From a virus (taxonomy: Duplodnaviria; Caudoviricetes), in the IMG/VR virus record IMGVR_UViG_3300036846_000476, positions 1-59,543 of that record: 59,543 nucleotides of DNA. The stretch is one strand, 5' to 3'. The notes under the pieces were generated by a model that saw nothing but the letters and a program-made list of their open reading frames with translations, was not told the origin of the DNA and made no database searches. Position 1 is the stretch's first letter. The number at the start of each line of letters is the position of its first letter. The translations under genes and the position numbers were made by a program. Shown here in pieces: positions 1 through 59,543 of the stretch.

Positions 1-127
1 AAGCCGACGCCGCGCCAGGAGGTGACGATCGCGCAGATCGGGGCCGCCGGGGTGCCGGTCTTTGTCATCAAGGACGAGGACAGCCTCGACGTATTTAAAA
101 ATTGGATAAGGGAACAAGTGGATGGGC
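1..127. repeat. Terminal overlap identical to 59417..59543 (circular assembly)
   Basis: First 127 bp equal the last 127 bp; the VRR-NUC reading frame runs through the join. Confidence 0.95.
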
Positions 128-322
128 CTGATCGAAGAGCGCACCGGCGGCCCGTACGGGGTGTCGATGTATAAGCGGCGCAAGAAGTTCACGGCCGGTC
201 GCGTGGCATGTCTCGGGGTCATCATCGCGCTGGTTGGCAATGAGCTGACTGAGGGGTGGGTGCGCGAGGCGTTTGAGATCGGCGCCATTATCATCGCCGT
301 GCTTGGGTTGATGCTCGAATGA
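122..322 (+). CDS. Small two-TM membrane protein (holin-like candidate); may start at 167
   Basis: Two hydrophobic segments; stop overlaps the helicase ATG (ATGA). Confidence 0.45.
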   Translation: MGLIEERTGGPYGVSMYKRRKKFTAGRVACLGVIIALVGNELTEGWVREAFEIGAIIIAVLGLMLE

Positions 323-1908
323 TCACCCTTAGTACCGGTACTAACATGTTCGTCACCTCGAATGCCAAGCACGTCATCGTGCCCTGGCAGGAGAACCTCG
401 CCAGGGTGGTGCCGCATGCGCGCACCCTCGTGCACGAGGGTGCGCGCATGCTCGTGCTGCCCAACCGGCAGGACGAGATCAGGGTCGCGCGCAACCTCGG
501 GCTCGCGATCCCGTCGCCGGTCCTGACCAGTTATGATTGGCTCGGCAAGAAGCCCTGGGACATTCAGCGCACCACGACCGCGCTATTAGCCGAGAGCCCC
601 CGGGCCTACGTGCTGAACGAGTTCGGCACCGGCAAGACCCGCAGTGTTATTTGGGCAGCCGACTACCTCAAACGAACAGACAACATCGGGCCGGTGCTGG
701 TGACCGCACCCCTGTCGACATTAACCCCGGTGTGGGAAGCCGAACTCTTTCGGTTGATCCCAGCGGCGCGCGTCCAGCTGATCCACGGCACCAAGGCACG
801 ACGGATCGAACGCCTCAAGGAAGACGCCGATTGGTACATCATCAACCATCATGGCCTCGACCTGATGCTCGACGAGCTGATCGCGCGCAAGTTTCAGATC
901 TTCGTAATCGACGAGCTGGCGGTCCTGCGCAATCGAAGAACCTTATGGTGGAAGGCAGCCAATGTCCTGATGAACAACCAGGCCACCTCGGTCAAATACG
1001 TCTGGGGGCTGACGGGCTCGCCGACGCCGAAGGCCCCGACCGACGCCTGGGCGCAGATCAAGCTGATGACACCCGGTCAGACCACCCGGACCTTTACCAG
1101 GTTCCGTGACCTGACGATGCGCCAGGTCTCACCCTTTAGATGGGTGAAGCGGAACACCGCGCGCCAGCTGATCCACGACCAGATGCAGCCTGCCGTGCGC
1201 TTCGCGCTCGACGATGTGACCGAGCTGCCGGCGATCACCTACCGCAGCCAGAAGGTACCGCTCGAACCCGAGGCGGCGCAGGCCTACCAGCTGATGATGA
1301 ACAAGCTGCGGGTCATCACCAAAAACGGCGAGACGATCACCGCCGTCAACGAGGCGGTCCTGCAGAGTAAGTTACTGCAGGTCTCGTGCGGGTTCATCTA
1401 TACCGACAAAAAAGGGATTTACCGGTTACCCGTTAACTCACGGCTGCAAGCTCTTCTCGATATCGTCGAGAGCACCGACCGTAAGTTCCTGGTGTTCGTG
1501 CCGTTCCTGCATGCGCTCGACGGCGTCGCCACGTTTTTACAAAAAGCGGGCGAGGACATCGCGGTGGTGCATGGCCAGACTCCGGTCGGGTTTCGCAACA
1601 AGGTATTTAGATCGTTCCAGGAAAGCCTCGACGAGGTTCGCGGCATCGTCGCACACCCGGCCTGTATGTCGCACGGACTCACACTCACTGCCGCCAACAC
1701 GGTGATCTGGTACTCGCCGGTCAACAACTACGAGACCTACGAGCAGGCCAACGCGCGGGTCTACCGGCCAGGCCAGACCAGCAAGACTTTGATCGCGCAT
1801 CTGATCGGCACACCGGTCGAGCAGGCCACGTATCGGCGGCTGCAGGAGCGGGGTAACTTCCAGGGGATGCTGCTCGAGCTGTTCCACCGGCAGGAGCAGG
1901 ACCTATGA
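319..1908 (+). CDS. SNF2-family (SF2) helicase; alternative start at ATG 346
   Basis: GTGKT Walker A, VIDE Walker B, LTGSP motif III, HGLTL and QANARVYRPGQ motif VI. Confidence 0.9.
   Translation: MITLSTGTNMFVTSNAKHVIVPWQENLARVVPHARTLVHEGARMLVLPNRQDEIRVARNLGLAIPSPVLTSYDWLGKKPWDIQRTTTALLAESPRAYVLNEFGTGKTRSVIWAADYLKRTDNIGPVLVTAPLSTLTPVWEAELFRLIPAARVQLIHGTKARRIERLKEDADWYIINHHGLDLMLDELIARKFQIFVIDELAVLRNRRTLWWKAANVLMNNQATSVKYVWGLTGSPTPKAPTDAWAQIKLMTPGQTTRTFTRFRDLTMRQVSPFRWVKRNTARQLIHDQMQPAVRFALDDVTELPAITYRSQKVPLEPEAAQAYQLMMNKLRVITKNGETITAVNEAVLQSKLLQVSCGFIYTDKKGIYRLPVNSRLQALLDIVESTDRKFLVFVPFLHALDGVATFLQKAGEDIAVVHGQTPVGFRNKVFRSFQESLDEVRGIVAHPACMSHGLTLTAANTVIWYSPVNNYETYEQANARVYRPGQTSKTLIAHLIGTPVEQATYRRLQERGNFQGMLLELFHRQEQDL
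329..344. repeat. Motif A palindrome TTAGTACCGGTACTAA (exact)
   Basis: Read directly; immediately before ATG 346. Confidence 0.97.
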
Positions 1909-1972
1909 CCTTGACAAATCACGACCAACCCCCTAAGTACCAATCGTCCATTAAGTCCATCCGAGTACAACT

Positions 1973-2007
1973 ACGGCGCGCGGCTCCGAACCGCGCGCCG
2001 TTTTTTT
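1973..2007 (+). terminator. Rho-independent terminator
   Basis: ACGGCGCGCGG-loop-CCGCGCGCCGT followed by a T run. Confidence 0.85.
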
Positions 2008-2161
2008 ATTTGTCTTGGAGGTGACATGGGCTTCCACGAAGACGAGGTGCGGCGCGTCCTACGGTGGACGCCGAATTACTACGCCGCGACGCAACGGCTA
2101 TGGCCCAATCTTAAACGCGACGACCAGGAACTAATCGCTGCAGCTTTACAGGTGGTGAGCG

Positions 2162-2542
2162 ATGACGCCCGGCGACATGATCAACAACTATCTCAAACTC
2201 CGCAGGAAGCTGGAGAAGATAGCGGAGAGGCACAAGCAGGAGCTGGAGCCCTACCTCGAACTGAAGAACCAGTTGGAGGTGAGCCTCTTAGCTCACCTCC
2301 ACGAAGCCAAGGTCGACAGCACAAAGTCCGAGGCCGGCACCGCGTTTAAGGCGACCGCCACATCGGTGACGGTCAAGGACTGGAACAAGACCCTGCCATT
2401 TATTATCGAGAACGAGCTGTGGGATCTGTTGGAAGGGCGCGTCGCGAAGAACGCGGCGATCGAGGTGATCGAGGAGCGCGCCGCACCGATCCCGGGCGTC
2501 GAAGTTTCTCAAACGACGGTCTTGCGGGTGCGTGCCGGGTAG
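2162..2542 (+). CDS. Phage replication-module protein (coiled coil), function unknown
   Basis: Coherent 126-aa ORF with RBS-like GGTGAG, between helicase and SSB-like gene. Confidence 0.75.
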   Translation: MTPGDMINNYLKLRRKLEKIAERHKQELEPYLELKNQLEVSLLAHLHEAKVDSTKSEAGTAFKATATSVTVKDWNKTLPFIIENELWDLLEGRVAKNAAIEVIEERAAPIPGVEVSQTTVLRVRAG

Positions 2543-2559
2543 GTCTAAACTCGCATAAC

Positions 2560-2572
2560 TACAGTTCCTATA
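2560..2572. promoter_or_regulatory. Motif B operator-like palindrome TACAG-TTC-CTATA
   Basis: Read directly; just upstream of the GGAGG RBS of the SSB-like gene. Confidence 0.7.
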
Positions 2573-2589
2573 ATATCGGAGGATGGACG

Positions 2590-3681
2590 ATGGCAGGGCA
2601 ACTTATCCCAATCGATCGCGGTCCCTCGAAGATCGTGCTGCACCGTCGATCGACGCTGCTCGATAACGCGAAGCAGGGACTGCAACCAAGCTTCGCTGTG
2701 ATCGGCTACAAGGGGCGCAACTGGCGTCTCAAATTCCGCAGTGAAGAAACCCTCCTGCGCGACGACCGTGGCCAGCCGCTCGGGTCCATCGAGGTCGTCA
2801 TTGTCGGGGTTAGCCCAAATATCTCACGACAGTATTTTGCCAAAAGCTACACCGAAGGCGACGACGAGGGGCCGGACTGCTTCTCGACCAATGGCGAGAA
2901 ACCCGACGCCGCCGCGCCACGCAAGCAGCACGAAGTCTGCGCCACCTGCAAATGGTCGGCATGGGGATCGCGGATCACCGACGCTGGCAAGCGCTCCAAG
3001 ATGTGCCAGGACACGCGCCGGCTGGCGGTGGTGCCGCTGATCGACATCGAGAACGAGACCTTCGGCGGCCCGATGCTACTGCGGTTACCACCGATGAGTT
3101 TGAATAATCTCGGGAACTATTCCGACTTCCTGGCACGCAAGGGTGCGTCCTTCGAGTATGTCGGCACCCGCATCGGGTTCGACTACGACGTCGCGTATCC
3201 GAGGCTCACTTTCGAGGCGATTGGCTTCTTGTCCGAAGAGGACCAGAAGCTGGTGATCGGCGAGGACGGCAGTGGTGGGGTCTGCGCCGACCCGATGCTG
3301 ATGCGGATGCTGTTCGACAACTCGAATGTCGGCCGCTCGGTCGAGGAAGAGGATACGAACAGTAAGGTCGTGCCGATGGCGCGCGGCGGCAAGCAAGCCG
3401 CGTCGGACCCGCGTCAGCCGCCGGAGGAACCCGAAGAACCCGAGGAACCGGCGGAGCCGATGGGCCCGCCTGCGCCAGAACCCCCTCCGCAGCCCCAGGA
3501 AGCGAAGAAACCGGTTAACCCGTTCCAGCAGGCGCTCAAGCCGCAAGCCCCACCAGAGCCCGTCCAGGAGCCCGCTAAGGCCCCTCGCGGCAAGAAGGTG
3601 AACCGGGGCTCGGTCATGCAGCCGGCGCCGGCCTCGCTCAACGAGGCGGTCGACAACCTGCTCGGCGACGACGCCGCTTAG
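2590..3681 (+). CDS. Putative ssDNA-binding/annealing protein with Cys cluster and Pro/Glu-rich acidic tail
   Basis: GGAGG RBS before ATG 2590; PDCFS...CATCKW...KMC; position in replication module. Confidence 0.6.
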   Translation: MAGQLIPIDRGPSKIVLHRRSTLLDNAKQGLQPSFAVIGYKGRNWRLKFRSEETLLRDDRGQPLGSIEVVIVGVSPNISRQYFAKSYTEGDDEGPDCFSTNGEKPDAAAPRKQHEVCATCKWSAWGSRITDAGKRSKMCQDTRRLAVVPLIDIENETFGGPMLLRLPPMSLNNLGNYSDFLARKGASFEYVGTRIGFDYDVAYPRLTFEAIGFLSEEDQKLVIGEDGSGGVCADPMLMRMLFDNSNVGRSVEEEDTNSKVVPMARGGKQAASDPRQPPEEPEEPEEPAEPMGPPAPEPPPQPQEAKKPVNPFQQALKPQAPPEPVQEPAKAPRGKKVNRGSVMQPAPASLNEAVDNLLGDDAA

Positions 3682-3701
3682 CACCCAGCTTGTTCGACGG
3701 C

Positions 3702-3728
3702 AGGGGGCGTCTTGACGCCCCCTTTTTC
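3702..3728 (+). terminator. Rho-independent terminator
   Basis: AGGGGGCGTC-TT-GACGCCCCCT followed by T run. Confidence 0.8.
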
Positions 3729-3742
3729 CGGGACGTTGGGGA

Positions 3743-6673
3743 ATGCTCGATGCCGAGACATTTCTAGCTCGTATTGTCCCCGCCGACGGGTACATCGCCT
3801 TCGCCTACAAGGGCCCCAACTTCAGGGCGATGGCGCATAGGTTCTTTCCGTACCAGGATCTGACCGACGCCGCCAACTGGATGCGGTACGTCAGCCACAA
3901 GATCGACGTGTGGTACGCCGTCGCGTCCTACAAGGACGCAGCTCAGGCCAAGACCGACGGCAACGGCAACCCGATCTACAAGGGCAAGCGCGACCAGGCC
4001 AACACGGTCAGTTTGAAATGCTTCTGGTACGACGCCGATATCTCACGACCGGGTGATAATAAATCACCCGACCAGGTCTACACCGACGATCTGCATGTCA
4101 CGCGCTGGCTGGCCCAGGCTAAAACCCAGGGCCTGCCCATACCCAATCTGTGGATCAGGTCGGGCTACGGTGTGCACCTGTATTGGGTGCTGGACACACC
4201 GTTGCCCCGGGTCGAGTGGATAACGCACGCGCAGCGCTTCCGGCAGCTTTTAATAAACACCGGCGCGCGCGGCGACATCGGGGTCTCGACTGACTGCGCC
4301 CGCATACTCAGGATACCGGAGAGCTGGAACCACAAAGTCCCAGCCAACCCAACCCAATGCTACGACATGACGCCGCCGGCCATCGAGCAGCGCCTACCGG
4401 ACTACAAAACTCAGGACTTTATAAAACTACTGCCGGTTAGTACCGGTACTAAACAACTCACTGGTTCACCGGCCGCGCCGGTGAACCGTTCGCCGCTGCT
4501 CTCAGCGGCGAAGGCCGGGCTCGCTCGCGCGCCGCATGACTTTAAACTCATTGCCAACCGCTGCCCGCAGGTCGCCAGGTCGCTCGCCGAGGCAGGAGCA
4601 ACCGACGCCCGCCCGCTGTGGCACCTGATGCTCAATCTGGCTTATCTCTGCGGAGATAAGCAATCGGCGCACGATATCGGTTCGGCGCACCCAACCTACT
4701 CGGTGGCCGACACCGACAACAAGTGGGACCAGACCGAGGCCGAGCATCAACACAAGGATTTCGGCGCGCCCTTTTGCGCGAGCTTCGACAGCGCGCGACC
4801 GGGCATCTGCTCAATGTGTCACCACTGGCAGAAGATCACCTCGCCCTACAGCCTCGGTCTTCTCGACGATCCGACCACAACCGGCTTACCCAGTGGGTAC
4901 CGGCACGGCCAGGACGCCCTGGAGATTTATCTCAAGGATGGTTGGACGAAGCTAGTCGAGGGCGCGGTCTCCAACCCGAAGCTGTTCCGCCACGGCGACA
5001 CCTACCGGCTCCTGTTCGACTACACCTTCGCCGGCCGCGCCTCGCATGTCGTCATCAACGATAAGGACATCAGCTCGACGGTCGACAAGCTGCGCGGGCT
5101 CCTGGTGACACAAGGCGTCTCGCTCAATTACACAACCACCATACCGTTTGGGAAATTTATCATGGCCTGGATCGAGGAGCTGCGGAAACACACCGTCGTC
5201 GAGCTGAGGCCGCCCTTTGGCTGGGTGACCAACACAGATGGGACTTATCTGGGGCTTAGTGTCGCCGGAACCTTCTATGGGGCAGACGGGTCGGAAAATG
5301 AGGCTCTCACCGGTGACCCGAAGATCCACGAGTTTTACCAACCGAGGGGCAACATCGACACCTGGAAGAAGTCCGTCGAGTTTGTCGTTGGCACCAGGCC
5401 CGATCTGCAAGCGACCTTTGCCGTTGCATTCGCCGCGCCGATCATGGAGCTGGTCGGCGAGAGCGGCATTCTGTCGATATGGTCAAAGGAGTCGGCCACA
5501 TACAAAACATCGGTGTTTCACTCCGGCAGCTCGGTGTGGTGTGACCCTATAAGGGGCACCTCGGCGATCCGCGACACAACCAATTCAGTACAGCAAAGCT
5601 TAATGCAGACGCGGTTCATGCCGGTGTTCTGGGATGAAGTCCATATAGACACACCCGAACAGCGCGCCACGATGGTCGAGATGTTCTTTAACATCACGCA
5701 AGGTCGGGGCAGGGCGCGGCTCGACCAGAAGATGGAACAACGCGACCCGGGGCAGTGGCGCACGATGATGGCGACTGCATCGAACCACCCGATGAGCGAT
5801 CTCATAGAACAGGACCGGCAGGGAACCGATGCTGGCACGCTGCGGGTGTTCGAGTACCGGTTTGCAGTTCCCTCAGGACCTACCACTGGACCCAACATTG
5901 CCGGCGAGGCGCAGTACCACTACGGCCATGCCGGGCGGGTTTATGCAAAGTGGCTGGCTCAAAACGTCGACCGGATCAAAACCAACATCAAGCAGGTTAG
6001 GGAGATCATCAAAGAGAAACTCGAAGCCCGCAGATTGGAGGGGCCGAAGGGTAACGAGAGGTTCTACATCGCTTCTATCGTCGGCATCGTGGTCGGAGCG
6101 GCGATCGCCAAACACCTTGGCCTGGTCAACCTGCAGCCGAGCGGTATTTTGAATTTCCTGCTCGACCGTTTTATCGAGCAGCGCGCAGAGCGCGAAGAGA
6201 ACAACCCGGTGCACGACGAGGCAATGTGGCTGTCGCGCAACTTCGAGAAGTTTGTATCGGACCACACGGAGCATCTCTTAGTCACCCAGAGTTTCATCCC
6301 GCGCGGACGACCGCGCGCTGGCCTGCCCCAGGACCGGGTGCGGGTCCTGAAACAGCCAGGACCGAAGTGCGTCTATGCCAAGATCCACATTGGCCTCGAC
6401 GACGCCGAGATGCGCTTCGATCGGCAGGACTTCATCAAGTGGTGCTTCGCCAACGGGCTCTCATACAAGGGGCTGCTCGAGGTGATGCAGCGCGATTGGA
6501 GTGTGAGCGACAAGGTCAGGAACATCCTGGCCAAATCGACCGACTGGGCTTCGGGCGGGCAGGTCTACTACCACCGAGTCCCGCTGACGAGACCTGAGCT
6601 TTCCCACCATCTGGGTTGGGGAACGCCGGTTAGTACCGGTACTAACGTCGTACCACTGACAGGAGGAACGTGA
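3743..6673 (+). CDS. Primase-helicase (AEP/RepB-like primase N-terminus, DUF927-like helicase C-terminus)
   Basis: DAD, SGYGVHLYW and RILRIP primase motifs; Cys cluster; degenerate Walker A (SATYKT), WDE, QGRGRAR. Confidence 0.85.
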   Translation: MLDAETFLARIVPADGYIAFAYKGPNFRAMAHRFFPYQDLTDAANWMRYVSHKIDVWYAVASYKDAAQAKTDGNGNPIYKGKRDQANTVSLKCFWYDADISRPGDNKSPDQVYTDDLHVTRWLAQAKTQGLPIPNLWIRSGYGVHLYWVLDTPLPRVEWITHAQRFRQLLINTGARGDIGVSTDCARILRIPESWNHKVPANPTQCYDMTPPAIEQRLPDYKTQDFIKLLPVSTGTKQLTGSPAAPVNRSPLLSAAKAGLARAPHDFKLIANRCPQVARSLAEAGATDARPLWHLMLNLAYLCGDKQSAHDIGSAHPTYSVADTDNKWDQTEAEHQHKDFGAPFCASFDSARPGICSMCHHWQKITSPYSLGLLDDPTTTGLPSGYRHGQDALEIYLKDGWTKLVEGAVSNPKLFRHGDTYRLLFDYTFAGRASHVVINDKDISSTVDKLRGLLVTQGVSLNYTTTIPFGKFIMAWIEELRKHTVVELRPPFGWVTNTDGTYLGLSVAGTFYGADGSENEALTGDPKIHEFYQPRGNIDTWKKSVEFVVGTRPDLQATFAVAFAAPIMELVGESGILSIWSKESATYKTSVFHSGSSVWCDPIRGTSAIRDTTNSVQQSLMQTRFMPVFWDEVHIDTPEQRATMVEMFFNITQGRGRARLDQKMEQRDPGQWRTMMATASNHPMSDLIEQDRQGTDAGTLRVFEYRFAVPSGPTTGPNIAGEAQYHYGHAGRVYAKWLAQNVDRIKTNIKQVREIIKEKLEARRLEGPKGNERFYIASIVGIVVGAAIAKHLGLVNLQPSGILNFLLDRFIEQRAEREENNPVHDEAMWLSRNFEKFVSDHTEHLLVTQSFIPRGRPRAGLPQDRVRVLKQPGPKCVYAKIHIGLDDAEMRFDRQDFIKWCFANGLSYKGLLEVMQRDWSVSDKVRNILAKSTDWASGGQVYYHRVPLTRPELSHHLGWGTPVSTGTNVVPLTGGT
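4437..4452. repeat. Motif A (exact), in-frame in primase linker (VSTGTK)
   Basis: Read directly. Confidence 0.97.
6630..6645. repeat. Motif A (exact), in primase C-terminal tail (VSTGTN)
   Basis: Read directly. Confidence 0.97.
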
Positions 6674-6846
6674 TGCCAAGAAGAACGCCCTCGGGGAAGA
6701 AGACCGCCGTCGCCGACGTCGAGGACAAGCTCAAGAAGGAGTACCCGAACAACCCCGGCGCGGTGTACGGCACGCTGAACAAGATCGGTTTAAAGCGCGG
6801 CAACAAGACCACCGCCAAGGGGCGGCGGGCAGCCAAGGGAGCCTGA
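6673..6846 (+). CDS. Small basic protein, 57 aa (MPRRTPSGKK...RRAAKGA), absent from ORF track
   Basis: AGGAGG RBS and TGATG coupling to the primase stop. Confidence 0.7.
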   Translation: MPRRTPSGKKTAVADVEDKLKKEYPNNPGAVYGTLNKIGLKRGNKTTAKGRRAAKGA

Positions 6847-6847
6847 C

Positions 6848-7087
6848 ATGCGGATTAACATATACGACGAAGAGCTGGGTGAAGGCGTCGACCTGATCCA
6901 GCAAACATCGCGGAACGGCGAGGTGTTTCTCGGGTTGCGGGTGTGGCTCAAGTCACCGCAGGAAATCCTCGACCACTCGACACCGGAAGATGACGACCGA
7001 TCGGCGGTCACCTTCTGGTCACGCGACGTAAACGTTATCAAAGTTCTGATCGACCAGATGCGCTTGTCAATTTGGATTGACCCATAA
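6848..7087 (+). CDS. Hypothetical protein
   Basis: GGGAG RBS; fills operon gap. Confidence 0.7.
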   Translation: MRINIYDEELGEGVDLIQQTSRNGEVFLGLRVWLKSPQEILDHSTPEDDDRSAVTFWSRDVNVIKVLIDQMRLSIWIDP

Positions 7088-7105
7088 TTATAGGAGTGTT
7101 ATTAT

Positions 7106-7486
7106 ATGCCACGTATTCAAACACTTGAAGAAGTGGCGGAAGAATACCGCGTGTCACCGAGGTGGCTGCGCGACTATGTGCGCGCACACAACATCCCGGT
7201 GTTGCGCAGCCGTCACAAAATCAGGTTTGATCACGTCGCGATCACGAAACTTGAAGAGGAAATGCGATGTCGCTCAAAGTCCGAGAAAGAGGTGACCGTC
7301 CGGGGACGTACCAAATCTACGGCAGTGCAGGCGGGCAGCTCATACGACAGACTGCTCAGTCTCACAGCCTCAAGCTCGCCAAAGAAGAAGCCGCCCTCCT
7401 CGAGGCGCGGCTCATCAAGGAGGAACTCACCGGCGCAAAAGGTCGTCGCGATCGGCTCTTCGCCGAGATCGCCGAAGCATACATAG
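7106..7486 (+). CDS. xis: Excisionase-like HTH protein
   Basis: TLEEVAEEYRVSPRWLRDY HTH, wing RHKIRF; AGGAG RBS; directly upstream of and overlapping the integrase. Confidence 0.75.
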   Translation: MPRIQTLEEVAEEYRVSPRWLRDYVRAHNIPVLRSRHKIRFDHVAITKLEEEMRCRSKSEKEVTVRGRTKSTAVQAGSSYDRLLSLTASSSPKKKPPSSRRGSSRRNSPAQKVVAIGSSPRSPKHT

Positions 7487-8364
7487 AAAACCAGAAACGA
7501 CACCCAGCACAGATCACTCGCATCCTGGCAATTGTCCGGGCGCTCGGTGACAAACGGGTCAGCGCAATCGACCAGGAAGAAGTCGACCGGATTACCCACA
7601 TGCTAATCAAGAAGCAACACCCTGCACGCAACACCGTCAAGATCACCGTCACCATGCCGCTGCGGGCCGTGATCAACTTCGGCTGGCGGCGGCGCTGGTG
7701 CGAGGCAATCCCGCCCTTCGAGCTGCCCGACGAGAACCGCGCCAAGAAGACCGCGACGATCCTACCGCATGAAGCGAGGCTCTTGGTCGATGCCGCATCG
7801 CGGCATATCCGGCCGATCCTCGTTACGATGTTTGGCATCGGCTCGCGGATCACCGAGACGCTGGCGCTGGAATGGGCCGACGTCGATCTCACCACCGCCA
7901 AGGCGACGTTGATCCAGAAGGGCCGGAACGGCGGGCGGGTGCGGCATGTCCGGTTGCCGCCGGCGGTCGTCGCGGCCCTGGCCTCGATCCCGGGTCCACG
8001 GGAGGGGCGTGTCTTCCTCACCCGCTTCGGCCTGCCCTACCGGCTCGACCGCCAAAAGGAGGGGCGCGGCGGCGGTTCCCTCGACCACGCCCTAACCAGT
8101 GCGATGCGACGCGCCGGGTTCGCTGGTCAGCCCTGGACGGCGCACACGCTGCGCCACAGCTGGGCCTCCTGGCACCTGGCGGTCTACCGTAGTCCGAAGC
8201 GGCTGCAGGAGGATGGCGGCTGGGACCGGCTGACGATGATCGACCGCTATACCCATCTGGCCCCGGAGGGGCACGAGGCGGCGATCCTGGCCTTTTGGGG
8301 TCTCGGTGCCAAAGTTGACACCAAGGTTACACCAGACCAAAACGGGGTTGCGCTAACTGCTTGA
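7267..8364 (+). CDS. int: Tyrosine recombinase/integrase
   Basis: Catalytic set R (GSRITE), K (QKG), HxxR (HTLRH), W (GGW), Y (RYTH). Confidence 0.92.
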   Translation: MSLKVRERGDRPGTYQIYGSAGGQLIRQTAQSHSLKLAKEEAALLEARLIKEELTGAKGRRDRLFAEIAEAYIENQKRHPAQITRILAIVRALGDKRVSAIDQEEVDRITHMLIKKQHPARNTVKITVTMPLRAVINFGWRRRWCEAIPPFELPDENRAKKTATILPHEARLLVDAASRHIRPILVTMFGIGSRITETLALEWADVDLTTAKATLIQKGRNGGRVRHVRLPPAVVAALASIPGPREGRVFLTRFGLPYRLDRQKEGRGGGSLDHALTSAMRRAGFAGQPWTAHTLRHSWASWHLAVYRSPKRLQEDGGWDRLTMIDRYTHLAPEGHEAAILAFWGLGAKVDTKVTPDQNGVALTA

Positions 8365-8554
8365 AGTAATATAGGGTTTTTGACTATGGCGACCAACCCT
8401 ACAAGTAGATCGACATAGTTTAAGCCATCCTTTAATTACCTTAGATTTCCTAACGTTTACAAGCGCCTGGAAAATATAGCACCTACAAACACGCACCGAC
8501 AGAAACTCAAAAACACGAACAGAAACGAACCAAATTGACACCAGGATTACACCA
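8315..8554. other. Probable attP
   Basis: Arm-like direct repeats TTGACACCAAGGTTACACCA (8315-8334) and TTGACACCAGGATTACACCA (8535-8554) flank an AT-rich spacer with an imperfect inverted repeat (8383-8394/8408-8419), at the 3' end of int. Confidence 0.65.
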
Positions 8555-8582
8555 AGCGTTCTCGATGTGTACCGGAGGGACG

Positions 8583-8855
8583 ATGCACCAGACGACAAAA
8601 CGCTCGCGCGGCAGACCGCGCACCCGACCACCGAAGCCGCTACGGTCAGCGTACCCAATGCGCATGCGCTACCCGGACTTTCGATTGAACGGACCGTTCT
8701 ACCGGTTCGATGACGACAAAGGCCCCACGGTCGTCGCCTGGGCGCATCATGAAATGTGCCCGATCTTCTACGGCACCTACGACGACTGCCAGGAGCTGCT
8801 GCGTGACCTACGTGCTACGTCCGCAAATACAGCAAGGCCAGCATCAGCAGCATGA
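8583..8855 (+). CDS. Hypothetical protein with AT-hook-like RGRPR
   Basis: GGAGGG RBS before ATG 8583. Confidence 0.5.
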   Translation: MHQTTKRSRGRPRTRPPKPLRSAYPMRMRYPDFRLNGPFYRFDDDKGPTVVAWAHHEMCPIFYGTYDDCQELLRDLRATSANTARPASAA

Positions 8856-8903
8856 GGAGGACGGACCAGAGTAACGCCTCGCACGCCAGGATTAGAGTGC
8901 GGA

Positions 8904-9185
8904 TCACTGTGGCCTGGGGGTCGCGTTTGGCTCCCAGTTTTCCCGTCCATCCTTCGCGACGTGGACCAGTGTCGCTTGGCACTCCGGGTGCCACCAGGGA
9001 TGGCACCAGCAATCCAGGTCGAGGATATGCCGGCGGCTGTCGCCCTTTGGGACGAGGTGCTTGGTGCGACCATCGTCGTCGTGGTAGACGCCCCAGCCGG
9101 TTTCCAGGGGCAGCGGGTGCTTTCTGTTGGCCTCGTGGTAGGCGCGCAACCGGCGGGCCTCGTGGTGCTTCATCTTCATCTTCAT
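8904..9185 (-). CDS. Hypothetical protein (His/Cys-rich)
   Basis: Part of a tightly coupled minus-strand run. Confidence 0.55.
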   Translation of the reverse strand: MKMKMKHHEARRLRAYHEANRKHPLPLETGWGVYHDDDGRTKHLVPKGDSRRHILDLDCWCHPWWHPECQATLVHVAKDGRENWEPNATPRPQ

Positions 9186-9187
9186 CG

Positions 9188-9433
9188 CTAACCGCCGAGC
9201 GGCGGTGGCGGCCGGAAGACGCAGCTTAGCTCGTGCTCAGGCCCACGGCACCCACAAGAAATGCCAGGGGCGGGAATTGGTGGTGGTTCCGGTAACTCGT
9301 GTTTATGAGGCACCACCACAAACCCTTCCACCCAGAGCCAAGCGAGTAAGTGGTCTGTACGTGAAAGCTCAACCGGCTGGTAGCCAGCCGCAAAATAACG
9401 ACACAATGCCGAACGCGCTCTCGACGAGTTCAT
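9188..9433 (-). CDS. Hypothetical protein
   Basis: Coupled to neighbouring genes. Confidence 0.55.
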   Translation of the reverse strand: MNSSRARSALCRYFAAGYQPVELSRTDHLLAWLWVEGFVVVPHKHELPEPPPIPAPGISCGCRGPEHELSCVFRPPPPLGG

Positions 9434-9645
9434 CAGTTAAATCCGTTGATAATTCGCCGCGCGGTGTCGATGGTTGGTGACACCATGTAGAGCAGCGCCA
9501 TCGTGGAAAGGACGGGGCTGTCAGCCCATTCCCGATGCTTGGCGAGATCGCTCAACATCGAGGTGACGGCGTTCTGATAGTCACCCCTGTTGAGGTACTC
9601 GAGCGCCCGTTCACGACACCAAGCGAGATGCTCGTCGCGGTTCAT
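9433..9645 (-). CDS. Hypothetical phage protein
   Basis: TGATG coupling; protein-like composition. Confidence 0.7.
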   Translation of the reverse strand: MNRDEHLAWCRERALEYLNRGDYQNAVTSMLSDLAKHREWADSPVLSTMALLYMVSPTIDTARRIINGFN

Positions 9646-9702
9646 GTAAAGACTGCCAAAAAATACGATAGTGTTCGATCTGCGTCCAAGGTGTCGGTTT
9701 CA

Positions 9703-9918
9703 TTAGTCGTCCTGTGCGAGGGCGTGAAGGGTCTCCAGCGCGTCAGTAATTAAGTGCACGAGGGCAGGCGAGTGCGCCTCGTAGCGAAGAACGATTTGCT
9801 TACATTCTTCGATAACTTCTGCGCGGACCGAGTGCGAGGTCTCGATGCGGTCGGTAAGGTAATCCCAGTCGTCGATCAGAAGCCAGCCGCTGGCAATCTC
9901 GCGGAAGCCGTCTCTCAT
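9703..9918 (-). CDS. Hypothetical protein
   Basis: ATGA overlap with upstream gene; AGGAG RBS. Confidence 0.65.
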   Translation of the reverse strand: MRDGFREIASGWLLIDDWDYLTDRIETSHSVRAEVIEECKQIVLRYEAHSPALVHLITDALETLHALAQDD

Positions 9919-10487
9919 CCTAGCTCCTTCCGCGCCGCATCGATCGCCAGGTTGAGTTCGCGCAGCCGGCCCTCGTCGCTAGACGCTTCGCGCGCTAGCG
10001 AGCGGTAGCGATGTTCCGCCAGAACCAGCCGCTGATCGTTCGCTAGTCCCGCCACGTCGCCAAACATCCCTCGCCAATCAATCGCCTTGCCATCTGGTGA
10101 TGGCAAGGCGAGGCGTGCACCCTCAGTAGCTTGTTCAGCAGTATAAGCGCCCCAGCGTTCGAGCCCGCGCATCGCGCTGAGCGTCAGCTCGATCGCGTGG
10201 ATGTTGTCCGCCAACTTGGTGTACTTGTCGGCGGCTAGCACCCGCAGCTCACCCTTCCGGTCGTTCCACCACAATGCCGCGCCAGGGTCGCCGGCATAGA
10301 TCCGTTGGTGATTGCGCGAGAGTATCCAGGCGCGGATTTTCCAGGCAGACATTTCGCGCTCGACACCGCGCGCCGCCTTCGCAACCTCGGGGTGGCGGAA
10401 GGGGCTGTCGACCTTATTGACCGTGCGCGGCTTGGTCTCGGGCCAGCACAGCCGGCTCTCGGTGACCTCGCCTAGTTCGGTAATCAT
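9915..10487 (-). CDS. Phage DnaJ-associated family protein with degenerate C-terminal J-like domain
   Basis: WPE..PRT, DPGAALWW, DKY..LADNIHAI..TL.AMRGLERWG and YR.LA...LN.A pattern; no HPD. Confidence 0.65.
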   Translation of the reverse strand: MITELGEVTESRLCWPETKPRTVNKVDSPFRHPEVAKAARGVEREMSAWKIRAWILSRNHQRIYAGDPGAALWWNDRKGELRVLAADKYTKLADNIHAIELTLSAMRGLERWGAYTAEQATEGARLALPSPDGKAIDWRGMFGDVAGLANDQRLVLAEHRYRSLAREASSDEGRLRELNLAIDAARKELG

Positions 10488-10490
10488 CGA

Positions 10491-11048
10491 TCACTCGATC
10501 TGAACACCATTGCTGGGCGGCGCTACCGTAGAACCGCCGGCGTTGGTCGCGGTGACGACGCAGTTAACTGTCTTACCGGAGTCGGTCGGATCGACGAGGT
10601 AGGTGTTACTGCCGTCGCCAACGGCAGCGCCATCACTCTGCCACTGGTAAACATATGACTCGGGCAAGTTGCCCCAATTGCCCATTGTGCAGGTCAAGAC
10701 AGAACCGGCAGAGGGCGAACCCGAAACATACGGGGTGCTGACACAGACAGGTGCCGGCATGGTGGTTGGTCCAGTATACGTCACCTCGGTGACGTCGGAG
10801 CCCGAGGGTTTCGGACCCGGCGCGGCCACCTGGGTCAACAGGCTGCGGCTGTAGTAGACGTGCAGCCCGTCCTGTATCCAACGGTTAACGTGCGACACAA
10901 AGTCAGGCTCGTACAACTGCGACGACCACAAGGTGAGGTACCCCGAACGCGAGTTGTCGTAGAGGAACTGGATAAACTCCGGGGGTGCCGGCTGTCTTGG
11001 GTCAAGCCCGGCGGCGTCGAGATCGAGCAGGGTGATCGGCTCTGCCAT
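10491..11048 (-). CDS. Ig-like domain protein, possible virion decoration
   Basis: GGAGG RBS; C-terminal GSVLTCTMGNW..YQWQ..Y..D.G..V.C.VTATN Ig-like pattern. Confidence 0.7.
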   Translation of the reverse strand: MAEPITLLDLDAAGLDPRQPAPPEFIQFLYDNSRSGYLTLWSSQLYEPDFVSHVNRWIQDGLHVYYSRSLLTQVAAPGPKPSGSDVTEVTYTGPTTMPAPVCVSTPYVSGSPSAGSVLTCTMGNWGNLPESYVYQWQSDGAAVGDGSNTYLVDPTDSGKTVNCVVTATNAGGSTVAPPSNGVQIE

Positions 11049-11058
11049 TGGAACCTCC

Positions 11059-11217
11059 TTAATGCATGCCGGCTGGGTAGAACACATGGATCGTCAGCAG
11101 CAGCGCGACGATCCAGGCCAGCCACGAGCTAGCCCACGGGTACGGGTGTTGCGGTATCGGCAGTATGGCGAGGAACCATAGGAACAACGACACGATCAAC
11201 AGGATTTCGACGATCAT
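11059..11217 (-). CDS. 52-aa two-TM membrane protein (holin-like candidate), absent from ORF track
   Basis: MIVEILLIVSLFLWFLAIL...WLAWIVALLLTIHVF; AGGAG RBS; ATGA coupling. Confidence 0.65.
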   Translation of the reverse strand: MIVEILLIVSLFLWFLAILPIPQHPYPWASSWLAWIVALLLTIHVFYPAGMH

Positions 11218-11387
11218 CTTCGTACTCTCCTAAACGCCCGGAACAACCGGCACCAGTCGACGCGGCGCACCGTGCCAGCCACCAGCTCGCACGCGCTGGG
11301 CGCCTGGAAGTGCCGGCACATCCCGCAATGGTTCGGCCCCTTGGCAGGCGCCTCGAACTCAACCGATGCCTTCGACACCTTCGCCAT
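11214..11387 (-). CDS. HiPIP-like 4Fe-4S protein, 57 aa, absent from ORF track
   Basis: Translated by hand: MAKVSKASVEFEAPAKGPNHCGMCRHFQAPSACELVAGTVRRVDWCRLF; CxxCxxF...C..V.G.....WC. Confidence 0.7.
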   Translation of the reverse strand: MAKVSKASVEFEAPAKGPNHCGMCRHFQAPSACELVAGTVRRVDWCRLFRAFRRVRR

Positions 11388-11408
11388 CGGTTCCGACCAG
11401 GCTATTTT

Positions 11409-11421
11409 TATAGCCGCTATA
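11409..11421. promoter_or_regulatory. Motif B TATAG-CCG-CTATA
   Basis: Perfect arms; upstream of the HiPIP-like gene. Confidence 0.7.
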
Positions 11422-11623
11422 ATAACCCTCGGACCTTGAGTTTGTTAAGCCGGAAAAAATTGCGCGGGTTCAACTCATAAGCCAGCAGCGCGCGCTCCAG
11501 CTCGCGGCAATAGGCCTCGTTCTCGGCAGCTTCCATCGCCGTCCAGTCAGTCGAGGGGATCGCCGGCGGCACCGGCCGGTCGATCTGGTAGTTTAGTACT
11601 GGTACTAACAGCGCCGTTCTCAT
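11417..11623 (-). CDS. Hypothetical protein
   Basis: GGAGG RBS; ATGA overlap with the giant gene. Confidence 0.65.
   Translation of the reverse strand: MRTALLVPVLNYQIDRPVPPAIPSTDWTAMEAAENEAYCRELERALLAYELNPRNFFRLNKLKVRGLL
11593..11608. repeat. Motif A variant TTAGTACTGGTACTAA
   Basis: Read directly; one mismatch; translated as LVPVL. Confidence 0.93.
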
Positions 11624-14600
11624 TGCGCGAACCTCCCAACCTGACTGAGCGCAGGCACCTCCTTCTTCGGTATGTGCAGTCCGTAGGTACCCGGTGTTGC
11701 ATTGGCCACCGCCTGCGCCTTGAGTTCGGACTGGATCGTCTTCATTGTGATCGGCGTCGTCGGGTGCGTCTTGTTGTACTCGCCGATTTGGGTAATGACC
11801 TTGCCTCGATCAGCAGGCAGCGCCGTCAGCATTTTTTGCAGCAGCTGCGAGTGCTCGTCCTTGTCTACCTGACGCTCGGTCTGTTCGGCGTTCCTAGCAT
11901 CGCGCGCGATCCCAACATCGTCGGGGTTGAAACCGGTAGCTTTCAGCAGCGCATCGTAAGTGCTGAACTTGTTCGCCGGCAGGATGACATCGCCGCGTGG
12001 TGAGGTCACGCCACGCGTCGACCATTGGTAGGCCTGGATCGGATCGGTGATGATGCGCGGCAATACCCCACGGGTCAGCCCACTAAAGTTTCCATTGATC
12101 GCATTGCGTCCCGCCTGGAAGTAGCTCTCGATCGTGTCGCCAGCCGCGCCGGTCACCGCCTGCGCCATCAGGTTGAGAAGTCCGGTGCGCGAGAAATCCC
12201 GCAGCTCCGGGGCCTCGATCGCGTTGGCCAGCTTGACGGTCGACAACCGAATACCGCCTAACGTAAACACGCCACGCGCCAAAACTTCGGCAGGGGTCTT
12301 GCCCACGGTATCCCGCAACCAATTCCTGGTCATCGTCTCGAGGTGTTCGTTGGTGTGCGGCCGATCCGACCCTGTCGCATAATCGTAGAGCCCGAGACCG
12401 ATCATCACCGGCAATGACCCGAATACCGCCGCCGTCGTGCCTGAGACCATCGCATGGGTTAGCAACATGGCGCCGAGTGCCTTGACGGCCTCGGTACGCT
12501 CCGGGCCGCTTCGGCGCAGCGCCTCATTCACCAGGTTGCCAAGCAACCCATATTGATGCAACCCATATAACCGGTACTGCAGGACCGGCGCTGCGAACTG
12601 CCCGAGCCGGCCACGCGACGTGGTGATGGTGCCTTTGTTGTGCAGGTTGTAGTTTGGCATCGTGTCGCGCGCCTGCTGCATCGCGTAGTTGATCGCGTCA
12701 TCGACATTGCCGTTGTTGCGCCGCAGCTCCATGTCGAACGCCGTTTTGGCGATGACGGTGCGGTTCATGCTATCCATCGCATGCTCGCCAACCGCGAACA
12801 GGTTCATCGTATTGGTCACGATGTTGGGCAGCCACGGCACGTACTTGCCGCGCACCCCGGTCAAGAACCCCTCCGGCCCGGCCATACGCTGGATCTCACG
12901 CACCATCGTGTGGTCGATCAGGCTGGCGTCGTTTAACGCCTGGACCAGCCGGTTGGCGTGATCCTCGGGCATGCCCGACTTGATCATACGCTGACGGTAG
13001 AGATTGGAGATATCCCAATCGGCCAGCTTTAGCTCACCAGCAACCGCCTTCATCGCGTTCCTGCCGGTGAACCTGCCAGCCTCACCGGCGAGGGTCGCCA
13101 TATTGCGCGCCAGCCCCAAACCCGTTGCGCCAAACCCGTGGCGCGCGCCGATTAGGCTCACCGCATTCGAGTGTGCATCGGCCAGCTGCACCGCAAAATG
13201 GCCGATGCGCATCAAATTGTTGACGAAGCTCGTGTTAGTGAAACCGCGCGCGGTCGTCCCCAACATGTCGGACGACGTATCCCCATCGGCTGGGGCGGTA
13301 CGCCCCTTCACCGCATCAAGAACCGTCTGGGCACGCTGCGCATCGGCATCACTTTCAGCGGTCTGGTGCAAATCGCGCACTCGCTCTTCCATGCGGCGGA
13401 TTGCGTCCAGCTCGTCGGCCCTAGTGGCGATGTTGCCCATACGCGAGGTATGGGCCATGAACTCCTGGTTCAAAATACGCGCGTGGTCGCTCGACGCACC
13501 GGAGACACCCTCGCGCCGCATCGACGCCATGTGGCTCACCGACCGGGTCATCGTGCGGAGCATCAGCTCGGCAATCGCCTCGCGCACCTGGTCGCGGGTA
13601 TCGGCGTCGACGTTGCGCCGGGAAAGCTCCTGGTCGATCGTATTAAGCGAGCGTTCTGGGATAATCCTAGAAGCCTGTTCCTGCGACTTAACGAACACCC
13701 GCGACACGTTAGACGCCCCCTCACGAGCGAGTTCTGCCCGCCGCACCTGCGCCTGGGTGTAACGCTCGAACATCTCGACGCCATAGCTGCCGGGCACATC
13801 CCGGTTGCCATAGGTCACGACGTACTGACCATGTCGACGTAAAGGAAAATAATCTCCCTGGATACGCCCAGCCTGCAAAGCCTTGGCCAGCTCACGTTGG
13901 ATCACATCCGGGTTGCCGCGACCGGCCAGCTCGTCGAGCCCGGCATCGGTCTTGGCGCGTTCTGCCCAATCCGCTCGTTCCTGCGGCGTTAGATCGGTGA
14001 CGCGCCGCAGCACGTCCTCGATGTTTACCTTCTCCTGATCAGCACGCCACTGCTGATAGACGTCACGCAGGTCACGGTAAGCCTGCTGCGCCGCCGGGTG
14101 CAGCCTGTTAAACCGATCCTGCAATTCAGCCAGGTTATCACGCTGCTCCGGGGTTGCTAGATGATCGTTGGCACGCGGGTTCTCGCTGCCAAGCTTGACG
14201 TTGGCCAGCGACACATCGTTGATCAATGTTTTGAGTTTTTCACTATCCGGTCCACGCCGCAGCCGTTCCGCAAGGTTGGTAACGGTAGGCTCGTAAGCGT
14301 GACGCTCCTGGCTGGACCGTGCGGTCGCGCCCTCGCGTGCCGAACGTACCTCTGTTACTTCCGGCACCAGCTGACGGTTATAGCGCTCAATCGCGTCCAA
14401 CGGCATGGTCGAGAGTGCCAGGCGCCGCCCCGCATTAAACGGCTGAGCGAACAACGCGCGCATCGTTTCCATCGCACGTTCGGTGCGCTGGTTGATCGGC
14501 GTCTCCATCGCGTTGGTGTTATGGACGAGGGCGGACCTTTGGTCCGCAGCCTCGGCGGCCGGACCCCTATCAGGCCCAAACCTGCGGAACTCGCTGCCGG

Positions 14601-17600
14601 CCTGAACGATATCGGTCAGCGGACGCAACACATGATCGAGAACACTCCCCTGATTGCGCGATAGGTTAAACATGTTGCGCAGCACGGTCTTGAACGCGGT
14701 CCACAAATTGGGCCTGCCGCCCAGCTCGGGCCCGAGGCCAAGCTCGTTCAGGATGCGCTGCAGCCTCGGGTTGACCGCGCGCTGCGCCATTAGATCCTGC
14801 AGATGCGCGTCGGTCAGGCTGTAGGTCAGCGCCTCGTCCTTGTCCCGCATCGCGCTTCTGAGCGAGAGCCGTTCGTCCGGCGTCAGCTCGCGGCCAGGTG
14901 CATCGTGCATGCTCTGCAACTGGCTGGTGATCTCATTCAGCGCTGTAAGATGACCGCGCTCGCGATCGGTCAAATCGGCGGTCGGGGCGGTACGCAGGCG
15001 CTCGATGTATTTGTAGGTCGCTGCGTGCAGCGCCTCGTGCAGCACGCTGGTGGCCAAACCATGCGTATCAGCCACATCGCGCAGGTACGGCTCGTTGAAG
15101 GTGATCATTTCCGGGCGCCCGTCTCGGGCGCTGAAATACCGTGCCACCTCCTGCAGGCGCGGCTCGGAAACACCGTAGCGCGCTTGCGCCGCCTCGTGCG
15201 TCATGGCCTGCAGATCAGCCGGCAGCATCCGCTTCAACTGCCTGGCGAGCGCGGCATAGTGCGGCGCCTGGGTCTGGGCGTGTGGGTTATTGATGATCGC
15301 GTCGAGATAGTCGTGGATCGACGCCGGCTCGCCGCGTGCCTGCGAGCGTTCGAGGACATTCCAGAGCGGCTGGTTGAGCGTCGACGAGGCATGCCGCCGA
15401 ACCACCGCACCCAGATTGGCCAGCCCCTCGCGTGCCCGCATCAAGCGCGACGCAACGCTGGCACTAGCGCTGCCCTCCTCGACATTGCGCAGGTTGTCCT
15501 CCAGCAACATCAGATCGGCCAGCCGCTCCTTGCGGTTCAGCTGTTCGTTGATCTCGGCCTGGAGGGTTTTGGTAAGGCCCTGACGCTGCTTCCCACCGGG
15601 TGCCTCTTGCAGCGCCTTGGCTCGCTCGATCAGATCTTTCTCGAGGTTGGGATCGTTAGCGCGGTCAATCTCAGCACGGACGTAATCCCGCAGCCTGTCA
15701 TACAACCGCGCCGGCCCCTGCTTCTGGGAGCCGTAGAGCCGGTGCGCTTCGGCTGGTGACAGTCCTTCGTCGAGCACCCGCTTGACGATCGCCGCAGCGC
15801 GCCGGTCGAGCTTTTCAGGTAATGGTGGTGTCTCCTTAGTACCGGTACTAACCGCCTCGACCGGCCTGCCCTCGGTAGGTTCAAACACCTGCTTCTGTGA
15901 CTTCACCTCCTGGCGTGCTTCCTCGGCCATGCGCGATACCCGCCTGACCGGTGGTGCAGGCGGCGGTTCTTCTGTAGGTGGCGCGGTGTAGACCTTGCCG
16001 CGTTCGGGCGTTGACTCGACCTTCTGAGCCTGGCGCTTACGCAACTGAGCGCCCACAGTTTCTGTTGGTACTGTTGCAGTCTTAGCAGCTTGCTTGGCGC
16101 GCAGCTGCTCTCCTACAGTTCCTGTAGTTTCAGCCGGTGCCTCGGCCCGCGCAGCACGCGCTTGCGCCAGGGCAACCTCGGGCGTTTCACCTCTACCGAT
16201 AACCCCAGTCTCGTCACTGACGGCAAAGCCCTTGCCCTCACGCGCGACCGTCAGCCCTTCGGTCGAGGCGGCAGGCTCAAACGCGGGTTTAGTAGCGGCG
16301 GGTGGAGCACTGCTGCCCTCGCCAGCTGCGAGGTCTTCTAACCTCGCAGCGTGCACGCCGCGATAAACTTCTCCGGTAGCGCTCCTGATGTCGTTGACAA
16401 GCCCAGCACGTTCGAGCGCCTGTTGCTGCTCCGGGGTAAACTGCTCGATCGGGTAGGCGTTCTCCGGTGTCTTGGTCAGCTCGCCAGTAGGAGGTGCCTC
16501 AACGTTCGCACCTTCGCCTTCTCCTGCTGGTGCAGGAGAAGGCTGAGTCGGCGCTTCCTCTTTGGGTGCGAGGTTAGCCGGATCGCGGGCGCGGGCGAAC
16601 TGGTAGGCCTGCTCGGCGGTATCCCCGACAGCCACGACATGACCGTCGGGCGTCTTGACCACATACCCCGGTCCCTGGTCGTCGGGCTCGACAGTCCAGC
16701 CCTCACGCGTTTCCAGGGGCGGCGGCGCTCCCATCGGACCGCGCTCCGATGGTGGTGGCGGTGGGGGCTCGGGATACTTGGTACGCTCGATCGGTTCGTT
16801 GGTGACGCGCCGGGTTCCGGGTTCCTCACCGGCCAACGGCAAGCGGCCCTGCTGCTCGGTGGTGACCGGCAGCTCGCCCTGCTGACCGGTGTCTCGCGCC
16901 GGCTGTGGGGTACTCCGAACACCCGGCAACTCGGGCTGGCCGGGCGGTGGTTCCGGGTACCCCCCGGGGGGTACCCGGAGCTGCGTCGGTGGGGTGGGCA
17001 GCGGAAGCTGCTCCCCAGGCCCCGTAGGCGCCCCAGGAATGGGCAGTTCACCCTGGGTGGGGGGTGGGGCAGGGGGCGGCGCTTCCGGCGCTCCTGGCGC
17101 ACCGTAGGCGCCTGGCGGCCCAGGCTGGGGTGGCGGCGGTGGCTCGGGTGGCGGCACCGGTGGCCCGAACTGCTCGGGCGGGCGCGGCCCATAGGCACCC
17201 GGCGCACCGGGTCCTCCCGATGGCGCCTGCTCACCGGAAGGCGGCGGCGGTCCATAACCGCCGGGCGGTCCCGGTCCAGGCGGTGGGGCCGGCGGCCCGA
17301 ACTGCTCGGGCGGACGCGGACCATAGCTCCCGGGCGGCGGCACGCCGCCTTGCTCCTGCGCCGTCTCGCCCAACGCGGCGCTTTCTTCCGGCGTCACGCC
17401 CTTGTCAGTGGGTGGTGGTGCACGACCGCGCGACCCGAGATACCCGACCGCGCCAAAGAGCGGCGCGCCGATCACACCACCGACCGCTGCTTCGGCAAGC
17501 TGCGCACCGGTGGGAGCTTCGTACTGCCCGGTCGCGGCTGCCTTCGGCAACGGCTCGGCAAACGCCCCAGCCGTGGTGATCAGCGGCATACCGACTACGG

Positions 17601-18411
17601 CGCGTCCGACGTTCTGCCACAAGCCTGCACCCGCAGCGCCGTGCACGAACGGGGCGGGTGCACCGGCTAGCGCACCCCCAACCGTCGCACCAGTAATGGC
17701 AGCACCGAGATCGCCGTTGTTCTCACGGGCTGCCTTGTTGGCACCCGAGATCGCACCGGCCACAACCATCACCGGCACACCAGCGGTTATATAGGCCGCG
17801 ATCTGTGGCAACACCTCGCCGATCTTGCCCAGTCCATAACGCATCGCACTATCTGGGTCTTGCATCGCCTCGGTGAGGCTCTGCACCGTCGGCGCCAGGT
17901 CTTTGGCGGCGTAGTCGTTGTATTTTTTGAGTTGTGCCTTATCAGCGGTCGCGAGCGATTGGAGATAACTACTGCCAGTCCAGGTCGCGAGGTTTTGCTC
18001 GGCGGTGTTGGCAACGTCGGCAACCTCAGATACCAGATCATGCGCGCCACGCTGGATGCCGCGACTGACCTCACCAAGATAACCGGGTTTTTCTTCTGGC
18101 GGTGGCGGGGCCTCTGGCTCACCCATAAGCTGAGACAATGTCATTGGTGGACCGACCGGTGTCGGTGGCGGTCCCGATCTTCCTGCTGCTGCTCTCGCCA
18201 ATAGGTCTGCGTTAGTGACCCGTCCTAGCGGCACCACCGAAGACCGCACCGGCAGCGCCTGCTGCGGCGGCCCTGTTGCTACTCCCTCGTCGCCACCAGC
18301 ATCGAGAGGCGGCGCGCCACCGCCGGCTCCCTCTACATCAAGATCGGCGCCGGGATCGACCTCGGCGTCGGGATCAGTATCCGGGTCCGGCGCAAGCGCT
18401 GTGCGTGCCAT
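11620..18411 (-). CDS. Giant internal virion/ejection (polyvalent) protein, 2263 aa
   Basis: Last of the ejection cluster; HEALH zincin motif; YFPLRRHG resembling PLxRFG; Pro-rich linker. Confidence 0.8.
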   Translation of the reverse strand: MARTALAPDPDTDPDAEVDPGADLDVEGAGGGAPPLDAGGDEGVATGPPQQALPVRSSVVPLGRVTNADLLARAAAGRSGPPPTPVGPPMTLSQLMGEPEAPPPPEEKPGYLGEVSRGIQRGAHDLVSEVADVANTAEQNLATWTGSSYLQSLATADKAQLKKYNDYAAKDLAPTVQSLTEAMQDPDSAMRYGLGKIGEVLPQIAAYITAGVPVMVVAGAISGANKAARENNGDLGAAITGATVGGALAGAPAPFVHGAAGAGLWQNVGRAVVGMPLITTAGAFAEPLPKAAATGQYEAPTGAQLAEAAVGGVIGAPLFGAVGYLGSRGRAPPPTDKGVTPEESAALGETAQEQGGVPPPGSYGPRPPEQFGPPAPPPGPGPPGGYGPPPPSGEQAPSGGPGAPGAYGPRPPEQFGPPVPPPEPPPPPQPGPPGAYGAPGAPEAPPPAPPPTQGELPIPGAPTGPGEQLPLPTPPTQLRVPPGGYPEPPPGQPELPGVRSTPQPARDTGQQGELPVTTEQQGRLPLAGEEPGTRRVTNEPIERTKYPEPPPPPPSERGPMGAPPPLETREGWTVEPDDQGPGYVVKTPDGHVVAVGDTAEQAYQFARARDPANLAPKEEAPTQPSPAPAGEGEGANVEAPPTGELTKTPENAYPIEQFTPEQQQALERAGLVNDIRSATGEVYRGVHAARLEDLAAGEGSSAPPAATKPAFEPAASTEGLTVAREGKGFAVSDETGVIGRGETPEVALAQARAARAEAPAETTGTVGEQLRAKQAAKTATVPTETVGAQLRKRQAQKVESTPERGKVYTAPPTEEPPPAPPVRRVSRMAEEARQEVKSQKQVFEPTEGRPVEAVSTGTKETPPLPEKLDRRAAAIVKRVLDEGLSPAEAHRLYGSQKQGPARLYDRLRDYVRAEIDRANDPNLEKDLIERAKALQEAPGGKQRQGLTKTLQAEINEQLNRKERLADLMLLEDNLRNVEEGSASASVASRLMRAREGLANLGAVVRRHASSTLNQPLWNVLERSQARGEPASIHDYLDAIINNPHAQTQAPHYAALARQLKRMLPADLQAMTHEAAQARYGVSEPRLQEVARYFSARDGRPEMITFNEPYLRDVADTHGLATSVLHEALHAATYKYIERLRTAPTADLTDRERGHLTALNEITSQLQSMHDAPGRELTPDERLSLRSAMRDKDEALTYSLTDAHLQDLMAQRAVNPRLQRILNELGLGPELGGRPNLWTAFKTVLRNMFNLSRNQGSVLDHVLRPLTDIVQAGSEFRRFGPDRGPAAEAADQRSALVHNTNAMETPINQRTERAMETMRALFAQPFNAGRRLALSTMPLDAIERYNRQLVPEVTEVRSAREGATARSSQERHAYEPTVTNLAERLRRGPDSEKLKTLINDVSLANVKLGSENPRANDHLATPEQRDNLAELQDRFNRLHPAAQQAYRDLRDVYQQWRADQEKVNIEDVLRRVTDLTPQERADWAERAKTDAGLDELAGRGNPDVIQRELAKALQAGRIQGDYFPLRRHGQYVVTYGNRDVPGSYGVEMFERYTQAQVRRAELAREGASNVSRVFVKSQEQASRIIPERSLNTIDQELSRRNVDADTRDQVREAIAELMLRTMTRSVSHMASMRREGVSGASSDHARILNQEFMAHTSRMGNIATRADELDAIRRMEERVRDLHQTAESDADAQRAQTVLDAVKGRTAPADGDTSSDMLGTTARGFTNTSFVNNLMRIGHFAVQLADAHSNAVSLIGARHGFGATGLGLARNMATLAGEAGRFTGRNAMKAVAGELKLADWDISNLYRQRMIKSGMPEDHANRLVQALNDASLIDHTMVREIQRMAGPEGFLTGVRGKYVPWLPNIVTNTMNLFAVGEHAMDSMNRTVIAKTAFDMELRRNNGNVDDAINYAMQQARDTMPNYNLHNKGTITTSRGRLGQFAAPVLQYRLYGLHQYGLLGNLVNEALRRSGPERTEAVKALGAMLLTHAMVSGTTAAVFGSLPVMIGLGLYDYATGSDRPHTNEHLETMTRNWLRDTVGKTPAEVLARGVFTLGGIRLSTVKLANAIEAPELRDFSRTGLLNLMAQAVTGAAGDTIESYFQAGRNAINGNFSGLTRGVLPRIITDPIQAYQWSTRGVTSPRGDVILPANKFSTYDALLKATGFNPDDVGIARDARNAEQTERQVDKDEHSQLLQKMLTALPADRGKVITQIGEYNKTHPTTPITMKTIQSELKAQAVANATPGTYGLHIPKKEVPALSQVGRFAQ
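15836..15851. repeat. Motif A (exact), in-frame in giant protein (VSTGTK)
   Basis: Read directly. Confidence 0.97.
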
Positions 18412-20886
18412 CTATGGTCCAGCCCCTTGCAAGGCTGTCGGACTTGTATATGACGGCCTCACCCCGGTTGGTGTTGCGCCAATCGGTGATTGTGGTGCAG
18501 CAGGTGCAGCAGGTACAGCAGCAGTATTTGTGGCTGGTGCCATACGCAGCTGCGATACTGTCCCCGCTGGAATGGTCGCCAATGGAATGTTCGGGCGGCT
18601 CGGATCGACGACTCGCATAGACCCATCAGACATCGGCTGGAGATTGTATCGGTTCGCGGTAATGCCACTTGCAACCTCTTTGGCCTGGGGCGTGAACATA
18701 CCCTGGCGACGAAGCGCACCGAACAACCCAGACTCTTGGGCCTGTTGTGGAGTTACCGGCAGCGGCTGACCCGCTATGTCAACCGTTGGATAATTTGTCG
18801 CCACGTCTTTAGCGACCTCATTTTCATGGGCCGCGAATGTGTCACGCTGTCTTGCTTGCGCATTAAACACGGCGCGGGCATTAGCGCTCTCCTGAGTGTT
18901 GGCATTAGTGGCTATGCGCGTATCAAGCTCAGCTTGCTTCAAATCCTGGCGCATTCCAGGCAGCGCATCGTAATAGCGGTCGAGCGTCGCCTTATGATTG
19001 ATGTCGGAAATCGCCTTCTGTTCCTCGAGGTTGGTTTTCAAAAACGTCTGTGGGTCCATCGTCTGGTTGAGCATCCCAGCGACACCTTGCGGTGTAATCT
19101 GAAACGGATTACCGATCGGTTGCCCGGTATCCTCGCTGTAGCGCTGACCGAAAATACCATTGCTAGTCGCCTGGAATGTCATCGTGCCGCCGTCTGGCAC
19201 GAAGCTGTAGGCCTTGGCCAGCATGTGTGCCGCGCCGTTGTTGTCACCAACCCTCAACATTCTATAAGCTTGCATTAGTGACTGGTTGGCACCGACATGC
19301 GACATCTGAAAGACGAACTCGGCGGCGCGCTGCGCCCCGACCATGTCACCCTTAGCAACGAACGCACCGACAATCTTCGCCTGGGCCGCCCGCCACTGGT
19401 CGCTCATGTTCATGCCGGCAGGCATACTATGCGTCATGTAGGTCATGAAACCCTGCGGCCCGCCCTGTAGCCCAGCCTGCACCAGTTTCAAGGGCGACAC
19501 TGCACCCGAACTGGTAAGCTTGGGCTGACCTTGATCGGTCGCAGTTGCCGGCGAGATCGGAGCTTGAGTACCGGCACCAGGTTGCGCACCACCTTGCGTG
19601 GTAGGCTGGCCTGGTGCAGCCGCTGCTTGAGTAGGCGCAGTACCACCAGCGGGTGCAGCTGGTGCTGCTGGTGCTGGTGCCGGTCCAGGTGGTGCAGCTG
19701 GTGGTGCATTAGGAGGAACATTAGCTTGTGCAGGCGGGATCGCTGCGGTTGCAGAGGGTCCCTCTGCTGTATCTTCGGCAGGCGCAGCAGAAACTCCCTC
19801 ACCACCAAGCGCAGACGCCCGGCCAGTCTGAAAGTCTTTCAAAAAATCAAATCCGTCAGCACCGTGTTCCTTTTGCTCCTCAGGCGACATCCGCGACAAC
19901 GAATTGACCTTATCGCCACCTATACGGTTCGCCATGATCGCCGACGGTGTGCGTGCACCAAACTGGTCCGACAGGTTCTTATACTTCATCGCGCCCAGCA
20001 TCAGGTTGGTAACCGGGTCTTGCAGGTCACTACTAAAGTGATGCTCGGGGTCGAGCTGCTCGGCTTCGGCTTTGGTAATACCCGTCAAACCAATTCGGCC
20101 GTCCTGGTCGAAGGCCGGATCGTTCTTGCTTTGCGCGTAAATCAGGTTCGCCAGATCGAACGGTGAGATATCCACCGCCGCCGCAACCTTGGTAACCTCG
20201 TCGTAAAGACCAGGGTCTTGTTTTTGTAATGCAACGTACCGCATCGGCGAGAGTTCGATCTTGCGCGTCACCGCGGGATGTTCGGTATCGTCACCCAAGG
20301 CCGCGACCGGTTGACCGCGCGCACCCTTGATGTTGTCGAGGACGTTGACGTTCTCGGAACTCTGAATTTGCTTGGGTATTGGTGTAACGCCCTGCTCGGC
20401 AGTGCTGGGAAGGTCACCGGTCGGGAGCGCCGCCTGTGGGAGCGCAGGCGCTGCCGGGATTGGCGGAATGACCTCGGCGGTGCTCGGAAGATCACCGGTC
20501 GGCGAAGGCGCCGCAGGGGGTGCAGCGTAGGACCCGGTCGGTTGAGTACCAGCCGCCGGCGGTAACGTAGGATCGCCCGAGGCAGTACCTCCCGTCTGAC
20601 CTTGTTGGTAAAGCTGGTTGGCCTGAGCTACCTGCTCCGGCGTCATCATCGGATCGCCAGTGTAGCCCAACGATCCCGACGGAAGCGGTATCCCGCCGGC
20701 GGTTGGGATTGGGATGGCGCGTGGCGGCCCGACGCCAACGACGAAATTACCGCCAGAGGGTGGCTCCGGCGCGTCTATTGCACCGGGAACACCACCGGCT
20801 TGCGCCGCCGCAACCGAGGGCGCGGCAGGAGGTGGGTTGGCGTACTGGTCCAGACCAGTATCGTCATCTAAAGCGGTGCGTGCCAT
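18412..20886 (-). CDS. Internal virion protein with SLT-like transglycosylase fold
   Basis: LIYAQS...GLTGI...DPVTNLMLGAMKYKNL resembles SLT motifs I-III. Confidence 0.65.
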   Translation of the reverse strand: MARTALDDDTGLDQYANPPPAAPSVAAAQAGGVPGAIDAPEPPSGGNFVVGVGPPRAIPIPTAGGIPLPSGSLGYTGDPMMTPEQVAQANQLYQQGQTGGTASGDPTLPPAAGTQPTGSYAAPPAAPSPTGDLPSTAEVIPPIPAAPALPQAALPTGDLPSTAEQGVTPIPKQIQSSENVNVLDNIKGARGQPVAALGDDTEHPAVTRKIELSPMRYVALQKQDPGLYDEVTKVAAAVDISPFDLANLIYAQSKNDPAFDQDGRIGLTGITKAEAEQLDPEHHFSSDLQDPVTNLMLGAMKYKNLSDQFGARTPSAIMANRIGGDKVNSLSRMSPEEQKEHGADGFDFLKDFQTGRASALGGEGVSAAPAEDTAEGPSATAAIPPAQANVPPNAPPAAPPGPAPAPAAPAAPAGGTAPTQAAAAPGQPTTQGGAQPGAGTQAPISPATATDQGQPKLTSSGAVSPLKLVQAGLQGGPQGFMTYMTHSMPAGMNMSDQWRAAQAKIVGAFVAKGDMVGAQRAAEFVFQMSHVGANQSLMQAYRMLRVGDNNGAAHMLAKAYSFVPDGGTMTFQATSNGIFGQRYSEDTGQPIGNPFQITPQGVAGMLNQTMDPQTFLKTNLEEQKAISDINHKATLDRYYDALPGMRQDLKQAELDTRIATNANTQESANARAVFNAQARQRDTFAAHENEVAKDVATNYPTVDIAGQPLPVTPQQAQESGLFGALRRQGMFTPQAKEVASGITANRYNLQPMSDGSMRVVDPSRPNIPLATIPAGTVSQLRMAPATNTAAVPAAPAAPQSPIGATPTGVRPSYTSPTALQGAGP

Positions 20887-20888
20887 GT

Positions 20889-20904
20889 TTAGTACCGGTA
20901 CTAA
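20889..20904. repeat. Motif A (exact); supplies the stop codon of 20901..22064 and abuts the next ATG
   Basis: Read directly. Confidence 0.97.
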
Positions 20905-22064
20905 TCCTCAGTGGTAGTGCCGTCGTCGACGGCAGCATCAGGATCTTCAACTTGTGACGGACCGGGCAACGCTGTTTGTTGAGGTGCTCCACCACCGACC
21001 AACGGACCATTCGGGGCAGGAGGACTGCCGGCTCGCGTTTGCGGCAGCCATGTTTCAATCGGCAATTGGCCGCCCGCACCCTGGTAAACCTCAAAACTAT
21101 GACGTTCAGCCGGGCTTGGCGAGGCGGCGCCTGCGAGAACGCTTTGGGCATACGGTGTAGGGCGGCTCACCTGACGCCCTCTAGGCACCCTGTACCCTGG
21201 ATCACCCGGACCCAAGTTAGGCGTAGGATTGGGAATAGCCTGACCACTACCCTGCACACCCGGAGTAGATGTTCCCATCGGCGTGTAAGGCCCACCACCA
21301 CCTAGCGCGCCACCAGCAGCCAGCGTTGGTGCTGTTGCCGTTGATGGTGTTGGTACCGTTCCTTGTGACGCTGCCGGCAAATACGCGGCGCGGAACTGGC
21401 GCATATAGGACTGGTTGTTGTTAAGTCCGTTCCAAGCCTGCGGCCCCTGCTTCTGATGAATTAAATCAGCCATCTGCGCCTGTACACCAGGCGTAAACTT
21501 TGTGGTGTTTGGATCGAGCCCCAGCGCCTTAGAGGTCCAGAACAAATTCGACCGGTTGATCTGAAACCCACCAAAATCCGGACCCGGCAATTTAGCAATG
21601 TTGGAAATCGTCGTGTTCACGAGATCGTTCTTAGTCTGACCAGGCTTCTCACCCGCCATAACGTTGTAATCGATCCCGTTCGGACCCCAGGTACCCTCGG
21701 ACTTTGATATGATGCTTTGCTGCAAATCGTTCAGGCTCCCATAACCTCCGCCCCTAACAGCACCACCGGGAGTCATAATTTGATCACCACCACCAAGATA
21801 ACCACCGCCATCAGACGGTGCACCACCTGAACCAGAACCATCAGGAGCAACACCGGATGACGGGTAACCCGTCACACCACCACTACCGTAGTCGCCAGTG
21901 CCACCACCACTACCGTAATCACCACTCAGTGCATTCGCTATATCCTTACCGCCCTCGCGCAATTGCCGCGACGTCTGCAGGTCGTCATAAGTCTTCACCA
22001 GCTCCTGCGCAGACTTGGCGCCGCTGAACAACCCTGTAACGAATGAACCGAGTGCGAACGCCAT
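20901..22064 (-). CDS. Internal virion protein with lambda-lysozyme-like domain
   Basis: ISKSEGT..YNV, GGFQI, FTPGVQ..MA motifs; location in ejection cluster. Confidence 0.65.
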   Translation of the reverse strand: MAFALGSFVTGLFSGAKSAQELVKTYDDLQTSRQLREGGKDIANALSGDYGSGGGTGDYGSGGVTGYPSSGVAPDGSGSGGAPSDGGGYLGGGDQIMTPGGAVRGGGYGSLNDLQQSIISKSEGTWGPNGIDYNVMAGEKPGQTKNDLVNTTISNIAKLPGPDFGGFQINRSNLFWTSKALGLDPNTTKFTPGVQAQMADLIHQKQGPQAWNGLNNNQSYMRQFRAAYLPAASQGTVPTPSTATAPTLAAGGALGGGGPYTPMGTSTPGVQGSGQAIPNPTPNLGPGDPGYRVPRGRQVSRPTPYAQSVLAGAASPSPAERHSFEVYQGAGGQLPIETWLPQTRAGSPPAPNGPLVGGGAPQQTALPGPSQVEDPDAAVDDGTTTED

Positions 22065-23137
22065 TATGCAAACGCCGTAGCAAGGCCGCCAATGCCACCA
22101 ACCAATTGACCGAGACCGCTAGCAAACTGGTTCTGCTGCGCCACCATCGCGTTGAAGTTTTGCATCTGCGCGCTAAAGCCGCTCGTCAACGCTCCGGCAC
22201 CGGCCTGAATTGCACCAGACTCGTTGCCAAGCGCGCTGGTGCCGCCACCAAACAGACTACCGGTCAAACTAGCACTGGTCCCAGCCAAGGTCGTGTACGG
22301 GTTGGCAAAGGCTCCGTAGGCAGTCGGTGAGCCCGTCGCAGCCGAACCAACCTGCAGGGCCTGGTTCGCAGCGCCGATACCGGCACCGCCGGCTGCTCCG
22401 CTGGTGATCCCAGACGACGAAGCTCCGGTGCCGGCCGCGATCTGCCCGAGCGCCACGGTGGGCAGCTTCTGACCCACCGCAATCGCCTGCTGCGTCAGAC
22501 CCGCGCCGGTCAGCTCCGATGCCCGCCGCGCCTGGGTGCCGGCCGCCGCCGACGCCGCCGCCTGCTGCGACCGCATGATTGCGTCCGCACCCTGGTAGCG
22601 AGCCTGCGAGGGATCGATGCCATAGGATCTAAGCTGATTACGTGCCGCATCGGCCTGCGCGCCAAAGCTGGTCGCCACGTCGGCCTGCGCCCCCGCCGAC
22701 GCCGCCGCCGCACGCACCGGGGTGTTGTAATTGGTCGCAAAACTAGCAAACGCGTTCTCGATCGGCGAGAACGTCGACATATAGCGGGCATAGGTATCCG
22801 CCGCTTGCTGCCGTTGCGTCTCGGCAACCTGCATCTGCTCAGTCGCGTTTTGACCGGCCAGCTTGCTCAACGCATCCTGAGACGAGAGGTAATCCTTGGC
22901 GTATGGCCAGACCGTGTTGAACTGATCCTGGCCAAATTTCTGGGCGTCCTGCGACATCTGAAAATACTGGTCGCCACGCGCCGCCGCTTGATCAGCATAC
23001 TTTTGCTGGGCAGCGAGCTGCTCCTGGCCAAGCTGGAACTGGAGATCGGCGGCATGGCTATCGGCAGCCGCAGTCTGCTGCGACGCCTGGACGAACGGCG
23101 TGTAGTCGGGGGGCGGCGGCGGGGATGCCTTACCCAT
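22064..23137 (-). CDS. Internal virion/DNA ejection protein (Ala/Gln/Gly-rich)
   Basis: MGK..PPPPDY N-terminus; follows the GNAT gene as in other podoviruses. Confidence 0.7.
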   Translation of the reverse strand: MGKASPPPPPDYTPFVQASQQTAAADSHAADLQFQLGQEQLAAQQKYADQAAARGDQYFQMSQDAQKFGQDQFNTVWPYAKDYLSSQDALSKLAGQNATEQMQVAETQRQQAADTYARYMSTFSPIENAFASFATNYNTPVRAAAASAGAQADVATSFGAQADAARNQLRSYGIDPSQARYQGADAIMRSQQAAASAAAGTQARRASELTGAGLTQQAIAVGQKLPTVALGQIAAGTGASSSGITSGAAGGAGIGAANQALQVGSAATGSPTAYGAFANPYTTLAGTSASLTGSLFGGGTSALGNESGAIQAGAGALTSGFSAQMQNFNAMVAQQNQFASGLGQLVGGIGGLATAFA

Positions 23138-23619
23138 CAGGCTACCTTTCCCGCTTCTATAGGACCTATAGTATTGCGGGTTTTGTTAGAGCGCCAGGTT
23201 TTTGGCTGGTAGTTCAACCAGGGGCACTGATCGCGGGTCATCGTCAGGACCATCAGGTGCACCCCAGGCGCGACCAGGTCCCTGATCACAGCCTCGAGGT
23301 GCCAGCCGCCGCGCAGGTCGGTGGCCAGGGCCAGGTGATTATCGGAACGCACCGGGCCCACCAGCTTATGACAGCCGCACTGGTTGAAGGCGTAGTCGAA
23401 GACCAGCCAGGCCAGCTCGCGCGAGAACCAGCGCGAGTCCTCGGCGCCCATATGGGCCGACCACGAGTTCCCCATGTAATCCGCCAGCACGATCCCACCC
23501 AGGATCGTGCCATCGTCACGATGCGATGAGAATGCATGATCACAGGCCGGATTAAAACAACCGCCGGCATGCTCCATGATCCAGTCACCGGCACCGGGCG
23601 CGTCAATCTGTACCTTCAT
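23137..23619 (-). CDS. GNAT-like acetyltransferase of podovirus tail module
   Basis: FDYAFNQCGC..LVG.V..DN..AL...RGGW..E pattern. Confidence 0.75.
   Translation of the reverse strand: MKVQIDAPGAGDWIMEHAGGCFNPACDHAFSSHRDDGTILGGIVLADYMGNSWSAHMGAEDSRWFSRELAWLVFDYAFNQCGCHKLVGPVRSDNHLALATDLRGGWHLEAVIRDLVAPGVHLMVLTMTRDQCPWLNYQPKTWRSNKTRNTIGPIEAGKVA
23158..23170. promoter_or_regulatory. Motif B TATAG-GAC-CTATA
   Basis: Perfect arms; just upstream of the start of 22064..23137. Confidence 0.7.
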
Positions 23620-24932
23620 GCAGCTTGCTCCAGTGCAACAACCCGGTCGCGCAGCTCGTGCACGGCGTTGACCAGCGCGTAAATAACATTACTGGACTCA
23701 AGCACCAGCAGCTCAGTTAGGTCCTCATCCTCAGGGTCTAAACGCTGCTGCGTAACCTTAACAAGCTCTGGCATCACAGGCAGCACCTCGTCGGCGACGA
23801 AACCAAGCTGCACACGGTCGTCTCGTGTTGTCTCGGCTCGCCCATTGTATTTAAAATTGACCGGGCGCAGCTGGCAGATCGCGTCAAGACCCCGCTTGTA
23901 GTCGACGACATCCTCCTTGATGCGAATGTCGGAAAGGGTCAGCCAAGCGCCGCTGACATTGCGCGTACCAGATGAGTCAAACATCGCATACTGGCTTGCG
24001 GCACCGACGGCGCCAAACCAGTGTATCGAATTCTCGTAAGTGATCTGGTTGGCGGCTGACCCCCAACAGATAATGGCAGGGCGGGCATCACCATCATAAA
24101 TGGTGACGGAGTTACTAACGTGAGCCATAGCCACCTGGCCGCCAATTTGATAAGTAGCGGCTGACGGGAGGTTGAGCCCGCCGGAGGTGAGCTGAGCATA
24201 AAGCGTGCTGTTGCCAACCGAATAAAACTCATGTGAGTTGCTCGAATAGATGTTCCGGTTTTGCGATGAGCCGCCAAGGAACAGAGCCTGCCGGGCGGAT
24301 GCGTCGTAAAAGTAAGTCCATGTCGCATCCCGGTAGATCACGGCGCTGCCGTTAATCAGATATTGCGCGCCTGTACCGAATGTAGTGTTGATGGCGCCGC
24401 CAGCGGTGATGACGCCGCTGGCACCGAAGGCCCCGGCAGAGCCGAAGGTGTACGCAGTAGCGTCGGTATTCCCGAGAGTCAGAAGCTTACCGGTACTGTA
24501 AAACGCCCAGCGCCAATTCGCGGTGGTCCGGTCGTACAGCACATAGGTAGCAGTCGAGCCTTCTGCCACGACAACGCCCACGGTACCGGGATCGGTCGCG
24601 GCGCTGCCACCCACCACCAGCCCGATCGGCATGGTGACAAAACCACCAGTGGTGATCCCTAGACGTACCACCCCGGCGGTATTGTCGATGATGTCGAAAA
24701 TGCCGGTCGCATCCTCGACCCCGATCCGCCACGGATGCGTGCCGTTGATCGTCAGCCACGTATCCGCTGCCGGCGCGCTGTGAAGTGTCAGCAGACCAGA
24801 TAGCGTACCACCGGTTAACGGAAGGAACGGTCCCCCTCCGAGAGGTACCCACTTCACACCATCCCACTTCCACTGCACTCCGACAGCCGAGAATATCTGG
24901 CCGATAGCAGGGCTATTTGGGAAGTCGATCAT
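23616..24932 (-). CDS. Tail fibre with C-terminal intramolecular chaperone (peptidase S74)
   Basis: MIDFP start; FLPLTGGTL; SDIRIKEDV...GFVADEV...LVNAVHEL. Confidence 0.85.
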
Positions 24933-26065
24933 CGCACGCGCCGCGCACAGAGCTTGCCGGAACAATTGCAGCCAGCGGCCCCACTATAGTAGCCCGTCAG
25001 ATAGATAGTTTGACTGCTGCCGGTGATGTTAAAGCGGGCCGGGGTGATCCCGAGACAATTAGCTGCCGTGGTTGCGCTCGGATACTGGATCGAAGTTTCC
25101 GAGATGTTGTCGCTGTTGGTAGCCGTGGGTGGTTGGCTATTGGAAATGTTGTTGGCAAACAGCGATCCCGTAGTGCCGCCCCAATTACCCTGGCCCCACA
25201 CGTCCCAATCCCCCGGTGACAACAGGATTGATGTAATAGTGACCCATGCCCCACTTGACATCGTTATGCCAGAGGTCATTACCGAAGAAATATATTCGCC
25301 AATCTGTCCAGCTGCCGCGTTGCTGCCATTGGTGACACCCGGCGGCAGCGTGTTTGGGCCTGCGGGTCCAGTCGCACCTGTTGCCCCCGTTGCACCAGTC
25401 GGTCCAACAGGACCGGCCATGTTGCTCGTCGGCACCCATTGCGAACTGTTACCGTCGTTGTAGTAAACGTATGTTTGCGCCGAGGTACTGTCGTACCAGA
25501 GCTGACCGACGGCGGGTGAAGGCGGTGCAGTGTCACTAACAATAACACTGGACCCACTAGTGCCTGGTGGACCAGCTGGTCCTGTTGCACCGGTCGGTCC
25601 AGCGGGGCCTATCGGTCCTGTCGCACCGGTCGATCCTGTCGCACCGGTAGAACCAGCGGGCCCTATAGGACCGGTCGCGCCTGTAGGACCTGCTGGACCT
25701 ATGGGACCGGTCGCACCGATTGGTCCCGCTGGTCCTATAGGCCCGGTCGGTCCTACAGGTCCGATCGGTCCCGCTGGACCGGTAATCGGACCAATCGAAC
25801 CATTGACGCTCTTCACCGCAGCCGGTGTTAAAATTTGGTAATCAACCAGATCCTTGAACGTCACTGCGCGGTTTGGCAGATCACCGCGCTGGCCGGTCAG
25901 GCTCTCGACGCAAGCCTTCAACGCGGTAATGCACGCCGCGAGGTTGGCCGGGTTCGTGGTCGGCTGCGGGATCGCCGGCGTGTAGACATTGGGGATCGGC
26001 GATCGGCTCTTCGTCAGCGCCTTCGAGACAACCGGATCAAAAGGCTGTCGAGGCTGGGCCGCCAT
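24929..26065 (-). CDS. Collagen-like tail fibre protein
   Basis: Long (GXY)n repeats; VSDTAP..GQLWYDS; [10 protein letters not shown] module. Confidence 0.85.
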
Positions 26066-27816
26066 TAGACGCCTCGCAGCTCGGACATCGTCGTCCCAAC
26101 CTGGATCGAATAGATCGATGCAGTCGAAACCACCTCAAGCTGGTGGTCGAACGCACGAAAACCAGCCGGCAACCGGAACAGCTCCTGCTGCGTCGTCAGG
26201 TTACGCGACATGATCAGCTCGAAGTCCGGCCCGGCGTAATAATTGAAAACCGCATTGACCCCAGCCGGTAGATTGAGGGACGTGTCGCCATTGTCGAGCG
26301 GCGGACTGATCTGCGCCGGGTCCTGCGCGTCTTCGACCTCCGCACCCAGAGTGATCTGCACGGCGCCGAGACTAATCGGCAGCGGCGCGAAGAACCGCTT
26401 CGAGCGCCAGCGGTAGGGCTGCCTCAATGCGGTCGGGCTATCCCATTTATAAATTTTCTTATCTGCCATCAAAAATGTCTCGCCCCAAACCTCGTCGTTC
26501 CAGATGCACACCACATCCTTGAACGTGCTGAGATCCTCGAACCCCAGGCGCTGCTCGGCGTAGTCGATGATGAACGCGCTGTCGGTCTGGTTGATGGCCA
26601 TGTACTGCGAGCGGTGCCGGCAGGCGATCAGGTTGTCGGCCTTATAACGATTAAGCCACTGCTCGCGGTCGACCATCAGCAAGGTCTGGTTCTGCATCCC
26701 ATAACCAGAAATTTGGATCAAACCATTCTGCGAGGCGTAGTAAACCGCCAACAGGTCAGTAACTACTGACCCACGCGACACGCAGGGCTCGGGCACGCGC
26801 GACTGGACCAACACGAAATTACTGGGGCTGTTGCCGGAACCGGTCGACGGGTAGCCCGCCGTCAGCACCATCAGAAATTGCTGCCACACCGCTAGCGTGA
26901 CAATGTCGTAATGCACCGACTGGTCGTAGACGCTCGGCCAGGTGTGCGGGCGGTCCGGTTCGCAAAAATGTATGGTGTTACCGGTGAACCCGATCAGCAT
27001 CCCACCGGGAAACGCGACAAGACCATCGAGGCCAACCGGCGGGTTGCCCCAGCCTAGGCTCTCGATGACGTGGTTGTTCACGGCAACATCGTCGGCGATG
27101 CTGTCGTTGTACGGGTCCAACACCCCGCCCGGATAATTGAACCGTCCAACCTCGTAGAACTGCGCACCGGTTTGCGTGCCAGTGATCGTGCGGTAGAGCA
27201 CCAGCTGGGTGATCGGCGGATAGTTGCGTCCGGATGGATTGGCCGGCACGCCGGTCGGTAATCCAGTAACAACCCAGGTCGCGTCGGGTGGGCCGTCCAT
27301 CGTTGCGGAAGGCGGCGAGGGTGCGCTCTCCTCACCAAACGAGTTGACCCAGGTGTAGACGTAGGACCGGGTTATCTCCGGAACGGTTGTATCACCACCA
27401 CTGACACTGGCGATCGCCGGTGCGGTGGTCGGCTGGATCGTACCGAGGTTGAAATCCGGCGTATCGGCACTGAGGCCGGCATAGGTGTTCCACCACGGTG
27501 TCGGGTCGCCGGGGTTGGTCCAGTACAACCGGTACTGATCGTCGTTCGTCAGAGGCGAGCGAACCGGTGAACTGTAGCGCGACGGCAGCGGCACCCAGAG
27601 CGCCGGGTTGGGCGACGGCCCAGGCAGGAGGTATGCCCGCTCCACCGTTTCCGGGTAGCTCGTGAAGTCGTACTCCAGCATCGGCGCCGGCAGTCCGATC
27701 AGCTGACCCGAGGTCAGGTCGACATTGATGCTTTCCTCGGCCATGTTGTCGCCAATCAGCCGAGAGTTGGTGCGGGGGATCATGCCCCCCATGCCTTTGA
27801 CTTCCCAGGCGACCAC
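26065..27816 (-). CDS. Tail tubular protein B / nozzle-like protein
   Basis: [35 protein letters not shown]; size and position. Confidence 0.75.
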
Positions 27817-27819
27817 GGC

Positions 27820-27835
27820 TTAGTACCGGTACTAA
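27820..27835. repeat. Motif A (exact); supplies the stop of 27832..28011
   Basis: Read directly. Confidence 0.97.
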
Positions 27836-28011
27836 CCGCCGCGCTTGCCGCCGCGATAATTGCGCTGGCCCGGAGCGGCGCCCTTGCGACGCGCAATCTC
27901 GCCAATGACACCGCCAGGCACACCCTGCGCCTTGAGCTGGGCGGCACGACCACCCATGCCAAGCTTGTTGGACTTGCCCTTAAAGGTGCCGGTTTTCTTG
28001 GTGTCGGCCAT
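27832..28011 (-). CDS. Small Gly/Lys/Arg-rich basic protein (MADTKKTG...)
   Basis: GGAGG RBS and TGATG coupling. Confidence 0.65.
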   Translation of the reverse strand: MADTKKTGTFKGKSNKLGMGGRAAQLKAQGVPGGVIGEIARRKGAAPGQRNYRGGKRGG

Positions 28012-28214
28012 CAGCGCCTCCCACGCTTCTGTGATGCACGTCGCTGCGCCGCCGCTCCGGCGCCCGCAGCAGCACCCATCGCACGCTGGACCACCGGCAA
28101 CGGCGCCGAGACGATCGGTGGCGGCACAGGCGATGGGCTGATACGCGGTGTCGCCCGTCCGGTAACGGTGGGGCGCGGTGGCGCCGCACCACGATAGATC
28201 CGTGTCTTGGCCAT
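28011..28214 (-). CDS. Small Pro/Arg-rich basic protein (MAKTRIY...)
   Basis: GGAG RBS and TGATG coupling. Confidence 0.55.
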   Translation of the reverse strand: MAKTRIYRGAAPPRPTVTGRATPRISPSPVPPPIVSAPLPVVQRAMGAAAGAGAAAQRRASQKRGRR

Positions 28215-28438
28215 CAGAGGACACTCCCTGGCGAGTTGGTGCCGCGGCCGCCGCCGACGTTCTTCTTGGCCAGCGCCTTCTGCATCGAGATCGGCGGCCC
28301 GGGGTTGGTCGGGCCCGGGATCGGCTTCTGCGGGTAGGACGCGCCGGCGCAACCACCACTGTTGTTGACGGTGTTGCGCCCGGCCGCGCCCTTGATGTTG
28401 GTGTCGTTAGGACCGCTCTTCATGACGCCCCCTTTCAC
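28214..28438 (-). CDS. Small Gly/Pro-rich protein
   Basis: Coupled to neighbours. Confidence 0.5.
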   Translation of the reverse strand: MKGGVMKSGPNDTNIKGAAGRNTVNNSGGCAGASYPQKPIPGPTNPGPPISMQKALAKKNVGGGRGTNSPGSVL

Positions 28439-28757
28439 GGTGCTGCTGATGCTCCTGATGCGCAGCAGGAGCTTGCTGAGCAGGAGCGGGTTTTGGCTCT
28501 TCCGGCGGGAGCAAACTATTCAGCATCACCCCAACCGGGACCTGGTCCTTCTCGAGCTTGATCACCACGCCGCCATCTTCCGGGGAACGATAGGGGTCGG
28601 GGCGGTTCTTCTCGGGGTCTTCCTTGAGCCACGCCTCGTATTCGTCCCAATCCTTACTGTCAGCGGCACAGGCAATCCACTTGCCATCGCTGCGAATGAC
28701 ACCGGAGCGGGCCTGCCGATCGTAGCCATCGGAAGGAAGTTGGTACTTGCTGGCCAT
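28407..28757 (-). CDS. Tail fibre assembly-like protein
   Basis: VIRSDGKWI...DWDEYEAWL...P.P motif downstream of a fibre gene; AAGGAG RBS. Confidence 0.6.
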   Translation of the reverse strand: MASKYQLPSDGYDRQARSGVIRSDGKWIACAADSKDWDEYEAWLKEDPEKNRPDPYRSPEDGGVVIKLEKDQVPVGVMLNSLLPPEEPKPAPAQQAPAAHQEHQQHRERGRHEERS

Positions 28758-28787
28758 GTGAACTCCTTTCTTACAAGTCCTATAGTA

Positions 28788-28982
28788 TCACGCCACCGGC
28801 TTAAGCTGTGGCGGTTGATTGGTGGTGGTCTGTGCCGCCTGGGCCTGCTCGTGGATCTTCTGGATCAACGGTGCCACGACGCGAAAGCGCCCATCAGAAA
28901 TCACGTCGAGTACCAGGTTCCATTCCTGGGCTTGCAGGGTCACGGGTATCGGGGTCTCGGGTGCGATCGGGTCCATCATCAT
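28788..28982 (-). CDS. Small fibre-associated hypothetical protein
   Basis: ATGA overlap; GGAG RBS. Confidence 0.65.
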   Translation of the reverse strand: MMMDPIAPETPIPVTLQAQEWNLVLDVISDGRFRVVAPLIQKIHEQAQAAQTTTNQPPQLKPVA

Positions 28983-30382
28983 ATCTCCGCCAGGGTTTTA
29001 ACTTTATCTGCAAGTTCAACAACCGCGCCCCACAGCACGGCAACCAACTCATTGTACGCCAGCATCTCCCTATCACCCTCGACACGGTGCGCGCCAAACT
29101 CATGACCAAGCTCACGCATGGCAGCGCCGACATCCTGGGCGATGAACCCCCAATGCTGCGTCTCGGTGTCAGTACCTTTTAGGTGACGATACGATTTAGG
29201 CTGAACCCGGCGCACCAGCTCCAGGCAATCGATAGGCGACACTTCGTTTATATCGGTTTTTAATTTCGCGTCCGATAATGTATCAAATGCGTAACTGTAA
29301 ACATTACCCCAAGCGGCGCCGGGAAGACCGCTCGCGCAGTTGTTATCCGAGGTGGGGTAGCTATTACTATCAGACAAAAAGGTGTTAGAGCGGGTTGCGC
29401 CACTACAATGATAATCCGCACAAAAAAGCGAACCGCTAGCGACATTCAAACTGTTGCTGACGGTAAGACCGCCGTCAATCGTCCCCGCACCCGTCGCGTG
29501 AAGAGCAGCAGTCGTCAAGCCACCATCGATATTCCCGGCACCCGTCGCGTGAAAACTCGTAGTAGTAACACCGTTGCCGAAGCTAGCAGCACCTCCAGAG
29601 GCCAAAGTGCCATTAACCTGAAGGTTGCCATCAACATTCCCGTTACTGGTGACATGAAGAGTGCCAGTCGTAATAAGACCGGCAGCTTGAAAGTTACCGT
29701 TCATATAACCAGACTGTGCCCACACACCACCGTTCGGCGCATAGAGGGCAGTACTGCTAGCGGAATTAACTTGGGTTGTCGAACCATCAAACCCACCATT
29801 TGGTGCATAAAACGCAGCAGCGTTAGCGACGTTGGTTTGAAAGATGTTCGAGGATACGACATTGCCACCAGTGACGGTGCCCCCTGTTGAGATATTGGCG
29901 CCAGAGATAGTCCCGGAAGATACTGTTAGGTTACCGGAAGATACTGTCAGTGCCCCAGAAAGCGTACCGCCGCTTAATGGAAGATAGCCGCCCAATGAAC
30001 TATTCAATTGTTGCAAGGGTACCGGATTGAGACCACTCGTGGCATTGCCGCTGAGCAGGAGCGGACCGGTAAGCGTACCACCGGTTAATGGCAGGTAACT
30101 AGCAAGAGCAGCAACATCACCGAGGAACGCCACCCTCTTGGTCGAGGTGTTAATCGAAAATACCGACGCCCACTCAGCCGCGACATAGGTTGGAGAAGCT
30201 ACCGGAACCACGCACATGCGCAGCGTCGCAGGTGCTGCGCTAGTGTCGACCCACTGCTTATAAATTCGCGCATTGCTATGCGCGGATTTTGGCGGAACGG
30301 TACCAGGGCTCAGCTCAAGATCGAGGTTCAGATCCGACGCAAGCAGGCGATCCTTCTGGAGGTACGGATAGGAAGCGCCCAT
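28979..30382 (-). CDS. Tail fibre with C-terminal peptidase S74 chaperone
   Basis: YLPLTGGTL repeats; beta-helix-like repeats; SDAKLKTDI...GFIAQDV...YNELVAVL. Confidence 0.85.
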   Translation of the reverse strand: MGASYPYLQKDRLLASDLNLDLELSPGTVPPKSAHSNARIYKQWVDTSAAPATLRMCVVPVASPTYVAAEWASVFSINTSTKRVAFLGDVAALASYLPLTGGTLTGPLLLSGNATSGLNPVPLQQLNSSLGGYLPLSGGTLSGALTVSSGNLTVSSGTISGANISTGGTVTGGNVVSSNIFQTNVANAAAFYAPNGGFDGSTTQVNSASSTALYAPNGGVWAQSGYMNGNFQAAGLITTGTLHVTSNGNVDGNLQVNGTLASGGAASFGNGVTTTSFHATGAGNIDGGLTTAALHATGAGTIDGGLTVSNSLNVASGSLFCADYHCSGATRSNTFLSDSNSYPTSDNNCASGLPGAAWGNVYSYAFDTLSDAKLKTDINEVSPIDCLELVRRVQPKSYRHLKGTDTETQHWGFIAQDVGAAMRELGHEFGAHRVEGDREMLAYNELVAVLWGAVVELADKVKTLAEI

Positions 30383-31170
30383 CAGCCAAGCATCCCATAG
30401 CGGTTAATCAGGACGATCCACTGGCTACCAGTCCACTCAAACCTCAGATCATCGTGGTTAATGTCGCTGACATAACTCATAGCGCCTTCGATCGTATCCC
30501 CCGGCGCAGCGGTGTAGGTCACCGGGTAGGTGGCAAAGTTACCGTTGATATCGACCGGCGAGATCACCTGCAGCGGTGTCGCCGCCGCCGGCAGCGTGAT
30601 CGTCATCGGGGCGTTCGAGCCATTCTCGACGTACACACGACCGGCATAACCCTGCGGGATCGTCGCATTGCCACCGGTGAGGATCAGCGGCGGCGTCAAC
30701 GCATCCGGGTCGACATCCATATTGCGAACCAGCCCCGGATTGAGCGGTTCCTCGATCGTCACCAACAAATCGAGCTGCTTGCGGCGCCGGGTCGTTGATC
30801 CGGTGACTGTCAATGACACGACATAGGTGAGTTGCGGCGTACCAGCCCCGAGTCGCATCTGAACCTGGTTGGAAAGACCAGTGATCGACACATCGACGAC
30901 TGATAACGGATACTCGTCTACAGGTACATCGGTGGCGCTGGTATTATCCAGCGGATAATCAGTCTGCCACTGTGGAAGCTGCAGGTTAGGCTGAGCCAGG
31001 ATCACCGGGTAACTGACGAGCGAAATATCTTCAGGCGGCGAAGTCTCTTCCAGCCAGCAGGTCAGGTCGTACACGACCCGGATGATATCCAGGTTCTCCT
31101 TCCCCACCGGTCCGTAGGGCTGGAGATCGTCCGGCATTGGACTAAAATAATAATCGGTACCCGCAGCCAT
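30382..31170 (-). CDS. Fibre-tail adaptor-like structural protein
   Basis: Position between adaptors and fibre; K...D...YD...WL N-terminal pattern. Confidence 0.55.
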   Translation of the reverse strand: MAAGTDYYFSPMPDDLQPYGPVGKENLDIIRVVYDLTCWLEETSPPEDISLVSYPVILAQPNLQLPQWQTDYPLDNTSATDVPVDEYPLSVVDVSITGLSNQVQMRLGAGTPQLTYVVSLTVTGSTTRRRKQLDLLVTIEEPLNPGLVRNMDVDPDALTPPLILTGGNATIPQGYAGRVYVENGSNAPMTITLPAAATPLQVISPVDINGNFATYPVTYTAAPGDTIEGAMSYVSDINHDDLRFEWTGSQWIVLINRYGMLG

Positions 31171-31802
31171 CAGTAGATCCCCTTCGGGTGCCCCGTCGCG
31201 AAATACGGGAACCGCCAGAGGACACCATCAGTCACGTTGCCGCTCTGCACGCGGGCGCGCGCCTGGGCGATGCCACGGGCATACATCGAGAAATGCAGCC
31301 GGGCACCCTGAACGTCGGAATAGGGCTTCTGCGGCTGCATGAGGAGCCGGTACATCACCCCGGCCAACAACGCCTCGAAATGGTCGGTCCAGATGTCGTA
31401 AGGCAGGGCGACGTTCACGTTTGCTGGTTTCAAAGCCAACAATATCTCACCGTTCCTGACATTGGTGGGAACAGGCGAAGCCAGGTCCCGTATCCGGCCT
31501 GGCGGCTCAAACTTGACGTTGCTTAGCCCCTTAAACTGGAGAAACTTACACACCCGCCAATTTTGATCGAACGGGTCAAAATTTAAGGTGAGAACCCCGG
31601 GGTTCATCTGCCAATAGATATGCTCGCGTCGGATCGTCGAGCGCTGGTAAAAGTCCTGGATCGTATTCCACGACTGCATCAGCACCATGTCGGAGGTCAC
31701 GCCCGGCACCATCGCCTGCACGTTATCGAACAGGCGGTTGATGTCAGGATCGGAACCGACCCAGCTCGGCTCGTCGCAAACCGGCACCGGGCTCGTCGTC
31801 AT
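31170..31802 (-). CDS. Head-tail adaptor / tail tubular protein A-like
   Basis: L..G.MYRL.MQP.KPYSD motif; position after capsid. Confidence 0.6.
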   Translation of the reverse strand: MTTSPVPVCDEPSWVGSDPDINRLFDNVQAMVPGVTSDMVLMQSWNTIQDFYQRSTIRREHIYWQMNPGVLTLNFDPFDQNWRVCKFLQFKGLSNVKFEPPGRIRDLASPVPTNVRNGEILLALKPANVNVALPYDIWTDHFEALLAGVMYRLLMQPQKPYSDVQGARLHFSMYARGIAQARARVQSGNVTDGVLWRFPYFATGHPKGIY

Positions 31803-32176
31803 GACGCCGTCCTCAGCAGCTGCGAGACAAACTTGTTCATCAGCGTGACCGCACGCCCATTATCGGCGAAGGTGTCCTCGATCAACTCAGCGCGGCCCAC
31901 CAGATAGAACAGCAGCGGGGAATAGAACTGGTCCTCGATGGGGAACACCTGATCGACGTCGGCAGGCATCTGGTACTTGGGTAGGGCCAAGCGCAAACCG
32001 TAGGTCAGGAACGCGTCCGGCCGCTTGGCGCGCACCTCGAGCAGCGCCTCGTTAAGGATGTTCACCAGGTTACTATCGGTGAAGCGCGGCGCACCCGAGA
32101 TCGGCAGGGTGTCGTTCAACACCTCGCGGGCCTCGGCCAGGAGCGCGCCAACCGTGCGCGTCGCATACGTCGCCAT
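31799..32176 (-). CDS. Head-tail connector-like protein
   Basis: AR..LND...RF.D..L...LNEAL.E....RPDAF pattern. Confidence 0.65.
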   Translation of the reverse strand: MATYATRTVGALLAEAREVLNDTLPISGAPRFTDSNLVNILNEALLEVRAKRPDAFLTYGLRLALPKYQMPADVDQVFPIEDQFYSPLLFYLVGRAELIEDTFADNGRAVTLMNKFVSQLLRTAS

Positions 32177-32193
32177 TTAGTACCTCGTACTAA
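32177..32193. repeat. Motif A 17-bp variant TTAGTAC-CTC-GTACTAA; centre reads GAGG on the minus strand (RBS of 31799..32176)
   Basis: Read directly; ends immediately before the ATG. Confidence 0.85.
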
Positions 32194-32252
32194 CCGGATG
32201 GTGCGCTTGTCGTCACACCCGGAGGGAGGAGCGCACCACCCGGACCCGATAC

Positions 32253-32265
32253 TATAGAACCTATA
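32253..32265. promoter_or_regulatory. Motif B TATAG-AAC-CTATA with extended arms CCGATA...TATCGG
   Basis: Read directly; just after the capsid stop. Confidence 0.7.
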
Positions 32266-32273
32266 ATATCGGA

Positions 32274-33227
32274 TTACTTCGGCGCCGCGTATAGCTCGAC
32301 GATGGTCTTCCCGTCGATGACCTTGGCACCGTAGACCTGCAAACCACGCAGCAACGAGCCGAAAGTGATCTCTGACCGCAGCGTCTCAACGTTCGAGAGC
32401 TGGCTGGCAAAGGTCAGCCCCGCAGAGTGGCCGGCAAAGATCCTGCTCACCTTGTGGGTCGTGTCGGTCACGGTCGGCAACAGGTTCGAGCTATAAAGCG
32501 TGTACCGGTCGATCATGCCCAACCTACCATTTCTCACGAGAGAAATGCCATCGCCCGAGATCGACGCGTTGCGCAGATCGGACTTTTTGATCATCGCGCC
32601 CATCCAGGGCGGGATGACCATCCAGCGACCGGTCTCGGGGATGTTGTACTCGTCGAGGCACTGCCCGCTATCGACGATCATATTAATGATCGTCGTCGGG
32701 TCCGGGATCAACGGCGCCCCGGTAGCACCGAGATTGATGTTCTGCGAAATTGCCCCTGCCGTTGCGCCCTTGTTGAACGCGTCGATGCCAGCGTCGATCA
32801 GATTGAGCACCGAGGTGTCGATCTGGATCTTCATCTGCTCCGAGGCGTCGTCCGCCCACATCGACAGCAGCTCCATATCCGACTGCAGCCGCATCACGTC
32901 GTCGAGCACCAGGTTAAAGTACTTGGCGTAGTCGATCGTCAGCTCGACGGTTTGACCGGACGGACGGTCGACCGTCAGCGCCATGTCGATCTGGTAGTCG
33001 TGAATGGTGATCGTGGGCTTGGTGCGGATCTTCACCTTGTCGCCCATGTTGCGGATCTCACCCTCATAGTCAGTGTTTGAGATCGCGGCCAACACTGTGG
33101 CGGCATAGAACTTCTCGATCAGCTTACCCGACCAAATTTCCGGGATGAATACACCACCGGCTGGCGCGCCAGAATAGGCAGGGTTTGCAGCTACACCGGA
33201 ATACGGCGTACCTTGAGCAATAGCCAT
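32274..33227 (-). CDS. Major capsid protein
   Basis: FIPEIWSGKL...SNTDYEGEI...GDKVKIR and LRGLQVYGAKV podovirus capsid signature. Confidence 0.9.
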   Translation of the reverse strand: MAIAQGTPYSGVAANPAYSGAPAGGVFIPEIWSGKLIEKFYAATVLAAISNTDYEGEIRNMGDKVKIRTKPTITIHDYQIDMALTVDRPSGQTVELTIDYAKYFNLVLDDVMRLQSDMELLSMWADDASEQMKIQIDTSVLNLIDAGIDAFNKGATAGAISQNINLGATGAPLIPDPTTIINMIVDSGQCLDEYNIPETGRWMVIPPWMGAMIKKSDLRNASISGDGISLVRNGRLGMIDRYTLYSSNLLPTVTDTTHKVSRIFAGHSAGLTFASQLSNVETLRSEITFGSLLRGLQVYGAKVIDGKTIVELYAAPK

Positions 33228-33245
33228 TGGTTCGGCCTCCGAAGA

Positions 33246-34283
33246 CTAAGCATTGCGGATGCGTCCTTCGGATGCCGCGGCAAAGATATCGCGTTCGAGC
33301 CGATCGGCTTCAGCTTCCCGGCCCCGGTATCTTCCCCTGGTGCGGTCATCGTAGAACGCCTGGATATCGCGGTTAGTCCAGATGCGTTGTTCAGGAGCGC
33401 CGGGTCCGGGTGTCGCAGCGCTGCTGCGGCCCGGGGCTGCAAACGCAGTCAAGTCCATTGAACCCGCTACCGCCCCATTGGGTGGCGGCGTCTGGGTTGA
33501 ACCTGACGAAGTTTGCGGCAGAGGTGCGGTATGCTCGGTGAGGTAACGCTTAAAAAACAGACCAGTGCGAACCGCATCGCCACTGGCATAGGCGTGGTTG
33601 AGCATCACTTGACGTGACACTCCACTCAACGGCTCAATCTCGGCAAGCCACTGAATAAATGCCGCGTCCTCGTTAAGCTGTCGCCAATGCGGCGCCAGCT
33701 CAGGGTCGCGGTCCAATGCTACCTGCACCCGGTCTTGGGTGCGATCCTTCGCAGTCTTGTCCTGGGTGCCCTTCAGATCGTCGATCTGGCGGCGAAGATC
33801 CTGAACCACCGGTCCCAAGCGCGCCTCGGCCCAGCGCTGCGCACTCTCGATCAGCTCGGGCCCATAAGCCGCCACATCCTCGTCAGACACCGTCACCGAC
33901 ATCCCTGGCGCCGGTGGCGCTGGTGTCGGTGGCGGCGGATTGCGCATCGCGCCGATGACACTCTCAAGGCCGGAAACTTGCGATCTGAGTTGCGGTATCT
34001 CGCGGTCATACTTGCCCTGCAAGGTGCGGTAACGGTGTTCCCAGGTATCGGGCTGCGGCGGCGTTGCCAGAGGCAGCTCGGGCTCCGCTGGTAATACTAC
34101 AGTTCCTGTATTATCGGGCTCCTGGGTTCCTTCCCGCTCAGCCTTGGCCTGTGCCGCCAGCTCTTCGGCGCGCTGAGCTGCGCGCCGAACCGCTGCTGGG
34201 GGTTTGGGCGTGTAGTCGACGACGCTCGAACCGACCGGTCCAGCCGGCGGCGCTTCATGGGTGGCAATTTCGGCGTCAGCCAT
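33246..34283 (-). CDS. Scaffolding protein
   Basis: Upstream of capsid; WEHRYRTLQGKY coiled coil; C-terminal IFAAASEGRI. Confidence 0.75.
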   Translation of the reverse strand: MADAEIATHEAPPAGPVGSSVVDYTPKPPAAVRRAAQRAEELAAQAKAEREGTQEPDNTGTVVLPAEPELPLATPPQPDTWEHRYRTLQGKYDREIPQLRSQVSGLESVIGAMRNPPPPTPAPPAPGMSVTVSDEDVAAYGPELIESAQRWAEARLGPVVQDLRRQIDDLKGTQDKTAKDRTQDRVQVALDRDPELAPHWRQLNEDAAFIQWLAEIEPLSGVSRQVMLNHAYASGDAVRTGLFFKRYLTEHTAPLPQTSSGSTQTPPPNGAVAGSMDLTAFAAPGRSSAATPGPGAPEQRIWTNRDIQAFYDDRTRGRYRGREAEADRLERDIFAAASEGRIRNA

Positions 34284-34543
34284 TAACCCGCTTTCCTATC
34301 AAGCGCCGGCTTGGTGCGGGCTGCGATTGCACCCTGACCGGGACCGGCCTCGGCGGCGTCAATCGCCCACACCAGATCACGCATCGCCTGGGCGTAACCG
34401 CAGGCCTGCTTGTCACCGCTCTCGACGGCAGCGTGCATGAACTTGGTCATGTGCTCGATCAAGCCCGACTTGTAGGCACGCCATTCCGGCGTGCCTTTGA
34501 GCGCGATGACCGCCTCGAACGCTGCAGGTGTCAGACTGAGCAC
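34283..34543 (-). CDS. Hypothetical head-module protein
   Basis: Coupled to scaffold; GGAGG RBS. Confidence 0.65.
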   Translation of the reverse strand: MLSLTPAAFEAVIALKGTPEWRAYKSGLIEHMTKFMHAAVESGDKQACGYAQAMRDLVWAIDAAEAGPGQGAIAARTKPALDRKAG

Positions 34544-34879
34544 CTACATTCCTCCCATGTCTCCACCACCACTGCCACTACCGCCAGCGGTAGTGGCAGT
34601 AGGTTCGGTGCCGCCCTCCAAACCGGGGAACCCCGCATTCTTGCCGTAGTGGTTGAACCCGTGTGCCAACTGCGAGCCACCCATCTTGGTGCTCCCAGCG
34701 CCACGCATTCCCAGAATGTTGCCAAGGTTCTGCAGGCGTAAGCTTTTGCCAACCGGTGACGGAAAGCCCTTCTGCGGCGCACCGGCTTCGTTGCCGGACA
34801 TTGGGGGCAGATAAGAGGGGGTGCTAATCCCCCCCATGCCACCCATCTTGGGCACCGGCATGCCCATGCTGCGCGCCAT
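34544..34879 (-). CDS. Gly/Met-rich low-complexity protein
   Basis: GGAG RBS; TGATG coupling. Confidence 0.6.
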   Translation of the reverse strand: MARSMGMPVPKMGGMGGISTPSYLPPMSGNEAGAPQKGFPSPVGKSLRLQNLGNILGMRGAGSTKMGGSQLAHGFNHYGKNAGFPGLEGGTEPTATTAGGSGSGGGDMGGM

Positions 34880-35208
34880 CAGTATTCTCCAGCCTTGCGC
34901 CGCGAGGGCATGCCCTCGTCTTCGTCACGGCCGGTGGCTGGGTTCACCCCGCCAACATAGAGATCGGTGGGGGCGCCGGGCCGGTACGCCGCGCCATCTT
35001 TCAGGATCGACTTACCCTTCGGATACATCCGGCCGCTGCCAGTCGGACCCATGCCGCTATCACTCATAGCGGCACCGCCCATTGCCCGGTCGCTCTGGAC
35101 CTTCATCGACTCCTGCTTGTCCTCGTCCTCGTTCATCGCGTCGCCACTCGAGGTCTTCGGGTAGCTCTGCCGTGTGGCGTCGCCAACCCCACTGTCGGTA
35201 CCGCGCAT
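34879..35208 (-). CDS. Gly/Asp/Ser-rich low-complexity protein
   Basis: AGGAGG RBS next to motif A. Confidence 0.65.
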   Translation of the reverse strand: MRGTDSGVGDATRQSYPKTSSGDAMNEDEDKQESMKVQSDRAMGGAAMSDSGMGPTGSGRMYPKGKSILKDGAAYRPGAPTDLYVGGVNPATGRDEDEGMPSRRKAGEY

Positions 35209-35218
35209 CAGATCCTCC

Positions 35219-35234
35219 TTAGTACCGGTACTAA
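35219..35234. repeat. Motif A (exact; extends to 18 bp), intergenic after portal
   Basis: Read directly. Confidence 0.97.
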
Positions 35235-35239
35235 GATTT

Positions 35240-37468
35240 TCATTGCGTCACCGTGTTGGTCCGGGGCGCAGCATTCTGCATGGTCGGTGATTGAGGCATC
35301 GAGGGCTGCATGCCCTGCGCCTGCGCAGCGGCGTCCGCCACCGGGGACGCCGGCGCTGGCGGTGCGGAACTATCCCCGCCGGGTGCCGCCGGTGACGGAC
35401 CACCGGCACCGGCGCCACCAGCAGCGCCACCAGTACCGGCATTCTTATTCATGTTTGCAGCCATCAACGTCAGCTGCATCTGCTTCTCGTCCTGAGCCTG
35501 CTGCTGGACCGTGTCGTCATCTGGAACTACATCGTCTGGTAGTCCCAGATCGCTCGACACTGCGCGCAACACACGAGCACGACCGACCTCGCCGACGATC
35601 TTGGCGTCGAGCGGGTTGGCGGTGAGCTGCAAAAACTGCAAACGTTTTTGCTGCTCGGTGTCCTTCTGCAAGGCCACCACCACGCCATTGACCTTGATCT
35701 GCTCGTCACCAGTCAAAAGACCAGATTGATCCGTCAGCATCAGCATGTCGTAGAGGTTGGTCAGAACGCCCCGGATCACATCCTCGTCGACATTCGCCGC
35801 CACCGTCTGCAGAACCTTCTGAGCGTTGCCCATCAGCATCGACAGACCAGATGCAGTGCGACCGGCGCCGCCCTTCAAACTCTCACCGGTGAGGTAACGT
35901 GGGATCGCGGATATATCATCCGCGAGCCCAGAAATCGCCGAGTAGATGGTCATCAGCTCCTGGGCGTTGGACTGCGGCTGAAAGAAATCCACCGGCGGAC
36001 GCTGCTGACCCAGCGGGTCAGACATCACCTTCCAGCGCTTCCAGGGGTATAAGTTATCTTCGTCCGTATCCGGACTTAACAACTCGGTGTTGATGACGAC
36101 CTGCGGCCCCGACGAAATCGACATGTTGTTGACCAGCGAGCGCAGAGACGCGTTAGCGATCTCCTGCATGTCCTCCAGAATATCCGGCAGGCCGTGACCG
36201 GCGATCGAACCCGGAACCTTCTCGAAGCTGGTGACATAATAGGGGTGCCGTTGGCGCGGGTTGGGCTGGATCTGGGTCTTGATGGTGTAGCGCCCAACCA
36301 CCCAGCTCTGCACCATGTAGTCCCGATCCAAATCCTGGATCTGTTCTCTGGGTACCCCGTTGTCGAGCAGCACCCGGCCCTGCACCATGCCGTGGTACTC
36401 GGCAGCGTCGATCAGCTGCGACTGGTTTTGTGACGGGCTTTCCCGCCCTGCGAGCAGCGCGCTCTCGACATCGGGCGTGTCCATCCAGTCGCGCAGCCCC
36501 CGGGCATAGTCCTCGAGCGCACCGCGGATGGCGTCCTGGTTGTAGCCCGGCAGGTTCATGACTTGGTTCAAGTCATTGCGGGTGAGCTTCTTGCGCTCGA
36601 TCAGCTCAGCGCTCTCGATGCTGGCAGCGCCTGGGTCCCAATAGAGGTTCTGGCAGTCGATCCGCTCCCAGCACATCTGCGGCACGGTCTGGACGCTGGC
36701 CTGGCGCTGCCCGCCGGCGTTGCTCCACACCAGCTTGGGCACCATGCGGACCGTCGGACCCTTGATGCAGGCGAACGGGCGTAAGGGGAGGTCAACCAGG
36801 AACTCAGACAGCGCGTCGTAGAACCCACCCGCCTGCAGGATGTCGTCCATCCTATCGGCGGCACCCTCAGCCTGCGTCATCGCCTGGCGCAGCGCCGCCT
36901 GCTGCGCGCCATGCACCAGGCCGAGATACCTGCCGTGGGTGGTTTCAGGGTCGACATCCTGGCCCTGAGCCTTGGCCTGCGCCGCTTCCGAGGCCACCAG
37001 CTGCGCGATCGCCGCCATGATCGAAGCAGGGACGGGAGGATCAGGCTGGGGCTGCACGTCCCACGGACGCTCAGCGCTGAGATACACGTCTCTCAGCAGA
37101 GACGTGGCGCCGCGGCACTTAACCGCGACCAACCTCGAATAAACGATTGAGCCGCCGAACTTGACGATCTCGGCCAGCTTTTGCGGATCGTACTGGCCCT
37201 CGAACATCCGCTGCGCCCGCAGCATGCGGTTGTTCAGCGAGTTGTGGCCCATGTTGCGCTGGTTGCGGAAGTGCATCCAGCGCATGCGGATGTAGTGGCC
37301 CAGGTCGAGGTCGTTGATCTGCGGCCGGTTGGCCTGGCTCAAACGGGCAAGGTTAGCTTGCTCGTCGGCGTTGAGTTCCCCAGGGGAAACCACACGCAAA
37401 AACCCCTGGCCCCGTAACGTGCTTACGGGCGGGGACGATGCGGTGAGGCCAGGCAGTGCTTGCGGCAA
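35240..37468 (-). CDS. Portal protein
   Basis: 742 aa; G.GLP..L.D.Q..AN, ISSGPQ, GAGRTASGLSMLM; heads the virion operon. Confidence 0.85.
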   Translation of the reverse strand: MPQALPGLTASSPPVSTLRGQGFLRVVSPGELNADEQANLARLSQANRPQINDLDLGHYIRMRWMHFRNQRNMGHNSLNNRMLRAQRMFEGQYDPQKLAEIVKFGGSIVYSRLVAVKCRGATSLLRDVYLSAERPWDVQPQPDPPVPASIMAAIAQLVASEAAQAKAQGQDVDPETTHGRYLGLVHGAQQAALRQAMTQAEGAADRMDDILQAGGFYDALSEFLVDLPLRPFACIKGPTVRMVPKLVWSNAGGQRQASVQTVPQMCWERIDCQNLYWDPGAASIESAELIERKKLTRNDLNQVMNLPGYNQDAIRGALEDYARGLRDWMDTPDVESALLAGRESPSQNQSQLIDAAEYHGMVQGRVLLDNGVPREQIQDLDRDYMVQSWVVGRYTIKTQIQPNPRQRHPYYVTSFEKVPGSIAGHGLPDILEDMQEIANASLRSLVNNMSISSGPQVVINTELLSPDTDEDNLYPWKRWKVMSDPLGQQRPPVDFFQPQSNAQELMTIYSAISGLADDISAIPRYLTGESLKGGAGRTASGLSMLMGNAQKVLQTVAANVDEDVIRGVLTNLYDMLMLTDQSGLLTGDEQIKVNGVVVALQKDTEQQKRLQFLQLTANPLDAKIVGEVGRARVLRAVSSDLGLPDDVVPDDDTVQQQAQDEKQMQLTLMAANMNKNAGTGGAAGGAGAGGPSPAAPGGDSSAPPAPASPVADAAAQAQGMQPSMPQSPTMQNAAPRTNTVTQ

Positions 37469-37486
37469 TCCGCCGATCCTCGTAAA

Positions 37487-37499
37487 TATAGTTCCTATA
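37487..37499. promoter_or_regulatory. Motif B TATAG-TTC-CTATA in the portal/terminase divergent gap
   Basis: Read directly; perfect arms. Confidence 0.72.
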
Positions 37500-37532
37500 G
37501 ACTAAGCACAATCAGCCAGCCTCTGCAACACC

Positions 37533-38105
37533 ATGAATGACGACGCCGATCCGGTAGACCAGGTCGTGGTCCTCCACGACAACCCGGAACTCGACGACGC
37601 CCTCATCCTGCGCCTCCAGTACGATCTCGCCGCCAAGATCCACACCTACCAGGAGATCGCGGTCCGCTACGGATTGAGATCCGTAGCGGGGTTGTTCGAG
37701 TACCTGACAGACCACCCGACCGTCACGACGGGGGTCAAGAAGATCAGGGCGGTCTGGGAGAGCGAGGAGAACGCCGAGATCAGGGTGAGGCAGAAGGCAC
37801 TACAGGCGGCCGAGCACCTAATCGCACCCACGGCAGGGATCGCAGCCAACCCGAACATCAACGTCCAGGCGCGCATAGACGCCTTCAAGCAGCTCGCCAG
37901 AGTGGGGGGCGTGGACGGACTGCCAATGAGCGCAAAACAGCAGGGGGCAGGTGGCACCGCCTTCACGCTCAACATCCTGTTCCGCGACGGCACCAAGGAA
38001 CAGCTGACGGTTAGTACCGGTACTAACGAGGTAGATGGCGCTGCTGGCAGCGCCATCACCCAACTCACCCCCGACGACGCACCGGAATACGACGAGGAAG
38101 TGTAG
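37533..38105 (+). CDS. Terminase small subunit (putative)
   Basis: N-terminal HTH (QEIAVRYGL), acidic tail, directly upstream of TerL. Confidence 0.7.
   Translation: MNDDADPVDQVVVLHDNPELDDALILRLQYDLAAKIHTYQEIAVRYGLRSVAGLFEYLTDHPTVTTGVKKIRAVWESEENAEIRVRQKALQAAEHLIAPTAGIAANPNINVQARIDAFKQLARVGGVDGLPMSAKQQGAGGTAFTLNILFRDGTKEQLTVSTGTNEVDGAAGSAITQLTPDDAPEYDEEV
38011..38026. repeat. Motif A (exact), in-frame in TerS tail (VSTGTN)
   Basis: Read directly. Confidence 0.97.
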
Positions 38106-38107
38106 CG

Positions 38108-39517
38108 GTGGATTATATCCCGCCGCGCACCGTCGATGCGTTTATGCGGGACGATGCACGCATCAGGGTCATTGTAGGACCGTTGGGTTCTGGAAAAACT
38201 ATGGGCTGCATCATGGAGCTGTTGCGCTGGTCCTGCGCCCAGCGCCCCTACGAAAACACGCGGTACACAAGGTTCGCCCTCATCAGAAACACGCTGCAAC
38301 AGTTAAGACAAACCGTCCTAGCCGACACCATGAGCTACCTCGGCGGGATCGCGCACTACTACACTACAGACAGCACGATCCAGTTCCGTCTGACGCTGCC
38401 AGACGGCACTGACGTTCACTCTGATTGGATGCTGATCCCGTTGGACACCAAGGAGGATATCAGGAGGTTGCTGTCGACACAGCTCACCGGCGCCTACGTC
38501 AACGAGTTGCGCGAGGTACCTTTTGAAATTATAAGACCTCTATTAGGTCGGTGCGGACGATACCCGTCTAAAGTGCTGGGCGGGGCGAGCAGAAGAGGGA
38601 TCATCGGCGACACGAACCCCTGGGACACCGACAGCCCCTATCACGACCGCATGGTGCTCAACCCGCACCCCGCCTGGAAGTTGTTTCACCAACCCTCAGG
38701 CTTATCGCCCGAGGCCGAGAACATCGAGAACCTGCCCGAGGGCTATTACGACGAGCTGATGAACGACAAGGACCTCGACTGGTCCGACGTTCACGTACAC
38801 TCGCAATGGGGGACCAGCAATGCTGGTCAGGCAGTGTTTAGGCGAAGCTTCCACGCACCGACGCATGTCAAGGACATGGCGGAGGTGGTGAACCCGATGC
38901 TGCCGGTGATGGTGGGGCTCGACTTTGGCCGAACCCCATGCGCGGTGATTGGCCAGCACGATAATTTCGGGCGGGCGATCATCATGAAGGAGGTGATCAC
39001 CGAGGGGATGGGTTTGATCCAGATGGTGCAGGAACACCTGGTTCCCGCCCTGATGAAACACCCGTTTGTCGGCAAACGGGTGTTTATCGTCGCTGACCCC
39101 GCCGGCGTTCAGAAATCACAAACCGGCGAAGAGACGCCCTTCGATGTTTTGAAGGAACACGGGTTCCTCGCCTATCCCGCTTCCACCAATGATCTTGAAC
39201 CGAGGTTATTAGCGGTCGAGAGGTTGTTCCGGCAGACAGTCATGGGGCAACCGGCGATCCAGATCTCGCGTGTTGGCTGCCCAACACTGGTGCAGGCGTT
39301 GGGTGGAAAATACCGGTACCGCAGGCGACGGGACGGTCACTTCGACGACACGCCGGAGAAGCCCAACCATCCATGGTCCGACGTGTCGGACGCACTGCAG
39401 TACTTTTGTTTGGGCACGCAGATGCAATTAACCGGGCGAGTACTCGCCCGGTTCCAGCGCCAGCAACGAAGGAACGCGGCGCCACAGCAACGGATCACCG
39501 CAGCGGGGTGGACGTGA
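38108..39517 (+). CDS. Terminase large subunit
   Basis: GPLGSGKT Walker A, YVNE Walker B, DTNP, GLDFG and SDVSDALQY nuclease motifs. Confidence 0.92.
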   Translation: MDYIPPRTVDAFMRDDARIRVIVGPLGSGKTMGCIMELLRWSCAQRPYENTRYTRFALIRNTLQQLRQTVLADTMSYLGGIAHYYTTDSTIQFRLTLPDGTDVHSDWMLIPLDTKEDIRRLLSTQLTGAYVNELREVPFEIIRPLLGRCGRYPSKVLGGASRRGIIGDTNPWDTDSPYHDRMVLNPHPAWKLFHQPSGLSPEAENIENLPEGYYDELMNDKDLDWSDVHVHSQWGTSNAGQAVFRRSFHAPTHVKDMAEVVNPMLPVMVGLDFGRTPCAVIGQHDNFGRAIIMKEVITEGMGLIQMVQEHLVPALMKHPFVGKRVFIVADPAGVQKSQTGEETPFDVLKEHGFLAYPASTNDLEPRLLAVERLFRQTVMGQPAIQISRVGCPTLVQALGGKYRYRRRRDGHFDDTPEKPNHPWSDVSDALQYFCLGTQMQLTGRVLARFQRQQRRNAAPQQRITAAGWT

Positions 39518-39699
39518 TGAAAAGCGCGATCGATTGGGGGTCAAAACCCGAGCCCTACCGCTCGATCGGCCTGGCCTTCGTGCAGGACCTGAAACGCATT
39601 TGTGGTGACGTAAAGAAAGAAGTGGGTGCGTTTAAGGCACCCAAACGTAACCCCCCGAACTGGCACCCGGTGAGCAAGGATCAACTCAAGAGGTGAGTT

Positions 39700-40002
39700 A
39701 TGACACCTGCAGACGCAACACGTAAGAGGATTGCCAGCAATCCTCTTAACACCATTGCCGAGGTACGTGACGCACAACGCGCGCTGGCCCTGATGGAATA
39801 CCTGCTCACCCCGGTAGCGCTGTGGGCGTCGGGGAAGAGCTGCCAGAATAAACCATGTTGCAGCGTGTGTCAGAAAACCGCCGGATCGATCTATCAGGTA
39901 CACGAGGTATGGTACTGCCTCGACCATATTCCCAACACAACCACCTTCCCGATCGGCCTGCACGGCGAGGAGTTCAAGTCCTACCAGGAGCGCCGGAAGT
40001 GA
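39700..40002 (+). CDS. Hypothetical Zn-finger-like protein
   Basis: GAGGTG RBS; CSVC...YCLDH. Confidence 0.55.
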   Translation: MTPADATRKRIASNPLNTIAEVRDAQRALALMEYLLTPVALWASGKSCQNKPCCSVCQKTAGSIYQVHEVWYCLDHIPNTTTFPIGLHGEEFKSYQERRK

Positions 40003-40232
40003 GGCGCTGGACTACTGGCGAACTCCGGATCGTGCGACGAGTAGCGGAGGCCGGCGGAAGTTCGCTAGATGCTATGCACGCGCTCGCGGAAGCTGGCTAC
40101 ACCCGATGCCGTGGTTCAGTACGCACGTTCGCGATTGACCAAGGCATTGTCTTCCCGGCCGCGCTCCGTTGGCGTACGAAACAGCGCCGACTGGCGCGAC
40201 TAGCAGCACAGGGTCGCGACGCAGCCGATTAA
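39999..40232 (+). CDS. Hypothetical protein (possible HTH)
   Basis: GTGA overlap; RRWTTGEL start. Confidence 0.45.
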   Translation: MRRWTTGELRIVRRVAEAGGSSLDAMHALAEAGYTRCRGSVRTFAIDQGIVFPAALRWRTKQRRLARLAAQGRDAAD

Positions 40233-40702
40233 CCCCCAATGCTCAAACAGCAGTGCAGCGTCACGGTTAAGACAGCGATAAGAGCCTGTAGTTTGGGTTT
40301 CAGCGACCGGTTGGCGCGCGCGCCAGCTTTCTTGACCTCGGCCTCGGCATCGTGGACGCATTTGGCGATCTCGGGGTTGGGGATGATGTAGCGCACCTTG
40401 ATCGTGCTGGGACGGTTCGCGACGTTGCCCTTCTTGGTCTCGGTGACGATCTTGATGTCGTCCGTCGCTTGTCGTTGCGACAAGACGACGTCAACTGTCG
40501 GTACCGAAATATCGAGGTGCGCCGCTATCACTGGCCGCGTCGGGAAGGGTAGGGGCGGGCGGTGGTCGTTCAGCTTGACGATCAGAGCCAGGACCTTGGC
40601 GGTGGCCGCCGGCGGCCGCTGCGTCTGGCCCCGTTCGCGCAACAGCTTGGTGAGCTGGTCGACGACATAGCCGTCGATAATCGGCAGTGATGTGCTAGCC
40701 AT
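40229..40702 (-). CDS. Winged-HTH DNA-binding protein (regulator candidate)
   Basis: FPTRPVIAAHLDISVPTVDVVL HTH followed by beta wing. Confidence 0.65.
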   Translation of the reverse strand: MASTSLPIIDGYVVDQLTKLLRERGQTQRPPAATAKVLALIVKLNDHRPPLPFPTRPVIAAHLDISVPTVDVVLSQRQATDDIKIVTETKKGNVANRPSTIKVRYIIPNPEIAKCVHDAEAEVKKAGARANRSLKPKLQALIAVLTVTLHCCLSIGG

Positions 40703-40751
40703 TTGCAGACGGTTCCCCGGTGGAGGGTTGTTGGTCGGTCGAAGTTATAAT

Positions 40752-40764
40752 TATAGGGACTGTA
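40752..40764. promoter_or_regulatory. Motif B TATAG-GGA-CTGTA upstream of the wHTH gene
   Basis: Read directly. Confidence 0.7.
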
Positions 40765-40906
40765 AAAGCCCGCGTAAAGGCTTATGTTTTTAGAACACAG
40801 CGATTACAGGTTCGTTACCATCCTATAAATATTACCCCTGTTGGATCGGATGCAACAAGGAGATACGGAAAAACCCGTACCCCTATGGGGTTAGGCAGGT
40901 AGGCGC

Positions 40907-41503
40907 TTAGTTAAAATTCCAGAAACGCGCGACGGCGGTCTTGATACCGCCGGCCTGCCGATCAAGCTGCAGCTCGACGATCGCACCCCCGACAAAGGGG
41001 GCACGACGGGAGCCCGAGAAGCTGGGAACCTCGACCGTATAGGAACCACCGTCCTGGTGGTAGGCACCAGTCCGACTGCCATGAACCAGCAAAAGGTGGT
41101 GGTCTGTGACGCCGGAAACGGGGAAGGGCCTGTTCTCGAAAAATACCGGCACCCGGGTCTCGCCGTGCACCAGCTCGAGGGTGCCGAAATCGTGCCAGTC
41201 GTGGCGCGCTGCGACGCGCATGGCCGGCTCGATCCTGCTGACCGGGTTGGCGCGAAACAGCGTGGTGAGGTTCTCGACCTGCGGATAATAACGCGGCGCG
41301 TCTTTTGGGTGTAGGTTTTCGTCGAGCAGATCGCCGAGGTGTATGACCTTGTCGGCGCCGTGTTTCACGAGTTCGTGAAGGAAGCTGCCGAGATCAGCAA
41401 TACGCGCGGCGGGGCCGCCCAGCAGGGTAGATCCCACGACCCCGAAGATAATGCTACCCGACGCGTCGGTGTGCAGCTCCCCGTGATGAAGCGATGTCGC
41501 CAT
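40907..41503 (-). CDS. Degenerate calcineurin-like metallophosphoesterase
   Basis: DKVIHLGDLLD motif present; DxH and GNH motifs not evident. Confidence 0.5.
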   Translation of the reverse strand: MATSLHHGELHTDASGSIIFGVVGSTLLGGPAARIADLGSFLHELVKHGADKVIHLGDLLDENLHPKDAPRYYPQVENLTTLFRANPVSRIEPAMRVAARHDWHDFGTLELVHGETRVPVFFENRPFPVSGVTDHHLLLVHGSRTGAYHQDGGSYTVEVPSFSGSRRAPFVGGAIVELQLDRQAGGIKTAVARFWNFN

Positions 41504-41818
41504 GAAGCCTCGTCGTCAAATTGGCGTTCTCCCGCGCCCGGTCTTTTGGATATCGTGGCGCATATATCACGAACCCGCAATCACTTCTGAGCGTCGGTTC
41601 AGGTTTTAAGCGTTGCGGAGTCCAGTCACGCTACCGTAAGGTCGATCTTACGGCAACTATAAAAACGAACTCGGGATGGATTGCATTTTAGAGATTGGGT
41701 TTTTAGAGCCCTCTCGTATGAGTGGCTTGGGTGCGCGCGCCGGCTCCCACCCCCCTTGGACAGGTGGCCACCCCGGCCCGGCCCTTTGGCCGATCCAGTG
41801 ACACAAACACCACCCCGT

Positions 41819-41834
41819 TTAGTACCGGTACTAA
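41819..41834. repeat. Motif A (exact), upstream of the stand-alone gene
   Basis: Read directly. Confidence 0.97.
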
Positions 41835-41878
41835 CCCGGTTAGTCATTTTTCCATAGGTGCCAACAATGGAGGATTTA

Positions 41879-42751
41879 ATGGCAAAATCGGCAAAGACAC
41901 TCGCAGCATCCGTCGCGCCCGTCGCCACTGCGCCAGTGGCCGGATCGCAGGATGAAATCAACAACGCCGTTGTTGATCTTTTCACTAACTACCGCACTGC
42001 GGAGCGCGCCAAGGAATTGCTCGATAACGATGTTATCAAAGCGGGCCAAGCCAAGGCGAGCGCGGAAGAATTACTCTTCGTCAATCTCGCGTCTGCGGCA
42101 TTCAAGGGTAGCTGGCCGGAACCCGCTTGCAAGGTCGCGATTGAAGCCGCGATCGTTAAGCACTATGGCAATCGCGCAAGCGATACGAAGGATACGACGA
42201 TCAACATTCTCAAATCGCGTTGCATCGCCGTTACCCGCGTTCTCGTGCGTCGCGACGTTCCCGCGATGATGGAATGCTGCAAACAGGAATTTGCCAACAA
42301 CGAAGAGAATGCGAAAAAATTCGCCGCGCGGCCAATCCAAGCATTTTTGAAATTGGTCACTCATGCGAGCGAAACGTTCAAAGATGGCGCAAACAAGGGT
42401 AATGCGATCAATAAGCCAATCACCACAACGGCGGCATTGCAGGTTTACGCCCGTAAACATCCCAAGGGAACGCCCGCTCCGCGCGCGTCCGCTACGCCCG
42501 CAACGCCCGCGCCTACTGGTGATGCATGGTCACAAGCCAGTGCCATGATCGCGGAACTGGCCAAACAGTTCCCGGCACAAGAAGCGCATTTCGCCAAGAT
42601 CGCGGCTGAACTCAAAGCCGCAAACGAAGCGGAAAAGAGCGCGGCCGAACCCGCGACGGGTGCGGCGGAACTCGACGATGCATTGAGCGAAGATGCACCG
42701 TTGACCCTAGCCGCGCTCGCAAAGATGGGGCTTAAGCTAGTCGCAGCCTAG
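41879..42751 (+). CDS. Stand-alone Ala/Lys-rich protein, function unknown
   Basis: GGAGG RBS before ATG 41879; followed by two terminators. Confidence 0.8.
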   Translation: MAKSAKTLAASVAPVATAPVAGSQDEINNAVVDLFTNYRTAERAKELLDNDVIKAGQAKASAEELLFVNLASAAFKGSWPEPACKVAIEAAIVKHYGNRASDTKDTTINILKSRCIAVTRVLVRRDVPAMMECCKQEFANNEENAKKFAARPIQAFLKLVTHASETFKDGANKGNAINKPITTTAALQVYARKHPKGTPAPRASATPATPAPTGDAWSQASAMIAELAKQFPAQEAHFAKIAAELKAANEAEKSAAEPATGAAELDDALSEDAPLTLAALAKMGLKLVAA

Positions 42752-42768
42752 CAGCCCTAACCCCGATC

Positions 42769-42825
42769 AGCCCCGCGCGAAAGCGCGGGGCTTTCTTTTT
42801 GTCCGCGCCTAAGCGCGGGTTTTTT
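42769..42825 (+). terminator. Tandem Rho-independent terminators
   Basis: AGCCCCGCGC-GAAA-GCGCGGGGCT+T run, then CCGCGC-CTAA-GCGCGG+T run. Confidence 0.88.
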
Positions 42826-43099
42826 ATGCCCTATAGGCTCACTAGATCGTCGCAGAGTGTAGGGAACGATTGCAGGTAGGGGTATACCTGGGAACCCATT
42901 GCATGCCTTCCACAGCGCTCTAATGCGCTCCTATAAGGTATTGGCGGATAGAGTATCCGCTTTATGTTGTGTCGGATCAACGGGTTATGGTGCGCGACGC
43001 TGCCTAACCTATGCTTTGACCCATGCTCGCGACGGGTTATGAATGCAAAAGGATGCATTCTGTTAACCATCGGTTTGCATCCTTTGTTTTGTTTATGAT

Positions 43100-43600
43100 G
43101 GTCTATAGGATCGCTAACAGATTGATGTAATAGGTAAAAGTAATAATTCATATCTTATATATAGTAATATATTTAAATAATTTATTTTATTTACTGTTTA
43201 CGGATATACAGTACGTAGAGGTACAATTTTTCGATGATGTGAGACGCGATCGGGCGTGACCCCTTAACACTAGGTACCCTCCAAAACCGTGCATCAATTA
43301 AACGTTTTATGTAACGCCTTGTTATCATTGCGTTATGTCGCTCGCGTCATGGTGCATCAATACTGAATTTAGTGTGCATTAGTTCCGTTAGTACCGGTAC
43401 TAAGAGTTTACAAACCATCATATTTAAAAATGACGTCAAAACGCGAAAGAAACTGACGTCAAAATTAAGTTACGATAATCTACAGGCTCAAAGTGACGTC
43501 AGTTCTCATGCCGCACTGACGTCACTTTCAATCCATTCATCACCTGGATCAATCAATTCGACGTCAATTTGGTCCGCACGTTCTGTAATGAGTGACGTCA
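43100..43600. other. AT-rich region plus TGACGTCA array (origin/control region candidate)
   Basis: Nearly pure AT tract about 43135-43200; TGACGTCA at 43431, 43454, 43494, 43517, 43593 and CGACGTCA at 43559. Confidence 0.6.
43388..43403. repeat. Motif A (exact)
   Basis: Read directly. Confidence 0.97.
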
Positions 43601-43697
43601 AAAACCGCGAGAACGGGCGTCGGTCGCCCATCATGGTTTTTGTCGCGTGCAGCCGCCGTATCTCATCGGGTGAGAGCGTGATCTGTATGCGAGCCAT
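43506..43697 (-). CDS. Ribbon-helix-helix (CopG/MetJ-like) protein
   Basis: RIQITL strand, SPDEIRRL helix, FSRFLTSLI helix; GGGAG RBS. Confidence 0.6.
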   Translation of the reverse strand: MARIQITLSPDEIRRLHATKTMMGDRRPFSRFLTSLITERADQIDVELIDPGDEWIESDVSAA

Positions 43698-43721
43698 CTT
43701 CCAAACTCCCTCGCGCGAGTT

Positions 43722-43734
43722 TATAGTTCCTGTA
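43722..43734. promoter_or_regulatory. Motif B TATAG-TTC-CTGTA between the divergent RHH gene and 43763
   Basis: Read directly. Confidence 0.7.
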
Positions 43735-43762
43735 TGTTATCATATATACCAGGGAACGCGCG

Positions 43763-44053
43763 ATGCCCCAGATCACCCGGCTACAGTTAGATCAACTGGT
43801 CGAGAACGTCTGCCTCAGCTCCGATACCGACATTCGATCCCAAGGCGACGCACCGGCCGAGCTGACCGCTGAACTATCGCTCCTGACCAAGCTCTGCGCC
43901 CACGATGCATGGAAGGAAGTTGCTAACCAAATCGGTGCCAACCCTAGCGAACCGACACTGACACTAGACCAAGGTGACCTAGTTACCATGATGCGCTCGC
44001 TGTTCCTGTCGAGGTTCCAACCGTCACTCAGCACCACAAAAGCAATCAACTAG
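43763..44053 (+). CDS. Hypothetical protein
   Basis: Coherent 96-aa ORF. Confidence 0.55.
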   Translation: MPQITRLQLDQLVENVCLSSDTDIRSQGDAPAELTAELSLLTKLCAHDAWKEVANQIGANPSEPTLTLDQGDLVTMMRSLFLSRFQPSLSTTKAIN

Positions 44054-44092
44054 GGATTACTTGTGCTATAGTTAAAAACACACATTTTTTAC

Positions 44093-44121
44093 TTGACAAT
44101 TACAGTAAAAGTTGGTATAAT
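44093..44121 (+). promoter_or_regulatory. Consensus sigma70 early promoter
   Basis: TTGACA-17 bp-TATAAT with extended -10 TG and AT-rich upstream tract. Confidence 0.9.
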
Positions 44122-44169
44122 ACTGGCATAATAAAAAACACCGCAAGAAACGATAGCGAAAGCGACGGG

Positions 44170-44185
44170 TTAGTACCAGTACTAA
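44170..44185. repeat. Motif A variant TTAGTACCAGTACTAA within a 26-bp palindrome (44165-44190)
   Basis: Read directly; in the leader of the early promoter. Confidence 0.93.
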
Positions 44186-44210
44186 CCCGTAATTATAGGA
44201 GCTATGGACT

Positions 44211-44543
44211 ATGGCCAAACGACACAACGACGCCCTCGCGATCAGCATGGGCGCTTGCAACCCGTCGGGCATCGCACTGTCTATCGTGGATGCGTGCCGG
44301 GAAATCCGCGACGAACCAAACTACGGCGGCACTGACATGCTCACTTCCGATCCGGCAGTGAAGCTCATGGTCAGCCAGCTATCGTTCATCGTGGGCAACG
44401 GTGAGATGGGGCTCGATCAGTACAACCATTGCATGGTTGTCTGTCGGGCGCATCGTGACCTTAGCGATGGCTCTCGCACGGTTAGTACCGGTACTAAGAT
44501 GATGGATGACACCCAGCCCAACCTCATCGGCATATACTGGTGA
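44211..44543 (+). CDS. Hypothetical early protein
   Basis: AGGAG RBS; first gene after the promoter. Confidence 0.7.
   Translation: MAKRHNDALAISMGACNPSGIALSIVDACREIRDEPNYGGTDMLTSDPAVKLMVSQLSFIVGNGEMGLDQYNHCMVVCRAHRDLSDGSRTVSTGTKMMDDTQPNLIGIYW
44482..44497. repeat. Motif A (exact), in-frame (VSTGTK)
   Basis: Read directly. Confidence 0.97.
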
Positions 44544-44558
44544 AGGGGGACTTAAACA

Positions 44559-44753
44559 ATGATGACAATTGAAGAGTTCAAGCTGGCTTTGATGGATGTC
44601 GAGACAAGAGACGCCTGTTGGATCAAGGCCATCATCGCGGTGATGGTCTGTGGTTCGATCGGAATGCTGGGCTTCAACCCGGACTTCTGGTTCACGCTGG
44701 GGTTCGTACTGGGCGCGCTCTTCGGCGGGATGGGACTAGCGAAGCGTAATTAA
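44559..44753 (+). CDS. Small two-TM membrane protein
   Basis: Two hydrophobic segments; AGGGGG RBS. Confidence 0.6.
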   Translation: MMTIEEFKLALMDVETRDACWIKAIIAVMVCGSIGMLGFNPDFWFTLGFVLGALFGGMGLAKRN

Positions 44754-44765
44754 ACAAACCAAACC

Positions 44766-45590
44766 ATGAAAGGATGGATGGACATGACTGCATATCGTTC
44801 CTATTGGACTGGCCTACTCAAGCTCTCACTCGTGACAGTTCCGGTGAAGTTGTACTCTGGTACAACCGAGCGCGAGAAACCCAAATTCCACCAGATACAC
44901 GAACCATCAGGAGAAAGAGTAAGACAGCAGCTCGTGGTTCCTGGTATCGGTCCTGTCGAGAGGTCCGATATCGTGAAGGGCTACGAGTACGCCAAGAACC
45001 AGTATCTCACCATCGCACCTGAAGAGCTGGCGTGCCTCAAGCTCGAGACCACCGACACGCTGGACCTGGTTCAGTTTGTTGATGTGGATGATGTTCATGC
45101 AAATGAACAATACGTGGGTGATCCGATGTTCCTTGCGCCCGACGGCAAGGCAGGCGCCGAGGGGTACCGCGCTATCAGGGATGCGCTCGCCAACTCCGGC
45201 ACAGCCGGAGTTGGGCGCGTGGTGATCTCTCAGATCGAGCGCACGGTTCTGGTGCGCCCGTACCTCAACGGGCTTTTACTCAACGCCCTCAGGTACCAGG
45301 ACGAGGTTAAGGACGCGGGTAGTATATTTGAAGGTGTTGACGATGATCCCGTCGAGGACGGGATCATCGCGATGGTGACCTCGCTTATATCATCTAAATT
45401 AAAACCACTCGATATCACCGCGTTCAAGGACACCTACCAGGACGCGGTGCGCGAGTTGATCAAAAACAAGCTGGATGGCGTTGAGATCACCGCGCCCGCT
45501 CCCAAGAAGCAGGCGCAGGTGGTGAACCTGATGGACGCGCTCAAGCAGTCGCTTGCTTCTGTTACCAAACCCAAGAAGCGCGCGGCTTAG
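44766..45590 (+). CDS. ku: Ku DNA end-binding protein (NHEJ)
   Basis: WTGLLKLSLVTVPVKLY, IVKGYEY, LRYQDEV, FKDTYQ..V.ELI..K, VVNLMDALKQSL. Confidence 0.93.
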   Translation: MKGWMDMTAYRSYWTGLLKLSLVTVPVKLYSGTTEREKPKFHQIHEPSGERVRQQLVVPGIGPVERSDIVKGYEYAKNQYLTIAPEELACLKLETTDTLDLVQFVDVDDVHANEQYVGDPMFLAPDGKAGAEGYRAIRDALANSGTAGVGRVVISQIERTVLVRPYLNGLLLNALRYQDEVKDAGSIFEGVDDDPVEDGIIAMVTSLISSKLKPLDITAFKDTYQDAVRELIKNKLDGVEITAPAPKKQAQVVNLMDALKQSLASVTKPKKRAA

Positions 45591-45602
45591 TACCGGTACT
45601 AA
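45587..45602. repeat. Motif A (exact); supplies the Ku stop codon
   Basis: Read directly. Confidence 0.97.
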
Positions 45603-45660
45603 AGGACAAGACGGTGAGTGTCCATAACAACCCCGTCAGCCGGTGGGCGTTTAGGGAACG

Positions 45661-46281
45661 ATGCCGCGACCGGCAACCAACATGGAAAGGATGGACATGA
45701 GTGCATTTGTTGTGAGTAACGAGACGATCCACCGCTGCGTGAGCGCGTTGGCACCGCCCGATCCGCATTGGGTCGAGAAATGGGCCGAGTACAAAGAACA
45801 CAACGTGCGGCTGCAGCAGGGGAAGCGTACACGCAAGATCATCAATCCTGTCGACTGGCAGGCGGTGTGGCGCACCCTTGAAACCGCTGGGCAGAAGCTC
45901 GGTCGGGATTTGCTCAAGCTGAACTGCGACGCGGTGGTGCAGCGCTACCCTTGTGACCACCACGACATGACCCAGGATGAGCAAGGCAGGTGGTACTACG
46001 AGACCTACACTTACCGGCCAGTCAACGGTACGCCAATCGAGAAGCTCAAGGCGCTCGACTGCCTGATCTACCAGTGCAGCGAGGGCGACGTGCCAGAGAC
46101 CGAGTTATATAAGCGGCTCGTCAAGGTAAGTGACGAGCTGCACGCCGAGATCGCAAAGACGATACCATCGCAGATACCCGAGGGCGCGATCCCAGTCTTT
46201 GCCTACGCCAACCCGGAGAAGCCCGATCCGGTGCGCAGCACGGCGGCTTACAACAAGGCGCCGTGGGATTGGAGGGAGTGA
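45661..46281 (+). CDS. Hypothetical phage protein (probable start MSAFVVS)
   Basis: GAAAGGATGGAC leader as before other early genes. Confidence 0.7.
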   Translation: MPRPATNMERMDMSAFVVSNETIHRCVSALAPPDPHWVEKWAEYKEHNVRLQQGKRTRKIINPVDWQAVWRTLETAGQKLGRDLLKLNCDAVVQRYPCDHHDMTQDEQGRWYYETYTYRPVNGTPIEKLKALDCLIYQCSEGDVPETELYKRLVKVSDELHAEIAKTIPSQIPEGAIPVFAYANPEKPDPVRSTAAYNKAPWDWRE

Positions 46282-46284
46282 ACG

Positions 46285-46521
46285 ATGAGCAAACTCACAT
46301 ACTCGGACGGCAGGCCTTTGGTCCTGCCCAAGACCGGCTTCTCGATCGAGGCCTACGGGCTCACCATCGAGGGCATGCCGGGCTTTTATCCGGCGCTGGT
46401 CATCATCGACTACCTGACCGAAGAGTACATCGCGCATGAAAAGGTCGGTGACACTAGCTACCCGACCGAACAGCAAGCCGTCGACGCGGCGCAGCGCGAA
46501 TTGGACAGCTACAATGAGTAA
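46285..46521 (+). CDS. Hypothetical protein
   Basis: GGAG RBS. Confidence 0.65.
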   Translation: MSKLTYSDGRPLVLPKTGFSIEAYGLTIEGMPGFYPALVIIDYLTEEYIAHEKVGDTSYPTEQQAVDAAQRELDSYNE

Positions 46522-46714
46522 AGATGAACTCGCAGCGATCCTCGACCTTACCCTCGCGGTCAGGCAACTGACCAGGGAGTTCGAGCAGCTGTCGATAGAC
46601 TGTCACCGCATCGCCAACGCCCTAGAGAAACCGTCTCCTGGTTGGAGACGTGCGCTTGACGAGTTCAAGGGCGCGGTCTCCCGCATCCCCACCAGCATTA
46701 GGACGAGGTTCTAA
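46514..46714 (+). CDS. Hypothetical protein
   Basis: Overlap coupling. Confidence 0.5.
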   Translation: MSKDELAAILDLTLAVRQLTREFEQLSIDCHRIANALEKPSPGWRRALDEFKGAVSRIPTSIRTRF

Positions 46715-46920
46715 TGACCACCACTATCATCAGCGATAGTGGCTGGTGGAAGGCCACCCTCGACGTACGCGACGATGGCGTGCACGTCGCGTTCTGGCAC
46801 TACGACGGCGCCGGCTGGTCGCGGCGTCACCGGGACGTGCTGCACGCACCACTGCATGCGGTGCGTGACGAGGTGAGCATACGCGTGAACCAACTCAAAC
46901 GCGAGGTATGGACGAAATGA
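46714..46920 (+). CDS. Hypothetical protein
   Basis: TAATG coupling; GAGG RBS. Confidence 0.6.
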   Translation: MTTTIISDSGWWKATLDVRDDGVHVAFWHYDGAGWSRRHRDVLHAPLHAVRDEVSIRVNQLKREVWTK

Positions 46921-47114
46921 TGGTACCCCGACACAAATGGGAAGTGACGTTCCAGGACAAGGACGATAACTGGTGCTGGTACTGGACCGAGCCGATGACC
47001 TTTCGCGAAGCGGTGCTCGACGCCCTTGGCAAAGAGCAGCGCCATTTCCGCAACTGCGATCTCATTGCCATTCGCAGTGAGAGTGAACTCAAACAGGAAA
47101 GGAAAGCAGCATGA
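46908..47114 (+). CDS. Hypothetical protein
   Basis: Coupled ORF. Confidence 0.55.
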   Translation: MDEMMVPRHKWEVTFQDKDDNWCWYWTEPMTFREAVLDALGKEQRHFRNCDLIAIRSESELKQERKAA

Positions 47115-47293
47115 ACCGATCGAACTTGTGTAATTGTGGTTCTGGTGAGCCGAAGCGGCCAGCCTGTGATGCGCGCGGCATCTTTGTTGCGTATGTCTGC
47201 GACGCCTGCGAGCAGGAGAAGCTTTCAGGTTATCGTCGCGATGTTTTCACCAACCCCAACTACTGGCACGACGAGCCAATCGACGAGTGCTAA
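47111..47293 (+). CDS. Small Cys-rich (Zn-ribbon) protein
   Basis: CNCGSG...DARGIF...CDAC. Confidence 0.65.
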   Translation: MNRSNLCNCGSGEPKRPACDARGIFVAYVCDACEQEKLSGYRRDVFTNPNYWHDEPIDEC

Positions 47294-47311
47294 TATTATA
47301 GCACCCGTATT

Positions 47312-47327
47312 TTAGTACGCGTACTAA
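47312..47327. repeat. Motif A variant TTAGTACGCGTACTAA (still a perfect palindrome)
   Basis: Read directly; next to motif B-like 47297-47309. Confidence 0.93.
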
Positions 47328-47351
47328 CCAAACCAGAAAGGACGTACTCAG

Positions 47352-48551
47352 ATGGACATCACCCGTGCAAAAGAATACCTGCTGCGCACCCACCTCGCCG
47401 GTCTCGTAACCGGCGAGCGTCCGGGTGCAATCGTGATGGAGAGCCCGCCGGGCATCGGCAAGACCGAGGCCGAGTTCCAGTACTGCGAACAGTTATGTTT
47501 GGCGATCAACCAGCCGGTCGGGTTGGTGCAATTTATGTTAGCCACCATCACCTCGCCAGACGTTCGAGGTTTCATGATCCCGACCAAGAACCCGGCTGGA
47601 GGAATACCGTTGACGGTATTCTCCCAGCCACCGTGGTTCCCGGCGCGCATGAACGTGTTCGTCGTAGCACCCACAAACAATCCTCTTGATCCTGTCCAGT
47701 GGTACTCCGAGGGTGAGTGGGAGGGTGAGCTGCCCGAGGTCGGCGTCGTGTTCCTCGACGAGTGGGGCCAGGCGGACGAGGACGTTAAGAAGCCGGCAGC
47801 AGAATTGTTGTTGAACGGTAATGTGGGGACGTGGCGCCTGCCCAAGACGTGGCGTGTGAGTGCTGCGACGAACAGAGTCACAGACCGATCCGGCGTGATG
47901 CGCGAGCTGATGTTTGTGGTAAACCGCCGATCTTTGGTGAAGGTCGAGCCGAGGTTAGACCCTTGGTTGGGCTGGGTCGAGACGCAGCGCGAGCACAAGC
48001 GCCCGCACTACCTGACCGTCTCGTTCGCCCGCTCCCACCCAGGAGTAGTTTTTAGGGAAACTGTTCCTGATGGATCGGACCCGTTCTGCACCCCGAGATC
48101 ATTGGTCCGCATGGACAAAGATCTTAGGGCGATCCGCTCCGATGAAGATCGCATCGCCAACAAGATGCCGGACATGGACACCGATCCGCTGGCGCTCGAG
48201 GTGGCAGCGGGGTGCATCGGTAGTGGCAGTGCCGGGCAGTACATGGCGCACCTAAAGTACGCCGACCAGCTGCCGGACGTTGATGACATCATCAACGATC
48301 CTGAGGGCGCTAAGCTGCCACGCGGCCAGGACGGGCAGATGGTGTGCGCCTACATGCTCGTCGAGCATATCGGTGAAGACACGGCGGGGCCGTTCCTCAA
48401 ATACATATCCCGCATGCACAAGGACATGGGGATCATGGCGGTCACCACCATCAACGCGGACCCGAAACGTGCACGTTTCGTGTACCCCACACCGGAATAT
48501 AGAGAATATCAAAGGAAAAACAAAAACGTGCTGATCGCGGCCAACGGTTAG
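47352..48551 (+). CDS. MoxR/CbbQ-like AAA+ ATPase
   Basis: SPPGIGKT Walker A, VVFLDE Walker B, AATNR sensor, TPRS. Confidence 0.88.
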   Translation: MDITRAKEYLLRTHLAGLVTGERPGAIVMESPPGIGKTEAEFQYCEQLCLAINQPVGLVQFMLATITSPDVRGFMIPTKNPAGGIPLTVFSQPPWFPARMNVFVVAPTNNPLDPVQWYSEGEWEGELPEVGVVFLDEWGQADEDVKKPAAELLLNGNVGTWRLPKTWRVSAATNRVTDRSGVMRELMFVVNRRSLVKVEPRLDPWLGWVETQREHKRPHYLTVSFARSHPGVVFRETVPDGSDPFCTPRSLVRMDKDLRAIRSDEDRIANKMPDMDTDPLALEVAAGCIGSGSAGQYMAHLKYADQLPDVDDIINDPEGAKLPRGQDGQMVCAYMLVEHIGEDTAGPFLKYISRMHKDMGIMAVTTINADPKRARFVYPTPEYREYQRKNKNVLIAANG

Positions 48552-48559
48552 GAGGCGAG

Positions 48560-48826
48560 ATGGCCGAACCAAAATACACGCTGGTGCGTCACAGCGCCTG
48601 GACGGCGGCGGGGTTTGGACAGTTCGAGCATGCGGTCGAACTGTGCTCCGTCGAGCCCAAACAACTCACGGCGATAGCACGCGCCGGCGGGCTGATCTTC
48701 AACACCTACACCGAGGCGTCCGATCGCGAGGATGCCGAGAACTACCCGGAAGAGGTGAAGGGCCTCATACCCTACGCACGAGGCAAGTTTAAGATCGTGG
48801 GCAACCTCGATCTCTACATCCCTTAG
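48560..48826 (+). CDS. Hypothetical protein
   Basis: AGGAGG RBS. Confidence 0.75.
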   Translation: MAEPKYTLVRHSAWTAAGFGQFEHAVELCSVEPKQLTAIARAGGLIFNTYTEASDREDAENYPEEVKGLIPYARGKFKIVGNLDLYIP

Positions 48827-48838
48827 TACCAGTACTAA
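48823..48838. repeat. Motif A variant TTAGTACCAGTACTAA; supplies a stop codon
   Basis: Read directly. Confidence 0.93.
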
Positions 48839-48855
48839 CAGAAAGGACATAGTAC

Positions 48856-49776
48856 ATGAACGATGTATCTAACATTCCGATGAACGTCACCAGCACCGAC
48901 CTGGACAAGGCAATCCAGGAAGCGGCGCTCCTGGCCCACGTCAAGATCAGCGTGTGGGCGGGTACGCGTACCGATGCCAGCGTCCTCGAGCAGCTCAAGC
49001 AGCAGCACGGCGCAACCGGCGACGTGGGGCGGATGGTGAAGAACACAATGGCCGGCGCCGACGCTCCGTTGAAGGCGACCAACAGTGCATTCCAGGCGGT
49101 ACGAACGCACCACTACTCGTTGACCTTGCCCTGGGTCTCGGACCAGAACGCCAACCGACAAACTGGGCCTAGATTACTCCCGCACCACCTCTTTCAACGT
49201 TATCTCACAGAGATAGGTACGTTGAAGCGTGAGGCGATCGCCAAGCTCGACGAGTTCATGCCTGAGTATCCTTCGCTCGTACAACGAGCCAAGGCCAACC
49301 TCGGCGGCATGGCCGATGCGATCTATCCAAGCGAGGACGAGGTCCGAGCTTCCTTTAGAATACATCAAGATTTTGAACCAATACCGGACGGTACGGGTTT
49401 TCGGGGTCTACCCGAGAACGTGATCGAGCGGCTGTCGCATCACCTCAACCGCCGGCAGCAAAACCAGATCACCATCGCGACCGGTGCGATGTGGGACGAG
49501 GTGAAGGAGCGGGTCTCGCGGCTAGTCGACCGACTAGCCGACGAGGACAACAAGTTCAAGGAGGCGAGCGTGCGCAATGTACGGGAACTCGTAACCTTGC
49601 TGCCCGGGTGGAACATCACCAACGATCCGCGCGTGGTCGAAGTGACCAACGCTATCCAGACGATGCTCGATGGCGTGGAAGCGGTGGACCTACGTAAAGA
49701 TACTAAACTGCGCGCTGCCACCGCCAACGACGCCAAGAAGATCACGGATAAGTTAGCGAAGTGGGGGATCAAATAA
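48856..49776 (+). CDS. Helical partner of the AAA/vWA module (DUF3150-like)
   Basis: L.HVKISVW.G, TLPW, RLLP, YPS..EVR..F; located between AAA and vWA genes. Confidence 0.55.
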   Translation: MNDVSNIPMNVTSTDLDKAIQEAALLAHVKISVWAGTRTDASVLEQLKQQHGATGDVGRMVKNTMAGADAPLKATNSAFQAVRTHHYSLTLPWVSDQNANRQTGPRLLPHHLFQRYLTEIGTLKREAIAKLDEFMPEYPSLVQRAKANLGGMADAIYPSEDEVRASFRIHQDFEPIPDGTGFRGLPENVIERLSHHLNRRQQNQITIATGAMWDEVKERVSRLVDRLADEDNKFKEASVRNVRELVTLLPGWNITNDPRVVEVTNAIQTMLDGVEAVDLRKDTKLRAATANDAKKITDKLAKWGIK

Positions 49777-49796
49777 TATAACAGCTATAGGAAAGG

Positions 49797-51134
49797 ATGG
49801 ACAAAATGAGACAGCTACCAACACGCGTCGACCTGACGCCAGAGCAGGACGAAATGATGGTCGCGGCACGCGTCGCGTTCTACAAAGCCTGCCCGTTCTT
49901 CTGCAGCTTCTACTATGACCAGCTGCAAGAGTACCCCACACTCGGGGTACCGACCGCCGCCACAGATGGGCGGCGGGTGTTCATCAACCCGGAGTACGTG
50001 TTTAAGTTACGTATCCAGGAGATCGTGTTCGTCATCGCGCATGAAACCTACCATGCCGTGTGGCGCCACGTTATCCGCATGAAATACTACATGCGCGAGA
50101 AATTTATCGAGAGCCTGCCGTTCGATCCGGAGTTCTTCAACACCTGCGCGGATTACGTCATCAACGCCGATCTTCTTGACCTAAAAATAGGTCAAATGAA
50201 CCCGAACTGGTTGCACCACCCCGAGGTCAACGGCAGTGACCTTGTAGAAGAGGTCTACGTCAAGCTCTGGGTCGCACCGCCACCGCCACCTCCTGGTGGC
50301 GGTGGCCAGTGTGAGGGTGAGGGTGAGGGTGAAGGCGGTAGCGGCGGGGGTAGTACCGGTACTAACCCCAACCTCCCGAAGCCCAGCGTGTACGGAAAAG
50401 GATCGCGGCCAGACCACGATGCTAAAGACGGGCGGTTCGACGAGCTGCTGGAACCGTTTCGGGACCCCGTTAGTGGTAAGGAAGACATTAGCGACGAGGT
50501 GGTGTTTAAGGAGGCGGTTGCTCGCGCCGAGCAAGCGGCGAAGGCAGTGGGTAATATGCCAGGGAGCTTACAACGTCTCGTTGATCAGATCCTCGAACCG
50601 CAGGTGGACTGGAAGGAGCACGTCCGCATGCTCATTACAGGAAAGGTAGGTAACAGAAGGGAGACGTGGTTAAGGCCAAATCGTAGGAGATTGGTGCTCA
50701 ATCCGATCGTCATCATGCCGGGCAAGCAGGGTCACGGCTGCGAGCTGGTCGCGGTGTGGATCGACAACTCGGGATCGGTCGGTAAGAACGAATACAACGC
50801 GTTCTTTAGCGAGGTAGGCGGTATTATGAACGACGTGCGCCCCAAGCGCATGTTCGTCGGATGGTGCGATGCGAAGGTGCAGCGCACGGCCTGGGTCGAG
50901 TCGCTCGACGAGGTGTTCGACCGGTTCTACGAACCGACACCGGGCGGCGGCGGGACGAGCTTCATCCCACCGTTCGCGTATATGATCGAGCATGAGATCA
51001 ACCCCGAAACCCTAGTGTACCTGACCGATATGATGGGGCCGTTCCCCAGGCAGGCACCAGACTACCCGGTAGTTTGGTGTGCAAGTACAGCACATGTGGG
51101 ACCGTGGGGCGAGACGGTGAGGATCAGGGTGTGA
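49797..51134 (+). CDS. DUF2201-type metallopeptidase-vWA protein
   Basis: TAATDG, AHETYH (HExxH), DYVIN, MIDAS DNSGS, GGGT, YLTD. Confidence 0.88.
   Translation: MDKMRQLPTRVDLTPEQDEMMVAARVAFYKACPFFCSFYYDQLQEYPTLGVPTAATDGRRVFINPEYVFKLRIQEIVFVIAHETYHAVWRHVIRMKYYMREKFIESLPFDPEFFNTCADYVINADLLDLKIGQMNPNWLHHPEVNGSDLVEEVYVKLWVAPPPPPPGGGGQCEGEGEGEGGSGGGSTGTNPNLPKPSVYGKGSRPDHDAKDGRFDELLEPFRDPVSGKEDISDEVVFKEAVARAEQAAKAVGNMPGSLQRLVDQILEPQVDWKEHVRMLITGKVGNRRETWLRPNRRRLVLNPIVIMPGKQGHGCELVAVWIDNSGSVGKNEYNAFFSEVGGIMNDVRPKRMFVGWCDAKVQRTAWVESLDEVFDRFYEPTPGGGGTSFIPPFAYMIEHEINPETLVYLTDMMGPFPRQAPDYPVVWCASTAHVGPWGETVRIRV
50350..50365. repeat. Motif A variant GTAGTACCGGTACTAA in the Gly-rich linker (GSTGTN)
   Basis: Read directly. 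Confidence 0.93.
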
Positions 51135-51320
51135 GCCTCTACCGCATCACCACCCGCAATGGAAAGTTCTGCGGCGGGATCGTGACCAGCATAAACAAGG
51201 TAGGTCACGAGATCGTCGTCGAGACCGCGCCATGTTTTGGCTACATGCGCGGTTGGGGCATTAAGCGGGTACGCGAGAACTGTTTGCGCTACTCGAACAA
51301 AATAGAAAGGATGGACTGAC

Positions 51321-52124
51321 ATGCCAAATTGGGTTCCAAGTTCCAATCATATCGACGACTTCAAGCGAGCGATTGGTAGTTTGACCACCACCGCAATTGC
51401 GGTGGTGGAACAGGGGTTTCCGTTGACGGTCGAGGAAGTCGAGGCCTGCACGACCCCCGCAAAGGTACGGGGGTTGTACGACCAGATCAGGCAGCTTGGT
51501 TTCACCTCGGTGCAATCGACCAACAACATCACGATGGTGCTCGACCGCGAGCATGGTGCCTCGCGGGCCATCGGCGTTCGGGTGTTCCTGCCGCGACAGA
51601 TCTATTTCTCGTTTGAGGAACAGATACAGATACACCACGACATGGAGGTTCGCACGGTCAACAAGAACCGGTTGCCGTTCGACACCGGGGCGCTGCCATC
51701 CGAGAGGGTGGCGGCGCTGATCAAATGGGCGGAAGCTGCCGTGTATGAGCGGCGCCGGTGTGCTCTTACTGTGACGATGGTGACCAGCTATATCGACCGG
51801 CTTGGCGAGAGTATTTCGATTGCCAAGATGGTCGCGCGCTGGCCGGTGCTGCGTGCCGTCTGCCAGGCCGTTCAACCCGCCCAGTATGCACGCAAGGCCA
51901 GTACCTGGGGCGACCGGGTGCGCCAGCTGCCCGAGAACCTTAAACGCTGGGAGTGGCCGGTGTGGGGCGAGGAAGCCGAGTGGCGCATGACCCGGCGAAA
52001 GCGCATGATGATCGCAGAAGAGGTACTTCTGGCGGCGCTGACGATGACGCGCCCGACCTCAACAGCCGGTACCGTTCGAGCGGAAGTGTGCGCCTGGGAG
52101 AGACTCGACGGATTGGAGGTTTGA
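51321..52124 (+). CDS. Hypothetical protein
   Basis: GAAAGGATGGAC leader; 267 aa. Confidence 0.75.
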   Translation: MPNWVPSSNHIDDFKRAIGSLTTTAIAVVEQGFPLTVEEVEACTTPAKVRGLYDQIRQLGFTSVQSTNNITMVLDREHGASRAIGVRVFLPRQIYFSFEEQIQIHHDMEVRTVNKNRLPFDTGALPSERVAALIKWAEAAVYERRRCALTVTMVTSYIDRLGESISIAKMVARWPVLRAVCQAVQPAQYARKASTWGDRVRQLPENLKRWEWPVWGEEAEWRMTRRKRMMIAEEVLLAALTMTRPTSTAGTVRAEVCAWERLDGLEV

Positions 52125-52126
52125 CC

Positions 52127-52657
52127 GTGCCCCTCGATACCCTGACATGGTTGTTGCGCTGCGGCGAGCGTCACGCCCGCCGCGTCTTGTTGAAAGACGC
52201 GGCGGACCAGATGATGCCGTTCTATCATCTTGTTACCCCTGAGAAACAAGATGTCGTACTCGCCTGCGAGTGGGACAGCCTCGACGAGAAGCTGGCGGCG
52301 ATGGCAATCGCAAAACATACCGCGCACGATCTGCATGCCACGGCGGCGCTGTTTGTCACCGAGGCCTGGGTGGTTAAGAGGAAACTGGACGGTGTACCCA
52401 ACACAGAGTGGCACCGGCGCCGTTTTAAAGAGATGCTGCAAGATAATACGCCACCCATGGAGCACCCGGATCGGATCGAGGTGGTCGCGATGTTCGCCAC
52501 CGACGGCAAGGACACCCGATCCATAATTTTACAAACTATTAGAGATAAACCGGGAGGCAAAATCATCGCGCTCGTCAAGGACCTAAGCTACCAGGACGAC
52601 GACTACAAGCTAACCGGCCGGATGATCGACGGACTGATCGAGCATCCGGGAACGTGA
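52127..52657 (+). CDS. Hypothetical protein
   Basis: GGAGG RBS before GTG 52127; EAW...P..HPDRIEV motif. Confidence 0.7.
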   Translation: MPLDTLTWLLRCGERHARRVLLKDAADQMMPFYHLVTPEKQDVVLACEWDSLDEKLAAMAIAKHTAHDLHATAALFVTEAWVVKRKLDGVPNTEWHRRRFKEMLQDNTPPMEHPDRIEVVAMFATDGKDTRSIILQTIRDKPGGKIIALVKDLSYQDDDYKLTGRMIDGLIEHPGT

Positions 52658-52760
52658 GCGCAAATGAAAATCGACCCAACCACCGCAGGCCTGTGGGCGA
52701 CAGCCATCACGTTGGGGGTGTTGCTCTGGTTCTTCGGCTATCTCGGATAACCGTAGCGGT

Positions 52761-52789
52761 TTGACTTGTTTTTATAGCAGCGATAATCT
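52761..52789 (+). promoter_or_regulatory. Putative sigma70 promoter overlapped by motif B-like site (52773-52785)
   Basis: TTGACT-17 bp-TAATCT. Confidence 0.55.
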
Positions 52790-52802
52790 CCCCCGAGAAA
52801 CG

Positions 52803-52818
52803 TTAGTACCGGTACTAA
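52803..52818. repeat. Motif A (exact), operator position upstream of the XRE-like gene
   Basis: Read directly. Confidence 0.97.
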
Positions 52819-52837
52819 ACAACTCGGAGGACAGAGC

Positions 52838-53137
52838 ATGGCGGCAGTAGTGCATCTGCGACCGACCAGCCTGGCGGTCGCTCGGCGTGTCCAGAACTAC
52901 CGGTTCGAGGACGGCATCGACCCGGCGATGCAGGAACTCTGTGATCTAATAATCCAGAGCGGCCTGTCGATCCACGAGATCACCAAGCGGGTCAGGAGCG
53001 TCAGCAGCGGCCAAGTGAATACCGGCTGGGGTACCATCGACAACTGGCTGAGCGGCAAGACCAAACGCCCGCAGAATTTCACCATGACCTGGGTTGGGTA
53101 CGCGCTTGGCTTCGAGCGTGCGTGGAAGAAGATATAG
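52838..53137 (+). CDS. XRE/Cro-like HTH regulator
   Basis: GLSIHEI...GTIDNWLSGKTKRPQ..T...V..ALG; GGAGG RBS. Confidence 0.7.
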   Translation: MAAVVHLRPTSLAVARRVQNYRFEDGIDPAMQELCDLIIQSGLSIHEITKRVRSVSSGQVNTGWGTIDNWLSGKTKRPQNFTMTWVGYALGFERAWKKI

Positions 53138-53175
53138 GGCCAGAGAATTGGGCCTGGGTGGGAGGGTGGAATTAG

Positions 53176-53361
53176 ATGACAGATCTGTTGCGTGCCAGGA
53201 TCAACGAGAAAGCTTTTAGGGAATTGGTAGCAGGTCGCGTTGCCAAGCTCGAGACCCGCCACGGTGCCGAGCTGGCCGTCGAGGTGATCCTCGAAGATAT
53301 CGGTTGGTCTAAGATACTTATGGCAATCCATGATGCGATAGGTGAGAAAAAAGATGGGTGA
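53176..53361 (+). CDS. Hypothetical protein
   Basis: RBS and coupling. Confidence 0.55.
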   Translation: MTDLLRARINEKAFRELVAGRVAKLETRHGAELAVEVILEDIGWSKILMAIHDAIGEKKDG

Positions 53362-53662
53362 ACAACGCCGCCGCCAGTTCTATCGCCAAGAACTAACCCA
53401 ACGCCTCGGCGACGCGCCGGTCGAGGAAGCATACTACGCGAAGATGAATGCCGTTGCCCAGGCGATCGACCAGTTCTTTAATGGTGACACCAAGGGTCCC
53501 GATCGTGAGGTCGGCTTCGTGCTAATGGTGTTCCCCTATGGCGACTTCGAGGGGCGCGTCAACTACATGAGCAACGGTGCAGACCGGCAGGACGTGGTCA
53601 CGCTGATGAAGGAAATGATCGCACGGTTCGAGGGCCAACCCGAGGTGAAGGGTTCGGCATGA
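53354..53662 (+). CDS. Hypothetical phage protein
   Basis: GFVLMVFPYG...NYMSNGADR. Confidence 0.7.
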   Translation: MGEQRRRQFYRQELTQRLGDAPVEEAYYAKMNAVAQAIDQFFNGDTKGPDREVGFVLMVFPYGDFEGRVNYMSNGADRQDVVTLMKEMIARFEGQPEVKGSA

Positions 53663-53937
53663 ACCTACGTCACTACATGGGCTACATTGGGATGTTCACC
53701 CGCGATCAGGCCGAGGGTGCGATCCCCAACGGGGCGCGCATCGTGAAATCTTTCACCGAGGAACACGACGCGAACCCGGTCGGCACGCTGGGCACGGTTC
53801 TCGGTTCGATCGAGGCACCACCTGGGGTGACAGGATACCCGGACAAGTTCTTTTACTTTGTCGAGTGGGACCCGTCGCCGCGACTGGCGGTAGGCGTCAG
53901 GGCCGCTAAGATCGCGGAGGTAAAAGAAAACACATGA
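53659..53937 (+). CDS. Hypothetical protein
   Basis: ATGA coupling. Confidence 0.65.
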   Translation: MNLRHYMGYIGMFTRDQAEGAIPNGARIVKSFTEEHDANPVGTLGTVLGSIEAPPGVTGYPDKFFYFVEWDPSPRLAVGVRAAKIAEVKENT

Positions 53938-54167
53938 TCCCATTTATCGGTTGCCCACACTGTCGTGGCATCAGGTTCGTGGCGGGTCCGCGCGGCGGTG
54001 CCTCACAAAACGTCACCTGTTGCCACTGTTCGGCGCGGTATAACCTGGTGATCCCACCGCTCCCCGGTCCTCTTCTGTTGTTGGAGGAATTGAGCGCGCC
54101 GACTGGTGAGCGCGCCGAAGTCCGAGGCAGGGCTTACATCATTGAGTTGATCCCCGATGATGACTGA
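53934..54167 (+). CDS. Zn-ribbon protein
   Basis: CPHC...GPRGG...CCHC. Confidence 0.6.
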   Translation: MIPFIGCPHCRGIRFVAGPRGGASQNVTCCHCSARYNLVIPPLPGPLLLLEELSAPTGERAEVRGRAYIIELIPDDD

Positions 54168-54594
54168 GACGATCCCTACGCCGCTCTTGGTTGGACCAGC
54201 CGAGATCGCCGCGCTGCAGCAGCTGCGCGAGGCTGCAGCCAAGGCGCCGGTCAACATGACCGAGCTACAATTGGCCGGGTGGCGCAGCCGCTGCAAACGC
54301 CAGCACATACGCCAGATGAACACGCAGACGATCCAAATACCGTTCGCGTTCTTCGTCACCTTCTTGATCGAGACCCACCACCCCAACGGCAACACCACCC
54401 GGCACATGTCGATGTCGGTTAAGCGCGAGGGGCGCTTGCCCCATCCAGACGGGGTCTGGATGGTTGCCAAGGAGCTAGGGTTCATCGGTTCGCTCGAACA
54501 GTGCGACGCAGTCTACATAGAGAAGCTGAGCGACGGCGGCGACGCGGTCAACGTAGTGCAGATTATATCTGCACCCGAGGCAGGACGCGCATGA
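54157..54594 (+). CDS. Hypothetical phage protein
   Basis: RHMSMSV...LPHP. Confidence 0.7.
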   Translation: MMTETIPTPLLVGPAEIAALQQLREAAAKAPVNMTELQLAGWRSRCKRQHIRQMNTQTIQIPFAFFVTFLIETHHPNGNTTRHMSMSVKREGRLPHPDGVWMVAKELGFIGSLEQCDAVYIEKLSDGGDAVNVVQIISAPEAGRA

Positions 54595-54821
54595 AGCTGA
54601 CGCCCCAAGAACACCTTATCCTGCGCAGCTACCTTGCAACTGCTACGCTGCGCATCCAGGAGGAGTTCAGCAGCACGCACACACCGAACGAGTTCATACC
54701 GGAGTTTGTCGCCGCGTTGGTTTCGCTGGCACGTTCGATCTCGATAGACAGTATGGGTGCGAGCGAAGAGGAGTTCCTCGAGATCGTCAACACTGCTTTT
54801 GATGAGAGGCCCACCCATTAG
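54591..54821 (+). CDS. Hypothetical protein
   Basis: ATGA coupling; stop supplied by motif A. Confidence 0.6.
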   Translation: MKLTPQEHLILRSYLATATLRIQEEFSSTHTPNEFIPEFVAALVSLARSISIDSMGASEEEFLEIVNTAFDERPTH

Positions 54822-54833
54822 TACCGGTACTAA
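54818..54833. repeat. Motif A (exact); supplies a stop codon
   Basis: Read directly. Confidence 0.97.
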
Positions 54834-55050
54834 GGCCACCCTGTTGACGCTTTGGATTTTGGTAGCGCCCGCGTTCTGTGCGTGGGCCACGTTAAAATTA
54901 CGCTGGTCGTTCCGCGAGCAGTGCGAGGTCTGTGCGCTGGTCGGGATACTGATCGGTATGGGTGCAGCGATTGTGGTCAACCATGTTTTTTAACCCCAGG
55001 GAAAGGTCCACCGCCTTGCTCTGGGTAGGGCCGGGAGAGGGCCGGTCTGG

Positions 55051-55095
55051 AAGGGAGGGGGATGCACTTCGGGAGACGTGCGCCCCCTCCTTTTT
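55051..55095 (+). terminator. Probable terminator ending the early block
   Basis: GGAGGGGG...CCCCCTCC stem followed by a T run. Confidence 0.65.
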
Positions 55096-55131
55096 CTGGT
55101 GTAGTTTTTATAGGAGTGCTAATATCGAGCC

Positions 55132-57039
55132 ATGATCGTCGCCGGCGATTATGAGACCTATTACGACAAGGAGTACTCGCTCTCGAAGATGAGCGAGGTC
55201 GAGTACATCCTCGACGCGCGCTTCCAGGCGATCATGCTTTCGTTGAAGGTTGGGAACCAACCTTCCGAAATCCTGATCGGCGAGGACCAGATCGCCTCGC
55301 GTCTGGCGACGCTCGATTGGGAGAACGTGGCGTGGCTTTCGCACAACACACGCTTTGATGGCTCAATCCTGGCGTGGCATTTTGGGTATGTACCCAAAAT
55401 GTACCTGTGCTCGCTGAGCATGGCGCGCGCCACGACGCACTGGACGATCGGCAGATCCTCGCTGGCCAAGCTGTCGGAGTACCTCGGGCTACCTCCAAAG
55501 GGCGATGAGGTTTTAAAAGCTCAGGGCAAGCGCCTGGAGGACTTCACTCCCGAGGAACTCCAGGCCTATGCCGATTATTGCATACGCGATAATGAGAATG
55601 CCCGCGCCGCGTTCGACATCATGCGGCCAATCTTCGGAACCAACGAGCTGATACTGATCGATCTTATCATGCGGATGTTCATCCTGCCGCAGGTCCAGCT
55701 CAACACCGAGGTGCTACAGCAGAACCTCGCCGACGTCATCGAGCGAAAGCAATTGGTGATGGCCGACGTCGAGAGCATCCCGAAGGAAAACTTCTCCAGC
55801 AACATCCAGTTCGCTGAGCTGCTCGAAGCCAATGGCGTCGAGGTGCCGAAGAAGGTCTCACCAACCACGGGGGAGGAAATCCCGGCGCTGTCGAAGAACG
55901 ACTGGGACTTCAAGGAGCTGCTGATGGATGACAGCCTGCCATTGCATGTCCAGGCGATCCTGGCGGCGCGCGTCGCAGTGAAGAGCACGCTCGAAGAGAC
56001 CCGCAGCGCCAATCTGCTCAGGTTGTCGCGAATAGATTGGCCGACGCAGGGCAGGGGCTGGGCGCCGGTACCCTTAAAATATTCGGGCGCGAGGACGCAC
56101 CGCCTGTCGGGCGACGGCGGTCTCAACTGGCAGAACTTCATGCGCGGATCGTTGATCCGGCAGGCGATCGAAGCGCCGCCTGGTCATCGAGTGGTGCACC
56201 GCGACGCCTCGCAGATCGAGGCGCGCATGACCGCGTGGCTAGCCAGGTGTGAACCTCTACTGCACGCCTTTAAAGATCCAACTCGCGATCCCTATTCCGA
56301 GTTCGCCACGATCGTCTACAACCGCGAGATTACCAGGGAAGATAAATTAGAGCGCTTTGTCGGCAAGACTGGCGTGCTGAGCCTGGGCTATGGCTCCGGG
56401 CCACAACGGTTCCGGCAGATGCTGTTTATCGGCAATGGCGGGATCAGCCTTAGGGTCCACCTCGAGGAAGCCGCCCGCATCGTCTACACCTACCGCGACG
56501 TGTTCCCCGAAATCCCGCATCTGTGGGCCTACGCCGGCGAGCTGCTGATTAAGATACTCAAACTAACGCGGCGTTCAACGGCGCGACGCCGGTCGATCAC
56601 CCCCGAGCTGTACTCCCACATCCCGGTCAAGCCGGAGTACGACAGCCTATTGTTACCGTCGGGGTTGCGCATCTGCTACCCAAACCTGCGGCACAACGAG
56701 AACGAGTACGACACCGGCCTGGTGTACGACGATCCGTACTCGAAGGCGCAGCGCAAGATCTACGGCGCGAAGGCGGTCGAGAACATATCTCAGGCACTGG
56801 CACGGATCATCGTCACCGATATCGCGGTTAGGGTGCGTACCATGACCGGGTACCATCCGTTCCTAACCACCCACGACAGCCTCGATTACTGTGTACCGGA
56901 CGTTGAAGCAGAGGAAATGGACGCCGAGCTGGAGCGCCAGTTCGCGCTGGTGCCCGAGTGGGCGCCCGGCCTACCACTGGCGAGCGAGGGCGGCTGGGGC
57001 CGCACGCTGCGTGACGCCGAGAAGATGGTGAATGCATGA
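55132..57039 (+). CDS. polA: Family A DNA polymerase with 3'-5' exonuclease
   Basis: DYET and HNTRFD exonuclease motifs; DASQIEAR (A), R...K...L...YG (B), HDS (C). Confidence 0.93.
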   Translation: MIVAGDYETYYDKEYSLSKMSEVEYILDARFQAIMLSLKVGNQPSEILIGEDQIASRLATLDWENVAWLSHNTRFDGSILAWHFGYVPKMYLCSLSMARATTHWTIGRSSLAKLSEYLGLPPKGDEVLKAQGKRLEDFTPEELQAYADYCIRDNENARAAFDIMRPIFGTNELILIDLIMRMFILPQVQLNTEVLQQNLADVIERKQLVMADVESIPKENFSSNIQFAELLEANGVEVPKKVSPTTGEEIPALSKNDWDFKELLMDDSLPLHVQAILAARVAVKSTLEETRSANLLRLSRIDWPTQGRGWAPVPLKYSGARTHRLSGDGGLNWQNFMRGSLIRQAIEAPPGHRVVHRDASQIEARMTAWLARCEPLLHAFKDPTRDPYSEFATIVYNREITREDKLERFVGKTGVLSLGYGSGPQRFRQMLFIGNGGISLRVHLEEAARIVYTYRDVFPEIPHLWAYAGELLIKILKLTRRSTARRRSITPELYSHIPVKPEYDSLLLPSGLRICYPNLRHNENEYDTGLVYDDPYSKAQRKIYGAKAVENISQALARIIVTDIAVRVRTMTGYHPFLTTHDSLDYCVPDVEAEEMDAELERQFALVPEWAPGLPLASEGGWGRTLRDAEKMVNA

Positions 57040-57599
57040 GCATCATCAAGCCTCGACGTGTTCTCCATTGTATTGTTTGCGGCGTGTTAATTGGTGACAG
57101 TCGCAGCAAGTCCGCGAAGACTTGCGGAAATACCGAATGCGATAAGGAGGTTCATAAGTGGGCGTTAGCGAGGTGGCTAGCACGGCATCCTCGGCGCGGT
57201 AATTACCCACCTATATACACTAACTGCTGTATTTGTGGTACGACGTTTCGGAAAACCGGTAATCAGAAAACCTGTAGCGTAGAATGTAGGGTTTATTATT
57301 ACAAATGCCTAAATTACAACGGTAAGCAACGCACGCGCAAACAAGGGTATTGTGTTTACTGCGGCACCATTCTGCAAAATACCAAGTACTCAAAGCCACG
57401 CCGTTTATGCAGTGAAGCATGTCGGACTAAACGAAACCATTTAATGTGCTCAGCGCGCGCCCGACGTGACACTGCTCTAGCCAACCTTATACGAGAGTTT
57501 GGCATTTCGTTCACACTAGAGTCCACAGCCGCCCAAGCCCTAAAGGAGATCATCCCCCATGCTGAGTACCGAACGCTATCCTGGCAAGACCGGCGCTAA
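57036..57599 (+). CDS. Multi-zinc-finger protein
   Basis: Three CxxCG...C repeats; visibly lower GC than flanks. Confidence 0.65.
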   Translation: MSIIKPRRVLHCIVCGVLIGDSRSKSAKTCGNTECDKEVHKWALARWLARHPRRGNYPPIYTNCCICGTTFRKTGNQKTCSVECRVYYYKCLNYNGKQRTRKQGYCVYCGTILQNTKYSKPRRLCSEACRTKRNHLMCSARARRDTALANLIREFGISFTLESTAAQALKEIIPHAEYRTLSWQDRR

Positions 57600-58056
57600 A
57601 CGTCAGTCCTTTGCCGCCGCAAACCCGCGCGATGTTCTACTGCGTGTTATCAAGCGGAGTGAAGATGAGGAAGATGCTCGCCATAAATGTTGGAGTGTCG
57701 TTTCTAAAGACCCAAACTTAATCCGTACCATCTATGAGTACTGGTTTGGAAACAACTACCAAAGTGCTGTTCGCGAGACGCGCGGACAAAAAAAGAAACG
57801 GCGGACCAAGGCTGAAATCGCAGCAGACGTTGAACAGATGCGTGCTCATGTCGATCGCCACATCGAGTACAAGGTCTCGATCAAGCTGCTGAATATGATA
57901 ATGCCAAGCGGTAAATTCCTCGCTGACTCGACGCGTGAGGAACTAGCGCCGCTAAGTGGATGGGTCGAGCGTATCGTTGATCGTCTACAACCCGGTCAGA
58001 CCGTCGCGCAAGCTGGTCTGACAGAGCGCGATCTCCGGTCGTTGTACCATGTTTAG
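57559..58056 (+). CDS. Hypothetical protein
   Basis: AAGGAG RBS; overlap coupling. Confidence 0.7.
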   Translation: MLSTERYPGKTGAKRQSFAAANPRDVLLRVIKRSEDEEDARHKCWSVVSKDPNLIRTIYEYWFGNNYQSAVRETRGQKKKRRTKAEIAADVEQMRAHVDRHIEYKVSIKLLNMIMPSGKFLADSTREELAPLSGWVERIVDRLQPGQTVAQAGLTERDLRSLYHV

Positions 58057-58705
58057 TTGGAGCTACTCACGCCTCAAGAACTTCGAGACGTGCCCGAAGC
58101 GTCACTACCACTACGACGTGGCGAAGGACACGATCGACGGCGACAGCGAGGCGCTGCAGGAAGGCCACCGAATGCACAAGGCCTTTCAAGTAAGAGTAGC
58201 AGCAGGAATTAAGTTACCCCTTGGGTACGTACAGTACGAACCGTTAATATCTAAATTAGCGGATGCACCAGGTCTCAACTACGCCGAGCAGAAATTAGCA
58301 CTAGATGCTAATTTCAAGCCAGCGAGCTGGCGCGGCGCGGCGTGGTTCCGCGCGGTCATCGACTTCTGCAAGGTGCGTGAGAAGAGCGTCATCGTGGTCG
58401 ACTACAAATCAGGAAAACCACAAGAAGATGATACACAGCTGGCGTTGCAGGCTGCCACCGTGCTGCACCACCTCGACAAGATCGAAAGCGTCAAGTCCGC
58501 GTTCCTGTTCACCGCATTCGATAAGCTGGTATCACGCGACTACACACGCGACGACCTGGCGCGGATATGGGCCAACGTCCTGCCACGGGTCCAAAGACTC
58601 GAAGCTGCACAAACCAATCAGGAGTACCCGCCCAAACCGAGCGGGCTTTGTATCAAGTACTGCGGCGTGACATCCTGCCCCTATCATGGTGTCGGGAGCC
58701 GGTGA
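58049..58705 (+). CDS. PD-(D/E)XK (Cas4/RecB-like) exonuclease
   Basis: WSYSRL..FETCP, G..MH, ID, VDYKSGK, QLAL.A, C..C...C. Confidence 0.88.
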   Translation: MFSWSYSRLKNFETCPKRHYHYDVAKDTIDGDSEALQEGHRMHKAFQVRVAAGIKLPLGYVQYEPLISKLADAPGLNYAEQKLALDANFKPASWRGAAWFRAVIDFCKVREKSVIVVDYKSGKPQEDDTQLALQAATVLHHLDKIESVKSAFLFTAFDKLVSRDYTRDDLARIWANVLPRVQRLEAAQTNQEYPPKPSGLCIKYCGVTSCPYHGVGSR

Positions 58706-58977
58706 TGGCAGACCAGTTTATCATTCGTTGGGAAGATGCCCACCAGGAGCCGCAGGTCGCGCCTAACCCAAACTACCCCAATGGGATCGACCTCGATCTG
58801 ACGACGGTGGGCATGCCGTCCTGCGAGACGGCGCTGCCCTACCCAGCCAAGCGGATTGGCATGTACTTCATTACCTGCATCAAGTGCGGGTTGCGCTTAG
58901 GTGTGACGACGGCTGGGCGGCCCGATGATCCGCGTTCGGTCAGGGTTTCCTGCAAGACAGAGTTTGGCAGGGCGTGA
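58705..58977 (+). CDS. Hypothetical Cys-containing protein
   Basis: TGATG coupling; CIKCG. Confidence 0.6.
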   Translation: MADQFIIRWEDAHQEPQVAPNPNYPNGIDLDLTTVGMPSCETALPYPAKRIGMYFITCIKCGLRLGVTTAGRPDDPRSVRVSCKTEFGRA

Positions 58978-59243
58978 TGGTCGCGTCCTACGACGTCTCG
59001 ATCCACGAGCTGATCCGGAAGCAGGTGCCGCAACGGTTGTTGGAGCAAGGGTTGGACTTTGCGCTGATGACCGACCCCTACCATCTGCGTACCGTGGCGC
59101 GCTTCATAGTACGAAATCATTTAACGCAAGTAGATCAGGCGTTGCCAGAGATCGTCCTAGAGCGTCTCAAGATCGACGGTCGGTTCATCGCCTGCAAGAT
59201 ACCCGACTGGTATATCTCCCACCTATGTACGATACCAATATGA
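58974..59243 (+). CDS. Hypothetical protein
   Basis: GTGA coupling. Confidence 0.6.
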   Translation: MMVASYDVSIHELIRKQVPQRLLEQGLDFALMTDPYHLRTVARFIVRNHLTQVDQALPEIVLERLKIDGRFIACKIPDWYISHLCTIPI

Positions 59244-59543
59244 GAACCACCTCCGAACGCACGATCAAGTTCCGCATCAAGGCCGTGCTCGATAAATATA
59301 GGAGCTGTTGTTATTATTTTATGCCGGTGCCCGGCGGGTACGGCAGGCAGACCCTCGACTATCTGGGGTTCGTCTGCGGCAAGGGGTTCGCGATCGAGGC
59401 CAAGCGCAGCGACGGTAAGCCGACGCCGCGCCAGGAGGTGACGATCGCGCAGATCGGGGCCGCCGGGGTGCCGGTCTTTGTCATCAAGGACGAGGACAGC
59501 CTCGACGTATTTAAAAATTGGATAAGGGAACAAGTGGATGGGC
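59240..59543 (+). CDS. VRR-NUC nuclease spanning the circular join (ends at TAA 172-174)
   Basis: Translated by hand: E..IK..I...GYGRQTLDYL...G.GFAIEAK..GKPTPRQ. Confidence 0.85.
   Translation, partial: MRTTSERTIKFRIKAVLDKYRSCCYYFMPVPGGYGRQTLDYLGFVCGKGFAIEAKRSDGKPTPRQEVTIAQIGAAGVPVFVIKDEDSLDVFKNWIREQVDG

Follow-up and report, generated by a model that had tools for sequence, protein, structure and literature searches.

Genome and palindrome set

The stretch analysed (59,543 nt, hereafter the window) holds the complete genome of a ~59.4-kb soil phage, of which Rhizobium phage RHph_TM27A (TM27A) is a distant relative. The same 127 bases are repeated at both window ends, thus the molecule closes into a circle of 59,416 bp. 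A tyrosine integrase is encoded at 7267..8364 on the plus strand (Pfam Phage_integrase, E 1.6e-13; PHROG 1, E 9e-35). The rightward early genes have a sigma-70-type consensus promoter at 44093..44121 on the plus strand (TTGACA-17-TATAAT), in which 12 of 12 hexamer positions match and TG stands before the second hexamer.

The genome carries a dispersed 16-bp palindrome, built of the 7-bp arms TTAGTAC and GTACTAA around a 2-bp centre. The genome scan gave 14 exact copies (none in any of 100 dinucleotide shuffles), and with up to three mismatches allowed 19 sites were found against a shuffle mean of 0.04. The complete set comprises 20 sites (14 exact, five with one or two changes, and one 17-nt form), and the preliminary description, which had reported this set, is confirmed in number and in position. 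The centre is changed to CTGG at 11593, to CCAG at 44170 and 48823, and to CGCG at 47312. The change at 50350 (first T to G) lies outside the centre, and the twentieth site, at 32177, reads TTAGTAC-CTC-GTACTAA, with a centre of 3 nt. The arms are perfect in 19 of the 20 sites while the centre is variable, and the mismatch scan and the 32177 form bear out the earlier statement that five of the six variants alter only the centre. Elsewhere in the genome the TAGTAC hexamer occurs only three times.

The largest gap between sites around the circle is 6,931 bp, which agrees with the earlier estimate that none exceeds about 7 kb. The spacing is more even than random (coefficient of variation 0.57, P = 0.007; largest gap, P = 0.04), the sites are densest in the early-gene region, and they stay close to gene starts and stops.

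Logan contigs, a separate assembly of the probable source run, cover 38641-52380 in one piece with one differing base; this run is possibly the source itself, and the agreement does not count as independent read support. Combined with the relatives from other samples, it renders an artefact of adapters or assembly very unlikely. The preliminary description had also considered an abundant host repeat. This is not the case, as 596 Gb of species genomes contain the 16-mer in 44 single hits, none of them in a plausible host; IMG/VR gave 5 single hits.

Positions of the sites

Fourteen of the 20 sites lie mostly outside open reading frames, in a genome that is 5.8% non-coding according to a hand-made gene map (P about 1e-13). 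Site 1 (329..344, exact) begins 7 nt past the stop of ORF 122-322 and ends 1 nt before the in-frame ATG of an SNF2 helicase ORF at 346. Site 4 (11593..11608, CTGG centre) is found 11 nt downstream of the stop of a 2263-aa virion-protein ORF (11620-18411, minus strand). At several junctions the TAG inside the palindrome is itself a stop codon: that of a 387-aa ORF (20901-22064, minus strand) in site 6 (20889..20904, exact), with the ATG of an 824-aa ORF 2 nt past the site; that of ORF 27832-28359 (minus strand) in site 7 (27820..27835, exact), with the GTG of a 583-aa ORF 3 nt past it; that of a Ku-like gene (ORF 44766-45590) in site 15 (45587..45602, exact); and that of ORF 48560-48826 in site 17 (48823..48838, CCAG centre), followed 17 nt later by the ATG at 48856. 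Site 20 (54818..54833, exact) shares bases with the stop codon of ORF 54501-54821; the family A DNA polymerase gene (55132-57039) lies downstream.

The 17-nt site 8 (32177..32193, 3-nt centre) abuts the ATG of ORF 31799-32176 (minus strand), and the major capsid gene ends ~80 nt before it. Site 9 (35219..35234, exact) separates the portal gene from the late gene that follows: it lies 5 nt past the portal stop, and GGAGG stands within the 10 nt that lead from it to the ATG at 35208. Site 16 (47312..47327, CGCG centre) precedes by 24 nt the ATG of a MoxR-type ATPase ORF (47352-48551), and site 19 (52803..52818, exact) precedes by 19 nt the ATG at 52838; just upstream of site 19 is TTGACT-N15-GATAAT, of non-canonical spacing and absent from the list given by the promoter scan.

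Site 11 (41819..41834, exact) is located in a divergent control region. It stands upstream of the leftward operon 40907-41503 / 40229-40702 at a distance of 316 nt, and the rightward ORF 41858-42751 follows it after 23 nt. Site 12 (43388..43403, exact) lies in a non-coding AT-rich stretch, 27 nt ahead of a cluster of five TGACGTCA motifs. Site 13 (44170..44185, CCAG centre) is in the leader of the consensus promoter, about 48-49 nt downstream of it and 25 nt before the ATG at 44211.

The other six of the 20 sites fall within long ORFs, and about half do so in the related genomes G001 and G002 and in TM27A. Site 2 (4437..4452, exact) encodes STGT in a linker of the primase-helicase (ORF 3743-6673), and site 3 (6630..6645, exact) lies 29 nt ahead of the stop of the same ORF. 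STGT is encoded also by site 5 (15836..15851, exact) in a low-complexity stretch of the 2263-aa virion protein, by site 14 (44482..44497, exact) within ORF 44211-44543, and by site 18 (50350..50365, first base G) in a Gly-rich linker of a VWA/metallopeptidase ORF (49797-51134). Site 10 (38011..38026, exact) is 80 nt before the stop of ORF 37533-38105, which immediately precedes the large terminase gene, in the small-terminase position.

Lattices in related phages

A motif scan of related phages, as proposed in the preliminary description, revealed lattices of the same kind with different arms: ACTAC-N1-3-GTAGT, TTRCTAC-S-GTAGYAA and TTACCYY-NN-RRGGTAA. The number of sites is 34 in G001, 34 in TM27A, 26 in G007, 20 in G006, 18 in G004 and 10 in G005, and the TM27A, G006 and G007 lattices share the 7+2+7 build. 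The spacing is more even than random in G001 too (P about 0.03), and not so in TM27A (P = 0.46-0.80).

The sites stand partly at orthologous places, protein linkers included. In different genomes, the palindrome in its local form stands in the same alignment columns of the primase-helicase, of the VWA protein and of the ORF that precedes the large terminase gene. The column of site 2 contains sites in G001, G002 and G005 and an imperfect one in G004, and the G001 and G002 counterparts of site 3 are within a few codons of the same place. Site 10 has orthologues in G001 and G004 and decayed copies in G002 and G005, with a new site 15 codons further on in G002. Site 18 is present in G001 and decayed by one base in G005, where orthologous sites are decayed at four places. 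Site 1 has a G001 counterpart at the same gene start, G001 sites lie just upstream of the MoxR-type ATPase homologue as site 16 does here, and G001, G002 and G004 have sites upstream of the homologous leftward operon. The lattice is a trait of the whole phage clade with lineage-specific sequences, a point absent from the preliminary description.

Symmetry of the site

Outside the 16 bp the flanks pair at chance (5/20). In the relatives, the positions beside the invariant core pair no more often than expected. In the ACTAC type they form 46/64 and 22/64 Watson-Crick pairs, against 45.3 and 25.0 expected; in the TTACC type the values are 29/80 and 21/80, against 32.5 and 27.1. TTG and TTA are freely mixed between the arms in G004. 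One-base centres read on the sense strand are G in 17 cases and C in 18, so that no bias with the transcribed strand is seen, and the 16-mer folds weakly as RNA (-1.9 kcal/mol). The invariant arms, the semi-conserved positions that change in one arm irrespective of the other, the absence of strand bias and the weak fold speak for two half-sites on duplex DNA rather than for a hairpin of RNA or DNA. The earlier reading as a symmetric protein site is supported by invariant arms, a free centre and half-sites that degenerate independently. The centre is 1 bp long in 13 of the 34 sites of G001 and 2 bp in 20 of 34, while N5/N6 centres occur in TM27A and a single N3 centre in the window; such variation within one genome is unusual for a rigid dimer and counts against the preferred reading given below.

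The candidate reader

A 157-aa protein, p157 (40229..40702, minus strand), is one of four candidates proposed earlier, and its AlphaFold2 model (mean pLDDT 85.3, pTM 0.72) has the winged-helix fold of a DNA-binding protein. The best Foldseek matches in the PDB are MarR-family regulators, HcaR and MepR among them, although the similarity is modest (E 4.5e-4 to 1e-3, TM 0.38-0.45). The best matches in BFVD are winged-helix phage proteins; replication initiators and the replication terminator protein RTP are also among the winged-helix matches. Neither Pfam (MarR models included) nor PHROG gave a hit for p157, whose family counts 204 representative clusters. Upstream in the same leftward operon, which faces the rightward early genes, is a 198-aa ORF (40907..41503, minus strand) with a Metallophos match that is weak (E 0.001) and falls short of the Pfam cut-off; its homologues adjoin the p157 homologue in G001, G002 and G004. 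The promoter-like site of p157 (40778-40750) contains no palindrome, which counts against p157 as the reader.

The p157 family is present in this phage (G000), G001, G002 and G004 and in the short contigs L151, L155 and L157, and in these contigs the palindrome type matches that of their recognition-helix variant; the link of p157 to the sites is one of co-occurrence, which also follows phylogeny. The four p157-bearing genomes are the four with an integrase match, that of G001 being below the Pfam cut-off. Neither p157 nor an integrase was found in G005. No tyrosine integrase was found in TM27A, G006 and G007 either, and these gave no p157-family member with the threshold relaxed to E 50. G004 has p157 yet carries few more sites than G005.

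Near p157, beside the five TGACGTCA motifs, is a small ORF whose product resembles a ribbon-helix-helix protein on visual inspection and gave no match to the RHH_1 model. This region could contain a second regulator and be the real immunity switch.

Function of the lattice

Judged from sequence, the 20 palindromes are most likely docking sites for a DNA-binding protein made by the phage, and p157 is the most likely reader. Each site would offer two 7-bp half-sites around the 2-bp centre to a symmetric phage-encoded protein. Expressed from an operon placed like that of a prophage repressor, p157 would, once bound, close the early promoters and stand in the way of RNA polymerase both at gene junctions and within long genes. 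The whole genome would be silenced in the lysogen, and perhaps the early genes late in infection. Site sequence and protein specificity would have drifted together in each lineage, so that each would have a site version, and probably an immunity group, of its own. The analysis establishes the sites and their symmetry rules, the places that relatives have in common, and how p157 folds and where it occurs; the binding of p157, and the repression of transcription resulting from it, we infer. This reading in full has, in our estimate, a little less than an even chance. Of the three functions suggested in the preliminary description, roadblock silencing fits best in view of the integrase, the site in the divergent control region and the site downstream of the consensus promoter, whereas segregation and self-marking found no support here. 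Lattices occurring with neither p157 nor integrase imply that lysogeny is not the whole story, or not the general purpose, and those of TM27A, G006 and G007 imply either another reader there or a wrong candidate.

Alternatively, duplex sites bound by a phage protein might serve the phage chromosome in ways other than transcription, namely its organisation, replication, packaging or marking. Loops could be anchored at the sites, replication forks or origins could depend on them, or they could tell phage DNA from host DNA. We regard this as unlikely though worth serious weight. The even spacing in the window and in G001, the long genes with internal sites in tolerated linkers, as if sites were needed whatever the gene structure, the lattices of integrase-less relatives, the replication initiators and RTP among the structural matches, and the orthologous site that three genomes have in the ORF directly preceding the large terminase gene are all consistent with such a role. 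The early-region density and the sites at gene starts and stops fit gene expression better, the TM27A spacing is uneven, and the low counts of G004 and G005 must leave large gaps, to judge from the listed positions. The six frames of the window contain no ParB_N domain, in keeping with the earlier remark that no ParB is present.

Stem-loops in RNA or single-stranded DNA, serving in cistron-junction processing, stability, translational coupling or antitermination, or else in priming or recognition by a hairpin-reading polymerase, appear improbable. A loop would tolerate centres that differ in length as do those of G001 (1-3 nt) and of the TTACC type (5-7 nt). In many cases a site overlaps the stop of one gene and precedes the next start by 0-35 nt, and in TM27A the 3' arm often is, by our own reading, a Shine-Dalgarno-like AGGAGGT just ahead of the start codon. 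However, copies within a genome are without compensatory changes, their variable positions pairing at chance, the predicted stems are weak (-1.8 to -5.5 kcal/mol), sense-strand bias is absent, and no T run follows the sites. Cleavage or termination at sites within long ORFs would be harmful, and the ~50 proteins scanned include no RNA polymerase domain. Selfish or recombinogenic mini-elements, similar to REP elements or T4-type boundary repeats, that settle wherever they are tolerated and promote the exchange of modules, are more improbable still. They would account for sites at gene and domain boundaries, and a report on Cluster O mycobacteriophages describes indels flanked by the repeat (PMC4351075). 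Homology between G000 and G001 ends near sites in 3 of 18 cases against 0.77 by chance (P = 0.04), but five other genome pairs show no such association (P 0.10-0.63). Orthologous sites keep their inherited places and change together, a pattern that bursts of transposition would not produce; no species genome has the 16-mer in abundance, and the scanned proteins include no transposase-like or HUH domain.

Comparison with known systems

In the most likely reading, the sites are a multi-copy operator lattice that represses globally; the stoperators, the KorB OB sites and the Cluster O repeat are comparable. The conserved inverted repeats (CIR) of phiC31 are 17-bp palindromes, present in many copies in a temperate phage and bound by its repressor; phiC31 differs in its Streptomyces host and is unrelated to this phage. 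MarR-family regulators bind palindromic operators as dimers and usually control one or few promoters. The best structural matches place the p157 model near this family, from which it departs in the missing Pfam MarR match and the twenty sites that it would serve.

Plasmid RK2 (IncP), of about 60 kb, has 12 OB sites. These short palindromic operators, like the sites described here, are spread around a mobile replicon. They serve the global silencer KorB, a ParB-family CTP-dependent sliding clamp that acts also on promoters far from its site (PMC11790492), whereas the window encodes no ParB_N domain.

Cluster A mycobacteriophages (L5, TipsytheTRex) have more than 20 repressor sites genome-wide, in promoters and short intergenic spaces, which stop both initiation and elongation and differ in specificity between related phages (PMC9283540). 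Here too ~20 sites are spread over a phage genome. Stoperators are asymmetric 13-mers read by a two-domain monomer, with an orientation that follows transcription (same source); the present sites are perfect palindromes with no strand sense, a third to half of them are inside genes, and the candidate reader is a winged-helix protein.

The Cluster O repeat, TGTTCGG-NNN-CCGAACA (17 bp), shares with the sites described here the 7-bp invariant inverted arms, the variable centre and the dozens of copies. In both systems the copies occupy intergenic spaces, gene starts and gene interiors without a clear orientation, single changes suffice to lose a site, and host genomes lack the repeat (PMC4351075). 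The authors of that report thought a transcriptional role unlikely and named no reader, the hosts are actinobacterial, the phages are unrelated siphoviruses, and the centre is fixed at 3 bp. Unlike in that report, the lattice is traced here across a clade whose site sequence has changed.

Site set and genome of the window

The 16-mer TTAGTACCGGTACTAA, a perfect palindrome, is present in 14 exact copies in the window, while none of 100 shuffles of the window contained any copy. With up to 3 mismatches tolerated, five more sites appear (11593, 44170, 47312, 48823 and 50350; shuffle mean 0.04), and a further one at 32177 has identical 7-bp arms around a 3-nt centre. The start positions of the exact copies and all six variants agree with the preliminary description. 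The TAGTAC hexamer occurs just three times in the window beyond these 20 sites. Outside the window, the exact 16-mer was found in five IMG/VR contigs (one copy each). The alternative of an abundant host repeat, raised earlier, was looked for in 596 Gb of species genomes and not seen: there were 44 single matching stretches, no high-copy host, and no match in a plausible host. The sole genome with more than two matches is the assembly of one gut Parabacteroides MAG, which has the 16-mer six times on four contigs (L113, L125, L131, L145, L148, L149); these copies probably belong to a repeat of its own, unrelated to the present one.

As 127 bases are repeated at its ends, the window (G+C about 60%) is a circle of 59,416 bp. 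In a separate Logan assembly of the one run with this DNA, 38641-52380 is recovered as a single contig that differs at one base; since the run may itself be the source of the record, the Logan contigs are a second assembly and not independent reads. That run is a DNA run, and the listing gave no RNA data set for the window. At DNA level, the major capsid gene matches four phages of the RHph_TM27A group (Rhizobium) with 74.5% identity across 324 bases. Distant relatives of the portal protein occur among HMO-2011-type podoviruses of marine alphaproteobacteria, and a phage DNA search with the early region gave no match. The early and replication genes are rightward, starting at 41858 and extending past the junction of the circle to about 9480; the late genes are leftward and occupy 37468 to about 9433; the terminase genes, again rightward, start at 37533. 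Facing the early genes is a short leftward operon (40907-41503 and 40229-40702). The genes that could be named comprise an SNF2-type helicase, a DUF927 primase-helicase, a tyrosine integrase, a 2263-aa virion-type protein, an SLT-domain protein, a Ku-like protein, a MoxR-type ATPase, a VWA/metallopeptidase protein, a family A DNA polymerase, and a PD-(D/E)XK nuclease. The Ku-like gene (44766-45590; Pfam Ku, E 7e-39) has its stop codon inside palindrome site 15, and protein comparison found no homologue in five relatives. The gene at 41858-42751 lies in a low-G+C stretch (0.51) and is followed by two strong terminator-like hairpins with T runs, back to back (42769-42820), so it looks like a stand-alone unit.

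Placement of the sites

By a hand-made gene map, in which three ORF starts were shifted to the first ATG after a site, the non-coding share of the window is 5.8%, yet 14/20 sites fall for the most part outside ORFs (P about 1e-13), or 12/20 if two doubtful cases are counted as in-gene. A TAG inside a site serves as the stop of five ORFs, and the next genes start 0 to 58 nt after such sites. One site is located 48 nt downstream of a perfect promoter (TTGACA-17-TATAAT), and one in the divergent region separating the leftward operon from the early genes. The highest density is observed in the early region, with ten sites in 41.8 to 54.8 kb. The window and the related IMG/VR genome G001 have their sites spaced more evenly than random, which is not the case for the cultured Rhizobium phage RHph_TM27A. 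All six in-gene sites of the window encode STGT, and those of relatives TTGS, TTVV, HYRS or ATVA; the frame used is always stop-free, and the small polar peptides fall in variable linkers. The possibility of a restriction or modification target was rejected: the site holds GTAC, CCGG and ACCGGT, yet none of these is avoided in the rest of the genome.

Palindromes of related phages

An IMG/VR search by capsid protein yielded 80 loci, and these loci together with whole records were scanned for inverted repeats. The families found are lineage-specific, and one with a consistent centre length is present in about 14/80 loci; the remaining loci are short or gave G+C-rich noise only. The pattern ACTAC-N1-3-GTAGT occurs in 34 copies in G001 and 21 in G002 (80% complete), CTAC-N1-2-GTAG in 10 in G005, and TT[G/A]CTAC-S-GTAG[C/T]AA in 18 in G004. 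RHph_TM27A carries 34 copies of TTACC-N5-6-GGTAA, and TTACC-N4-7-GGTAA is found in G006 (20 copies) and G007 (26 copies). The same patterns read backwards gave 0 matches. Additional types in other loci are TACCTC-C-GAGGTA, TTACAAC-CA-GTTGTAA and TTGTAGG-G-CCTACAA. The first about 6.4 kb of the G004 record (66.4 kb) recurs at its end (sites 1142/61125, 4779/64762, 5363/65346), so the true genome is near 60 kb. In RHph_TM27A, the 3' arm and centre of several palindromes are Shine-Dalgarno-like (GGAGGT, GAGGT) and lie 2-5 nt before a start codon (for example 8333-8348 and 15513-15528 of that genome, and 7374-7389 of locus L011), and the 5' arm resembles the anti-Shine-Dalgarno sequence.

Orthologous sites change in concert. 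In the primase-helicase, a single alignment column carries the local palindrome of each genome: TTAGTACCGGTACTAA in the window, ACTACCGGTAGT in G001, CACTACCGTAGTG in G002, CACTACGGTAGTG in G005, and the half-and-half form AACTACCGTAGCAA in G004. The same pattern is seen near the primase-helicase C-terminus, in the Gly-rich linker of the VWA protein, and close to the end of the ORF that precedes the large terminase gene, where in G002 the old site has decayed and a new one is present 15 codons on. When the window and G001 sites are placed in a 7+2+7 register (TTAGTAC-CG-GTACTAA and CCACTAC-CG-GTAGTGG, respectively), they differ at mirror-image positions only. G005, with the fewest sites, has decayed orthologues at four places.

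Candidate reader

No ParB_N domain (PF02195) was detected in the six frames of the window at E up to 1, while control genomes match, in line with the earlier remark that no ParB was seen. HTH_3 and RHH_1 were likewise absent from the six frames, and no regulator domain was found in about 50 proteins scanned with Pfam and PHROGs. The best candidate for a protein recognising the sites, as predicted from its structural model, is the 157-aa winged-helix protein of ORF 40229-40702 (minus strand). By sequence it matches no Pfam family (E up to 0.05), no PHROG, and no PDB chain below E 0.79. The model (mean pLDDT 85.3) shows a helix-turn-helix with a beta wing, along with further helices, the C-terminal one long; MarR-family regulators lead its Foldseek PDB matches (E 4.5e-4, TM 0.38-0.45), and winged-helix proteins lead the viral structure matches, a number of them annotated as repressor or replication initiator. 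Of the candidates listed in the preliminary description, this protein is strengthened by its model. Another of them, ORF 43506-43697, is ribbon-helix-helix-like at its N-terminus by eye, although it gave no match to Pfam RHH_1. A promoter-like TTTACG-17-TATAAT (10/12) is present at 40778-40750 (minus strand), within the 204 bp that precede the 157-aa gene, with no palindrome close by.

In an exhaustive profile search, the candidate family comes to 204 representative clusters; the scaffold is conserved among them and the recognition helix is variable. A metagenome scan for the wider family returned short contigs only, and nothing was found in IMG/VR for two distant members. Among the eight genomes compared, members of it occur in the window, G001, G002 and G004; G005, RHph_TM27A, G006 and G007 have none, with E allowed up to 50. 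A tyrosine integrase match is found in the same four genomes (in G001 weak, below the cut-off) and not in G005, RHph_TM27A, G006, G007, G008, G009 or G010, G005 thus having neither protein. In 4/4 genomes with the candidate, a site lies upstream of the homologous leftward operon. The recognition helix SVPTVDVVLSQRQ accompanies the window palindrome type, SVPSVDVVLSQRQ the G004 type (again in the short contig L151), and S[ML]PLVDVAISQRR the ACTAC type (again in the short contigs L155 and L157); this pairing is consistent with recognition but is not independent evidence, because it also tracks phylogeny. Core-protein identities over six genomes simply track phylogeny and single out no reader.

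Two other window proteins were considered as readers and dropped. The 420-aa core protein at 2419-3681, conserved across the six genomes of the comparison, combines an N-terminal domain rich in Cys with a Pro/Ala-rich linker and an acidic tail (IDDLL), a build that suggests a single-strand DNA-binding protein; neither Pfam nor the PDB gave a match to it, and its Atlas neighbours are unnamed. For the 2263-aa protein, a role as an N4-like, hairpin-reading virion RNA polymerase was rejected because the sites have no strand sense; its matches are a weak one to LPD39 and a DarB-like tail match. In RHph_TM27A, gene 045 (24225-24776) encodes two helix-turn-helix domains (HTH_7, HTH_23/29) and carries a TTACC-type palindrome 3 nt before its start and another inside; its product is a possible reader of the lattice of that phage.

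Reading of the sites and its alternatives

The lattice most likely represents multi-copy operators for a symmetric phage regulator. Once bound, the reader would silence the genome at promoters and through roadblock. This account is strained by the flexible centre length and by lattices of the same build in relatives with candidate and integrase both missing, and the binding by the candidate is a prediction. Inside one genome, G001, 13 sites have an N1 and 20 an N2 centre, which is awkward for a duplex dimer, because a rigid dimer would refuse it. The relatives without candidate and integrase imply another reader there and a purpose that is not lysogeny alone. A duplex lattice of non-transcriptional purpose is the rival ranked first. 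A further, far-reaching reading, which we regard as improbable, takes the lattice as a lineage-specific chromosome identity code in temperate and non-temperate members of a large soil and water podovirus clade. Some 20-35 sites, evenly spread and in part placed in protein linkers, would let a phage protein tell own from host or rival DNA, in the service of replication, protection or exclusion; co-evolution of site and reader would give rise to new incompatibility groups, and transcriptional repression would be a side use only.

An RNA or single-strand hairpin signal, ranked second, would use the palindromes as stems. Within each genome the arms are invariant and do not co-vary. At semi-conserved positions of the ACTAC type, Watson-Crick pairing amounts to 46/64 (45.3 expected) and 22/64 (25.0 expected); centre bases of the TTACC type pair in 29/80 (32.5 expected) and 21/80 (27.1 expected), the first two being pyrimidine-rich on either half (TTACCYY). 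In G004, TTG and TTA are mixed between arms, and the window flanks past the 16 bp pair at chance (5/20). The asymmetric one-base centres of relatives read on the sense strand as G 17 : C 18, the predicted RNA stem of the 16-mer is weak (-1.9 kcal/mol), and no T run was seen after the sites; a stable stem, compensatory changes and a U run, as in a terminator or RNA stem-loop, were thus not found. A protein reading two half-sites on duplex DNA fits these data, since the arms are invariant, the positions beside the core vary independently in the two arms, there is no strand sense, and the stem is weak. A selfish or recombinogenic repeat, ranked third, would resemble REP/RAYT elements in its many copies; no high-copy host of the 16-mer was seen in the species genomes, no HUH transposase domain was found among the about 50 proteins scanned (small ORFs in part), and the association of homology ends with sites was not significant in 5/6 comparisons.

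Comparison with known systems

Operators of the kind proposed here would act in a manner resembling Cluster A stoperators (PMC9283540). The analogy drawn in the preliminary description holds for site number and intergenic placement (more than 20 sites, many in short intergenic spaces, compared with 20 sites, 14 of them mostly outside ORFs), but not for the site itself, which in stoperators is an asymmetric 13-mer oriented with transcription and here is a perfect palindrome with the balanced 17:18 centres. The stoperator repressor is a monomer with an HTH and a Stoperator domain; the HTH_3 model gave no match in six frames of the window. The proposed action is also like that of KorB operators on RK2 (PMC11790492), and ParB/parS and KorB/OB share with the lattice short palindromic sites in several copies; KorB, however, has a ParB fold, and no ParB_N (CTPase) domain was detected here in six frames. 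The lattice is thus classed as of the multi-copy operator kind and as a member of neither group, as it lacks the asymmetric stranded site of the one and the ParB fold of the other. The candidate has a MarR-like winged helix-turn-helix fold in the predicted model, with no sequence match to the MarR family model; MarR proteins bind a palindromic operator as a dimer, which for the candidate is a prediction. In pattern, the lattice is most like the 17-bp repeat of Cluster O mycobacteriophages, which has no assigned function (PMC4351075): both have 7-bp invariant inverted arms, a short variable centre, tens of copies at intergenic and intragenic positions, and no orientation. The likeness is one of neither sequence nor descent.

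Lattices of one protein site are already known from a few actinobacterial phages and IncP plasmids, and the same design is now seen in a clade of proteobacterial podoviruses. No description of it in these phages was found in the literature searched, which comprised main texts and part of the subscription literature. What is new is that the site sequence shifts in concert between lineages while many sites stay in place, that in-gene sites are kept by coding a tolerated linker peptide (STGT, TTGS, HYRS, ATVA), and that the lattice is also present in relatives without a detected integrase. A candidate reader with a predicted, readable specificity code is offered, and the presence of the design in RHph_TM27A, cultured on Rhizobium phaseoli, makes the purpose of the lattice testable in culture.

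Second motif cluster

A separate group of five exact TGACGTCA palindromes is located within 170 bp at 43431-43600 (1.1 are expected in the whole window), with a sixth near-copy, CGACGTCA, at about 43560. The cluster, partly paired at 23-bp spacing, begins 27 nt past palindrome site 12 and overlaps the 63-aa leftward ORF 43506-43697. It could be an operator cluster or a set of origin iterons.
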